From NCBI GenBank assembly GCA_964016885.1, contig OZ024740.1:106888001-106952000 (forward strand): 64,000 bases of DNA, written 5' to 3'. Positions 1 to 64,000 of the stretch are shown piece by piece (the first letter of the stretch is position 1; every line of letters starts with the position of its first letter). The notes beneath the pieces are model-generated. The model saw only the letters and a program-made list of their open reading frames with translations. It was not told the DNA's origin and did no database searches. The position numbers and the translations under genes are program-made. The stretch comes from Eledone cirrhosa (Eukaryota).

Positions 1-76
1 GAAAGAATTGTTGTTCCACGAAAATCTTCATATAGATGAAATATTTCAAAGTTTACATTTCCGTATTCTAGACATA

Positions 77-200
77 AGTGTGTTGTTAAGAGGTTCGCTG
101 AGCAACTACATAGTTTCAGGTTCAACCCCCAGTATGTGATATTGGGGCAATAGACTTCTACTACAGCCTCGGATCAGACGAAACTTTCAGAGTGAAATGT
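77..200 (+). mobile_element. Degenerate tRNA-derived SINE (octopus OR-like family); further copies near 31520-31660 (+), 36720-36850 (-), 55580-55740 (+)
   Basis: GTTAAGAGGTTCGCT...GGTTCAACCCC...TTGGGGCAA..CTTCTACTACAGCCTCGG: A/B-box-like head plus a body shared with the other listed copies; family name from memory. Confidence 0.55.
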
Positions 201-2559
201 CTGAGGTATATCTACAACATCAAATGGCTGGAGAAGATTAGAAATGGGGATCTGTGGGAGATCTGGTGTGGAGAGAGGGGAGACTAGTATTCATGAGTGA
301 CTGCTGGTCCTCTACAAACAAACACACCTTGCCCAGGCTTGTATGTCAGAGGGGACCTTTCTATCTGCAAAACCCATGGTCAGGAAATACCAAAAGAGAA
401 GGGGAGGGGCTTACAATAAAATAGAACATTCCACTCGCCTCCATCTTAGTCACCTGAGCATGAAACTGTTGTGAGTTAGCAGGTTTAATTCATCATCCGG
501 TTTAACCTCACCACCTTTTTCTAACGTTTAGTAATGTGTGGAAGGCGGTATTTATGAACCCGTTATTTTTCAAAACTTCAGAGTCCAGTAACCACAGGGG
601 AATTGTCCCAAAACCGGAGACCTGGTCCAAATGCTTACAACAAAGTGAAAACATCTAAAGGTACCGAAGACCCGTGTGGTTATGTTAAAACGGGTAGCAG
701 ATTAATTTTACCACCAAAAACCTCAGAACACAAAGATCCAGAACAGATACCGGTTCCGTCTCAGTTCCGTCAGTCTACTGTCCCGGAGTGGTACTGCATG
801 TTATCAATTCCGGAAGGATGAAAAGCAAAATTGACCTCAACGGATTTGAACTCAGAAAGCAAAGAACTGGAAATATGCAAAGCATTTTTATTCTAGGCTT
901 TAATGCCTCTGCCAATTCGCGGCCTTCATCATCTGGCCTTAGTTACTTTTAACGGAGTCAACACTGTTGCAAATATTTGGAGCAGGTTTTCCGGTTTAAA
1001 GATAATTTCCTCCCACTCTTCCTCGTCTGATTAAGATATTAAAATATGGTGATATATTCTGTCTTCCACTACTATTGCATTATTTTATAATTAATTTTAC
1101 AGATTAATGACAAAACCCTTGACACTCCTTTCAGTCTAGTTATTACTGGCATCGATGAGGCGTATCTTCTCAAAATAAACATATATGACTATATTCTCAC
1201 ATGCATTAAGTTTTAGGTCAATTTTTCAAGAGGACTGTAGATGATTGATGTTACTCAGGTATTTGAAAAACAATAAGAAGGTCGGCTTTTGTTATCTTAC
1301 CATCGTCTCTGCGTTTTGTCCATAATCATAACGCTTGACTATGAAATAATCAAAATACCTTGAGTTCAAATAATATTACATCTAAAAACAATGTGCATGT
1401 ACATGAGCCAGCTAGTATTCTCTGAGCGATCATTCGACGAGTTAGAAATGCCAGATCCAATCGTCAGCACTCGTTCACGTATGTCTAGATGCCGATGTTT
1501 AAAAGATACATGTATCCATCAGCTTTACCTTGATGCTGAAGTAGCTGTGACTTGATCACAGCTTAAAATACTCCCAGTGAGATTAAATGCATGTTTATTA
1601 CACATAAACTCTACGCCGTGTCTGACGCTCTATCGATACTGTCAATTCACCGCCCTCAAACACCAACTAAATAATGAGTGAAAAGTCAGTTATATTACTA
1701 AATTCTTCCAAATTCTTGATAATTGTCAAAATTATTCGAAAACCAAAATCAGTGTTTTTCATTAGAACTATGGCAACAAAAACGTTAAATATATTGAATG
1801 CTTTAATAGTATTTTTTGAAATCGCACATACCTTCTCATTTCCTAGTCCCTAAAATAACCAACGAAATGGGGCGGGATCATGTTTATGTAAGAAGTCGAT
1901 TAGTTCCCTTTTGCTGCACTTTATTCTCTCCCACACCTTTTTTTTTGGTGTGGAAGGAGAGAGAGAAATTATAATTTTATGACCTAAAGATAAAGAATCT
2001 TCAATATAAATGCCGTTGCTTTGATATATTACATGAAAGTGGTCCAGAAAGTTGTAGAAGTAACGAATCAGTGTATCATTTCCGGTGGTAAAGATTTGGC
2101 TTTTGATTTGTAAGACCTGATATATTTTACCTCTTTGAACTAAAATTAGGAGAATAGTTTCTCATGTCAACATTTCAAGTTAACTCAGTGCAGTATTATC
2201 AGCCTTCAATCTACGTCTACAGCTTCACAGATGATCGCATCTCAGTTGAAAACCTTCATCAGTTTTCAACGTTTTGTTTATGATATTCAGCACACTTCCG
2301 TTTTAACACTTTCGTTAGCATATTTCTTATAAAAGACACTACCAATGATTTTCCAGTAATTTTGAAAATAAGCAAGTATTTATTAATGTAACTAGCTTTC
2401 TCCTTATTAAGCTGATGCGTAGAACATAACTTGAAGGTCAATACATAAAATTATGGTGAGAGGTTTTATTTTAAACATAAACACTTTAAAACAAACATTG
2501 TAGAACAAGGTGTCGGTTTCAGGCCTTTATTCAACAATTACTACATTGCTATATTTCTG

Positions 2560-2700
2560 AAGGCATCTGGCTTAGTAGTTTAGAGTGTTCGGTCAACTAT
2601 CATAAGCTCGTTAGGTCGATTCCCGTGGTGTATCGAGTCTTTGAGCAAGACACTTTATTTCATGTTGTTCCAGTCCACACAGCTTGAAAAATAATAGTGT
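2560..2700 (+). mobile_element. tRNA-derived SINE 5' part (same family as 42688-43001)
   Basis: TGGCTTAGTAGTT...GGTCGATTCC...TCTTTGAGCAAGACACTTTATT matches the 42700-42770 copy. Confidence 0.6.
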
Positions 2701-2753
2701 TACCTGGCCTTCGAATCACTGAAATAGATTCACAGCTATTATGGAAAACATTA

Positions 2754-2780
2754 TGTGTGTGTGTGTGTGTGTGTGTGCGT

Positions 2781-2851
<71 letters not shown>
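2754..2851. repeat. (TG)n microsatellite
   Basis: Seen directly. Confidence 0.98.
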
Positions 2852-2852
<1 letters not shown>

Positions 2853-3203
2853 AAGGTGTCCTCTTCTATAATGTTGTTCTATATTATCTCACGGTTGATG
2901 AAAAGATTAGGCTGAAATAGACTGCTTCTTTTAGCCGCTCTGTTGCTCGTGAATAGTCCAACCTTTACTACCTTTCTTGATGATCATAAATTACGTGATA
3001 TTTTTTCCTTTTCAAAATATCCCTGACAACGATCAGTTCGAAGAATCTTTTCTTAGATGAGGGGTCTCTTGAAAATCCGTAGCCTCACAGCTATGGATGC
3101 ACTAAAGTATCCAATGCTACACAACACTCGGCGAAACTGCAGTCGGGACATTGAAGTAAAATTAGGTAACCTTTTTATCTTATTTGCTCTTCTCAATTAT
3201 AAT

Positions 3204-3206
<3 letters not shown>

Positions 3207-3270
<64 letters not shown>

Positions 3271-3283
3271 CACACACACACAC
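3207..3283. repeat. (CA)n microsatellite
   Basis: Seen directly. Confidence 0.98.
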
Positions 3284-3550
3284 GCGTGTGTGTGTGCATG
3301 TATGTATATTAGTTAGTGGTTAATGTATTCGGCTCATGATATATATATATATATTTCTTTAGGTTTGTTGGTTCACCACTGGATAGAACTGATCATTCCG
3401 TATGGTCAATCTTGGTGTAATATTGTGGAGAGTACTCAACGTAGTGCAGTTCACCCGTCTTCGTTTGTGTAGTTGGTGGTGCGAATACGGAGTTAATTAT
3501 AAATAAAATAACAGGAGGCTGGACTGGTGTAAATCCTTGAAAGGTTTATT

Positions 3551-3608
3551 ATACTATGATCATTTCATTGACCGGGTTCCATATGAATCCGGTGATATCA
3601 TCAGGTAT
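3551..3608 (-). ncRNA. Type I hammerhead ribozyme, PLE-type minimal form
   Basis: Minus strand ATAC-CTGATGA-[stem II with ACCGG/CCGGT]-GAAA-TGATCA(palindrome)-TA-GTAT, followed by AATAAA. Confidence 0.8.
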
Positions 3609-4285
3609 TGGAATATAACAAAGGAATATGTAAAAAACCATGGGTCCGAAAAATCAGAGACAGAGACAAAGAAGACGACTGACCAACTAGCTGCCTTCAC
3701 CTCGGCCAGTCGCCCTCAAAGTGATGGCAACTGAATCTACTAATGACCATCTGGTGAGGAGGCGAAGGCTTATAATGCACTACCACCTCTCCGTCAAAGA
3801 AAAAGGGGAAGAAAGAAAGGAAGAAATAAGAAAAAAAGGAAGAAAGAAGTCAGCGTAAGGGTCACACTACATTCATTCTAGAAAATGCCGCGAAAAATGC
3901 TACTCCAAAGAATCTATATTTAACAAAGGCATATATAATGGGTATCTGTATGGTCTAATGTGTGAACCGAAAATTGGAACGTTAAACTTATGTTACGAGT
4001 TATCGGATGAAATTAAATTAAATTAAAAAATATTAAATTGCAAAATGATAAATTGAAAAATAAATTATTAGAAAATTAAAGGTTAAGGTAGTGAGATTTA
4101 TTTAATGAACTTACAGAGAGAATCTTATATGAAAAAATTAATCTCGATAAGATATCAGGATGGGATATAGAGTAAAGATTTCGATTGTGAGTCCCAGCCA
4201 GCCAGCCCCCCCCCCCCCCCAATTTCGACAGGCCATCGTCTATACCAAACGAATATTATTAATTCACACATGAGGGGTTTATTTA

Positions 4286-4499
4286 CGTGCCAGTAGAGGC
4301 ATGATACAGCTAACAGTTATGCCTAAACCTGGAGTTTATAGGTATAAGTATAATATGGCGGCCAAAACAGGCGGCGCGGTGGGACTGGGGCAAAGCAATC
4401 CGTTCCGAGTAATTTCGTTTACCGAAAGAGGGGAAATTTATTTTTCCGAGCACTCAAGGAAGGCTGAACTATTAGCTGTATCATGCATCTACTGGCACG
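4286..4499. mobile_element. MITE with 33-bp terminal inverted repeats
   Basis: CGTGCCAGTAGAGGCATGATACAGCTAACAGTT (4286-4318) is the reverse complement of 4467-4499 with 2 mismatches; TA on the left flank only. Confidence 0.7.
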
Positions 4500-6079
4500 A
4501 ACGCCAAACACATCGAGGCGATCGGCACTACACTAAGAGAATACGAAGCGGTGACAGGAGCAATGATCAACCAGGAAAAGTCAGTGGGCCTGCAGCTCGG
4601 CACCTGGAGAGGCAGGTCCATGCCGTCCAACAGCATCGTCGGGCGCTGGACGGACGGACCGGTTAAATTGCTAGGGGTCTGGTTCGGTCCGGACCTCCAG
4701 ACGGACAAAAACTGGGACGAGGTGACGAGCAGGGTGGCTTCTCTCACCCAGAAATGGGCTGAGAGGAAGCTATCCCTGAAAGGTCGAGCGGAGGTGGCTA
4801 ACGCGTACATCGCGTCCGTCATCTACTACCGCCTGACCGTCGTACCTTGTCCTAAGCCCCGCCTGACTGCGCTGGAGCGTTTGCTCTTTCGCTTTTTGTG
4901 GAAGGGACGCGCTCCGATGGTCAGGCGGTCAATCTGCTGTCAACACCCGCTACGTGGAGGGCAGGGCATGCCGTGGCTGATGATGCGCAGACACGCGCTC
5001 AGGCTACGACATCTCCACCTCTTTCTCGACGGTGATCAGGTGTGATCGCCGTTTGCTAGACACGTTTTTCCCAGCTCGTCTCCTTGACGGAGCTGCAGTC
5101 CTGGGTCAAGCGAAGACCGAGAGGGAGCGCTTGGAGACTGGAATGTTTTCAGGCGCTCACAGCCCTCGACCAATCGGGCAATGTGATCGGTGGAAACTCC
5201 ACCTTGGCGTTCTATAGAGGATTAGTGGAGGGGAAGAGCGACGACGTACTTGGAGAAACTCTAGGCGTCGACGAAAATCAACTAGCCAATCTCTTCGGAA
5301 GGACTTTCGGGCCGGGACCTATGGACAACTTCCAGAAATCCCTGGCCTGGCAGTTCTACCGGGGAGCTTTGCCAGTTTGGGATAAACTCTACAGGCATGG
5401 AGGTGCCGTCAGCCGGACATGTCCGAGATGCGCGCAGGGCGACGAAACCGTCCTGCACGCACTCGTCCAGTGTCCGAGCATTGCTGACTTGTGGGTTTAT
5501 GTCGAACACCTGCTGTCACGTGTAGGACGGATCCAGCTATCAGCTGAGTCTATCGTGAGGATTGCTCCGCCCTCTTCCTTTAGCCGGGAAGGGCAGGCAG
5601 TTTTTATCTGTCTGGTGGCCATGGCGAAAGAGATAGTATGGTGGACACGTTTGAAAGGGCTGAAGACGAGCACTTACCTCTTCGGTGATGCCCTGATTAA
5701 CTTTTTCAAATTTCATTTGAAAAGGAAAATCAGGGTAGAGAGGGAAGTGCTCTCTTCCCAGCATCTTGTTGAAAGATGGGTGAGAGAAGCAAGTATGGCC
5801 CGAGTGAATGGGCCTACTCTGAGTATGTGTCTGTAAATTAAAGGTGGAAAACTGGGAGAGGGCACTTGCCCTGGTGGTCAGGGTCACTGTGGTCTTTTAA
5901 TGGGCTTTCTCCACAAATGTCCCTCGGAAGTCTCCCCCCTATTGGGGAATCTTTCTTTTTTATTTTATTACATCCTCTGTTTTTTTTTACACGCAGAAAT
6001 GCCCATTTCTACCGTCCTGTATTGTCCTGTACTGTCCTTAACGTCTACTTTATGTAAACCCTTGTGGTTAATAAAGAAA

Positions 6080-6081
<2 letters not shown>
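4498..6081 (+). mobile_element. 5'-truncated Tx1/L1-clade LINE, copy A (RT C-terminal part, CCHC finger, 3' UTR)
   Basis: ORFs 4551-5045 (INQEKS, KLLGVWF, LSLKGR, GGQGMP) and 5084-5836 (CPRC..ET..HAL..C); AATAAA then (ATT)n; closely similar to 26378-27867. Confidence 0.92.
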
Positions 6082-6111
<30 letters not shown>

Positions 6112-6123
6112 GTTATTGTTATT
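6082..6123. repeat. (ATT)n tract shared tail-to-tail by Tx1 copy A and Dong copy 1
   Basis: Seen directly. Confidence 0.95.
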
Positions 6124-9100
6124 CCTTGAATCTCAGTCATTGATGTTGGTTAACTGGAAAGTCCGTTGGATTGAATATCAAGCCACTACCTGCAGCCTCA
6201 GATATTCAGGACGTATCGGAGGGTTCTTGCTGTTCCAAGCAAGCATGCCTTTTGAAGCGTTCCAAAAAGCGTGAAGGGGCCGATTTTCTTTAACTATCCC
6301 TGGAAACCTTTGGAGATAGTCCCCAGTGCGCCTATGACAATCGGGATCACTTTGACTTCATGGCAGTTCCAAATCCTTTTCACCTCCCACTTTAGGTCCT
6401 GGTATCGGTTAATTTTCTCCCTCTCCTTCTCTTGCACTCTCGTGTCGAACGGGCAGGCCACATCCACAATCAGCCACGATCTTTTTTCTTTGTCCACAAC
6501 CACCAGGTCAGGTCTATTGTGTTCCAGTTTTTTGTCCGTCTGTATCCTAAAATCCCACAGCACCTTCACCTGACTGTTCTCCATCACCGCCTCTGGCCTA
6601 TGCTCATACCATTTCTCAGAATGTGGTAGATTGTTTACTTTGCACAGGTGCCAGTGGATCACCCTGTCCATCACATCGTGTCTCCAGCCCTTATAGTGGG
6701 TCTGGGCTAGGTGTTTACACTCGGACACAATGTGAGCCACAGTCTCCTCTCTCTCTCCACAGATCCTGCACAGTGGGCTAGCCTCCTCCTTGTAGATATG
6801 GTGCTTCAACCACTTCGTTTTGAGGGCCTGCTCCTGCGCAGCCATTAGCATTCCTTCTGTAGCCTTTTTGAGGTCTCCTCTTCTCAACCAGTTCCATGTC
6901 TGTGGATCTCTAAATTCAGTTTTCTCAAAGAAGGTACTATGAAGGGATTTTCCCTTAAGGCTGCTCTTCCTCCTTGATGTTATTTCCTCCTTGGACATCC
7001 CCTGGCCTACTGTCCCCTCCTTCAGTACAGTTCTGAGCATTGGCTCCTTACTATAGGTCACGTATTTGTATAGGTTGTTTTCTCCATCTGAACACAGTCC
7101 TCTATGCTGATAAGACCTCTTCCACCCTCAGATCTCCTTAGGTAGAGTCTATCGACATCACTCCTCTTGTGGAACATGTTGTAGATAGTCAATAGCTTCC
7201 TAGTCTTCCTATCCATTTCTTTTTGTTCAGCAACATTCCATCTCAGAATTCCCGCACTGTACCTAATAATAGACACAGCTCGGGAATTTACTGCGCTTAT
7301 GGCATTTCTGCTGTTCAGATGTGACTTCAATACGCTCCTTACTCTCCGAATGTATTCAGTTCTTAACAATTCCTTCATTTTTTTGTTCTTTATGCCATCA
7401 GCCTCCAGAACGCCCAAATACTTGTATCCTTCCTCAGAGTCAATTTCCTTTATCATCTCACCTGTTGGTATCTGGATCCCGTTACTTCTGCTCAACCTAC
7501 CCCTCTTCATCACAATGACTCCACATTTACCAATACCAAACTGCATACATATATCACTGCTGAAAATACGGACAGTGTCAACAAGCACATCCAACTCCTT
7601 CTCACTTTTCCCGAAGAGCTTAAGATCGTCCATGAAGAGGAGGTGATTGATGGTAAGCTCTCCCCTTCCCAACTTGTATCCTGCTCTCACTTTTCGCAGC
7701 ATAATGGTCAAGGGCATCAGGGCAAGGACAAACAACAGAGGGGACAGGCTATCTCCCTGGAAGATACCTCTCTTGATCTTCACGCTTCCCAAGGATACTC
7801 CAGTTGATGTCAACTCTGTCTCCCAGGACCCCATACTCCTGCCCAGCAACTGTCTGATGTTATCTGCCACCCTGAAGACCTCCAGGCTTTTGGTGATCCA
7901 GGAATGAGGCACCATGTCAAATGCCTTTCTGTAGTCTATCCATCCCATGGCAAGATCAGTGTGTCTCCTCCTGCAATTCCCCATTACCATCTTATCAATA
8001 AGCAACTGGTCCTTTGTACCACGTGACTTCTTTCGGCATCCTTTCTGTTCGTCCGGTAACAAGTTGTTTGTGTGGAGGTGATGGTAAATCTCCTCAGACA
8101 CAATGCTCGTCAACAGTTTCCACATTACGGGCAGACATGTGATAGGTCTATAGTTGGTAACATCATTACCCTTGATTCGGTCTTTCATTATCAGAACTGT
8201 GGTACCTTTTGTCAACCACTCTGGCACCTCACCCGACACCAAGCAGTCATTGAACATGGCCGTCAGCTTCGGGTGGAGGGATGTTAAATGTTTAATCCAA
8301 TACCCCTGCACACCATCTGGGCCTGGTGATTTCCAGTTGGTTAGTTTTTTGGCTTGCCCCTTAAGAGTTTCAACTGTGATACTCAAATCAGTCTGTTGTT
8401 GTGCCTTCTCACCGATCTCCCTCTGTACTGTCTCAATCCACCCTGCCTGGGCATTGTGTCTAACATCCTGCTCCCATATTCCTCTCCAGAATGTTTTAGC
8501 TTGTTCCGCCCCAGGGATCAAGTCGTTGCCTCTTTCTTTCCCCTCAAGCTGTCCAAACAGCATCTTCTGGTTGTTGTCGAACATGCGGTTCTGTTTATAC
8601 TGACTGACTCTGTTCTCGTATCGCCTGATTTTGGCACTCTTTGCTACAATGCGTTGCTTCAATTCCTCTATGATAATATTTAGCTTTTTACTCCTAGTTT
8701 TGTATTTTATTTCCAGTCTATTTTTAGTGCCTATGTTTTTTAGTGTCCCATTCAGTAGTGACTCAAGCTTTCCTATGTCATTTCTCATTTCCCCGATTTG
8801 CCCACTCAGTCGCTTCTTCCACCACGGCTCTGCTCTTTCTTGTCTGTTGTTTCCTCTCGCTTTTATACCAAGTAGTTTCCTCACCGTATTTGCTGTTGCT
8901 TTGAGGATATTGTTGCACTGGTGAAGACTCCTCGCCTCAAGGTATGGGATGACTTTGTTTACCTTAGCTGTTGTTTCTTTTAACTTTTTCCTGTCTACAA
9001 ATCTTAGGTTCATAGGTCTCCCACTATCATTGTTCAATTCATCTACCACTAGATTTAGGATGTCAACCGAATCTTGTCCTAGCCCGTCAGCATTCATCTC

Positions 9101-10695
9101 CTCAGTGGCCGTATCTCTGTTCCAGGTATTATTTATCTCAGTATTCAGATCATTGTCTGCTTCGGGTGGTTCCTCCGTTCTCAGGACCTCCTCACCTTCA
9201 TTTCCCACCGGCTCGCTTGTCTGGCATACTACACCCGCCATCTCCAAGCCATTCTCTCTGCTCAGTTCCTCCAGTTCCAGCTCGCTTATCCACCCATTAG
9301 TTCTTATTACCCGAGCCTGCCCGGCCAATTTTTGTTCATCTAATTTAAATAAACCAATCTCGTTCCAGATGTTATGCATCCGTCTCCTGTAGCCCCTCTC
9401 CTTGGGGTTACTTTTCAGGTAGCATTGCATAACAGTTCTATTCAATTCTTTCGTCCAGTTGGTTCTGGCCCCTTTCCTTCTTCTTCTTCCTCCAACATCA
9501 GCAGTATTTGGTTGACAGTCAGGTTCCTGCTGCTGAGCCAGGGGGCACCTGTTGGGTGAGAGTCTATCACATGACGTTCTAGTCTCCATTTCACCGTTAT
9601 TCGAACTGTTTATGTTCGATATTTAAACACTCTTATCGAGGATTGGCGAATATATGTTTACATAGCCATCTGTGGATCCGCCATCCCACTTGGCCCTTGT
9701 GTGGCATTATCACCACGCTGTATACGAACACACATAAACAAACAAACACACGGGCAGAAAGGGTCCCAAAAATGGATAAGCATAAGTTTCATTGTAATGT
9801 AGTATTCGAATGTCTGACTTAGTTTTTGTTTTTTAAGTTTTACTTTTTCCCCCCTCTTCTCTGTCCGTCCGCCTGCTTCCCTCTTCATTCTTATTTTCTT
9901 TACGTTTTGGGGGTTTCTTTTTTTGTTTTTGTTTTTCTCTGTTTGTTTTTCTCGTTTTTTGCTGTTGTTGCTGTGCTGCTTTGGTTTTGTTGTTTGTTTT
10001 TTCTTTTTTCTTTTGAGTCTATCTATATATTTTGATGCCTTCCTCTTTGTTAGTAGTAGGGATTCTATAATGTGGAAGTAGTAGTAGCAGCCAGCAGGGA
10101 GAAGTGGGAGAGGGCGGCGTTGGCGATACTGAGACAGTGGTGGTGGTGATGTCGATACCGAGGCAGTGGTGGCGGTGATGCGACCGTATTACTGTAGTGA
10201 TGGTGCTGTAGCGGTGGCAGCAGCAGTGAAGGAGTCAAGGGGTGGTGGCGGCGGTGATGGGATAGTGGTGGTAATGATGGCCGTAGTGAGCGGTGGCGGT
10301 GAAGGTGAAAATGCTGTTGTGTTTAGTGTACACAGATGATGGGGTGGGTGGTGTATCTAGTTTCTGGTGTTGGTGAGTTTAGCTGTCCTATATAGTGTAG
10401 CCAGAGGAGAGGAGGGGGGGGGGGTTCTTCTTCTTCCATTTATAGCCATTTTTTGGGGGGGATATACAGTGTACAATACAAAGTTGAATATTTGAATATT
10501 TGAGCCTTATAACAATATATTTTGGGTCCGAATTTTTTGGGGCTCAAGCCGGGTGCTTTACGTAGCATTTGTACTAAGAGTTGTTATTTCACAAATGATT
10601 TAAATATGTTAATTATGTTAAAAATTCAAAAAATTCAAAACTTACGGGAGCGATTTCATGACCTCCGTCACCTCGTGCGTCTTCTTCCCTTTCTC
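6124..10695 (-). mobile_element. R4/Dong-clade non-LTR retrotransposon, copy 1, apparently full length
   Basis: RT plus restriction-like endonuclease ORF; (TAA)n tracts on both sides (6082-6123, 10696-10738); the 5' boundary is inferred from the microsatellite. Confidence 0.85.
6198..9589 (-). pseudogene. Dong copy 1 polyprotein: RT (YRPI, GIFQGDSLSP, LFMDD, YKYLG, GGRGL), CCHC finger (CRIC..ETVAHIVSEC), PD-(D/E)xK endonuclease (RPDLVV..IVDV..K..Y)
   Basis: ORFs 7058-9589 and 6294-7061 are joined by one frameshift; TAG at 6294-6296 is TGG in copy 2; the frame continues LQKACLLGTARTLRYVLNI to TGA at 6198. Confidence 0.92.

Positions 10696-10738
<43 letters not shown>
10696..10738. repeat. (TTA)n tract between Dong copy 1 and the next RLE fragment
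   Basis: Seen directly. Confidence 0.97.
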
Positions 10739-11235
10739 CATTTTTATTTTCTTTCATTATTGTTTCTGAGATATTTGCCGAGTGTCTTCCTGACACCTAG
10801 GGCAAATAAATTCACAGTGTGCATTTGTAAGCCAGTTAATACAGCACATTGATTATCATTTTTAAAAAAAACAACAAAAAAAAACAGAAACATATATACA
10901 CATGTGCATATGCATATGTAAATACAAAGAGGGATATCAATCTTACAGAGATAGTGCTCTTCTCAATACGTGTGCAGTACCAGTCAAAACAATTTTTTGC
11001 ACCTCGTGCAGAGAGGGTAAACCAGGAATCATTCGCAAATATTGTTTTCTGTTCCTTTCTTGATCATTCCTAGTCCTCCCACAATCACTGGTATTGTAAC
11101 GGCCTTGAGGTGCCACATTTTCTCAATTTCAATAAGCAGATCTTTATATTTTCGTAGCTTGTCAAATTCTTTTGCCGCGATATTGTGATCACATGGGATG
11201 CTCATATCTATCAATAAACAGACCTTGTTATGTTG
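10739..11235 (-). mobile_element. 5'-truncated R4/Dong-like element of a second family (RLE C-terminus and 3' UTR)
   Basis: ORF 11029-11214 IDMSIP..K.RKYKDL..IPVIVGGLG continues as QKIVLTGTAHVLRRALSL*; (ATT)n on both sides. Confidence 0.85.
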
Positions 11236-11259
11236 ATTATTATTATTATTATTGTTGTT

Positions 11260-14200
11260 CTTTGAGCCTCAGTCATTGATGTTATTTAACTGGAAAGTTT
11301 GTTGAAATGAATATCAAGCTGCTACCTGCAGCCTCAGATATTCAGGACGTATCGGAGGGTTCTTGTTGTTCCCAGCAAGCATGCCTTTTGAAGTGTTCCA
11401 AAAAGCGGGGCTGGACTAATCTTCTTTAACCATTCTTGGAAACTCTTTGAGATAGTACCTAGTGCGCCTATGATAATCGGGACCACTTTGACTTCATGGC
11501 AGTTCCAAATCCTTTTTAACCTCCCATTTTAAGTCCTGGAATCGGTTAATTTTCTCCCTCTCCTTTTCTTGCACTCTCGTGTCGAATGGGCAGGCTACAT
11601 CTACAATCAGGCACGATCTTTTTTCCTTGTCCAAAACCACCAGGTCAGGCCTATTGTGTTCTAATTTCTTGTCCGTCTGTATCCTAAAATCCCACAGCAC
11701 CTTCACCTGATCGTTTTCTATCACCGACTCTGGCTTATGCTCATACCACTTCTCAGAATGTGGTAAATTGTTTACTTTGCATAGATGCCAGTGGACCACC
11801 CTGCCCATCACATCATATCTCCAGCCTTTATAGTGAGTCTGGGCTAGGTGTTTACACTCGGATACAATGTGAGCCACAGTCTCCTCTCTCTCTCCACAGA
11901 TCCTACACAGTGGGCTAGCCTCCTCCTTGTAAATATGGTGTTTCACCCACTTCGTTTTGAGGGCCTGCTCTTTGCTAGCCATTAGCATTCCTTCTGTAGC
12001 CTTTTTAAGATCTCTTTTTAACCAGTTCCATGTCTGTGGATCTCTAAATTCAGTTTTCTTAAAGAAGGTACTATGAACGGGTTTTTCATGAAGGTTGCTC
12101 TTCCTCTTTGTTGTTATTTCCTCCTTGGACATCCCCTGGTCTATTGTCTTCTCCTTCAGTACAATTTTGAGCATTGGCTCCCTATTGTCAGTCACGTATT
12201 TGTGCAGGTTATTTTTCTCCATTTGAACACAGTCCTCCACCTTCAGATCTCTTTAAGTAGAGTCTATCGACATCACTCCTCTTGTGGAACATGTAGTAGA
12301 TAGTCAATAGCTTCCTAGTCTTCCTATCCATTTCTTTTTGTTCAGCAACATTCCATTTCAGAATTCCCGCACTGTACCTAATAATAGACACAGCTCGGGA
12401 ATTCACTGCACTTATGACATTCCTACTATTTAGATGTGATTTTAATACGCTCCTTACTCTCCTAATGTACTCAGATCTTATCAATTCCTTTATTTTTTTG
12501 TTCTTGATGTCATCTGCCTCCAGAACACCTAAATATTTGTATCCTTCTTCAGTGTCAATTTCCTTTATCATCTCACCTGTTGATACCTGGATTCCGTTGC
12601 TTCTGCTCAATTTACCCCTCTTCATCACTAGGACTCCACACTTATTAATACCAAATTCCATACATATATCATTGCTGAAAATACGGACAGTGTCAACAAG
12701 TACATCCAACTCCTTCTCACTCTTCTCAAAGAGTTTAAGATTGTCCAAGAAGAGGAGGTGGTTGGTGGTAAGCTCTCCTTTTTCCAACTTGTATCCTGCT
12801 CTCACTTTTCGCAATATAATGGTCAGGGGTATCAGGGCAAGGACAAACAGCAGAGGGGACTATCTCCCTGGAAGATACCTCTCTTGATCTTCACGCCTCC
12901 CAGGGATTCTTCACCTGATGTTAACTCTGTTTTCCAGGACTTCATACTTTTGCTTAACAACTGTCTGATGTTATCTGCCACCTTGAAGATCTCTAGGCTT
13001 TTGGTTATCCAAGAATGAGGTACCATGTCGAATGCCTTTTTGTAATTTATCCATCCCATGGCAAGACCAGTGTGTCTCCTCTTGCAATTCCTCATTACCA
13101 TCTTATCAATAAGTAACTGGTCTTTTGTACCACGGGACTTCTTTCGGCATCCTTTCCGTTCGTCCGGTAACAAGTTGTTTATGTGGAGGTGATGGTAGAT
13201 TTCCTCAGACAGAATGCTTGTTACCAGTTTCCACATTACGGACAGACATGTGATAGGTCTATAGTTGGTAACATCATTACCCTTGATTCGGTCTTTCATT
13301 ACCAGAACTGTAGTACCTTTTGTCAACCACTCTGGTACCTCACCCGACATCAAGCAGTCATTGAACATGGTTGTCAGTTTCGGGTGGAGGGATGTTATAT
13401 TTTTAATCCAATACCCCTGCACACCATCTGGGCCTGGTGATTTCCAGTTTGTTAGTTTTTTGGCTTGCCCTTTAAGAGTTTCAACTGTGATACTCAAATC
13501 ACTTTGTTGGTGTGCTTGTTCACTAATCTTTTGTACTGTCTCAATCTACACTGCCTGACCATTATGTTCAACATCCTGCTCCCATATTCCTCTCCAGAAT
13601 GTCTTAGTCTGTTCCGCCTCAGGGATCAAGTCGCTGCCTCTTTCTTTCCCTTCAAGCTGTCCAAACAACATCTTCTGGTTGTTGTCAAACATGCGGTTCT
13701 GTCTATACTGACTGACTCTGCTCTCATACCGCCTAATCTTTGCACTTTTTGCTACAATGCGTTGCTTCAGTTCCGCTATGATAATATTTAGCTTTTTCCT
13801 CCTAGTTTTGTACTTGATTTCCAATCTATTTTTAGTGACTATATTTTGTAGTGTCCCATTCAGTAGGGACTCAAGCTTTCCAATGTTTTTTCTCATTTCC
13901 CTGATTTGACCATTCAGTCCTTTCTTCCACCAAGGTTCTAATCTTTCTTGTTTGTTGTTTCCTCTCGTTTTTATGCCAAGTAATTTCCTCACCGCATTTG
14001 CTGTTGCTTCAAGGATATTGTTGCATTTGTGAAGGTTGTTTGCCTCAAGGTATGGGATGACTTTGTTTACGCTAGCTGTTGTTTCTTTTAACTTTTTCCG
14101 GTCTACAAATCTTAGGTTCATAGGTTTTCCACTATCATTGTTCATTTCATCTACCACTAAGTTCAGGATATCAACCAAATCTTGTCTTAGCCCGTCAACA

Positions 14201-15374
14201 TTCATTTCCTCAATGGCCGTATCTTTGTTCCAGATGTTATTTATTTCAGCATTCAGATCATTGTCTGCTTCGGATGCTTCCTCAGGTCTCTCAACCTCTT
14301 CACCTTCATTTCCCACTGGCTCGTTTGCCTGGCATACTCCACTCTCCATTTCCAATCTAATCTCTCTGCTCAGTTCCTTCAGTTCCAGCTCGCTTATCCA
14401 CCCATTAGTTCTTATTACCCCGAGCCTGCCCGGCAAATTTTTGTTCATCTAAATTAAATAGACCAATCTCGTTCCAGATGTTATGCATCCGTTACCTATA
14501 GCCTTTTTCCCTGGGGTTACTCTTCAGGTAACATTCCATGACAGTTCTATTCAATTCTTTCGTCCAGTTGGTTCTTGTCCCTTTCCTTCTTCTTCTTCCT
14601 CCAACACCAGCAGTATTTAGGTGACAGCCAGGTCCCTGCTGCTGAGCGAGGGAGCACTTGCTGGGTGAGAGTCTGTCACATGGCATTCCAGTCTCCTCTT
14701 CACCGTTATTCGAACTGTTTAGGTTCGACATTTAAATACTCATATCGAGGATTGGTGAATGCATGGTTACATAACCACCGGTGATTTCATCACCCCTAGT
14801 GATTTCATCACCCCCGGTGATTTTAGCGTGGCACCTTCACGCTGTTGACGAACATAAATAAATAAACAAACAAATAGATAAAAACTTTAAAAAATAAGCA
14901 TAAGTTTCATTGTAATGTTTGAATGTCTGACTTAGTTTTTTTGTTTTTTTTCCTTTTTGTTTTTCAAGGCCAGTAACATCGGTTACTAGTGTTGTTGTTG
15001 CTGCTGCTGCTATTTTTGATTTTAGCTATGAGGGAAGTAGGGGTTGTTGCGTTCAAAACTTTTGAAATTTGTTTTTCTTTTGTTTTTGCATTTGTTTTTG
15101 TATCATTATTATTATTATATTATAGTTTAGATTTGACATCGTTTAAACTAAACATTTTGAGAGAGTTTAGAGGTACAACAACAATAATAATTATTTTTTT
15201 TGTGTTGTTGTTAGCTGTTTGACCGGGTCACTAGATCAGTCTATTTATATCTTTTTATATCTTTTCGTGACTTCCTCGCTTCTAGTCATGTGTCGTGGCA
15301 CTACTACCATCCCTCTCTTAACATGAGGTAGTGAGGGAATAGTGGTGGTAGCGATGATGCAGTGGTGATGGTGG
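11260..15374 (-). mobile_element. R4/Dong-clade element, copy 2 (diverged relative of copy 1, multiply frameshifted, extreme 5' end missing)
   Basis: ORFs 14492-14731, 13546-14448, 12832-13497, 12209-12814 and 11494-12240 are collinear with the copy 1 protein; same 3' UTR; (ATT)n at 11236-11259. Confidence 0.9.
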
Positions 15375-15756
15375 CAACACCAACAACAACACCATTAATA
15401 ACAACAGCAACAACAAAAATAACAGCGGTAAAGTCGAGAACGACAATAACAAAAATAACAGCGGTAAGGTCGAGAACGACAATAACAATGACAATAACAA
15501 CAGCCACAACAACAATAATAGTAGGAACAGTATCAACAAAAACAACAATAGTAACAACAGCCACAATAACAGTAACAACAGCAACAGTATCAACGAAAAC
15601 AACACCAACAACTGTACCAACGAAAACATCAACAATGACATCGATACCTGTACCAGCGATCTCAGCACCACCAGTAAGACCAGTAGCGGCAGCAATAGTG
15701 GTGCTGCTGAAAAAGGGACCACTTCTTTTGCAGGTGTCGCCCGAAATATCGAGACA

Positions 15757-17266
15757 GTGTTAGTCACAGAGGAGATGGCAGTCGCAAGGGCCATGGTGAC
15801 AAGAAGCGCCAATAGAGTCTCCCTGAAACCTCCACCCGATTTTTTTCAAGGACCAGCAGCTACGGACGGTGACTTACCGCACCGTAAGCAAAATCTCAAT
15901 CGGGTGGAGAGAGCCACGGAGGATCAAATCCAAAAGGCCTTGGGGTGCGTCTGGGCACGCAAAACCCACATCACCCGAGGCAGAAAGTACACCACAGTAG
16001 ACGTACTCCCCCCCCCCCCCCCCCCGCCACTCCCCCCCCCCAGGAAGCAAAGTCTCACTCTTTGGAAACCCTAAAGAGTGAGGAGATAGTCTTGGTGCCC
16101 TCCTACTGCGGGCAGAAAATTGTGAGGGTCAAAGTGACCCAGGTCCCACCCGACGTGCCCATACCTTGGCTGGTCGCGTCTGTCCTTGCTGGAATCGAGA
16201 ACAGGACGACCATGCTGCAAGTAGAGAAAATAGGGAGAGAGAACTGGTCAGGTATAGGCATGCAAATGCTTATACAAACTGACCAGGAGTGTATCAACGC
16301 TATCCCCGATATCATAGACATCGAGGAAAGACTCCAACTCCCTATAAGCGTAGAAGGAAGACGGCCAAAATGTTATCTCTGTGGGTCGAAGGGTCACCTC
16401 AGGGTCTTTTTCCCGCAGAAGACAGCGAAGAAGAAGGCCCCTCTCCTTCCAATACCTGGTCTGCTGCTACCAAGAGCAGGGCAGGCAACAAACGCAGAAG
16501 CCCCTTCCACGGTGAGTAGAAGGGCAATGTCCGTGGCACCCGTACCAAGGCCACGGACAACTAAAGCAGCAGCATCAGTGGCGGCAACACCAATAGTTAC
16601 ATTTGAAGTAGCTACACCAGCAACAAAATTGCCGAAGAGGGCTCCACTACCACCACCAACAGCCGTGGAGCACATACCCCTCCCAGACGCCACGGAATCC
16701 GACATGGATTTTGAGGCGGGTGTGAAGTGGCAAACGGTCTGCCACAAAAAAACAAAAAAAAAAAAAACCCTTAGATTCACCCTCCAAAAGCGAAGGCACA
16801 CAAAGAGGGGTAAAGGCAGCAAGGAAACTTGCAGCAACACCACCACCATCACCATCACCACCACAAGCACCACCGCCAACAACAACCACACCACCACCAG
16901 CATCACCAAAAACACCAACAACGCAAACAAAACAAAACACACACACCAAACAGCAACAAAAAGAAAACAGCAACAAAATCCCCCTCCTCCCATAAAGTAC
17001 ACAGCCATAAACATGGCAAAAAAAGAACTCATACAATATATAAAGCAGCACACAGAGATCACAGAAAAAAACTACTACACCCCACCAACACCAAGTACAC
17101 CAAGTACACCAAGTACAAACCTTTAAAACAAAAATTCACCAACGCAGTTGGAGACTTCAGAGGGTCGGATACCAAGAGGATATACACTGACATCCTCTTG
17201 GAAACATCCATGACCAGCCAAAGGGACGGTTCTACTGTCCCTTCACCACACGATCAAGGTAAGTGA
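15757..17266 (+). pseudogene. Tx1 copy B ORF1 (gag-like, zinc knuckle), frameshifted
   Basis: ORFs 15757-16074, 15945-17126 and 16829-17266 are homologous to the copy C ORF1 pieces (VERATE.QIQKAL, LVPSYCGQKIVRVK, NAVGDFR). Confidence 0.8.
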
Positions 17267-17297
17267 CCCTTTCTCACTTGCCCGTTTCTCATCCAAC

Positions 17298-20200
17298 ATG
17301 GCCGTACTCAGAATAGGCAGTATAAATGCACGTGGCCTGGGGTCATCTTGGAAGCAGGGTCACCTGCTCAACGACCTCAGGTCACTAAACATAGATGTGG
17401 TGGCCATCAGTGAGACCAGAATCTCCGAAGCACAAGCCTTCGCACCGATCTTCGGCGACTACGATGTATACGCATCTCCCAGCCGTCCAGGATCGGGGAA
17501 GAGGTTGCCGCCCTTTTTCGGAGAGGCTTAGATCTCGCCATACGGGCCATCTTCCTAGACCCAGAAGGTAAGTCGATGGTGCTGGACGTGACCGGCAGCG
17601 AAGCAATGCTTTCAGGCTAGTAGCCATCTACGCCCCAACAGGGGCAGGACGGCCAGATTTCTTCAGACGTCTAGAGACCTTTCTTGGAACGTTCCGCTCT
17701 TTAGTGTTAGTGGGCGACTGGAACGGTATCTTGGATGCACGCTGGGATTGTGTGGGGCTAGTGGATAGGGGAGGAGGGTGCAAAAGCCTCACCAACCTGC
17801 TCAGACGTTTTGAACTGTCTGACAGGTATCGACTGGATCACCCAAATGTGCCAATGTGGACATGGACAAACCGCATCGGGTCATCCAGATCGTATCTCGA
17901 TAGGGTATTCTGCAGAGAACTAGATAAGGCTAGTATAAGTTGTCCACAATTTCAAATAGTCGACTACACAGACCACAAATTTGTGATCTGTGAGATCGAC
18001 ATAGACAGACTTCATAGACAAGGGCCCGGTTACTGGAAGCTGAACGCGTCTTTCCCAGCGCGCAAAGCCTACAGAGACCGGATTAGCGTATTAGTTAAGC
18101 GGGCGTTGACGGGAGCGGTCGTCAACAACAGGTGGTGGTTCGCCCTGAAAAGGGCAATTAAAGTAGAGCCGATTAGGTTTAGCAAAGGACTAGTGATAGA
18201 GGAAAATAGAGTAGAGGGAGAGCTAGTCAGAAAGCTAGTAGAGGCGTTTAGGACAGGCATCGCAACCGACGTGCTTGCGCCGAGATTGGCACTCGACCAA
18301 TTCTTCAACGCAAAACACGAAGGCTGCGTTGTCAGAGTTAGAGCGCGTGCTCTGAAACACGAGGGGACAAAATCCGTCCAATGGGCCCGGGTGGCAGAGG
18401 CGCGACGTGGCAACAAAGCCAAAATTCGGTCTTTGTCTGACCAAAACGGGTGCGTGTTGCTCGAACCCGAGCAGATGTGTGAAGCTTTTCAGCAGCACTT
18501 TGCTGAACTGTTCAGGAGCAGCGGCGGCCCGGATCGGGGCATGGACTTCAGTGCATACCTCGACGGACTGCCTCGGCTCTCGACGACCGCAGCATAGTGT
18601 TGCGAAAAGCCAATAACAGCCGGTGATATACGGGAAGCGATGGCTAACTGCACGAGGGGTAAATCGCCAGGTTTTAGTGGTCTGCCCTACGAGCTTTATG
18701 CATTTATGCCAGACTTGTTCGGTGACCTCTTGGCAGATGTCTACTGCAAGTGGCAGCAGAACGGGAGCATTCCCAGTTTTGTGAGCCGGGGAGCGGTGGC
18801 GCTGATGAGAAAAGACCTGAACAAGGGGTATGTTATCGATAATTTCAGGCCCATAACCCTGCTAAACGCAGAGTTCAAGATTTTGGCCAAGGTGTTAGCA
18901 ACGAGGTTGGCGCTTGTCGTCAAGGGTCTGGTGGGATAGGCGCAGACATGCGCCATTCCGGACAGATCCATACACGAACACTTCCACCTCATGCGATACA
19001 TCATAGAGAGGGTGTTTAAGGAACCTGGTACGGGTGGGGCCCTGATCAACTTGGATCAATCCAAAGCATTCGATAGGGTCGACCATCGGTACCTGGCGAC
19101 GGTCCTCCAGGAAGCCGGTTTCGGGCCCGTTTTCAGGGGTTGGATCGCTGCGATGTACAGCAACATCTGCTCAGTTGTGAGGGTGAACGGTCACCTGTCG
19201 CAGCCGTTCAGCATCATGCGCTCAGTCCGCCAGGATTGTCCCCTCTCGTCCCTCTTGTACGTATTGGCTCTCGAGCCGTTACTGCACAAACTGGGGGCGA
19301 TGAGGGGCGTCCCTCGCGAACTAGGATGCGGTAAATCCGAGTCGGCTTACGCCGACGACGTCACCGTGGTGGTGTCGAGCACCAGACACGCCCAGATGCT
19401 CGGCACCGCTCTCAAGGAATACGAAGCGGTTACAGGAGCAAAGATAAACCAGGAAAAGTCGGTGGGCTTGCAGCTCGGCACCAGGAGAGGCAAGTCCATG
19501 CCGTCCGACAGCGTCGTGGGGCGTTGGATGGACGGACCGGTTAAATTGCTCGGGGTCTGGTTCGGACCGGACCTCCAGATTGAGAAAAACTGTAACGAGG
19601 TGACAAGCAAGGTGGCCTCCCTCACTCAGAAATGGGCCGAGAGGAAGCTGTCCCTCAAAGGCCGGGCGGAGGTGGCGAATGCGTACATCGCATCCGTCAT
19701 CTGCTACCGCCTCACCGTCGTCCCTTGCCCCGGCCAACTCTCACCAAAATGGAGCGCCTCCTCTTCCGCTTTTTGTGGAAGGGACGTGCTCCCATGGTCA
19801 GACGATCAATCTCCTGTCAACACCCGTTGCGTGGAGGATTGGGCATGCCATGGCTGATGATGCGCAAACATGCGCTGAGGCTGCGACATCTCTGGTGCTT
19901 CCTTGACGGTGAACAGGTGTGGTCGCCGTTCGCCAGGCACGTTTTCCCACAGCTCGTCTCCTTGACGGAGCTGCAGTCCTGGGTCAGAAAAAGACCGAGG
20001 GATAGCGCTTGGAAACTGGAATGTCTCCAGGCGGTCACTGCCCTCTGCCAGCTGGGTACCAGTATTAGTGGAACATCCACCTCGGCGTTCTATAGAGGAC
20101 TAGTGGAGGGGAAGAGCGACGACTTTCTCGGAGAGATCCTGGGCGTCGAAGAAGATCAGCTGTTTGCTCTCTTCCGGAGAACTCTCAGCCCAGGGCCTTT

Positions 20201-20714
20201 GCATAACTTTCAAAAATCCCTGGCCTGGAAGTGCTACCGGGGAGCGCTGCCGGTTCGAGATAAGCTCTACAGGCACGGAAGTGCAGTCAGCCGAGTCTGT
20301 CCGAGATGCGTGCAGAGCGACGAAACCGTCGTGCACGCACTCGTTCAGTGCCCGAGCATTGCTGACTTGTGGAGCTATGTCGAACAGTTGCTGTCACGTG
20401 TGGGACTGATCCGGTTATCGACTGAGTCCATTGTGCAGATGGTCTCGCCGTCTTCCTTCGAGGAGGAAGGGCAGGCGGTTTTCATCTGCCTGGTGGCCAT
20501 GGCCAAAGAGATTGTGTGGTGGACAAGGTTGAAAGGGTTAAAGACAGACACTTTCCTCTTCGGCGAATCCCTAATTAACTTTTTCAAGTTTCACTTGAAG
20601 AGGAAAATCAGGGTGGAGAGGCAAGTGCTGCCTTCTAGCAAGTTTGTTGAAAGGTGGGTGAATGTAGCGAGAATGGTCCGAGTGAACGGGACCGCTCTGA
20701 ATATACGTCTGTAG
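17298..20714 (+). pseudogene. Tx1 copy B ORF2 (apurinic-like endonuclease, RT, CCHC), several stops and frameshifts
   Basis: ORFs 17298-17531, 17704-18597, 18640-18939, 18991-19857, 19632-20714. Confidence 0.9.
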
Positions 20715-21036
20715 TTTGGGAAATGGAAAAATTGAGAGAGGGCGCTTGCCCTGGTGGTCAGGGTGGCCATGGTCTTTTGTGTGGTTTTCGCCACGAGTAA
20801 CCCTCGCAGGTTTCCTCCCTATTGGGGAATTTTTAATTGTTTCAATTTTCATTTTTATTGTTTATATATATATATGTTTCTATGTCTTTTTTTCTTTTCT
20901 AATATAAATAATAAAAATATTTACACGCACAAAACCCACATCGTACCGTCCTGTACCGTCCTGTGCTGTCTGTAATGATTTTCTTGATGTCAGCCCTTGT
21001 GGGCAATAAAGAAATCATTATTATTATCATTATTAT

Positions 21037-21880
21037 AGTTGCATTTATCTTGCTTTATGTTCATACGAGTTATCACCAAGTCACAACCAGTGACCTCAAG
21101 AGACAACAAGGTCCGCCATGTTCAAGAAAGAACATACATACACACACATGCATCTTTAGGTGTTTAGACTTGTGATGTAGTTATATTGACAGAATCTTCC
21201 TTAGTATATGGGCAGTTCCCATTAGTACTATCTTTTGTATTTCTCCTATACGCGGGTTTCCTGGGATTTGCGATAAGTAATCATTAGACCCCTTAGGTAT
21301 CATTCCTAGAGCGCCTACAACCACTGGTATTGGTTTAGTTCTCAATTTCCACATTTTTCCAATTTCTATCTCCAGGTCCTTATACTTGCTCAATTTTTCA
21401 AATGTTTTTATAGATACATTCTTGTCTATTGGAACGGACATATCAATTAGCAGGCATACCCTCTTTTTAAAGTCCTTCAGTATTATATCAGGTCTATTTG
21501 CATCTATTTTTCGGTCTGTTTGGATGCTAAAGTTCCACAAGATTGAGATGTGATCTTTTTCAAGTATGGGAGGTGGTTGATGCTCCCACCAATTCTTTTA
21601 ATGGGGCAGGTCAAAATGCTTACACATTATCCAATGTATGTATTATGCAGCTCTGTCATGCCTGTTTAGGTATTCGGTTGGAGCTATAGGACTGCACATT
21701 GAAATTATATGATCAATGGTCTCTGGTTGTTTTTTGCATACACGGCATAATGGGCTGCATCCATTTTTTATTATGTTGGCTTGGTAATTTTTTGTTGGCA
21801 GACACTGATCTTGTGCTGATATAATCAGTCCTTCAGTCTCCGATTTCAGTCCAGAGGATGCCAACCAATGATGGGTTAAA

Positions 21881-21881
<1 letters not shown>
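21037..21881 (-). mobile_element. 5'-truncated R4/Dong-like element of a third family (CCHC and RLE)
   Basis: ORFs 21643-21864 (ETEGLIISAQDQ, CRVC..ETIDHIISMC) and 21181-21540 (NRPDII..LIDMSVP..KYKDL..QKIVLMGTAHILRK); (ATT)n on both sides. Confidence 0.88.

Positions 21882-21937
<56 letters not shown>
21882..21937. repeat. (TTA)n tract
   Basis: Seen directly. Confidence 0.98.
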
Positions 21938-24900
21938 GAATGCTATGGTTGAGGGAGGCTCGGCTCTGTAAGGTATTGTAAATTTTGACCGTTATAACAA
22001 TTGTAAATTGTTTAAAGCTTTAACCAACTTGTAGACAAAAACACCCTCCTCCTCGTGAGAGGGGTCTTTCTGTCCGTTATTTGGCCCTTCGGGGTTAAAT
22101 AACCGCTTATTGGGGTTTTGTACCCAATATTTATTTTAAACAAAAAAAAAAACATGGCTACGAAAAAGAATTTTCATAGGTCACTCCCAATCATTCCGTC
22201 TTCTTCTTCCTCAATCGTCACTACAGCAGAGAGAATATTGTCTCTCTCCCTCCCTTCTCTAAATGTGTCTCTATCTCCCTTCTCTAAATGTGTCTCTCTC
22301 CCTCCCTTCTCTTTCGCAAGCGACGCCAGAAAAGAAAAATCACGTGCAAAGCGTGCAAGATTTCTCCACGACGACGACGACAACGACGAAAAAGGTGTGC
22401 GGGAAATACGAAAACCCATTTCATTCGTCTGACGTCAGGAATAATAGCAGTAGCAGCCGTAATAACAGGAGCAACAGTGACAAGGAAAACAACAGTAGCA
22501 GCCGCAACAGCATCAGCAGCAGCATAAACAACAACAGCATTAGCAGCAACAACAGCAGCAGCAGCAACAACAACAACAACCACAGCAACAGCGGCGGCGG
22601 CAGTAGTCGTAGTACCTGCAGCAACAACAAAAGTAACAGCAGCTCTGACGACAACAACAACAACAACAACAGCAGCAAAGAAAAACCAATCTCGTTTGCA
22701 GGTATCGCAAAGAACCTGGAAACCAACTCATAACAAATGAGGAATTAGAGGAAGCGAAGAAGATGCTGACAAAAACCGGACACCGAGCAATCTGCAAGGC
22801 AGCCGAAAAATGTTTCGAAACCCAACAGCACTGTACGGTCACGTACCGTACAGTAAGCACAAAATCCCGTAGGGTTGAAAGAGCCACAGAGGCTCAAATA
22901 CAAAAAGCCTTGGAGTCTGTGTGGCAGCGGAAAACGAACATCACCCGAGGCAAGAAATATGCCACCGTAGACGTGCTTTTTGCCACACCCCAGGAGGCAA
23001 AGGCTCAATCCTTAGTGACCCTAAGGAGCGAGGAAATGGTGTTGGTGCCCTCCTACTGCGGGCAAAAAATTGTAAGGGTCAAACTGACCCACGTCCCTCC
23101 CGGGATGGCCCCTTCTTGGCTGTCCGCGTCTGTCCTCGTCGGAATCGAGGACAAAACAACTGTACTGCAAGTACAGAAAAAAGTAAGAGAAGATTGGGTC
23201 GGCACCTCCATTGAGATGTTAATCCAAACCAACCAGGAGTGCATCGAAGCTATCCCGGATGTGATAGACTTCGATAACGGCACTTAACTGCCCATAAGTG
23301 TTGCGGGCAAACGCCCGAACTGCTTTCGCTGTGGATCGAAGACTCACCTCAGGGCCTTCTGCAACGAGAAGACTCTGAGAAAGGAGAAAACCCTCCTCCT
23401 TCCGAAACCGGCTCCACGGCTATCAGCAACAGGACAAGCGGCAAACAGGAACGATAGGTCCGTGGCACCCATACCCTCGCCACGGAAATCAAAAACAGCA
23501 GCAGCAGTGGAAGTATTAACAACAACAGTAATACCAAATGCAGCTGCAACAGAGACTCCAGTGCAAACATCACCAACAACAACAAGTTCAGAATCAGACA
23601 TGGAGTGTGAGGTGGGAGAGGGATGGCACAAACGCAGAAGCACAAAGCGCATCGTCGCCTTCGAAAAGGGAGGGAAGAAATGAAAAAAGGGTAAAGCTTA
23701 CTGCAAAGAGACTCACAGCAGCAACACCACCAACACCATCACCACCCACACTAGCACCACCAACACCACCGGCGACAACCCCACCGCCAACAACAACAAC
23801 ACCTTCAACACCACCACCACAAGCACCAACATCGCAAACACAACAAAACACACACACCCAGCAACAACGACCAGAAAATATCAGAACCACACCCCACCCC
23901 GAGAAAAACAAATGCACGGCAATAAATACACACAACAAGAAACTAATGACTTACATAATTGAACACACAGACATTTCACAGCACGACTACATAATACCAG
24001 CACCAATCAAAACGCCAACTAACATAAGACTGCTAAAAATAGCACTGAAACAATACACAAACATTAAAACGAAATTCCCCAACGCAGTTGGTGATTTCAG
24101 AGACCTAGGAGGGACTCTCAACCGGAGAGTATATTCGGACATACTCATAGAAGAGCCGACGACAAGCCGAAGGGACGATTCAACGGTCCCTTCACCAGAC
24201 GATCAAGTGAAAGGGGATGGAAAAACCATCCTTCCTCTATGATAAGTACGGTAAGAGGTCTTTCACATATTTACCACTCTATTTTAAACATGACCTCACT
24301 CAGAATAGGCAGCATAATTGCGCGTGGCTTGGGGTCGTCATGGAAGCAAGGTCACCTGCTCAACGACCTCAGGTCACTAAACATAGATGTAGTGGCCATC
24401 AGCGAGACCAGAATCTCCGAAGCACGGGCCTTCGCACCGATCTTCGGCGGCTACGATGTGTACGCATCTCCCAGCCATCCTGGATCGGGGGGGAGGAGTT
24501 GCTGTGCTTTTTCGGAGAGGTTTGGTTCTCGCCATACGGGCCATCTTCCTGGATCCAGAGGGTAAGTTGGTGGTGCTGGACGTGACCAGCGGAGACGGGC
24601 AAGCTTTCAGGCTAGTGGCCGTCTATGCCCCGACAGGAGCAGGGCGACCTGATTTCTTCCGGCGTCTGGAGACCTTTCTTGGAACTTCCCGCTCTTTAGT
24701 GTTAGTGGGCGACTGGAACGGGATCTTAGATGCACGCTGGGACTGTGTGGGATTAGCGGATAGGAGTGGAGGGTGCAAGAGCCTCACCAACCTGCTCAGG
24801 CGTTTTGAACTGTCTGAAAGGTACCGATTGGATTTCCCGAATGTGCCAATGTGGACTTGGACAAATCGCATAGAGTCATCCAGATCATATCTAGATAGAG

Positions 24901-27866
24901 TATTTTGTAGGGAAATAGATAGGTCTAGCATAGGCTGTCCACAATTCAAGATAGTCAGCTACACGCACCACAAATTCGTGATCTGTGTGCTTGACTTAGA
25001 TAGGCTTCATAGACGAGGACCCGGCTACTGGAAGTTAAACGCGTCCTTACCAGCGGGCAAGGCCTACAGAGACCGGATTAGCGAACTAGTTAAGCGGGCG
25101 TTGACGGGGGCCATCGTCAACAAAAAGTGGTGGTTTGCTCTGAAAAGAGCGATTAGAATAGAATCCATTAGGTTTAGTAAAGCTTTAGCAATAGAGAAAA
25201 ATAGAGCAGAGGGAGAACTAGTTAGAAAATTAGACGAGGCGCTTAGCAAAGGCATCGCGACCGACGTGCTTGCGGCGAAATTGGCCCTTGACCAATTCTT
25301 CAATGCAAAGCACGAAGGCTGCGTTGTCAGAGCTAGGGTGCGTGCTCTCAGACACGAGGGGACAAAAGCCGTTCAATGGGCCCGAGTGGCGGAGACGCGT
25401 CGTGGCAACAAAGCCACGATCCGGTCTTTGGTGGATCACGACGGGCGCATGCTACTCGATCCCGGTCAAATGTGTGAAGCTTTTCAGCGACACTTCGCTC
25501 AGCTGCTCGGGGGCAGCGGTGGGCCGGGTCGAGGGATGGACTTTAGTGTCTACCTCGACGGACTGCCGCGGCTCTTGGTCACTGAGGCGGAGTGTTGCGA
25601 AAAGCCGATAACAGCCGCCGAAGTAAGGGAGGCAATGACTGGCTGCACAAGGGGTAAATCGCCTGGTTTGGATGGTCTGCCCTATGAACTTTACGTACAG
25701 ATGCCAGACTTGTTCGGAGGCCTCTTGGCGGACGTCTACTGCAACTGGCAATAGAACGGGAGAATTCCCAGCTCTGTGAGCCGAGGAGCGGTGGCACTGC
25801 TGAAAAAGGATCCAAACAAGGGGGATAACATAGATAATTTCCGGCCCATAACTCTGCTAAACATAGAGTTCAAGATTTTGGCCAAGGTGCTAGCAAAGAG
25901 GTTGGCGCTTGTCGTTGGTGGTCTGGTGGGAGAGGCGCAGACATGCGCCATTCCCGACAGATCCATCCACGACAACCTCCACCTCATGCGATACATCGTA
26001 GAGAGGGTAGCTAGGGAACCTGGCACGGGTGGGTCCTTGATCAATTTAGATCAGTCGAAAGCTTTCGATAGGGTCGACCATCGTTACCTAGCGGCAGTCC
26101 TCAGGGCGGCTGGCTTTGGGCCCGTCTTCAGAGGCTGGATCGCTGCCATGCAGAGCGACATCTGCTCTGTAGTGAGAGTGAACGGTCACCTTTCGGAACC
26201 GTTCAACATCATGCGCTCGGTCCGCCAAGCATTTCCCCTCTCGTCCCTCTTGTACGTATTGACTCTCGAGCCATTACTACACAAACTGGAGACGTTGAGG
26301 GGCGTCCCGCGCGAACTAGGATGCGGAAGATCCGTGTCAGCATATGCGGACGATGTCACCGTAGTGGTGTCGAACGCCTGCAGCTCGGCGCCTGGAGAGG
26401 CAGGTCCATGCCGTCCAACAGCGTCGTTGGGCGCTGGACGGACGGACCGGTTAAATTGCTAGGGGTCTGGTATGGTCCGGACCTCCAGACGGACAAAAAC
26501 TGGGACGAGGTGACGAGGAGAGTGGCTTCTCTCACCCAGAAATGGGCGTAGAGGAAGCTATCCCTGAAAGGTCGAGCGGAGGTGGCTATTGCGTACATCG
26601 CGTCTGTCATCTGCTACCGCCTGACCGTCGTACCTTGTCCTAAGCCCCGCCTGAATGCGCTGTAGCGTTTGCTCTTTCGCTTTTTGTGGAAGGGACGCGC
26701 TCCGATGGTCAGGCGGTCCATCTGCTGTCAACACCCGCTACGTGGAGGGCTAGGCATGCCGTGGCTGATGATGCGCAGACACGCGCTCAGGCTATGACAT
26801 CTCCACCTCTTCCTCTACGGTGATCAGGTGTGGTCGCCGTTTGCTAGACACGTATTTCCCAGCTCGTCTCCTTGACGGAGCTGCAGTCCTGGGTCAAGAG
26901 AAGACCGAGAGGGAGCGCCTGAAGACATTCCAGTCTCCAGGCCCTCGACCAATCGGGCAATGTGATCGGTGGAAACTCCACCTCGGCGTTCTATAGAAGA
27001 TTAGTGGAGGGGAAGAGCGACGACAGTACTTGGGGAAACTCTAGGCGTCGACGAAAATCAACTAGCCAATCTTTTTGGAAGAACTTTCGGGCCGGGACCT
27101 ATGGACAATTTCCAGAAATCTCTGGCCTGGCAGTGCTACCGAGGAGCCTTGCCAGTTCGGGATAAACTCTACAGGCATGGAGGTGCCGTCAGCCGGGCAT
27201 GTCCGAGATGCGCGCATGGCGACGAAACCGTCCTGCACGCACTCGTCCAGTGTCCGAAAATTGCTGACTTGTGTGTTTATGTCGAACACCTGCTGTCGCG
27301 TGTAGGAAGGATCCGGCTATCATCTGAGTCTATCGTGAGGATTGCCCGCCCTCTTCCTTTAGCCGGGAAGGGCAAGCAGTTTTTATCTGTCTGGTGGCAA
27401 TGGCGAAAGAGATAGTATGGTGGACACGTTTGAAAGGGCTGAAGACGAGTACTTACCTCTTCGGTGATGCCCTGATTGACTTTTTCAAATTTCATTTGAA
27501 AAGGAAAATCGGAGTAAAGAGGGAAGTGCTCTCTTCCCAGCATTTTGTTGAAAGATGGGTGAGAGAAGCAAGAATGGCCCGAGTGAATGGGCCTACTCTG
27601 AGTACGTATCTGTAAATTAAAGGTGGAAAACTGGGAGAGGGCACTTGCCTTGGTGGTCAGGGTCACTGTGGCCTTTTACTGGGCTTTCTCCACAAATGTC
27701 CCTCCGAAGTCTCCCCCCTATTGGGGAATTTTTCATTGTTATTTTTTTGTTACATCCTCTGTTTTTGTTTTTTTACACGCAGAAATGCCCATTTGTACCG
27801 TCCTGTATTGTCCTGTACTGTCCTTAATGTCTACTTTATGTAAACCCTTGTGGTTAATAAAGAAAA

Positions 27867-27867
<1 letters not shown>
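21938..27867 (+). mobile_element. Tx1/L1-clade LINE, copy C, apparently full length but disrupted
   Basis: 5' UTR; ORF1 from ATG 22154 with Ser/Asn-rich tract and CFRCGSKTHLRAFC knuckle; ORF2 from ATG 24290 to 27615; AATAAA then (ATT)n at 27868-27901; (ATT)n also on the 5' side. Confidence 0.92.
24290..27615 (+). pseudogene. Tx1 copy C ORF2 (APE-RT-CCHC) with stops, frameshifts and an internal deletion near 26378
   Basis: ORFs 24239-24565, 24456-25754, 25776-26462, 26321-26551, 27101-27415, 27394-27615. Confidence 0.9.
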
Positions 27868-27900
<33 letters not shown>

Positions 27901-27903
<3 letters not shown>

Positions 27904-28104
27904 ATAAAGGAACGAGGATTCAGTATTGCATTATAACATATTTAATAACATTACATATGTTTCACTATCGATATACTCGAGGAAAGGCCTATTATAGATG
28001 TCAGGTTCGATCTATAATAGGTCTTTCCTCGAGCTGATCGATAGTGAAACGTATGTAATATGTTATGATGCAACACTGAATCCTCGTTCCTTTATTATTA
28101 TAAT
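27901..28104. repeat. Imperfect fold-back inverted repeat (about 100-bp arms, 10-nt loop), PLE-end-like
   Basis: AATAAAGGAACGAGGATTCAGT...ATTATAGAT / ATCTATAAT...ACTGAATCCTCGTTCCTTTATT. Confidence 0.85.
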
Positions 28105-28351
28105 AGTATACTCTGCTCTGCGTGAGCATCGAGTGCTCAACCGGCATACCGCCTAAGGACGCATATTCTCTTGCAACGTACAACTATATATATATATATA
28201 AGCGGGATATCCATAGATATAGGGCGCCAAGTAAACAATGCTCAATCTATTGCAAGAGAGCTTATTTAGTATATTTAAACGTTCATACACTTAACATGTA
28301 TGCTCTACCTTAGGTTTCGGGGTCCAGTTATAACTACCACTGTATAGTGGA

Positions 28352-29777
28352 GGAGCCATTTCAATATTAGCCTCTCATTGGACGCCAGGACAAAATTACG
28401 AAAAAAAAACCGTTAGCCCACTAAACTTAATTTTACTACAGTGAAGAGCCTTCTTTTCGAGAACAAGGGATGCCTTATGTGTGTATGTGTAATTTGCGTG
28501 AGACTTAAGTTGTAAGCTAATTATCTAAATATAAATTAAACACTCTAAAGGATTTCGTTACAAACAGAAATGGTAGATTGTTTACCCTTGAGGGGTCAAG
28601 GGAGGTAACTTCTGATGGGATATATTTATAAATGTTTGTGTGTAATCTAGCATGTAACTTATTTTGCAAACACTTAAATCTAAAAGCTTCCCAATAATTA
28701 AAATCTGAACATGCAAAAAAAAATGTTAATTGTATGTATTAGCTAGCGTGTAATGTGATTTTATAAGGTTAAAACCTCTTCCAAAATTTATTATGTTATG
28801 TACATGTGAATGTGGATGTGATGTGTTTAATTTGTTTGTGTGTGGATGGGTGACAGAGATGAATAGGTTCATTGAGGATTTAGAGCGTCTGGTAAGGAAG
28901 TATCTTGTAGCGTGGGTTTCCAGTTGAACAAGAGATGGCCGTTCTGGTGCAAACAATGTCTAATAATTTCAGTCTTGGGGTTCAGATGTGTCCTTGGTGA
29001 GTATAACCCTTGAATATGTTTCACGGATTTCTGGCTGGTTGGTGCTAGTGTATTTGATCCTTCTTTCGTATACTATGGTCTTTATATTACAGTTTTGTTG
29101 TAATGGACAGTCTTCTTTTCTGCTGCAACAGCATCTCGGATTCTCATCATTTTCTTTTTTTCGGTCATCTTGGATCTCATGAAAGGTGGGAAAGAATAAG
29201 ATATCAATACCGAACGGCGATTGAAGATTTTACTGTACTTATGTTGTAGGGTGAGTTGCTTAGCAATTAGGTCAAATAATTTCTTACCTACATTAGTCTT
29301 CACATTAAGTGAGAATGGAGGAACGAACCAGATTATTTTTCTTTTCTTATTTCTATTTCTATGTGGATGTCTATTAGGCATGTATTTGATCTCTTCTCTG
29401 AATCCACTATCTCGGAGATCATTGTCGTATGGCGCAGCCTTTTCAAATATTTCTCTAGTAGATGATAAGTTCGATATTCTACGGCTAATGTTAGACACCA
29501 GAATTATTTTTTTTAATGTCGCGAGTGGCAGGATCCTCTGTTGATATATTTTAGCCTTTCATTCAGTTTATGTGTGCCTGTTGGTAGGTCCAGATTGACC
29601 TCAAGAAAGTTTAGGATAGTGAGATTCGTGTCTACTGTTCGGAACTAGGACATTGCCTCCCTTGTTCTATAAAAGGAGCTCTCCACTGTATTAAAACCAA
29701 ATTTAGTGAGCTAACGGTTTTTCTTTTCGTAATTTTGTTCTGGCTTCCGTTGTGAGGCCAATATTGAAACTGCTCCA
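28352..29777. mobile_element. Element bounded by diverged ~125-bp inverted repeats (28352-28474 / 29655-29777)
   Basis: GGAGCCATTTCAATATTAGCCTC...CAAAATTACGAAAA...CCGTTAGCCCACTAAA...GAACAAGGGA is mirrored at the right end. Confidence 0.65.
28940..29640 (-). pseudogene. Decayed Penelope-like element (RT thumb, linker and GIY-YIG region)
   Basis: ORF 29082-29498 ISRRISNLSS..IIWFVPPFSLNVKTNVGKK..KIFNRRSVLISYS; in shifted frames RCCCSRKEDCPLQQNCNIKTIVYE and LNPKTEIIRHCLH. Confidence 0.8.
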
Positions 29778-30060
29778 GTTCCGTCAACTGAAAAAAATTA
29801 GTTGTTCCTGTAATTCATAGGACTAACATTATCACACACTGTTTCACATTTAATCTCCTTGAGAATTACATTAAGGGTAAATGTTTCTGTGAAATTCTCA
29901 GCCACGTGCATGTTCATTTCATGAGAAAACTATTCTGTTGATCGAATCAACTAGAACCAATGAAGGTTCAACACGTGTCAAACACTTGCGCGTTAATTTG
30001 GGGAGTCGGTCGTTCAGTTGATCAAACGACAGAATGCTCATCGTCGAAACCAACGGAGGA

Positions 30061-30062
<2 letters not shown>

Positions 30063-30108
<46 letters not shown>
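30063..30108. repeat. (CAT)n microsatellite
   Basis: Seen directly. Confidence 0.97.
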
Positions 30109-31315
30109 GTCGTCATTATCGTTACTTAGTTTATAAACTCCGAAGAAATTAAATACCAAAACATCCCAGGTAGAATTTCAAACCTAATACCAGAAACAGG
30201 AACTAGATACTACAAATGATTTAGTGTGGCGTTCTTGTCAATAATATTGCTAGATTTTGCAAATGTACTTAATTTATTCACATTTATCGCCAAAAGATAT
30301 GTTTTTAATTAGTGCACTGTGAATGTTTCGGGTGGTCTGAGCAGAGTTGACCTATGTTAATGAGTTACCCATAAAAGCCCCCCACTTCCCACTGAACACA
30401 TTTCGAAAATAATATAGTAGATATTTTATAGTAATTCTTTTATATTCCAATTAATTAAGTTCAGTTGATAAAATACATTACATTCCATGATAATGTTGAG
30501 TATTTCTTTCACAAATAAGGACATACGTCTTCTATTTGACGACATCAATATTTATTCTATCCTTCTTATAATTTCTTAACCTCAACGCAGCATGGTACTT
30601 TAAGAAAACCAGCCTCTCCTGCTTTCTCCAAATCGTTTATACTAATTTCTGATTCGCTATAAAATTTGCTATACCTTAAGTCATGTCCGTCTCTTGCTTC
30701 AACTATTTCCACTTCAAGATTATATCCAGATGTTTATCACACAGGATAGTATTCTATATGCCATTAAGATGTTTGTACAATTCATCAACTACAGAGATGT
30801 CACCAATGGAAGCGAAGAGCCAACGCAGTCAGAGAACGACACGAAATAAAAAAGGTCGATGTCGTAAAACAAAATGAAGCATATTCACACTAAAAGGATA
30901 GTATTCGGAAGTGACATCTTATACTCAGCGGAAGGAGTGAGATAGATTAAATGTGTGCTTTTATTATTTCCGTTCCTTTTTGTCAAGAGGCAATTTATGA
31001 AAAGACGTCATGATATGAGAGATTTTATCCCAGATTTGATGAAAATGAACACAAAATTGCAAGATAACAAGATGGCAAATTGATAGATTTGTTAGAGTGT
31101 CAAGTAGAATACCTCGTAGTATGTTTTCCAGTGAACACAGTGGACACACTGGACACAGTAGCATAATAAAAGAAATGTCAGGAGATATTTTATTTTATTT
31201 TTGACGTTCTGAGTTCAAACACTGGAAAAATCAATATTGCATTATCTCCTCTTGGGTCGTCGAAATAAGTGTTAGCAATTTACTCAGTAATAACTTTCCA
31301 ATACTTACACACACA

Positions 31316-31407
31316 CATACATACATACATACATACATACATACATACATACATACATACATACATACATACATACATACATACATACATACATACATAC
31401 ATACATA
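31316..31407. repeat. (CATA)n microsatellite
   Basis: Seen directly. Confidence 0.97.
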
Positions 31408-32771
31408 GGCTGCTATATCATTTGTGACGTTGTAACAATCTGAAACGGATATCCATTCTTTTATCCTGTACCTAACTGATGACTTAACGCCCTAAAAGAT
31501 TGACAAGGACATCCATACTTCCATGGGATTAGCTTCGCAATTATAACATCCTGGGTTCAATATTACTGCATGGCATCTAGACCACGTTTCATTTACCATG
31601 ACCTCGGATCGACCTAAGCCTTGTGAGCGAAATTGGATAGATGAAACTATTTGAAAGCCAATCTTTGAAGCCAGCCTTGTCCTACAGTCTCAGGTCGAAA
31701 TTCCCCAAGAATAACGTTAAGACTACCAGTATCTGTGAAATGCTCAGTCATTTTCACGTTAATTTTACGTGTAGACTGGAACAAGATCGTCGAAACCGAC
31801 GGAAATCCATACTATTCCACCAAACATACTAAAAGAAGGATGGGCTAGACAGATGACCTAGAATCAGTAAATAGCAGCTTCGAGCCTTAAACAATCACTT
31901 AGTTGCTATACTGAATTATTGAATTATTCTAGTACTCAATTACAGAGCCAATAAGAAAATATCTACATGGTTTTTTGACATTCTAGAAATAGCAGTCAAC
32001 TCTTCCCCATACTACACTCTACCGTCTTTAAAAAAGTTGAAGTCACATTGGAAAATTAAATCGAAGATACTACGTATCAAAAGAAAAGTTGAGATGCCCA
32101 CAAAGGGAATGTTTTTAATTATTGCTAACCTAAAGTTAAACAACAACATATTTCTTCAACCCTGACACGTTTCTAACATAACTTATACTTCCAGAATGTT
32201 CCGATTTCGACATATTTCAGTTCGTTTCCCACGGTCAATCAATTCTTAAAGAATATACTTTTTCCTTCCTCGGGTTGAGGCGTTACTTAGCTTTCTGGTA
32301 TGTATGGGAATTTGAATGTTCTACTATCTTTTAGTCAATGAAGCAAACTAGAAAACTTCCCCTCTTATGTGGAAGTCTTTTACAGTCTCAGTTGAAAACC
32401 ACAGTATCCGCCAACTCCGTAGTTTTCTTCTGGAATCATTTTCCGTCTTACTTTCATAATGACCATCAGAGGCAAATTGTAGCTTAAAGAACATTCTGTG
32501 AGAGAAGACATTGACTACGCCTCTCAGGCCATTGTACGTGTCAAATTCATAGACCTTTATACAAATATCTTCAACTTAGATCAGTGAAAGAAACCACCAC
32601 GTCAAACATATTGTCAACGCATTTGCCTTTTCACGGGAAGCTTGAGCAATAAATTATTTAAGTTGAATTTCATGTTTGCAATTTTAACTCCGACTTTATA
32701 CCCATAAAACGATAACGCGAATCTGATCAATTGTGGTGCAAGACCTCGGGATTTTTTCTTGTCGATGTATA

Positions 32772-32858
<87 letters not shown>

Positions 32859-32940
32859 ATAATAATAAAATTGAAGACTAAAATCCAAAGAGGGCTCGAT
32901 AAGGATAAATATATATCAAATATATAAGAACCGTAGAGCA

Positions 32941-33615
<675 letters not shown>

Positions 33616-33789
33616 GTGTTGCGTTGGAATATGTGATAAATCAAATGTAATGAAATTAGTTGAAATAGGGCAAAACAAGAAAAAACGGGACAGCACAGAA
33701 ATGGGCGTAAATAGTAGGAAACATGACACATACAAAGAGAAAATTCCAAACTTCAGTCGGCTCCTCTAAACCGACCTGATTTCGGTAGA

Positions 33790-34310
33790 AAAACTTTCGG
33801 GAAACAATAGCTTAGTGTCCTACCAGAAAGACATTAATCACAAAACCACGCACCTTCACCATTTTTCCTTCACGTGAAATATCAGATCCCCTCCTATTGA
33901 AAATAAACCATATTACTTTTTCAAAAATATGAGGTGTGTTTTTCTTTTTATTAGAACATATGCTGACATTCTTTAGAGCAAGAGAATCAACTAATGAAGA
34001 AACGCCATCTGCCCAATAGCTACTGAACGCCATGCTCTGAAGACATTAACGTCCTGGTCTAATTCTGGTATTTCTTCATTTTCATTTTCATTTTCTCTTT
34101 TAGATGAGCTTTCTTGCGTATTTCCCGCAGTTTCTTGCCGGATATCAATATAAACTTGAAAGTTTCTTTAGATTTAAATATTTCCGTGAATCCTTCATTT
34201 TATGACTGCGGGAATCGATGCTGGTTATTTTCAACGGAAATATATAATTGTATTTTGATGGCGATGCCATCTCTATTAGAAGACGAATATTCCAAGGGAT
34301 CTCACTCTCC
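33790..34310 (-). pseudogene. Possible heavily decayed LINE apurinic-endonuclease fragment
   Basis: Scattered motifs read by eye (GDGIAI, MSAY, FLVGH) with many stops. Confidence 0.3.
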
Positions 34311-36169
34311 CCATCTTTTTCTGCTTAATGTTTAACACATCTAATCTTGTAAAAGATGTCTCAACAAGAAAATAAATGCGATGGGAGACAGTCTATAGTC
34401 TTTAGTGCGTCTTTAGTTAGTTGGATGCTTTAGGCTTCAGATAATGAAAAACCAGAAACGCTGTGACAAATTGTATATATATTCACTAAAGGGAATTTGG
34501 TTTTGAGAAATAAACCGAAATAACATTGAAGAGACAAAATATATATAAAAAGAGGATACTCGGATCAGACCAGGGAAAGCGTGTTTACATATTTCCGATG
34601 GTCTTTCCTTGCTGATAATAATCTATCGGCTGCAACTCCTGGAAGAATTGTCACCATGAGAATTGAACATAAAACGCACAGATCCGAACAGACATTTATC
34701 TACCAGACCCAGCACCCCACTGGTACTTTGTTTATCGATCCTGGAAGGATAAAGGAAAAAGTTTACCTATGCTGGATTTGAACTGAAAGAGTGGGAAGAA
34801 TTACGGTGACATTTAATCCGAAGTACTAACGAATTGACTAATTCTCGCCATGGACAGAAAGAACACAAGTGAGAGAATAAAACGAAATACAGACTTACAA
34901 ATCTCTCTTTTGTTCCGTAACTCCTGAGACTTCCATAGGGGCACCTTATTGACATACGGCATTTCAGGGCATTTTAAACGTGATAAAGCCCACTCCTCTC
35001 CAGATCTGAATACAGCCGATTTTTGCCAGAGAAGGATAGAGAGAGTGGGGGAATGCAAGTGAGAAAGATGTATTGAGGAAGAATCGACTCCAGTACTAGA
35101 TGGTACTTTTTTTTATTGACCTCGAATGGATGAAAGGCAAAGACGTACAAAGAAGAAGGAATTAATGAACTAGACAGAAATACAACACACTCACAAATAA
35201 AAGAAATTGTTATATTACGGAAATATTAAGACCATACTTAAAATGTTATATTATGGCAATATTAAATCCATATTTAACTGTAGAATGTAAAACAAAATAA
35301 GACAATAAGCATGAATACGCTAGTTCAGAGATCCCCCAACTTTTTATATCATCCAGCAATTCATAGAATTGTTTACCCTCCCCCATCGACGCCAGACATG
35401 TAAAGGAATAAATAATTCAATGAATATGTAAGTAAACAGAATATTTGCGGTCTTGTTTAAGGGGCGCAGCCCCATTACCACCGTGCCGTAGGCCCAGAGC
35501 CACCCCCTCCTCTATCCCCCTTCCCTTCACCCTCCCCATCCTTCTGTAACACTAGAGCCTTTGTCTTTCCCTTCTTTTTCCGTTCTTTTATATTTTTTTT
35601 ATTTTACATTCCGCCCTTTCTTCTCAATCTATTTTTTCCTTTTTCTATTAAATTGTTTTTACTATTATAAACATGAGAAACTAGTTTAAGCAAGTTGTAG
35701 CAGTCATTGGGTGCGTTGGCTAAATACTTTGCGGTATTTGATCTGTCTCTTGACGTTCTGATGTCAAGTCACGTTGAGGTCAACTTTGCTTGTCATCTTT
35801 CTGGTGCCGATAAAATAAAGAACCAGTCAAATACAGGACGTCGATGTTATTGATTTTCCCTTTTTCTCAAATCTATTGGCATAATGCCTAAATCAGAAAA
35901 CAGTATAAGTGTGCTGGGTTGATAGTATCGTTAGAATATTGTACAACATACTTTGTAGCGTTTAGTTACATACCTTTAGTTACGTTCTGAGTTCAAATCT
36001 CGCTAAGTTCAACATTGCTTTTTATCCCTCCGGAGTCGATCAATCAAAGTGCAAGTTACGTACTAGAGTCGATGTAATCGATTTTTCCCTCCCCCAATAG
36101 TCAGAAACTATTATTTTTTTTTTAAATTTCTTATACAAATGTAATGCAAAAAAATGTAATGCAAAAAAT

Positions 36170-36335
36170 AGGGCAGCAGGGGAAGAAGGTGGCCAAGAAG
36201 GTGATGGGTGGGGAACATCTGCGCATGGACCGACAGGGGTCCCTGGGAGGCGATCAGAATGATGGTGGTCAGGACTGCTTAGAAGAAATTGCAGAAGGCA
36301 TCCACAGACTCTTGTGGTCGATGATGATGATCATG
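36170..36335 (+). mobile_element. RTE-clade LINE 3' terminal fragment
   Basis: One frame reads GRRWPRR*WVGNICAWT..EAIRM, resembling the RTE C-terminal RGRP..W motif, followed by a (GAT)n tail. Confidence 0.55.
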
Positions 36336-37564
36336 ATGCTACAAACGTCAGGTTTAGCCTAACATATACTTCAATCCCCTATTTAGTCCCATCGATCTCG
36401 GGGTCAATACCAACTACTTTAGGGGCGCCTAGCCCCTACTTTAGCTGTTCTGGCAATTCATAGTTACAACATTATCATCTGGAAGCGAAGTGAATTAATA
36501 AAGCAAAGAATAAAATGGACCTTTGTTGGCTTCGACGATAAGTGTTCCAGGTTCGGTTTTTTATCAACAGAACAACCTACTAATGAAATTAGCATGTGAG
36601 TGGCTGAGTATTCCGTAGACACGAGTACACAAAACGTAATTCTCATGAGGATTCAGCATGACAAAATGTGTAACAAGACGGGTTCTTTGAATTACAGGTA
36701 CTGTTCAAATAGTTTCCGCCTCTTCAATTTCACTCGCAAAACTTGGGTCCACCCAGACTATGATGAAAGACACTTGCCCAAGATGTAACGCAAAGGGATC
36801 GAATCCGGGACCCTACGATTGTGAAGCGAACCTTTTAATCAGCCGACCATGCTATATCCCCATATCTACTGTAGGACTAAAGGAAAATTAATACAAATTG
36901 AAAACGTGAACAAAACAAAAAATAAAACTTCAAGGAAGTTGACAAACATAAAACAGAAGCTAAAGTAAGACACTTTGGATGGCGAATGGAAAAACAATAG
37001 ATAATGGGACTGCAAAATATCCCACTAAGACGATTGCAGGAAAATCCTCTCCATAGTCAATACATGACAAAATTGAACAAAGCAAAATTGTGATAAAACA
37101 AACAGCAACAACATCAGCTTAGATTTACATTAAGTTCATAAATTACTATTGGATATTTTATCGAAAAACACTGAGATTTGAACTCAAAACAGCGTGGTAT
37201 GGATATCATAAGACATACAATTCGTTGTTTTACAGGCTATGTTCGCCCCCCACCGACAGGATATTTATAAGTAACACCCATTTAAATGCATATTTTATTG
37301 AATAAAATTTTAAATGCTTCATACTTGGTGACTTGTTACCACATATTTCGTTATACCTTTAGGAAATCATTTACACTTAAAATACTAAATATACCAAGTT
37401 GTTAAAGGAAAGTCTAAAAGATTTGTTTCCTGTGGATCTTAATATCAAATACCAAATTCAGGGTCAATTATTCCTAAGTTGGGCGAGAGATTGTGTTGCT
37501 TTTCAAACATTCCAACTAAATTACCATTTAAAGTGTATTGAGAATTATCATTGATCCACTCTAT

Positions 37565-37740
37565 GGTGGTAGATTAGCAGAATTGTTACTGCGTCAGATG
37601 GAATACTTTGCAGTATTTCGTTGCGAGCATCTACGTTCTGAGTTCAAATCTCGCCGAGGTCAAGGTTGCCTTTCATCCTTCCACTGTCGATAAAATAATG
37701 TACCAGTCAAGTACCGAGGTCGATGTAATCGCATTCCTTC
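37565..37740 (+). mobile_element. SINE with GCCTTTCATCCTT..GGGGTCGATAAAATAAAGTACCAG core (MetaSINE/MESC-like); many more copies near 790, 31200, 34720, 35090, 35720, 35930, 39320, 51375, 55130
   Basis: Shared TTCTGAGTTCAAATC B-box-like head and core across copies; superfamily assignment from memory. Confidence 0.7.
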
Positions 37741-38893
37741 TCGTCCTCCTCCAATTGTGTCTAAATTAGAATCATATTACTAGACGACTGAAATGGTTAT
37801 AATCGAGGCTTCGTTCAATGGCGAAATTAAAGATTATTTCAAGACTGGTTCAATTATTGGACTAAAGATTAAATGAAGACTAGCAATATGCTTATAATAT
37901 GGCAGTAGAGTGCTGTGTAGTTAGTGGACATTGATAGATATATTGTATGGACAAATTAATGGCTATGGATTAATGGTCAATTAGTAGTGTCGTACCAATC
38001 CCATTGTTGAAACTGGTTGATGATGGAAGCACATGCTAGACTGATCTCATGAGGAGTCATAATCTGACTGACTACATTCTCCACAATATATTCCATTATA
38101 GATTTCTTTGCTCAGTTGTCTCCCGTGCTGCACATGTTTATTCACTCCCTAACTTAATTGTTCTCTAAAGCTTTGATAAATATTTATATCAGAATCATAT
38201 ATAAATTGGGTAATTTAGTCTGGCATACATGATAAATCATAGCGACGCTGTGTTGATACTTTTGCCATTAAATTTCAGTCATTAGCTTTGTGTGAACCAT
38301 TATGTAAATTTCTTTATGCCACCAATAGCGAACAATGACAATTCTTAAAACAGACGAAACTACTCGGATGTTCCTCGCTCCCGGCTACTGAAATGCTAGT
38401 GATTTAATCGTGGGTTATAATTTCACAGATATTTCATATAATGATCCTATATCTAATGTGATCAACTATTCCCCATTAGTAAAGAATCGCGTATGTTCAA
38501 GACCCTTGTATAAACGTATCGATGTACAACGATGTTTTAGAGAGGGCATAACATCAAGTTCTCTGGGGGTAGAGAAAACTCAGGAATAGAATAATAGCAG
38601 AAGTTAGAGTTTCCTCTCTTTCTTTAAATGATATGGTTTCGTGCAAAAGAGTTTCACGGATTTTTTTTATTTCTTTTTACTATTTTCCAATCTTGTATGT
38701 TCAAACCAGCACTATTTAGACCGGTAAAATGTGGGCCCACCGTATAGTTATTTAACACGCCGTGTTGGTATATTTGCTCTAAACTATTAATCCTTTTGAT
38801 ACCAAACTACTTGAAACCGTAGTTGGTTTCTATGATACAAAACTTTTCATTTAAAAGTATTTATGTTAATCTAAAAACCTTTCATTATAATTT

Positions 38894-39077
38894 GGGTGGA
38901 TTGGCAGTATCGGTAGAGGATCGGACGCCATGCTTTGACGTATAGAGTTACGGCCCTTGCTATTCTGAGTTCAAATCCTACCTAGGTTAACTTTGCCTTT
39001 CATCCTTACGGGGTCGATAAAATAAAGTACCAGCAATGCACTGGGTAATTGCTGGCCTTGTGCCAAAAGTAGAAACA
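38894..39077 (+). mobile_element. Young SINE copy with ATTATAATTT(G) target-site duplication, inside a TTAA-CCCT-type MITE remnant (~38785-39245)
   Basis: TSD at 38884-38893 and 39078-39088; the host element resembles 50790-51040. Confidence 0.75.
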
Positions 39078-39919
39078 ATTATAATTTGATGTAAAAACCT
39101 TTGTTAAGTTATATTCCAAACACCATTTTAAAAATGAGAAAATTAATTATATTATTAAATCCCTCCAAATTCTTGATTATTTTCAAAATTATTGACAATC
39201 ATAGGTATGGTCGTTCATTAGAAATACGGTAAAGAAAGAATTAATTAAGAAAATCTACTATAATTTAATGAAAACAATATGTTGTTAAGTTATTCTCCAA
39301 ATACCAGTTTAATCATTCTTTCTAATATTGGCACAAAGCCAAGAATATTGGGAAAAGAGGAAAGTCAATTACATCGACCCAGTACGTTACTGGTACTTTA
39401 GTTTATCGACCCCAGAAGAATATAAGGCTAACCTCGACAAGATTTGAACTCACACGAGCTTAATAATGGTTTCTTATTTAGGCACAAGGCCAGTAATTTG
39501 GGGGGGGGGGGTGGAATCGATTAAATCGAATGAAAATAATTTTTGAAATTATTTAACAATTATCTTTCATATGGTAACGAAAGAAGCAGCTCTTACACAC
39601 AACAATTTCTCTCGGCTCACTTCTCTTAACATTTCTATTTATAATATTTAATATTCTATTATATCATTTAAAAGGTCACACATATACGGTGCAATTGTCT
39701 TTTTCGTATAACTCTATGGCATCAAAGACAGCTTGTAGCCAATAAACTCATTTTGACAATATTTAGATTTGTATGCTAAGTGTTTCCTTCCTTTATAAAG
39801 GCTCATGTCAAAGAAATGTCGTAATATTTGTAGAGAGTAGATATTGATGATTTCAATTGATGGTTCACGTGCCTTCCATTCATGAAAATAACCTGCATTG
39901 ACCGATTGACCAGTATATA

Positions 39920-39998
39920 CAGGGTGTCCCCCCAAAATGTATACACACTTTGATTAGAATGCTGTTGAAGTGTGTATACATGTTGGGGGGACACCCTG
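39920..39998. mobile_element. 79-bp Tc1/mariner-type MITE
   Basis: TA-CAGGGTGTCCCCCCAAAATGTATACACACTT...AAGTGTGTATACATGTTGGGGGGACACCCTG-TA. Confidence 0.85.
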
Positions 39999-40047
39999 TA
40001 TATATATATATAAGTACGTTTGCTTTGAAACAGCAAGCGAGTTTGAA

Positions 40048-40250
40048 AATAGAAAATAGAAGCCCTCGTCGCATTTTTTGACTACAGAAATTTTAGCCCG
40101 ACAGCGGGATCTAGAACCCTCCAAGAAATGGAAAAAGATGAGTATTGACGTACAATATCCATCTTTTTCCATTTCTTGGGGGATTCTAGATCCCGCTGTC
40201 GGGCTAAAATTTCTGTAGTAAAAAATGCGACAAGGGCTTCTATTTTCTAT
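40048..40250. repeat. Fold-back inverted repeat, about 95-bp arms
   Basis: ATAGAAAATAGAAGCCCT...GCGGGATCTAGAA..CCAAGAAATGGAAAAAGATG mirrored around ~40150. Confidence 0.9.
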
Positions 40251-40619
40251 ATATTGTCTACTATCGCATCGTATTCGCCATGGTACTTGCAGACTAGACC
40301 CGAGTGCTACCATTCTATTGTACAGCAATTCGAGACAGATTTTCTCTAATAAACGATTTTTTTACTCACTTGTTAATTTGTGTTTGACTTGACATATGTT
40401 AGTGAGTCCTTATGGAGGGGGGGGGGGGGGGAGAATGGAATTTCAACTCCTACAATCACGTAAATTTCTGAACGAGTGGCCAATTGGTTGACTCTTTTTT
40501 GTTAACGCGTAGGGATTTCAGTTACTAATGTACTACTGTGTCGCCTGTCGCATTTACTGCCATAGGCGGCACGGACTGGAATCGAATTCTGTCGATCGAT
40601 TAGTTATTGATTAGGCGAG

Positions 40620-40724
40620 ACCCGCTGATGAAGCACCGATTATGCGTTGTTGCATGATTATGCAAACAATAGATGCCGTACGCTCTCTTGCTGCATTAAG
40701 TGTGGTCGAAACTCGAGTACGGGT
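40620..40724 (+). ncRNA. Type I hammerhead ribozyme with long stem II
   Basis: ACCCG-CTGATGA-[76 nt]-GAAA-CTCGAG(palindrome)-TA-CGGGT. Confidence 0.78.
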
Positions 40725-41766
40725 ATAGATTTAGACTACCCAATTACGTGTGTTGTATTGAGGCAATTAACTTTGTGTCTATCTGGGATTTTTACATAAC
40801 CTTACTTATTGAGTAAGCTGAGATGCAACCAGTACTAATTAGTTAATTTTGGTTAAGTTGTAGTTTTGAAGCATCTGGTGAGCTATTTCAAGCTTTCCTC
40901 TGAACCTCTAGCCTTTTTAACGCTATGATTGAACTGGCTACCTTTCAAAGCAGAATACACGTGTTTTTTTGTTGTTTTTTTTGGCTGGTGAAGTTAGTCA
41001 TCTTTTTAGATTTCGTACCAACACAAGTCAATTCATTTGAATTCCCTTGCATACTTGTAAGGCAATGCTTACTGATGAAGAAATGTCTTAATTCACTGAT
41101 TAACCATTTTAATTATGGTAATTAATATTTTTTCTTTGTCGTCCGAAATAACGGGATAAGCAATTATAATTGGATTTACTAATTATCATTTAAGAAAAAT
41201 TGCGTTGTCTTTAATTGTATTTTTTCTTACTGTGCTTTGTTTTACTAAATACTTCAATAATATTGTATAAATGATGCTCTATAAATTTGGATTTTCATTG
41301 AGCTTTTTCTGGTATAATTGGATTGAGATAATTTATTTCGATCTATATTTTATTATATATACGTGTGAGGGGGGCACGTGCGTGTGTGTGTGTGTCCATG
41401 TGTATGTATAGGTAAGTCAGTGATTTACTCTATTTTTTTGTGAAATCACCAGGTCTGACGATCATATCGATGCTGGAGTCGTATCAATAGCTTACATAGC
41501 GGTCCTTGAGCCAGTCATCTGTGAAACGTACGTAACAGGATGGAAGAATACTAAAAATATGCAGAGTTATTTTGAATTGTTGTATAGCAGAGGTTCTCAA
41601 AGTGAGCGTTACTGTCCTCCTCCTCCTCCCCGGAGGAGCCGTTGAGAAGGTCCAGGGGTCGCTGGGGCCTAAGGGAGCGGTGTGGGTTGGCAGTAGAGAT
41701 GATATAATAGTATATTAAATATCAAATGATACATATTATATATATATATATATATATATAGTAATT

Positions 41767-41942
41767 GTTTCTACTTTTGGCACAAGGCCAGCAATTTCCC
41801 AGTGTATTACTGGTACTTTATTTTATCGACCCCGTAAGGATGAAAGGCAAAGTTAACCTCGGCGGGATTTGAACTCAGAATGGCAAGGGCCGTAACTCTA
41901 TGCGTCAAAGCATGGCGTCCGACCCTCTACCGATACTGCCAA
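41767..41942 (-). mobile_element. Young SINE copy (same subfamily as 38894-39077)
   Basis: Near-identical inverted match to 38894-39077; ATAGTAAT on both flanks. Confidence 0.8.
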
Positions 41943-42024
41943 TAGTAATAATAATAAATTTGAAGACTAACATCCATATTTTAATAAATATATATATATA
42001 TATTTATATATATAGTAAACTAAA

Positions 42025-42240
42025 AATATTGTTATATTTGGGGAGGGTCATATTTGCGTAATATTGCCAGAATTAATAACAGAACACACTCACTGTTTGG
42101 TTGGTTTTCGCTTCTCGCTGTCTTTTATATATATATATCTGCGATCTAACTTACTCGGTCCTCAATGTTGCCATTGACTGACCGGCGGTCAAAAATAATA
42201 CAGATACAATATAGACAAACACATATATATATAGTTTACA
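42025..42240 (-). mobile_element. PLE 3'-end fragment homologous to the arms of the 53.3-54.65 kb palindrome
   Basis: TTGTTATA.TTGGGGAGGGTCATATTTG...CTCGGTCCTCAATGTTGCCATTGACTGACCG shared with 53305-53505. Confidence 0.8.
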
Positions 42241-42604
42241 TAATATATATATTTATAGTATATATATAAATTAATGATTTTAATTATTATATATTTTTTA
42301 CAATTTGTGTAGAGGCGGGTCTTTCTGGGAATAGGATTTGGGGCACTGAGGGTATTACGTGGCCGTAAGGGGGGGGGGGGGGATATTTGATAACCTCTGT
42401 TGTAGAGTATAATTCTTTGCCAAAAATCTGAGATAATCCACCGAAAAAGTAAATAGTTCATTGAATGTTTTAATGGTGTGGCCTGCTATGACATGAACGT
42501 ATTTCCGTTTGATCTAAGAGGGTTGGCTGGTGTACTTAGAGTTGATCTCATCACAGTTTTGTCCAAGAACCACTCATAGAAATTAGTTTTATGAACAAAG
42601 TATA

Positions 42605-43143
42605 CGAGGGTCAGCTGAAAAGTTCATAAGCTGACTGTGAAGAGTTGACGCTAAAGCTGTGAAATAATGCATGCATTAATTTCAACTGTGAAAGCGGTTG
42701 GCTTAGTGGTTCTGAGTTCGATTCTTGGATCGGGCGATGCGTTGTGTCCTTGAGCAAGACACTTTATTGCACATTGCTCCAGTTTACTCAGCTGTAGAAA
42801 TGAGTTGCGACGTCACTGGTGTCAAGCTGTATCGACAATTGCTTTTCCATTTGACATCACCGGTGGCATGGAGAGGCGAGGCTGGTATGCATGGGCGACT
42901 GCTAGTCTTCCACAAACAGCTTTGCCCGGACCTGTGCCTCGGAGGGAAACTTTCTAGGTGCAAATCACATGGCCATTCGAGACCGAAGGGGGTTTTTACC
43001 CTAATTTCAACTCTTCTTATTAATAGCTGCATTGTTTCTTTCCAAGGACTATTTTGAAAAATAAACATTATTTGATCATTCCATGAGAGTATCTTGGTCA
43101 GTCTATGAATTTTTTAGCCTATGAACTTTTCAGCCGACCCTCG
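42605..43143. mobile_element. Mariner-type MITE interrupted by a SINE
   Basis: TA-CGAGGGTCAGCTGAAAAGTTCATA...TATGAACTTTTCAGCCGACCCTCG-TA; uninterrupted relative at 55354-55536. Confidence 0.85.
42688..43001 (+). mobile_element. Full-length tRNA-derived SINE with 11-bp TSD TAATTTCAACT
   Basis: TGGCTTAGTGG A-box, GTTCGATTC B-box; TSD at 42677-42687 and 43002-43012. Confidence 0.85.
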
Positions 43144-43561
43144 TATAGTGGAATATTTTACGCATTGACCTTCGTTTGGTCCGTGTACTCAACTATATGG
43201 TCATTTCTTAAGATCAGTGCTTTCATACTCATGATATACGTTGTATATTGTAATGGATAACAATGACATACGCAGGCTTCAAGGATGCCACACAAATATT
43301 TAGAAATATTTGACGTCAGCGGTTGTAGATGTTTTATATAAAGTGTTTAAATAATGGGATTGTAAGGGAAGTAAGTACCCAACCTAAGATAAAATAGTCC
43401 TTGATAAATCTATGTCAAGATACCTCACTTACAAAGGCCATTTTATTGACATACTGCTTAGTCATCTATCGCATATATACACACACACACATATATATGT
43501 CCCTAGGCTCTGATACCATCAACACTTTAAACGCAGAACTGGCATATCTAAGAACTGACTA

Positions 43562-43617
43562 ACTGCCTGATGAGGTCATAGCCATTCAATGGCTATCATC
43601 GAAATATATATAGCAGT
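43562..43617 (+). ncRNA. Type I hammerhead ribozyme, PLE-type minimal form
   Basis: ACTGC-CTGATGA-GGTcATAGCCATT-c-AATGGCTATcATC-GAAA-TATATA(palindrome)-TA-GCAGT, then AATAAA and (TA)n 45 nt later. Confidence 0.88.
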
Positions 43618-43661
43618 AAATAAAGGATTATGAGTTCATGCAATTGACTTATGTTTCGTCA

Positions 43662-43664
43662 CTA

Positions 43665-43734
<70 letters not shown>

Positions 43735-43740
43735 CATACA

Positions 43741-43778
<38 letters not shown>

Positions 43779-43784
43779 CATACA

Positions 43785-43842
<58 letters not shown>

Positions 43843-43854
43843 CATACATATATG

Positions 43855-43886
<32 letters not shown>

Positions 43887-43902
43887 TTAACATACATATA
43901 TG

Positions 43903-43981
<79 letters not shown>

Positions 43982-43990
43982 ATATATATA
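43662..43990. repeat. Compound (TA)n array punctuated by TTAACATACATATATG
   Basis: Seen directly; the same punctuation recurs at ~47696 and ~50035. Confidence 0.95.
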
Positions 43991-44556
43991 AATATACTAC
44001 TACTACAACATCTTTGGCTACTGCTATTTCAAGGAATTTACCTTCTAATACCAGAACAAGAACTCTCCCTCCCACAGTCCACAAAGGTCGTCAAAACCTA
44101 CTCAAACCATCATCTACACCTCTCACAACACACACACCCACATACCCACCCACTCGAAACCCCATCATTTGCCGCTACTCTCTACGCTATAGAATATGTA
44201 CGGATAGTGGCTGCAAATTCACCCATTTACCTAGGACAAAACGATCTATCCCCACAAACAGCCACCACCATAATACATACTCTAATTTAACACCAACACA
44301 ACCGCCAATAACTCAAACAAGGAATCCACAAATCTGCCGCTTTTCCCTGCGAGACAGATTGTGTTTAGACCGGGATTGTCCCTTTACCCATCTCCCGGGG
44401 ACCCGTCGGACAAATGAAAATAAAATTAAAAATAAAAGCAAAAACAAAAACCATAACCTACATAAAAATAACCACTACCACAGTCACCAACAGTCTTCTA
44501 AACAGGAAACTTCTTCCTCTTTTTTAGCCATAATGAATCTGGCAAAAGACAATTAA
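43991..44556 (+). CDS. LINE ORF1 C-terminal part with two CCCH-type zinc fingers (5'-truncated, no ATG at its start)
   Basis: [19 protein letters not shown] and [19 protein letters not shown] (C-x8-C-x4-C-x3-H twice). Confidence 0.75.
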
Positions 44557-47541
44557 ACAACACACCAAAACAATTAAAACCATCCACTCTCGCCTCTACA
44601 TTTTTGCTTAACGCCCAAGGCATCAGCCCTTCCACCAATACTCAAAAATGGAAGATCAAATTCCTGGAGGACTGGATTGATGTCCATCCAAACCACATCC
44701 CTTTCTTCGTCCTCACTGAAACCCATCTCAGTAACCTCCACTTGGAAGCCGAGGTGAAAGTGACAAATTTCAAAGCCATCCGTGCTGATTGCGCTGGCAG
44801 AAGAAAGGGCGGGACTGCCATTTATGTTCATAATTCTTTCTCAACAGAGGCTATGAACATATTCACTAATGGATACTGTGAAGCAGTCACTGTATTCAGT
44901 CAAACCAACAACCTAATAGTAGTTGGGCTCTATAGGCCACCCCAAACGCCTGTACCATGCTTCAAGGAATGCCTCAACAGCATAAAGTGTTTCATCCAAC
45001 AGTGTCACCCTGACAACATCTTAATGATGGGGGACTTCAACCTCCCCGGAGTTGACTGGTCCACAAACAGCCTGCCACCAGGTTCTTCTGCCTCAACCTC
45101 TGACAGGGAAGCAGTGGAATCGCTTCTTGACTTCATGGATGATTTCTTCCTATCCCAACTGGTGCTCGAACCAACGAGGTGCCACAAAAACGTCCTAGAC
45201 TTAATTTTCAGCAATCACACTGACAATATCCACAATATTGCAGTGGAGAAAACTCTACTCTCTGATCATGACATGGTTCTCTGTGATCTGAGATTCCACC
45301 GTCCAATATACAAACCCAATGTCATCTCTCCTGTCCATCCGTTTGACGCTATGGATTTCCACAATGCAAACTGGGAAGCGATCAGTCATGATCTTGCACA
45401 TGTCGACTGGTCCTTCACGCACACTCATACACCCACTAACATCAAAAAGTCCTGGCAGACATTTGTGGACACTGTTACAAACATATGTGCAACACGCACC
45501 CCATTAAGAACTATAAACAAATCTAAGAGCAGAATCCCTAGAAATAGAAAAACGCTCATCAGAAAAATTAAGAGAACGAACAAAAAAATCAACAAACTGA
45601 AATACTGTCAGCAGCAACACATCAACTTGACTGCCATTTCATCACTAGAGATTAAAAAACATAACCTCCAAAACAACATAATGTCCCTCATCAACAATCA
45701 GAGAAGAGCTGAAGAGGCCTGGGCCATTGAGAAGATCAAACTCAATCCCAAAGTGTTCTTTTCATTTGCAAAAAAACACAAAATCACTGGCTCTACTGTT
45801 GGCCCTCTAATTGATGAAAATGGCACTCTTCAAGACAATGCTAAAACCATGGGTGAGATACTGCAGAAACAATACTGCTCTGTTTTCAGCAATCCTGATA
45901 TGGCCGATCTGGGCTGTATCGGCGATGTTACTCCCCATTACACCTTATCGGACATAACGTTTGGCGCCCCTGATGTCTTAGCGGCAATAAAGGAAATCAA
46001 GCATAATTCAGCAGTAGGTCCCGATAGGTTCCCTGCTTGTGTCTTGAAGGCGTGTCAACACCAACTTGCATCTCCTCTTGCCAATCTGTGGCGGAACTCA
46101 CTGGATGCTGGATATGTGCCAGAAAACCTTCTATCCCAGTCTGTTGTCCCAGTTTTCAAAAAGGGAAACAAATCCCTTGCCGTGAATTACCGTCCAATCT
46201 CACTCACCTCTCATATCATTAAGGTATTTGAGAGAGTGGTGAGATCGCGAATGACCCACTTCCTTGAGAGTAACAATATGCTGAACTCCAACCAGCATGG
46301 ATTCCGTAATGGAAGGGATTGCCTGACGCAGCTACTGCATCACTTTGATGACATTTTGAGAGCCTTGGGAGAGGGTTCCAAGACTGATGTTATCTACCTT
46401 GATTTCAGCAAGGCCTTTGACAGGGTTGATCATAATATTCTACTGAGAAAGCTGTCCAATATTGGTGTCACTGGAAAGCTGCTGCAGTCGATCAAGAGCT
46501 TCCTGTCAAATAGAACCCAACATGTTGTAGTTGAAGGAGTCAAATCCAGCCCAGCCAAAGTCAGTAGTGGGGTCCCACAAGGCACTGTGTTGGGCCCACT
46601 TCTCTTCATCATCTATATTAATGACATCACTGACATCATCAAACACAGCAACATTAAAATTTTCGCTGATGATTCCAAGCTCCAAAAGGTCATCAATGGC
46701 GTGGATGACCGGATAAGCCTTCAGTCAGACCTACTGGCTGTTACCCAATGGGCGGAAAAGAACAACATGTTACTGAACGAAGACAAATTCGAACTGATCC
46801 ACTTTGGAAAAGAGGATGCTCTGAAACTCCCTTCCCTCCGGGGAAACTCTCGTGGCATCTAACAACATCAGAGACTTGGGAGTAACCGTGGACAGCAACA
46901 TAAGCTGGGCCACGCATATAAGCAGCAAAGTTGACATGGCCCGCAGAATGTGTTCCTGGATCCTCAGAACCTTCCAGTCGAGAGATTCCCACACCATTAT
47001 CCTTCTCTTCTCTACTTTCGCCCGACCACACCTTGAATACTGTTGTCCACTGTGGTCTCCCCACACGAAACAAAGTATCATGAAACTTGAAGCTCCTCAA
47101 AGGGCAATCACGAAAAAGATAGATGGCATGTCAGACCTTGACTACTGGGGTCGACTAGAAAACCTGAAACTTTATTCACTCCAACGTCGCCGTGAGCGTT
47201 ATATTATCTGCATGATGTGGAAAATGTTCCATCATCACTGCCCAAATGATGTTGGCATCGCCTTCAAGATACACCCAAGGCTTGGGCCCCGTGCTATCCG
47301 TCCCATTCAAAAATCTAAATCGCAACTCATAACAACAATACGGCACGATTATTTCACCTCAATCGGCCCTGCTCTCTTCAACATCACACCAGGACACGTC
47401 AAAACAGAAACTGACCACACAAAATTCAAGAAGTCTTTGGACAAATTCCTCCAAGTAATCCCGGACAAACCACCCACACCCGGATATGTCTCCGCAAACA
47501 GTAATTCTCTTCTCGAATGGGCCATGGTGCCCAAATCCTGA
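44502..47541 (+). pseudogene. CR1-group ORF2: APE (LNAQG, LTETH, GGTAIY, YRPP, MGDFN, LDLIF, SDH) and RT (YRPISL, KAFDRV, GVPQGTVLGP, FADD, RDLGV, LEYC, SLQRRR); one frameshift near 46830-46860
   Basis: ORFs 44604-46862 and 46852-47541; the frame is open upstream to 44502. Confidence 0.92.
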
Positions 47542-47633
47542 ATTGAAAGACTTCGCCAGGTGGTGCTATTAAGTTAGACATGGCCTGGGCCAATACTGGC
47601 CAAAACATTTCAAAGTTATTCAAGTTATATATA

Positions 47634-47693
<60 letters not shown>

Positions 47694-47762
47694 TATATTA
47701 ACATACGTATATGTATATGTATATATATTTTAAAAAAATAGAGGTGTAACACACGAGTTGTG

Positions 47763-48128
47763 ATATATTAGTAAAAGGAAAAGAAAATGCTGACAAATTT
47801 TTCCCAGTGAAAAATAGTTTAATTAGGAATAAGTATTGGTTAGTATACAGTTTTAGTTTTAAGTTTTTACCGGTTGCGCATTTCTAATGCTTTTCAAAAA
47901 TAATTTTGAGAGAGAGCGCTCGTGATGTTTGAGCAAATCCTATTCCCAGAGCAAATATAACGAGCGCTCTATCTCAAAATTATTTTTGAAAAGCATTAGA
48001 AATGCGCAACCGGTAAAAACTTAAAACTAAAACTGAATACTAACCAATACTTATTACTAACTTATACTTATTCCTAATTAAACTATTTTTCACTGGGAAA
48101 AATTTGTCAGCATTTTCTTTTCCTTTTA

Positions 48129-48136
<8 letters not shown>
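47763..48136. repeat. Fold-back inverted repeat (about 160-180-bp arms) ending in (TA)n, each arm with a hammerhead-like motif
   Basis: ATATATTAGTAAAAGGAAAAGAAAATGCTGAC...GAGCGCTCGT / ACGAGCGCTC...GTCAGCATTTTCTTTTCCTTTTACTAATATAT. Confidence 0.92.
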
Positions 48137-48220
<84 letters not shown>

Positions 48221-48230
48221 TGTGTACCTG

Positions 48231-48268
<38 letters not shown>

Positions 48269-48379
48269 TACTACTGTACGTCTGTATACATATATATATG
48301 TACGTATACATACATACTTACATTTAAGTAAGTGCCGTACTAAGAGTGAGAAATGAAATTTCGTTTCATCCTATTTCAA

Positions 48380-48414
<35 letters not shown>

Positions 48415-48419
48415 GCATA

Positions 48420-49989
48420 CACGCATACATTTATTTTTTTAATTTCAATTGAGTTCTTAACACGTTGGATTGATAACGTTTTTGAAAAAACTAATTAACC
48501 CGCGTGTATATTATTTTTTTATTTTCTCGTGAATCGTGGTTGTCTCCCTTTCCCGCTTCGTGACACTATAATACTTCCTCAGTCAAAAACTGCTGGAATT
48601 TCAAATTTGGCGGTCATTCGATGCGTGAGGGAGCAGCTTAGCAGACACGATTTTTAACTGCGGTAAGAATTTTTTCTTATATCAAAGTTTAATGGGCTTC
48701 CACATAAGTGCCCACCTAAATATATTCTTACATGAATATATGTTAGGCTTCTACATAAACTGGAAACATTCTCCCAATTTGTAGAAAACTTATAATGAAA
48801 CAATTGTTTGGAAAGAGAGATATATTTTAACTTTAATTATATCTCATAAAATAATACAACTGGCTTTCCACAAAATACATATAGTTAGCACCCCAAACAC
48901 TTAAATTGGGTTCTACTAACATATAACCTAATGTTTGTTGAGTGAGATGGTTACCAGTCAGAGTTTAGCTTTAAGCTATCTTTGTTATTGTATTAAATAT
49001 TGTACTCTTGATTGGCCAGAGGTATTTTTTCCAGGTACCTTATAAATATGACTTTCCGTATTTACTACTGTTATGTGATATGGTGGTTTTTTGGTTGTCA
49101 CTTCTCTGTTTTTAGCCTAAGAAAATATATATATGCCTGTGTAAATAATTACATGCATACATTTATTTTTTTTTAATTAATTGAGTTCTTAACACGTGGA
49201 ATTGATATTAGTTTTGAAATAACTAATTAACCCGCGTCTATTTAATATTTTACTCTTAATTCGGCCAGAGATTTACATTCCCAATTGCCATTTAAAGCGT
49301 ACCTTTCCGTATTTACTACGGTTATGAGATGCGGTTTGTTATTCAGGTACGACTTCTGTTTTTAGCCTAAGAAAATATCTATATGCGTGTGTAATTAATA
49401 CACGTATACATTTATTTTTTTAATTTCAATTGAGTTCTTAACACGTTGGATTGATAACGTTTTTGAAAAAACTAATTAACCCGCGTGTATATTATTTTTT
49501 CTTTTCTCGTGAATCGTAGTTGTCTCCCTTTCCCGCTTCGTGACGCTATAATACTTCCTCAGTCAAAAACTGCTGGAATTTCAAATTTGGCGGTCATTCG
49601 ATGCGTGAGGGAGCAGCTTAGCAGACACGATTTTTAACTGCGGTAAGAATTTTTTCTTATATCAAAGTTTAATGGGCTTCCACTGAAGATTTATAAGTGC
49701 CCACCTAAATATATTCTTACATGAATATATGTTAGGCTTCTACATAAACTGGAAACATTCTCCCAATTTGTAGAAAACTTATAATGAAACAATTGTTTGG
49801 AAAGAGAGATATATTTTAACTTTAATTATATCTCATAAAATAATACAACTGGCTTTCCACAAAATACATATAGTTAGCACCCCAAACACTTAAATTGGGT
49901 TATACTAACATATAACCTAATGTTTATTGAGTGAGATGGTTACCAGTCAGAGTTTAGCTTTAAGCTATCTTTGTTATTGTATTAAATAT
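48420..49989. repeat. Two near-identical ~580-bp direct repeats (48420-49000, 49400-49989) around a spacer of diverged subrepeats, embedded in (TA)n
   Basis: Long identical stretches, a 9-bp indel (TGAAGATTT) and few substitutions. Confidence 0.92.
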
Positions 49990-50049
49990 ACATATATATA
50001 TATATATACGCATATATATATATATATATATATATTAACATACATATAC

Positions 50050-50166
<117 letters not shown>

Positions 50167-50177
50167 CATACATATAC

Positions 50178-50228
<51 letters not shown>

Positions 50229-51505
50229 AATACATATATACAAACATATATATACATATATATAAACATATATATACATATATCAACATAGATATAAACA
50301 TATATATACATAGATATAAACACATATATACATAGATATAAATATATATATACATAGATATAAACATATATATATATACATATATATATATCCCTATATA
50401 TATGTGTGTGTATGGAGAGAGACTGAGATAGGGAGAGAGATACATATGCATATACAGTTTTGACTAAGAATGCATACCGACCAATGTTATGTTACCACAC
50501 CATACATCTGGTAGCTGCAACACAAATGGACCTGTCATCATTTTTTTGTCACTTTTATTTATTTTTTCTTTACTCAGTATCTTTAATTCCTGTAAAATGG
50601 TTTGGGGGTTATATATTTGACGTCAAGGGAAATGTCTTTACTGCACCTTTCTGGCAAATTCTTTTGGTGGGGTTGGCAAAAACATATCAAATTGAATATT
50701 TGATTTTGTACATTTAATTAAAGCTTAAGATTTTTAAAAGGAGTAAAAAGGAATTGCATTAAGGGACTTCCTTTAGTTTTTCAAGAACATTAACCCTTTT
50801 AATATCAACCCACCCAAAACCGCCTCTTGTTCTATGAAACAAACCCACCAATTTTAAAGTGATTCTATATCAAATAAAATCTTCCAGCATAATGATATAT
50901 AAGAACCTTTTATTAATTTATTATGCTACAAATAAATTTATTATGCTACAAATATGATCTTAATAATGAAATAATTAATAATTTTAGTCAATCTCTCCAA
51001 TTTCTTCTTTAATAAATTCAATACGGTAAATATGGGTAAAATGGCATTTGTTTGGCAAATGACTTGATATGTGACCGTGAGCTAAAACTACAATTACATT
51101 GTGGCAGGGTCCTTCCTGTTAGTCATTCATAATGGTTAAAGCGAAATTTCTACGATATAATTAATGCCGTCGTTTCAATAAAATACGTAGGCTGCTTACG
51201 GCACTGATGTTTTGTAATAGACTGGAATGAAATGGATTGGACGTCCGTCGATTTCGACGATGAGTGTCCCGATTGTTCGATCAACACAACAGTCTGTTTG
51301 TGAAATTAAGGTGTAAATGGTTGAGTATTCCACAGACCAGCCAGTTGGAGGCAGTGAAATAGTATTTGACAGATATTATATTTTATCGACCCCAAAAGGA
51401 TGAAAGGCAAAGTTGACCACAGCGGGATTTAAAATTAAAACAAAGGGGAGGTGACTAAATAATGGAGAACATGTTTTCCAACACTCAAGCAATTCAAACA
51501 TTTGA

Positions 51506-52330
51506 TAGACTAAAAATAATTGTTTCTACTTTAGGCACAAGGCCAGTAATTACCCAGTGCATTACTGGTACTTTATTTTATCGACCCCGTAAGGATGAAA
51601 GGCAAAGTCAACCTCGGCGGGATTAGACTAAAAATAATGGTTTCTGATTCTGGCACAAGGTCAACAATTTTGGAGAAGAGCTGACTAAATGGACTCCAGT
51701 ACGTTACAGGTACATTATTTTAGTGACTCTAAGGGCGGTGGATTGGCAGTATCAGTAGAGGGTCGGACACCATGTTTTGCAGCATAGAGTTACGGCCCTT
51801 TATGATCTGAGTTCAAATCCCGCTAAGGTTAACTTTGTCTTTCATCCTTACGGGGTCGATAAAATAAAGTACCAGTCACGCACTGGGGTCGATTTAATCG
51901 ACTTTCCTCTCCCCAAGAATTGCTGGCCTTGCGCCTATATAAGAAACTGAAACCGAAAAGATGAAAGGCAAAGCTAACCTCGGCGCGATTTGAACGCATG
52001 ATAGACTAAATATAATTGTTTCTATTTTTGGCACAAGGCCAGAAATTAACCAGTTTATTACTGGTACTTTATTTTATCGACCCCGTAAGGATGAAAGTTA
52101 AAGTTAACCTCGGCGGTATTTGAACTCAGAATGGCAAGAGCCATAACTCTATGCGTCAAAGCATGGCGTGCGACTCTCTACCGATACTGCCAATCCATTG
52201 ATAGAATAAAAATAATTGTTTCTACTTTAGGCACAAGGCCAGCAATTACCCAGTGCATTACTGGTACTTTATTTTATCGACCCCGTAAGGATGAAAGGCA
52301 AAGTCAACCTCGGCGGGATTTGAACTAAAA
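51506..52330. mobile_element. Cluster of five SINE copies: four on -, one on + nested inside a - copy
   Basis: Repeated TTGTTTCTA..TTAGGCACAAGGCCAG...ATCGACCCCGTAAGGATGAAAG; + copy at ~51733-51947. Confidence 0.85.
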
Positions 52331-53089
52331 TTATTCCTACTACGGCAGTTCGATATTGAACCTCTCACCTCGTTACGAAACAATAAATACCCATTACTCC
52401 TACCAACGAAGCAACCAGCGAATTAAAAATAATACCAATTAAACATACTACCTTTGGTCTTTATTTTCCTTTAAAATTTATTATAACGGGCGAAGTGTTC
52501 TAAAATCTTATAGAAACTTCTAAGCCTATAAACATGTGCATACCAAAATATGTTGGCATCTGATAAGAATTACTGATGTTATCTGCCTTGTTGCAACTCC
52601 TGAGAGAAGAAGATGGGACTCGAACTCCTCATAATATTTAGGGTCAAATCAGATACCACAAACAAAGCATCCTGTCCGACACTTTAACAATTCCGTCAAT
52701 CTACCCAGGGGCGTTGGATAAGCAGAATTGTTAAAGAGTTAGACAGGAGGCTTCGTGGTATCTAATCTGGCTTTGTGCGTTGTGGGTTCAAATTCCGCTT
52801 CCTTCTGCCAGGAATAGCAACCGACAGACAGTATCAACACTGGAAAAACCAATGGCAACACAGTTTCTTTCGTCAGCGCTGATGCTTGACACATTAACGA
52901 ATAAAATTTAAAAAGCTGTTAAGTACAAAAAACAATCCTCAATTTTTCACGTGTTCCAGGATAGTTGCCGTATCAATTCTTTCTGCCTTTTACATTGAGC
53001 TTCTAAATAAAAATTAAAAGTCAAAATATTAGTGATTAATCTTATCAAATAAAAATTACAATATATGTTATACACACACACACACGCAA

Positions 53090-53099
<10 letters not shown>

Positions 53100-53167
<68 letters not shown>
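53100..53167. repeat. (GA)n microsatellite with adjoining (CA)n and (TA)n
   Basis: Seen directly. Confidence 0.97.
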
Positions 53168-53168
<1 letters not shown>

Positions 53169-53180
53169 TATATATATGTG

Positions 53181-53217
<37 letters not shown>

Positions 53218-53301
53218 GTATATATATATATGTATATATATATATAGCGGCGATGAATTAGTTTTGCGAGGTTTTTTATATGAAATCGTGTGTCGAAACA
53301 A

Positions 53302-54649
53302 ATATTGTTATACTTGGGGAGGGTCATATTTGTGTAATATTGCCAGAATTAATAACAGAACACACTCACTGTTTGGTTGGTTTTCGCTTCTCGCTTCTCT
53401 GTCTTTTATATCGGTAATCTAACTTACTCGGTCCTCAATGTTGCCATTGACTGACCGACGGTCAAAAATAATACAGATACAATATAGACACAAACACATA
53501 TATATAGTTTATCATAAATCTTTCGTTGCACATCTGCAACATCGTCAGTGGTGTTATATTTTCCTCCTGTTGTATTGTATGTCTACGCCATTTTTATTCA
53601 GTCTGTCTATATATTTATTTATTTATTTGCTTGTTTGTTTATTTTTTTTTTTTTTTGTCTTCTTAGCGCATGCGTTTGCGTGTGTGTATAGTGTTTTGTT
53701 TGCTGTGTTATGGGTGACTAGTGTGTGTTTATGTGCTTGTTGTTATTGTACTTGTGTATGTATTTATTTATTTATTTTATTTTATTTACTTATTTATACT
53801 TCTCTTAGGTCAGTGTTGTTTGTTTGGGTGTTGTTGTTATTCCATTCATTCTTTCTGTTTAGCCTTGGTCTTCTAATTTCTATTTCACTGGCCTCTCTGA
53901 TTTGCCTATCTGCTGGGTCATTTCTATGTTTAGATATTATTCTAATTTCTATGTTGTCTATGTTACCGTCATGTTGACAACAACATGACGGTAACATAGA
54001 CAACATAGAAATTAGAATAATATCTAAACATAGAAATGACCCAGCAGATAGGCAAATCAGAGAGGCCAGTGAAATAGAAATTAGAAGACCAAGGCTAAAC
54101 AGAAAGAATGAATGGAATAACAACAACACCCAAACAAACAACACTGACCTAAGAGAAGTATAAATAAGTAAATAAAATAAAATAAATAAATAAATAAATA
54201 CATACACAAGCACAATAACAACAAGCACATAAACACACACTAGTCACCCATCACACAGCAAACAAAACACTATACACACACGCAAACGCATGCGCAAGGA
54301 AGACAAAATAAAATAAACAAACAAGCAAATAAATAAATAAATATATAGACAGACTGAATAAAAATGGCGTAGACATACAATACAACAGGAGGAAAATATA
54401 ACACCACTGACGATGTTGCAGATGTGCAACGAAAGATTTATGATAAACTATATATATGTGTTTGTGTCTATATTGTATCTGTATTATTTTTGACCGTCGG
54501 TCAGTCAATGGCAACATTGAGGACCGAGTAAGTTAGATTACCGATATAAAAGACACAGAAGTGAGAAGCGAAAACCAACCAAACAGTGAGTGTGTTCTTT
54601 TATTAATTCTGGCAATATTACACAAATATGACCCTCCCCAAGTATAACA

Positions 54650-54653
<4 letters not shown>
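53302..54653. mobile_element. 1.35-kb palindrome of two head-to-head Penelope-like 3' ends
   Basis: Arms 53302-53976 and 53981-54653, 4-nt loop ACAA; each arm read outward encodes IRIISKHRNDPADRQIREASEIEIRRPRLNRKNEW, resembling a PLE GIY-YIG C-terminus. Confidence 0.85.
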
Positions 54654-54681
<28 letters not shown>

Positions 54682-55353
54682 GTAGTAAAATACCGATAAT
54701 TTTCGAAAAGCCGGTACAATGCAGTAGAAAATTATGAAGGGCAGATGATGACAAATAAAACAAAATGTTTTACCCAGTGGATTTTAGCATGATATTTCAG
54801 CGCTATAACCCTCTTTTCAGATGCGAAGCTGAAACAATACAAAACCAAACAAAACTAGCGATCGAAGTATTCTTCCTTAACTGGACTATGTGTCTGCAAA
54901 GAGCATGAGTGGCATCGCTATAGTAACTATTCTGACGCGTGCATTTCTGACCTATTATTTATCCTTGGTTTTATTCGGCTGATGAAAATGATCGCTTTAT
55001 ATATATATACAATCATGCGCGCGCGTGTGTATGTGAAGTAAATTTGCATTGATCGGGAATTAAAACCGCGTTGTCGTCTCCTTTTGATGAGAGCTTATTT
55101 TCAGTTCTAGGCCAGTGAATTTTGTCAAACGATATTGGTTTCCAATTGAGGCACAAGGTCATCAATTTGAGGGGGAAAGAAAATCGATCATATTACCCCC
55201 AGTACCGACCTCGAAAAATAAAAGCAACATTGACCTTGGTGCGATTTGAACGCAGAACGTAAAGAACAGAAACAAATTCCGCAGAGCATTTTCCCCACTA
55301 TCTAATGATTCTGCGAATCCACGGTTACTAGCTTCGAGAAGAAGCTGGAACTA

Positions 55354-55536
55354 CGAGAGTCGGCTTAAAAGTTCATAGGCTGACCAAGAAACCTTCAGGG
55401 AACCAAATGAGGTTTATTTTTCAACATAGTCCCTTGAAAGAAACAAGGCAGTTATTAATTGAAGAGTTGAAATTAATGCATGCAAGATTTCATCACTCAT
55501 TCATAGTCAACCTATGAATTTTTCAGACTATCCTCG
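55354..55536. mobile_element. Mariner-type MITE (uninterrupted relative of 42605-43143, opposite orientation)
   Basis: TA-CGAGAGTCGGCTTAAAAGTTCATAGGCTGAC...CCTATGAATTTTTCAGACTATCCTCG-TA. Confidence 0.8.
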
Positions 55537-55984
55537 TATATATACAGTTAATAAGGCTCTACCAACATCGTCGTAAACGTATGCATGGCTTTGTGGTGCA
55601 GAAGTTTGCTTCACGATCATGAAGTCCTAGATTCGATTCCACTATGTGACATTTTGGGTAAATGTTATTTAGCATGACAATGGATTGGTTGAAGCCTGTG
55701 AGTGAAATTAGATAGATAGAAATTATGTGGAAGACCGTCTGATGGATTATACTTGTAATTCAATAGTGTTGGCGTTAGCACAGAGTGAAAGCCTATCCGT
55801 GAGTTGGATTGTAGCTGTAATTCAATGCTCCAGCCTTGTGTCATGCTAATTTTACCTAAGCATTACGTTAAAGGTAACCGCAAATCTGAGTCGGACTTTC
55901 AAATAATCTAACGACTGAATGCTCATCACCAGTACCATGCGATTTCTAAATAATTCTGTGTATGAAATTGTCTAGGATTGGCTG

Positions 55985-58900
55985 GTAGAATATCTGTGTA
56001 TGTTATAGTCCATGACTGGCTGTGAGAATATGTGTATATCTGTATGGGATATTGTGTATGACTGGATGTGAGAATATGTGTATATCTGTATGTTATAGTC
56101 CATGACTGGATGTGAGAATATGTGTATATCTGTATGTGATATTGTGTATGACTGGCTGTGAGAATATGTGTATATCTGTATGTGATATTGTGTATGACTG
56201 GTTGTGAGAATATGTGTATATCTGTATGTTATAGTCCATGACTGGATGTGAGAATATGTGTATATCTGTATGTGATATTGTGTATGACTGGTTGTGAGAA
56301 TATGTGTATATCTGTATGTGATATTGTGTATGACTGGTTGTGAGAATATGTGTATATCTGTATGGAATATTGTGTATGACTGGTTGTGAGAATATGTGTA
56401 TATCTGTATGGGATATTGTGTATGACTGGTTGTGAGAATATGTGTATATCTGTATGGGATATTGTGTATGACTGGATGTGAGAATATGTGTATATCTGTA
56501 TGGGATATTGTGTATGACTGGATGTGAGAATATGTGTATATCTGTATGTGATATTGTGTATGACTGGTTGTGAGAATATGTGTATATCTGTATGGGATAT
56601 TGTGTATGACTGGTTGTGAGAATATGTGTATATCTGTATGGGATAGTGTGTATGACTGGTTGTGAGAATATGTGTATATCTGTATGGGATATTGTGTATG
56701 ACTGGTTGTGAGAATATGTGTATATCTGTATGGGATATTGTGTATGACTGGCTGTGAGAATATGTGTATATCTGTATGGGATATTGTGTATGACTGGATG
56801 TGAGAATATGTGTATATCTGTATGTGATATTGTGTATGACTGGTTGTGAGAATATGTGTATATCTGTATGTGATATTGTGTATGACTGGTTGTGAGAATA
56901 TGTGTATATCTGTATGGGATATTGTGTATGACTGGTTGTGAGAATATGTGTATATCTGTATGGGATATTGTGTATGACTGGTTGTGAGAATATGTGTATA
57001 TCTGTATGGGATATTGTGTATGACTGGCTGTGAGAATATGTGTATATCTGTATGGGATATTGTGTATGACTGGATGTGAGAATATGTGTATATCTGTATG
57101 GGATATTGTGTATGACTGGTTGTGAGAATATGTGTATATCTGTATGTTATAGTCCATGACTGGATGTGAGAATATGTGTATATCTGTATGGGATATTGTG
57201 TATGACTGGCTGTGAGAATATGTGTATATCTGTATGTGATATTGTGTATGACTGGATGTGAGAATATGTGTATATCTGTATGTTATATTGTGTATGACTG
57301 GATGTGAGAATATGTGTATATCTGTATGTGATATTGTGTATGACTGGCTGTGAGAATATGTGTATATCTGTATGTGATATTGTGTATGACTGGTTGTGAG
57401 AATATGTGTATATCTGTATGTTTTAGTCCATGACTGGCTGTGAGAATATGTGTATATCTGTATGTGATATTGTGTATGACTGGCTGTGAGAATATGTGTA
57501 TATCTGTATGTGATATTGTCCATGACTGGATGTGAGAATATGTGTATATCTGTATGGGATATTGTGTATGACTGGTTGTGAGAATATGTGTATATCTGTA
57601 TGTGATATTGTCCATGACTGGATGTGAGAATATGTGTATATCTGTATGGGATATTGTGTATGACTGGCTGTGAGAATATGTGTATATCTGTATGTTATAG
57701 TCCATGACTGGATGTGAGAATATGTGTATATCTGTATGTGATATTGTGTATGACTGGTTGTGAGAATATGTGTATATCTGTATGTGATATTGTGTATGAC
57801 TGGATGTGAGAATATGTGTATATCTGTATGTGATATTGTGTATGACTGGATATGAGAATATGTGTATATCTGTATGTTATAGTCCATGATTGGCTGTAAG
57901 AATATGTGTATATCTGTATGTGATATTGTGTATGACTGGTTGTGAGAATATGTGTATATCTGTATGTGATATTGTGTATCACTGGCTGTGAGAATATGTG
58001 TATATCTGTATGTGATATTGTGTATGACTGACTGTGAGAATATGTGTATATCTGTATGTGATATTGTGTATGACTGGCTGTGAGAATATGTGTATATCTG
58101 TATGTGATATTGTGTATGACTGGCTGTGAGAATATGTGTATATCTGTATGTGATATTGTGTATGACTGGTTGTGAGAATATGTGTATATCTGTATGTGAT
58201 ATTGTGTATGACTGGTTGTGAGAATATGTGTATATCTGTATGTGATATTGTGTATGACTGGTTGTGAGAATATGTGTATATCTGTATGTGATATTGTGTA
58301 TGACTGGTTGTGAGAATATGTGTATATCTGTATGGGATATTGTGTATGACTGGTTGTGAGAATATGTGTATATCTGTATGTTATAGTCCATGACTGGATG
58401 TGAGAATATGTGTATATCTGTATGGGATATTGTGTATGACTGGCTGTGAGAATATGTGTATATCTGTATGTGATATTGTGTATGACTGGCTGTGAGAATA
58501 TGTGTATATCTGTATGGGATATTGTGTATGACTGGCTGTGAGAATATGTGTATATCTGTATGTGATATTGTGTATGACTGGCTGTGAGAATATGTGTATA
58601 TCTGTATGGGATATTGTGTATGACTGGCTGTGAGAATATGTGTATATCTGTATGGGATATTGTGTATGACTGGTTGTGAGAATATGTGTATATCTGTATG
58701 TTATAGTCCATGACTGGCTGTGAGAATATGTGTATATCTGTATGTGATATTGTGTATGACTGGCTGTGAGAATATGTGTATATCTGTATGTTATAGTCCA
58801 TGACTGGCTGTGAGAATATGTGTATATCTGTATGTGATATTGTGTATGACTGGCTGTGAGAATATGTGTATATCTGTATGGGATATTGTGTATGACTGGT

Positions 58901-61900
58901 TGTGAGAATATGTGTATATCTGTATGGGATATTGTGTATGACTGGTTGTGAGAATATGTGTATATCTGTATGTGATATTGTGTATGACTGGATGTGAGAA
59001 TATGTGTATATCTGTATGTTATATTGTGTATGACTGGCTGTGAGAATATGTGTATATCTGTATGTTATATTGTGTATGACTGGTTGTGAGAATATGTGTA
59101 TATCTGTATGTGATATTGTGTATGACTGGTTGTGAGAATATGTGTATATCTGTATGGGATATTGTGTATGACTGGCTGTGAGAATATGTGTATTTCTGTA
59201 TGTTATATTGTGTATGACTGGCTGTGAGAATATGTGTATATCTGTATGTGATATTGTGTATGACTGGCTGTGAGAATATGTGTATATCTGTATGTGATAT
59301 TGTGTATGACTGGCTGTGAGAATATGTGTATATCTGTATGTGATATTGTGTATGACTGGCTGTGAGAATATGTGTATATCTGTATGTGATATTGTGTATG
59401 ACTGGCTGTGATAATATGTGTATATCTGTATGTGATATTGTGTATGACTGGCTGTGAGAATATGTGTATATCTGTATGTGATATTGTGTATGACTGGCTG
59501 TGAGAATATGTGTATATCTGTATGTGATATTGTGTATGACTGGCTGTGAGAATATGTGTATATCTGTATGTGATATTGTGTATGACTGGCTGTGAGAATA
59601 TGTGTATATCTGTATGTGATATTGTGTATGACTGGCTGTGAGAATATGTGTATATCTGTATGTGATATTGTGTATGACTGGCTGTGAGAATATGTGTATA
59701 TCTGTATGTGATATTGTGTATGACTGGATGTGAGAATATGTGTATATCTGTATGGGATATTGTGTATGACTGGATGTGAGAATATGTGTATATCTGTATG
59801 GGATATTGTGTATGACTGGATGTGAGAATATGTGTATATCTGTATGGGATATTGTGTATGACTGGCTGTGAGAATATGTGTATATCTGTATGTTATATTG
59901 TGTATGACTGGATGTGAGAATATGTGTATATCTGTATGGGATATTGTGTATGACTGGCTGTGAGAATATGTGTATATCTGTATGTGATATTGTGTATGAC
60001 TGGATGTGAGAATATGTGTATATCTGTATGTGATATTGTGTATGACTGGCTGTGAGAATATGTGTATATCTGTATGTTATAGTCCATGACTGGCTGTGAG
60101 AATATGTGTATATCTGTATGGGATATTGTGTATGACTGGCTGTGAGAATATGTGTATATCTGTATGTGATAGTCCATGACTGGATGTGAGAATATGTGTA
60201 TATCTGTATGTTATAGTCCATGACTGGTTGTGAGAATATGTGTATATCTGTATGTGATATTGTGTATGACTGGCTGTGAGAATATGTGTATATCTGTATG
60301 TGATAGTCCATGACTGGTTGTGAGAATATGTGTATATCTGTATGTGATATTGTGTATGACTGACTGTGAGAATATGTGTATATCTGTATGTGATAGTCCA
60401 TGACTGGTTGTGAGAATATGTGTATATCTGTATGTGATATTGTGTATGACTGGCTGTGAGAATATGTGTATATCTGTATGTGATAGTCCATGACTGGTTG
60501 TGAGAATATGTGTATATCTGTATGTGATATTGTGTATGACTGGTTGTGAGAATATGTGTATATCTGTATGTGATATTGTGTATGACTGGATGTGAGAATA
60601 TGTGTATATCTGTATGTGATATTGTGTATGACTGGTTGTGAGAATATGTGTATATCTGTATGGGATATTGTGTATGACTGGCTGTGAGAATATGTGTATA
60701 TCTGTATGGGATATTGTGTATGACTGGCTGTGAGAATATGTGTATATCTGTATGGGATATTGTGTATGACTGGCTGTGAGAATATGTGTATATCTGTATG
60801 GGATATTGTGTATGACTGGCTGTGAGAATATGTGTATATCTGTATGGGATATTGTGTATGACTGGATGTGAGAATATGTGTATATCTGTATGTTATAGTC
60901 CATGACTGGTTGTGAGAATATGTGTATATCTGTATGGGATATTGTGTATGACTGGATGTGAGAATATGTGTATATCTGTATGGGATATTGTGTATGACTG
61001 GATGTGAGAATATGTGTATATCTGCATGTTATAGTCCATGACTGGCTGTGAGAATATGTGTATATCTGTATGGGATATTGTGTATGACTGGCTGTGAGAA
61101 TATGTGTATATCTGTATGGGATATTGTGTATGACTGGCTGTGAGAATATGTGTATATCTGTATGTGATATTGTGTATGACTGGCTGTGAGAATATGTGTA
61201 TATCTGTATGGGATATTGTGTATGACTGGCTGTGAGAATATGTGTATATCTGTATGGGATATTGTGTATGACTGGCTGTGAGAATATGTGTATATCTGTA
61301 TGTTATAGTCCATGACTGGATGTGAGATTATGTGTATATCTGTATGTGATATTGTGTATGACTGGATGTGAGAATATGTGTATATCTGTATGGGATATTG
61401 TGTATGACTGGCTGTGAGAATATGTGTATATCTGTATGTGATATTGTGTATGACTGGATGTGAGAATATGTGTATATCTGTATGTTATATTGTGTATGAC
61501 TGGATGTGAGAATATGTGTATATCTGTATGTGATATTGTGTATGACTGGCTGTGAGAATATGTGTATATCTGTATGTGATATTGTGTATGACTGGATGTG
61601 AGAATATGTGTATATCTGTATGTTATATTGTGTATGACTGGATGTGAGAATATGTGTATATCTGTATGTGATATTGTGTATGACTGGCTGTGAGAATATG
61701 TGTATATCTGTATGTGATATTGTGTATGACTGGTTGTGAGAATATGTGTATATCTGTATGTTATAGTCCATGACTGGCTGTGAGAATATGTGTATATCTG
61801 TATGTGATATTGTGTATGACTGGCTGTGAGAATATGTGTATATCTGTATGTGATATTGTCCATGACTGGATGTGAGAATATGTGTATATCTGTATGGGAT

Positions 61901-64000
61901 ATTGTGTATGACTGGTTGTGAGAATATGTGTATATCTGTATGTGATATTGTCCATGACTGGATGTGAGAATATGTGTATATCTGTATGTGATATTGTGTA
62001 TGACTGGTTGTGAGAATATGTGTATATCTGTATGTGATATTGTCCATGACTGGATGTGAGAATATGTGTATATCTGTATGGGATATTGTGTATGACTGGC
62101 TGTGAGAATATGTGTATATCTGTATGTTATAGTCCATGACTGGATGTGAGAATATGTGTATATCTGTATGTGATATTGTGTATGACTGGTTGTGAGAATA
62201 TGTGTATATCTGTATGTGATATTGTGTATGACTGGATGTGAGAATATGTGTATATCTGTATGTGATATTGTGTATGACTGGATATGAGAATATGTGTATA
62301 TCTGTATGTTATAGTCCATGATTGGCTGTGAGAATATGTGTATATCTGTATGTGATATTGTGTATGACTGGTTGTGAGAATATGTGTATATCTGTATGTG
62401 ATATTGTGTATGACTGGCTGTGAGAATATGTGTATATCTGTATGTGATATTGTGTATGACTGACTGTGAGAATATGTGTATATCTGTATGTGATATTGTG
62501 TATGACTGGCTGTGAGAATATGTGTATATCTGTATGTGATATTGTGTATGACTGGCTGTGAGAATATGTGTATATCTGTATGGGATATTGTGTATGACTG
62601 GCTGTGAGAATATGTGTATATCTGTATGGGATATTGTGTATGACTGGCTGTGAGAATATGTGTATATCTGTATGGGATATTGTGTATGACTGGATGTGAG
62701 AATATGTGTATATCTGTATGTTATAGTCCATGACTGGTTGTGAGAATATGTGTATATCTGTATGGGATATTGTGTATGACTGGATGTGAGAATATGTGTA
62801 TATCTGTATGGGATATTGTGTATGACTGGATGTGAGAATATGTGTATATCTGTATGTTATAGTCCATGACTGGCTGTGAGAATATGTGTATATCTGTATG
62901 GGATATTGTGTATGACTGGCTGTGAGAATATGTGTATATCTGTATGGGATATTGTGTATGACTGGCTGTGAGAATATGTGTATATCTGTATGTGATATTG
63001 TTTATGACTGGCTGTGAGAATATGTGTATATCTGTATGGGATATTGTGTATGACTGGCTGTGAGAATATGTGTATATCTGTATGGGATATTGTGTATGAC
63101 TGGCTGTGAGAATATGTGTATATCTGTATGTTATAGTCCATGACTGGATGTGAGATTATGTGTATATCTGTATGTGATATTGTGTATGACTGGATGTGAG
63201 AATATGTGTATATCTGTATGGGATATTGTGTATGACTGGCTGTGAGAATATGTGTATATCTGTATGTGATATTGTGTATGACTGGATGTGAGAATATGTG
63301 TATATCTGTATGTTATATTGTGTATGACTGGATGTGAGAATATGTGTATATCTGTATGTGATATTGTGTATGACTGGCTGTGAGAATATGTGTATATCTG
63401 TATGTGATATTGTGTATGACTGGATGTGAGAATATGTGTATATCTGTATGTTATATTGTGTATGACTGGATGTGAGAATATGTGTATATCTGTATGTGAT
63501 ATTGTGTATGACTGGCTGTGAGAATATGTGTATATCTGTATGTGATATTGTGTATGACTGGTTGTGAGAATATGTGTATATCTGTATGTTATAGTCCATG
63601 ACTGGCTGTGAGAATATGTGTATATCTGTATGTGATATTGTGTATGACTGGCTGTGAGAATATGTGTATATCTGTATGTGATATTGTCCATGACTGGATG
63701 TGAGAATATGTGTATATCTGTATGGGATATTGTGTATGACTGGTTGTGAGAATATGTGTATATCTGTATGTGATATTGTCCATGACTGGATGTGAGAATA
63801 TGTGTATATCTGTATGTGATATTGTGTATGACTGGTTGTGAGAATATGTGTATATCTGTATGTGATATTGTCCATGACTGGATGTGAGAATATGTGTATA
63901 TCTGTATGGGATATTGTGTATGACTGGCTGTGAGAATATGTGTATATCTGTATGTTATAGTCCATGACTGGATGTGAGAATATGTGTATATCTGTATGTG
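55985..64000. repeat. Tandem satellite with a 46-bp unit (GACTGG[C/T/A]TGTGAGAATATGTGTATATCTGTATG[G/T]GATATTGTGTAT) interspersed with a 44-bp variant (...TATGTTATAGTCCAT); continues past the window end
   Basis: GACTGG recurs at 56014, 56060 (46 bp) and 56104 (44 bp), and onward. Confidence 0.98.

Follow-up and report, generated by a model that had tools for sequence, protein, structure and literature searches.

Two unrelated LINE groups share (ATT)n tracts in fixed opposite orientations in Eledone cirrhosa

Background

A 64,000-nucleotide stretch of Eledone cirrhosa DNA (the window) contains a chain of LINE copies joined by (ATT)n tracts, in which copies of two unrelated groups are found in opposite orientations. 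The question raised by this locus is how such a chain is assembled, and whether one group prepares insertion sites for the other. The original prediction for the locus was that each Tx1-type insertion adds an (ATT)n tail and that Dong-type elements prefer those tails. In this report, we describe the chain, the target preferences of both groups and of an associated SINE, and the explanations that may account for the arrangement.

Results and discussion

Architecture of the chain

Seven LINE copies had been predicted in the window, and sequence comparison of these copies confirmed their order and orientation: three Tx1-type (APE) copies are on the plus strand, and four Dong-type (RLE) copies are on the minus strand. 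The left edge of the chain, at 4498, lacks a tract and adjoins a small element (4286-4499) bounded by terminal inverted repeats of 39 bp. Tx1-A (4498-6081, +) belongs to the Tx1 A/C family and retains 1.6 kb at its 3' end, comprising the end of ORF2 with zf-RVT and a 3' UTR hairpin, and is 96.8% alike to the full-length copy L324. It meets Dong1 (6124-10692, -) tail to tail across 14 ATT units (6082-6123, +). Dong1 is a full-length RLE element of 4.57 kb with a single frameshift near 7061-7127, and is 98.8% alike to copy L330, whose frame is open for 1141 codons. About 17 TTA units (10696-10748, +) separate the Dong1 5' end from the 3' end of a Dong family 2 copy (F2; 10749-11235, -), which is a 5'-truncated 487-bp 3' end followed by an (ATT)6 tract (11236-11253, +). 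Dong2 (11254-15374, -) carries several stops and frameshifts, and its 5' UTR is cut at about 15374.

The second half of the chain starts with Tx1-B (15375-21016, +), which begins within ORF1 and has its APE-RT-zf ORF2 in pieces. An imperfect (ATT)n of about 7 units (21017-21036, +) joins it tail to tail to a Dong family 3 copy (F3; 21037-21881, -), a 5'-truncated 845-bp 3' end that contains CCHC and PD..D motifs. We considered F3 as a fixed-length nonautonomous element and rejected this, because other copies run on beyond the break in the window. A head-to-head junction of (TTA)18 (21882-21937, +) leads to Tx1-C (21938-27867, +), a full-length (5.9 kb) A/C family copy with broken ORFs and an 83-bp internal deletion at about 26377, and (ATT)11 (27868-27902, +) forms the right edge. 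An Rfam match to mir-974 at 27962-28047, outside the chain, was rejected as being under the gathering score.

The claim that all junctions but one are (ATT)n also agrees with the sequence, as a tract occupies six of the seven listed junctions. The exception is the Dong2/Tx1-B junction (about 15374/15375), at which both elements stop short of their own 5' ends. Contigs from four sequencing runs gave no bridge across this junction, a result that carries no weight either way. We rejected an (ATT)5 at 15105-15119 (+) as the missing junction tract, because it is located inside the Dong2 5' UTR; this site is empty in the window copy. Tx1-A and Tx1-C belong to one family (93.9%), and Tx1-B to a second (81% to Tx1-A). 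Dong1 and Dong2 are 87.8% alike, with Dong2 representing a subfamily, whereas the protein likeness of F2 and F3 to Dong1 is only 37% and 43%, respectively. The RLE copies therefore represent three families, as had been proposed. The length of the chain itself is no more than an upper tail would be expected to give; its polarity exceeds chance.

Polarity and tracts genome-wide

The strict opposite polarity claimed for the two clades holds throughout the genome. The search-anchored sets contain the 29 copies most like those of the window and are no random draw; non-self element ends carried ATT in the expected sense (at least three ATT units within 45 nt) at 165 of 174, and AAT at none. The neighbor of an element may be Tx1, SINE or Dong, in fixed polarity: 107 of 109 classified neighbors keep it, where the violation at L257 was scored from a single weak match and the classifier overlooks a few cases visible by eye (L030 and L039 adjoin Dong). 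In an unselected sample, ATT was present at 11/11 Tx1-type 3' ends with a trinucleotide tract after them, and TAA at 6/6 Dong 3' ends. Flank tables of both clades also support the claim of one common (ATT)n/(TAA)n target, and that of its persistence after insertion, given that tract flanks the full-length copies of Tx1 and of Dong at either end. The loci of both groups are interstitial and are distributed over many contigs. No relatives were confirmed in the metagenome contigs searched.

Tx1-type elements

In L324, an ORF1 with a CX2CX4HX4C motif is followed by an open frame of 1204 codons. Tx1-type ORF2 matches the Pfam families Exo_endo_phos, RVT_1 and zf-RVT (a C-terminal zinc motif), aligns to L1-EN and retains its catalytic motifs (N, E, GDWN, D, DH and YADD). 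Young copies of both groups have intact frames and catalytic motifs. No named Tx1 reference occurred among 57 and 12 protein-search matches; the label Tx1 is that of the original prediction, and is consistent with the layout and the short ORF2.

A tract is present upstream of 29/29 full-length Tx1 5' ends and beside 24/29 3' ends. Within 10-kb loci, the corresponding counts are 20/20 5' flanks and 19/19 resolved 3' flanks, one of them ATT/ATC-mixed. The family is itself targeted to (ATT)n, and belongs to the microsatellite-specific type as defined in PMC4494074, namely the same repeat on both flanks in more than 20% of copies. Target-site duplications (TSDs) were readable in 3 of 22 truncated copies, L040 (17 bp), L041 (10 bp) and L179 (21 bp). 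L040, L041 and L051 have no tail past the TSD, and Tx1 insertion adds no obligatory tail.

A sister Tx1 lineage of the same genome uses (ATCT)n, and its endonuclease is about 55-57% alike to that of the (ATT)n lineage. The endonuclease hairpin loop, which has been tied to target specificity (PMC1950540), reads NRIGSSR in the (ATT)n lineage versus NRSGTSR or NRNGSSR in the (ATCT)n lineage. We found neither an (ATT)n Tx1 nor Tx1-Dong co-targeting in the literature searched.

Dong-type elements

The single ORF of L330 contains RT, CCHC, RHD, PD..D and K motifs. Pfam gave no endonuclease/phosphatase match that would indicate an APE domain in the Dong ORF. The best PDB matches are R2 proteins (E = 6e-26), ahead of L1 (1e-13), and the best 120 of 186 protein matches included no clade name for the Dong RT. 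Extrapolation from 6 per 0.99 Mb gives roughly 18,000 Dong 3' ends in the genome.

(TAA)n flanks 83 of 87 Dong 3' ends and 29/29 Dong 5' ends, and is present at both ends of 6/6 full-length copies. One Dong copy (L018) resides in (TTC)n. An HDV-like ribozyme is described at the 5' junction of Bombyx Dong (PMC3774820); at the Dong 5' end in this genome, Rfam gave no match, and our own descriptor, used without a positive control, gave 0 matches. The 5' tract of full-length Dong1 copies is longer than that of young truncated copies (median 18 versus 6.5 units, p = 3e-5), and therefore Dong may add tract units. Among the copies examined, none was a clean case of Dong having synthesized tract de novo at a site whose empty form is known.

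A SINE with a related target

Copies of a SINE of about 190 nt, like Tx1-type copies, duplicate 8-20 bp of target and start at (C/T)|ATTAT. TSDs were detected in 45/115 random SINEs versus 28/1296 shuffled pairs; at the TSD start, ATTAT is matched in 32-33 of 34 per position, and C/T precedes in 28 of 34. The SINE and Tx1 have a common 3' stem, whose loop is CTTGT and in which base pairs of the stem have changed. The same 3' hairpin occurs in the (ATCT)n lineage, so it cannot name the partner of the SINE. The hairpin, the ATTAT start and the TSDs are features held in common with Tx1, and the SINE is likely driven by this Tx1 lineage. Tract preference differs. A start with at least four pure units was observed at 8/11 random Tx1 ends versus 2/115 SINEs, and 5% of ATTAT sites offer one. 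The Tx1 LINE is thus far more bound to tracts than the SINE. A pentamer-specific endonuclease alone leaves this difference unexplained; candidate causes are an (AUU)n tail carried on the RNA, another partner for the SINE and purifying selection.

Origin of the chain

The chain probably arose through independent insertions of two unrelated groups of LINEs, which use (ATT)n/(TAA)n symmetrically in fixed opposite orientations, and not through Tx1 tails seeding Dong. On the best reading, both clades, together with a SINE that is likely driven by Tx1, use one target that outlasts each insertion. Under target-primed reverse transcription, the Tx1 APE would nick the AAT strand and the Dong RLE the ATT strand, and the opposite orientations in one repeat are likely due to this nicking of opposite strands. 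Each insertion would leave usable tract at both flanks, so that chains would grow through repeated hits, and the SINE would be mobilized by the Tx1 lineage.

The predicted supply of Dong targets by Tx1 3' tails is very improbable. Tx1 3' ends do border 10/62 random tracts, Dong is beside 3 of these 10 versus 2/52 others (p = 0.026, with two of the three lying in one locus), and in the truncated Tx1 copies L034, L044 and L177 a long tract follows the 3' end but the upstream side lacks one. However, Dong 3' ends meet Tx1 ends in 14/87 cases, which is no enrichment over the Tx1 share of random tracts (10/62, p = 1.0), and more commonly adjoin Dong (27 of 87) or SINEs (20). The tract upstream of every full-length Tx1 copy and the tailless copies also argue against seeding, and Dong 5' ends are met equally often by Tx1 5' ends (10/29). 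There is no indication that one group makes insertion sites especially for the other. Of the proposed self-propagating two-clade system, the polarity, the shared target and its persistence are retained, and the seeding of Dong by Tx1 tails is not. Even less probable is an assembly artefact or the joint copying of Tx1-Dong units by segmental duplication or 3' transduction. Simple repeats do form the junctions, and one pair (L048/L049) is near-identical, but many loci, spread over several chromosomes, carry comparable chains that differ in their members and truncation points, and inner insertions are flanked by TSDs. Unit copying was rejected because the halves of 14 Tx1-Dong pairs, one a near-duplicate, lack co-descent (Mantel r = -0.13, p = 0.76).

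The dependence might instead be reversed, with Dong lengthening or supplying the tract through its long 5' tract, its 3' tail and a UTR site, and the Tx1 lineage and SINE colonizing it. The (ATT)5 of the Dong2 5' UTR is SINE/Tx1-occupied in 22/29 other copies versus 9/48 random CATTATTAT sites (p = 9e-7), and the median of 18 units in the Dong1 5' tract points the same way. Among 35 Tx1/SINE-Dong junctions, 4 could be ordered (L133, L143, L283 and L285), and in all 4 the SINE came after Dong. Its TSD includes the last bases of Dong, and therefore Tx1-type machinery used the tract of Dong. However, the TSD test detects only SINE or Tx1 insertion after Dong and is blind to the opposite order, and the orderable cases include no Tx1 LINE junction. 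Moreover, no Dong adjoins 19/29 full-length Tx1 5' ends, and no empty site exhibited de novo tract synthesis, so we judge this reversal improbable. Somewhat less so, but still doubtful, is an interdependent system with Dong as a nursery. Full-length Dong would bring or select a tract of about 18 units, and one subfamily would offer a UTR site fourfold hotter for the Tx1 machinery than comparable sites and a leader related to Tx1 5' ends; the clades would provide each other with landing sites and a promoter, and would divide the microsatellite between them by strand.

Symmetrical use of a persistent target, our preferred reading, would make this genome a case of APE and RLE enzymes dividing one dispersed repeat by strand. 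It also provides a natural test bed for LINE endonuclease target choice, as one of two close Tx1 lineages uses (ATT)n and the other (ATCT)n, and a case of a LINE and its likely SINE partner with sharply different target stringency. Because (ATT)n tracts are often element junctions (26/62 random tracts adjoin one of these elements), the findings bear on marker design and repeat annotation.

Comparison with known systems

TRAS and SART belong to the R1 clade. R1 itself co-targets 28S rDNA with R2, and R1 and R2 are inserted in the same orientation. Known Dong elements (R4 lineage) include Bombyx Dong, DongAg and DongBg of the snail Biomphalaria (PMC3812793, PMC3774820). The elements reported here resemble them in having a single ORF with RT, a C-terminal CCHC and an RLE, and sense-strand (TAA)n on both flanks, but comprise at least three families and share tracts with an APE element. 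Among Tx1 elements, Kibi targets (TC)n, Koshi (TTC)n and crocodilian families (TTCC)n/(TTTC)n (PMC4494074). These are also two-ORF APE LINEs that occupy a microsatellite in one orientation; the targets here are instead (ATT)n and, in the sister lineage, (ATCT)n, although such targets may be recorded in fuller repeat catalogues.

In Bombyx, TRAS and SART occupy a single tandem repeat and face opposite ways in it, and two to three repeat units are enough for recognition (PMC7265360). The present groups are likewise two LINE families oppositely oriented in one repeat. However, TRAS and SART are both APE elements at telomeres, whereas the repeat here is dispersed and interstitial and the enzyme classes, APE and RLE, are unrelated. 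In crocodilians, SINEU and the Tx1-Mar lineage share a target, with tandem insertions around the TSD (PMC4494074). Similarly, our SINE and a Tx1 lineage have a common target, and the SINE is found in tandem insertions, but the target is a pentamer and microsatellite rather than Mariner, and confinement is much weaker for the SINE than for the LINE. Keno (PMC4494074) and Utopia (PMC4640811) both insert into U2 genes, and R2 into 28S rDNA (PMC4640811). As in those pairings of an APE and an RLE element, one repeated target is used by both classes; unlike their fixed sites in RNA genes, the target here is a microsatellite renewed at each insertion.

Tx1 and Dong share (ATT)n tracts genome-wide

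The seven LINE copies occur in the order and orientation originally predicted: Tx1-A (4498-6081, +), Dong1 (6124-10692, -), Dong F2 (10749-11235, -), Dong2 (11254-15374, -), Tx1-B (15375-21016, +), Dong F3 (21037-21881, -) and Tx1-C (21938-27867, +). An (ATT)n tract is present at six of the seven listed junctions. The exception is Dong2/Tx1-B, where the 5' ends of both elements are absent, likely because of a deletion. The left edge of the chain also has no tract; there, Tx1-A is cut at its 5' end and adjoins a small element (4286-4499) that has terminal inverted repeats of 39 bp.

The predicted strict opposite polarity of the two LINE clades holds throughout the genome. Six end-anchored sets, each of the 30 best matches with the window's own copy removed, yielded 174 scored ends, which are biased toward copies resembling those of the window. 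At least three ATT units in the window's polarity were found within 45 nt of 165 of these ends, the AAT orientation was found at none of the 174, and 107 of 109 classified neighbors across the tract keep the rule. As an unselected control, we used 99 evenly spaced 10-kb stretches of the genome. The motif for Tx1-type 3' ends matched 22 times in them: 11 of these matches lead into ATT, 10 into ATCT-type repeats, one is false, and none is followed by AAT; all six Dong 3' ends in these stretches read TAA.

The shared-tract system of Tx1 and Dong is therefore real and genome-wide; flanks, polarity, target site duplications (TSDs), neighbor counts and the separate origin of pairs were observed directly. 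Under established target-primed reverse transcription, APE would nick the AAT strand and RLE the ATT strand, so that opposite orientation would be fixed, and each insertion would leave tract on both sides.

Because another LINE lies across the tract at 79 of the 174 anchored ends, six consecutive links have a chance near 1%. Given roughly 33,000 Tx1 and 18,000 Dong ends per 3.0-Gb genome (11 and 6 per 0.99 Mb), hundreds of chains like this one are expected, and shorter chains are directly visible at loci L319, L320, L328 and L329.

Identity and age of the elements

The labels Tx1 and Dong are putative, as they are founded on element layout and target rather than on a reference tree. Named protein matches come from Argonauta and Octopus, which suggests an octopod genome. 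A full-length Tx1-C relative (L324) has a CCHC knuckle in ORF1 and an open ORF2 with APE-RT-zinc layout and catalytic motifs. Four of six full-length Dong1 relatives carry an open frame of 1138-1145 codons, and a domain and motif search of the frame of one Dong1 relative (L330) found the motifs RT, CCHC, RHD and PD..D but no APE. Both families are young; Dong1 copies are 98-99% alike.

Tx1 itself targets (ATT)n

A tract precedes all 29 full-length Tx1 5' ends (median, nine units), and ATT borders both sides of all 19 resolved Tx1 copies in 20 10-kb loci, which overlap with the 29. This Tx1 family itself targets (ATT)n. Where the target is readable, the Tx1 3' flank is a mere target duplication (17 bp at L040, 10 bp at L041). 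Together with the SINE TSDs described below, this indicates that the Tx1 "tail" is largely target sequence. Three Tx1-C copies (L314, L320, L326) share ATTATC directly past the usual 3' end, hinting that Tx1-C RNA extends a few bases into the flank of a master copy.

A SINE of approximately 190 nt has the polarity of Tx1 and shares with it a terminal stem with loop CTTGT; sequence comparison confirmed the common 3' hairpin. TSDs of 8-20 bp occur in 45 of 115 random SINE copies versus 28 of 1296 shuffled pairs. The duplicated target begins with ATTAT; in 28 of 34 cases, the base before it is C or T. At least four pure units lie right at the end of 8 of 11 random Tx1 LINE ends versus 2 of 115 SINEs, and 5% of ATTAT sites offer a four-unit pure tract. 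Thus, the LINE is tract-bound and the SINE is not, which speaks against a simple picture. Candidate causes of this difference in stringency are RNA-target pairing, a different SINE partner, and selection against LINE copies inserted at other sites.

A sister Tx1 lineage (70-77% DNA identity) lies in (ATCT)n on both flanks (L165, L168, L176, L184, L215, L216, L219, L225, L244) and forms tandem chains of its own kind; its 3' hairpin is the same, and its endonuclease loop is different.

Sources of tracts and order of insertion

The original prediction held that Tx1 tails seed landing sites for Dong, and that Dong 3' ends would therefore abut these tails beyond the Tx1 share of tracts. At 87 Dong 3' ends from three families, the neighbor is a Tx1 3' end in 14 cases and a SINE 3' end in 20; Dong itself, at a 5' end or a truncation, accounts for 27, and 26 flanks are unclassified. 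A Tx1 3' end borders 10 of 62 random tracts, so that the two shares are equal (16% versus 16%, p=1.0), with intervals (9-26% and 8-28%) wide enough to be compatible with a modest Tx1-Dong excess. Comparisons with Dong-free tracts (7/57, p=0.63) and long Dong-free tracts (5/24, p=0.55) also reveal no enrichment. In the random sample, Dong is present at 3 of 10 Tx1-bordered tracts versus 2 of 52 others (p=0.026), which leans toward enrichment, although two of these three tracts come from one locus (L217). With no enrichment, and with Tx1 itself targeting tracts, Tx1 tails are not supported as a one-way source of landing sites. The most strongly enriched neighbor of Dong is Dong itself (27/87 versus 3/62, p=5e-5). 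A comparison for SINE neighbors is unfair to the background, because the four-unit cut excludes most SINE flanks. At 29 Tx1 5' ends, a Dong 5' end adjoins 10 and other Tx1 ends adjoin 6. Joint copying of Tx1-Dong pairs was rejected, since the 14 tail-to-tail pairs have no common history (Mantel r=-0.13, p=0.76).

Some observations lean toward Dong as a supplier of tracts for Tx1-type machinery, although symmetric use of one target by both clades is the favored reading. In 35 junctions, including the window's, a Tx1 or SINE end lies just before a Dong 3' end. Four are orderable (L133, L143, L283, L285), by a method blind to the reverse order: the SINE TSD takes in Dong's terminal bases, so the SINE was inserted second in all four. 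None of the Tx1 LINE junctions among the 35 is orderable by TSD. Moreover, (ATT)5 in the Dong2 5' UTR (15105-15119) is an insertion hot spot. A seventh anchor set, which falls inside Dong2, showed insertions at this site in 22 of 29 other copies (L281-L309), or 20 of 27 with the Dong2 anchor visible on both sides. The occupants are one to three SINEs whose 5' breaks differ, joined once by a Tx1-B. Only 9 of 48 random CATTATTAT sites are occupied (p=9e-7), and a comparison repeat with a similar T-preceded tract is occupied in 0 of 13 random-sample copies, the Dong2 copies being somewhat older (88% versus 91% pairwise). No SINE occurs in the same 900 nt of 29 Dong1-subfamily copies. The 5' tracts of full-length Dong1 copies (median 18 units, n=29) are also longer than those of young truncated copies (median 6.5, n=36; p=3e-5). 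However, the addition of tract units by Dong was seen at no empty site. The tracts of the full-length copies (L251-L279) are mostly 15-25 units and also exceed 3' tracts.

The leader of a Dong2-subfamily copy (L286) aligns in sense with Tx1 5' ends of two families (L044, L166; z=15.6 and 7.9, 0/200 shuffles, reverse-strand control z<1). Taken by itself, the leader of Dong1 in the window (10480-10692) gives no clearly significant match (z 0.4-2.9, reverse-strand controls equally high).

Other elements

A further RLE element (L177:4796-6100; 27-34% to Dong1) apparently has its 3' end in a (CATA)n tract, and one Dong1/2 3' end (L018) lies in pure (GAA)n, not (TAA)n. Directly past the last tract of the window is a 200-bp imperfect palindrome (27891-28096), a dispersed repeat with a below-threshold mir-974 match. 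A 123-bp inverted repeat pair (28352-29776) flanks a 158-codon frame that has no Pfam match and that we take, by motif, to resemble a Penelope RT end. Another LINE, of APE-RT type and unrelated to those of the chain (44502-47538), has long open frames and leads into (TA)n instead of (ATT)n. A 46-bp satellite (55990-64000; 175 copies) has strong GC skew and continues beyond the window end.

Relationship to known systems

Dong is known in TAA repeats, a mollusc included (PMC3812793), and Kibi and Koshi are known microsatellite-targeting Tx1 elements (PMC4494074). Octopus repeat studies place Dong-R4 and L1-Tx1 among the abundant or recently active elements, with targets unnamed in the excerpts covered (PMC13282606; PMC8967140). 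Excerpts on ribozymes (PMC3774820), co-targeting (PMC4640811), endonuclease loops (PMC1950540) and SINEs (PMC4758252) supplied background. A search of openly available article text found no account of (ATT)n Tx1 or of Tx1-Dong pairing. Thus, (ATT)n is likely a new Tx1 target, split by strand with Dong, that extends known microsatellite targeting. TRAS and SART likewise insert in opposite directions into one repeat (PMC7265360), and SINEU shares the target of a Tx1 element and stacks around TSDs (PMC4494074).
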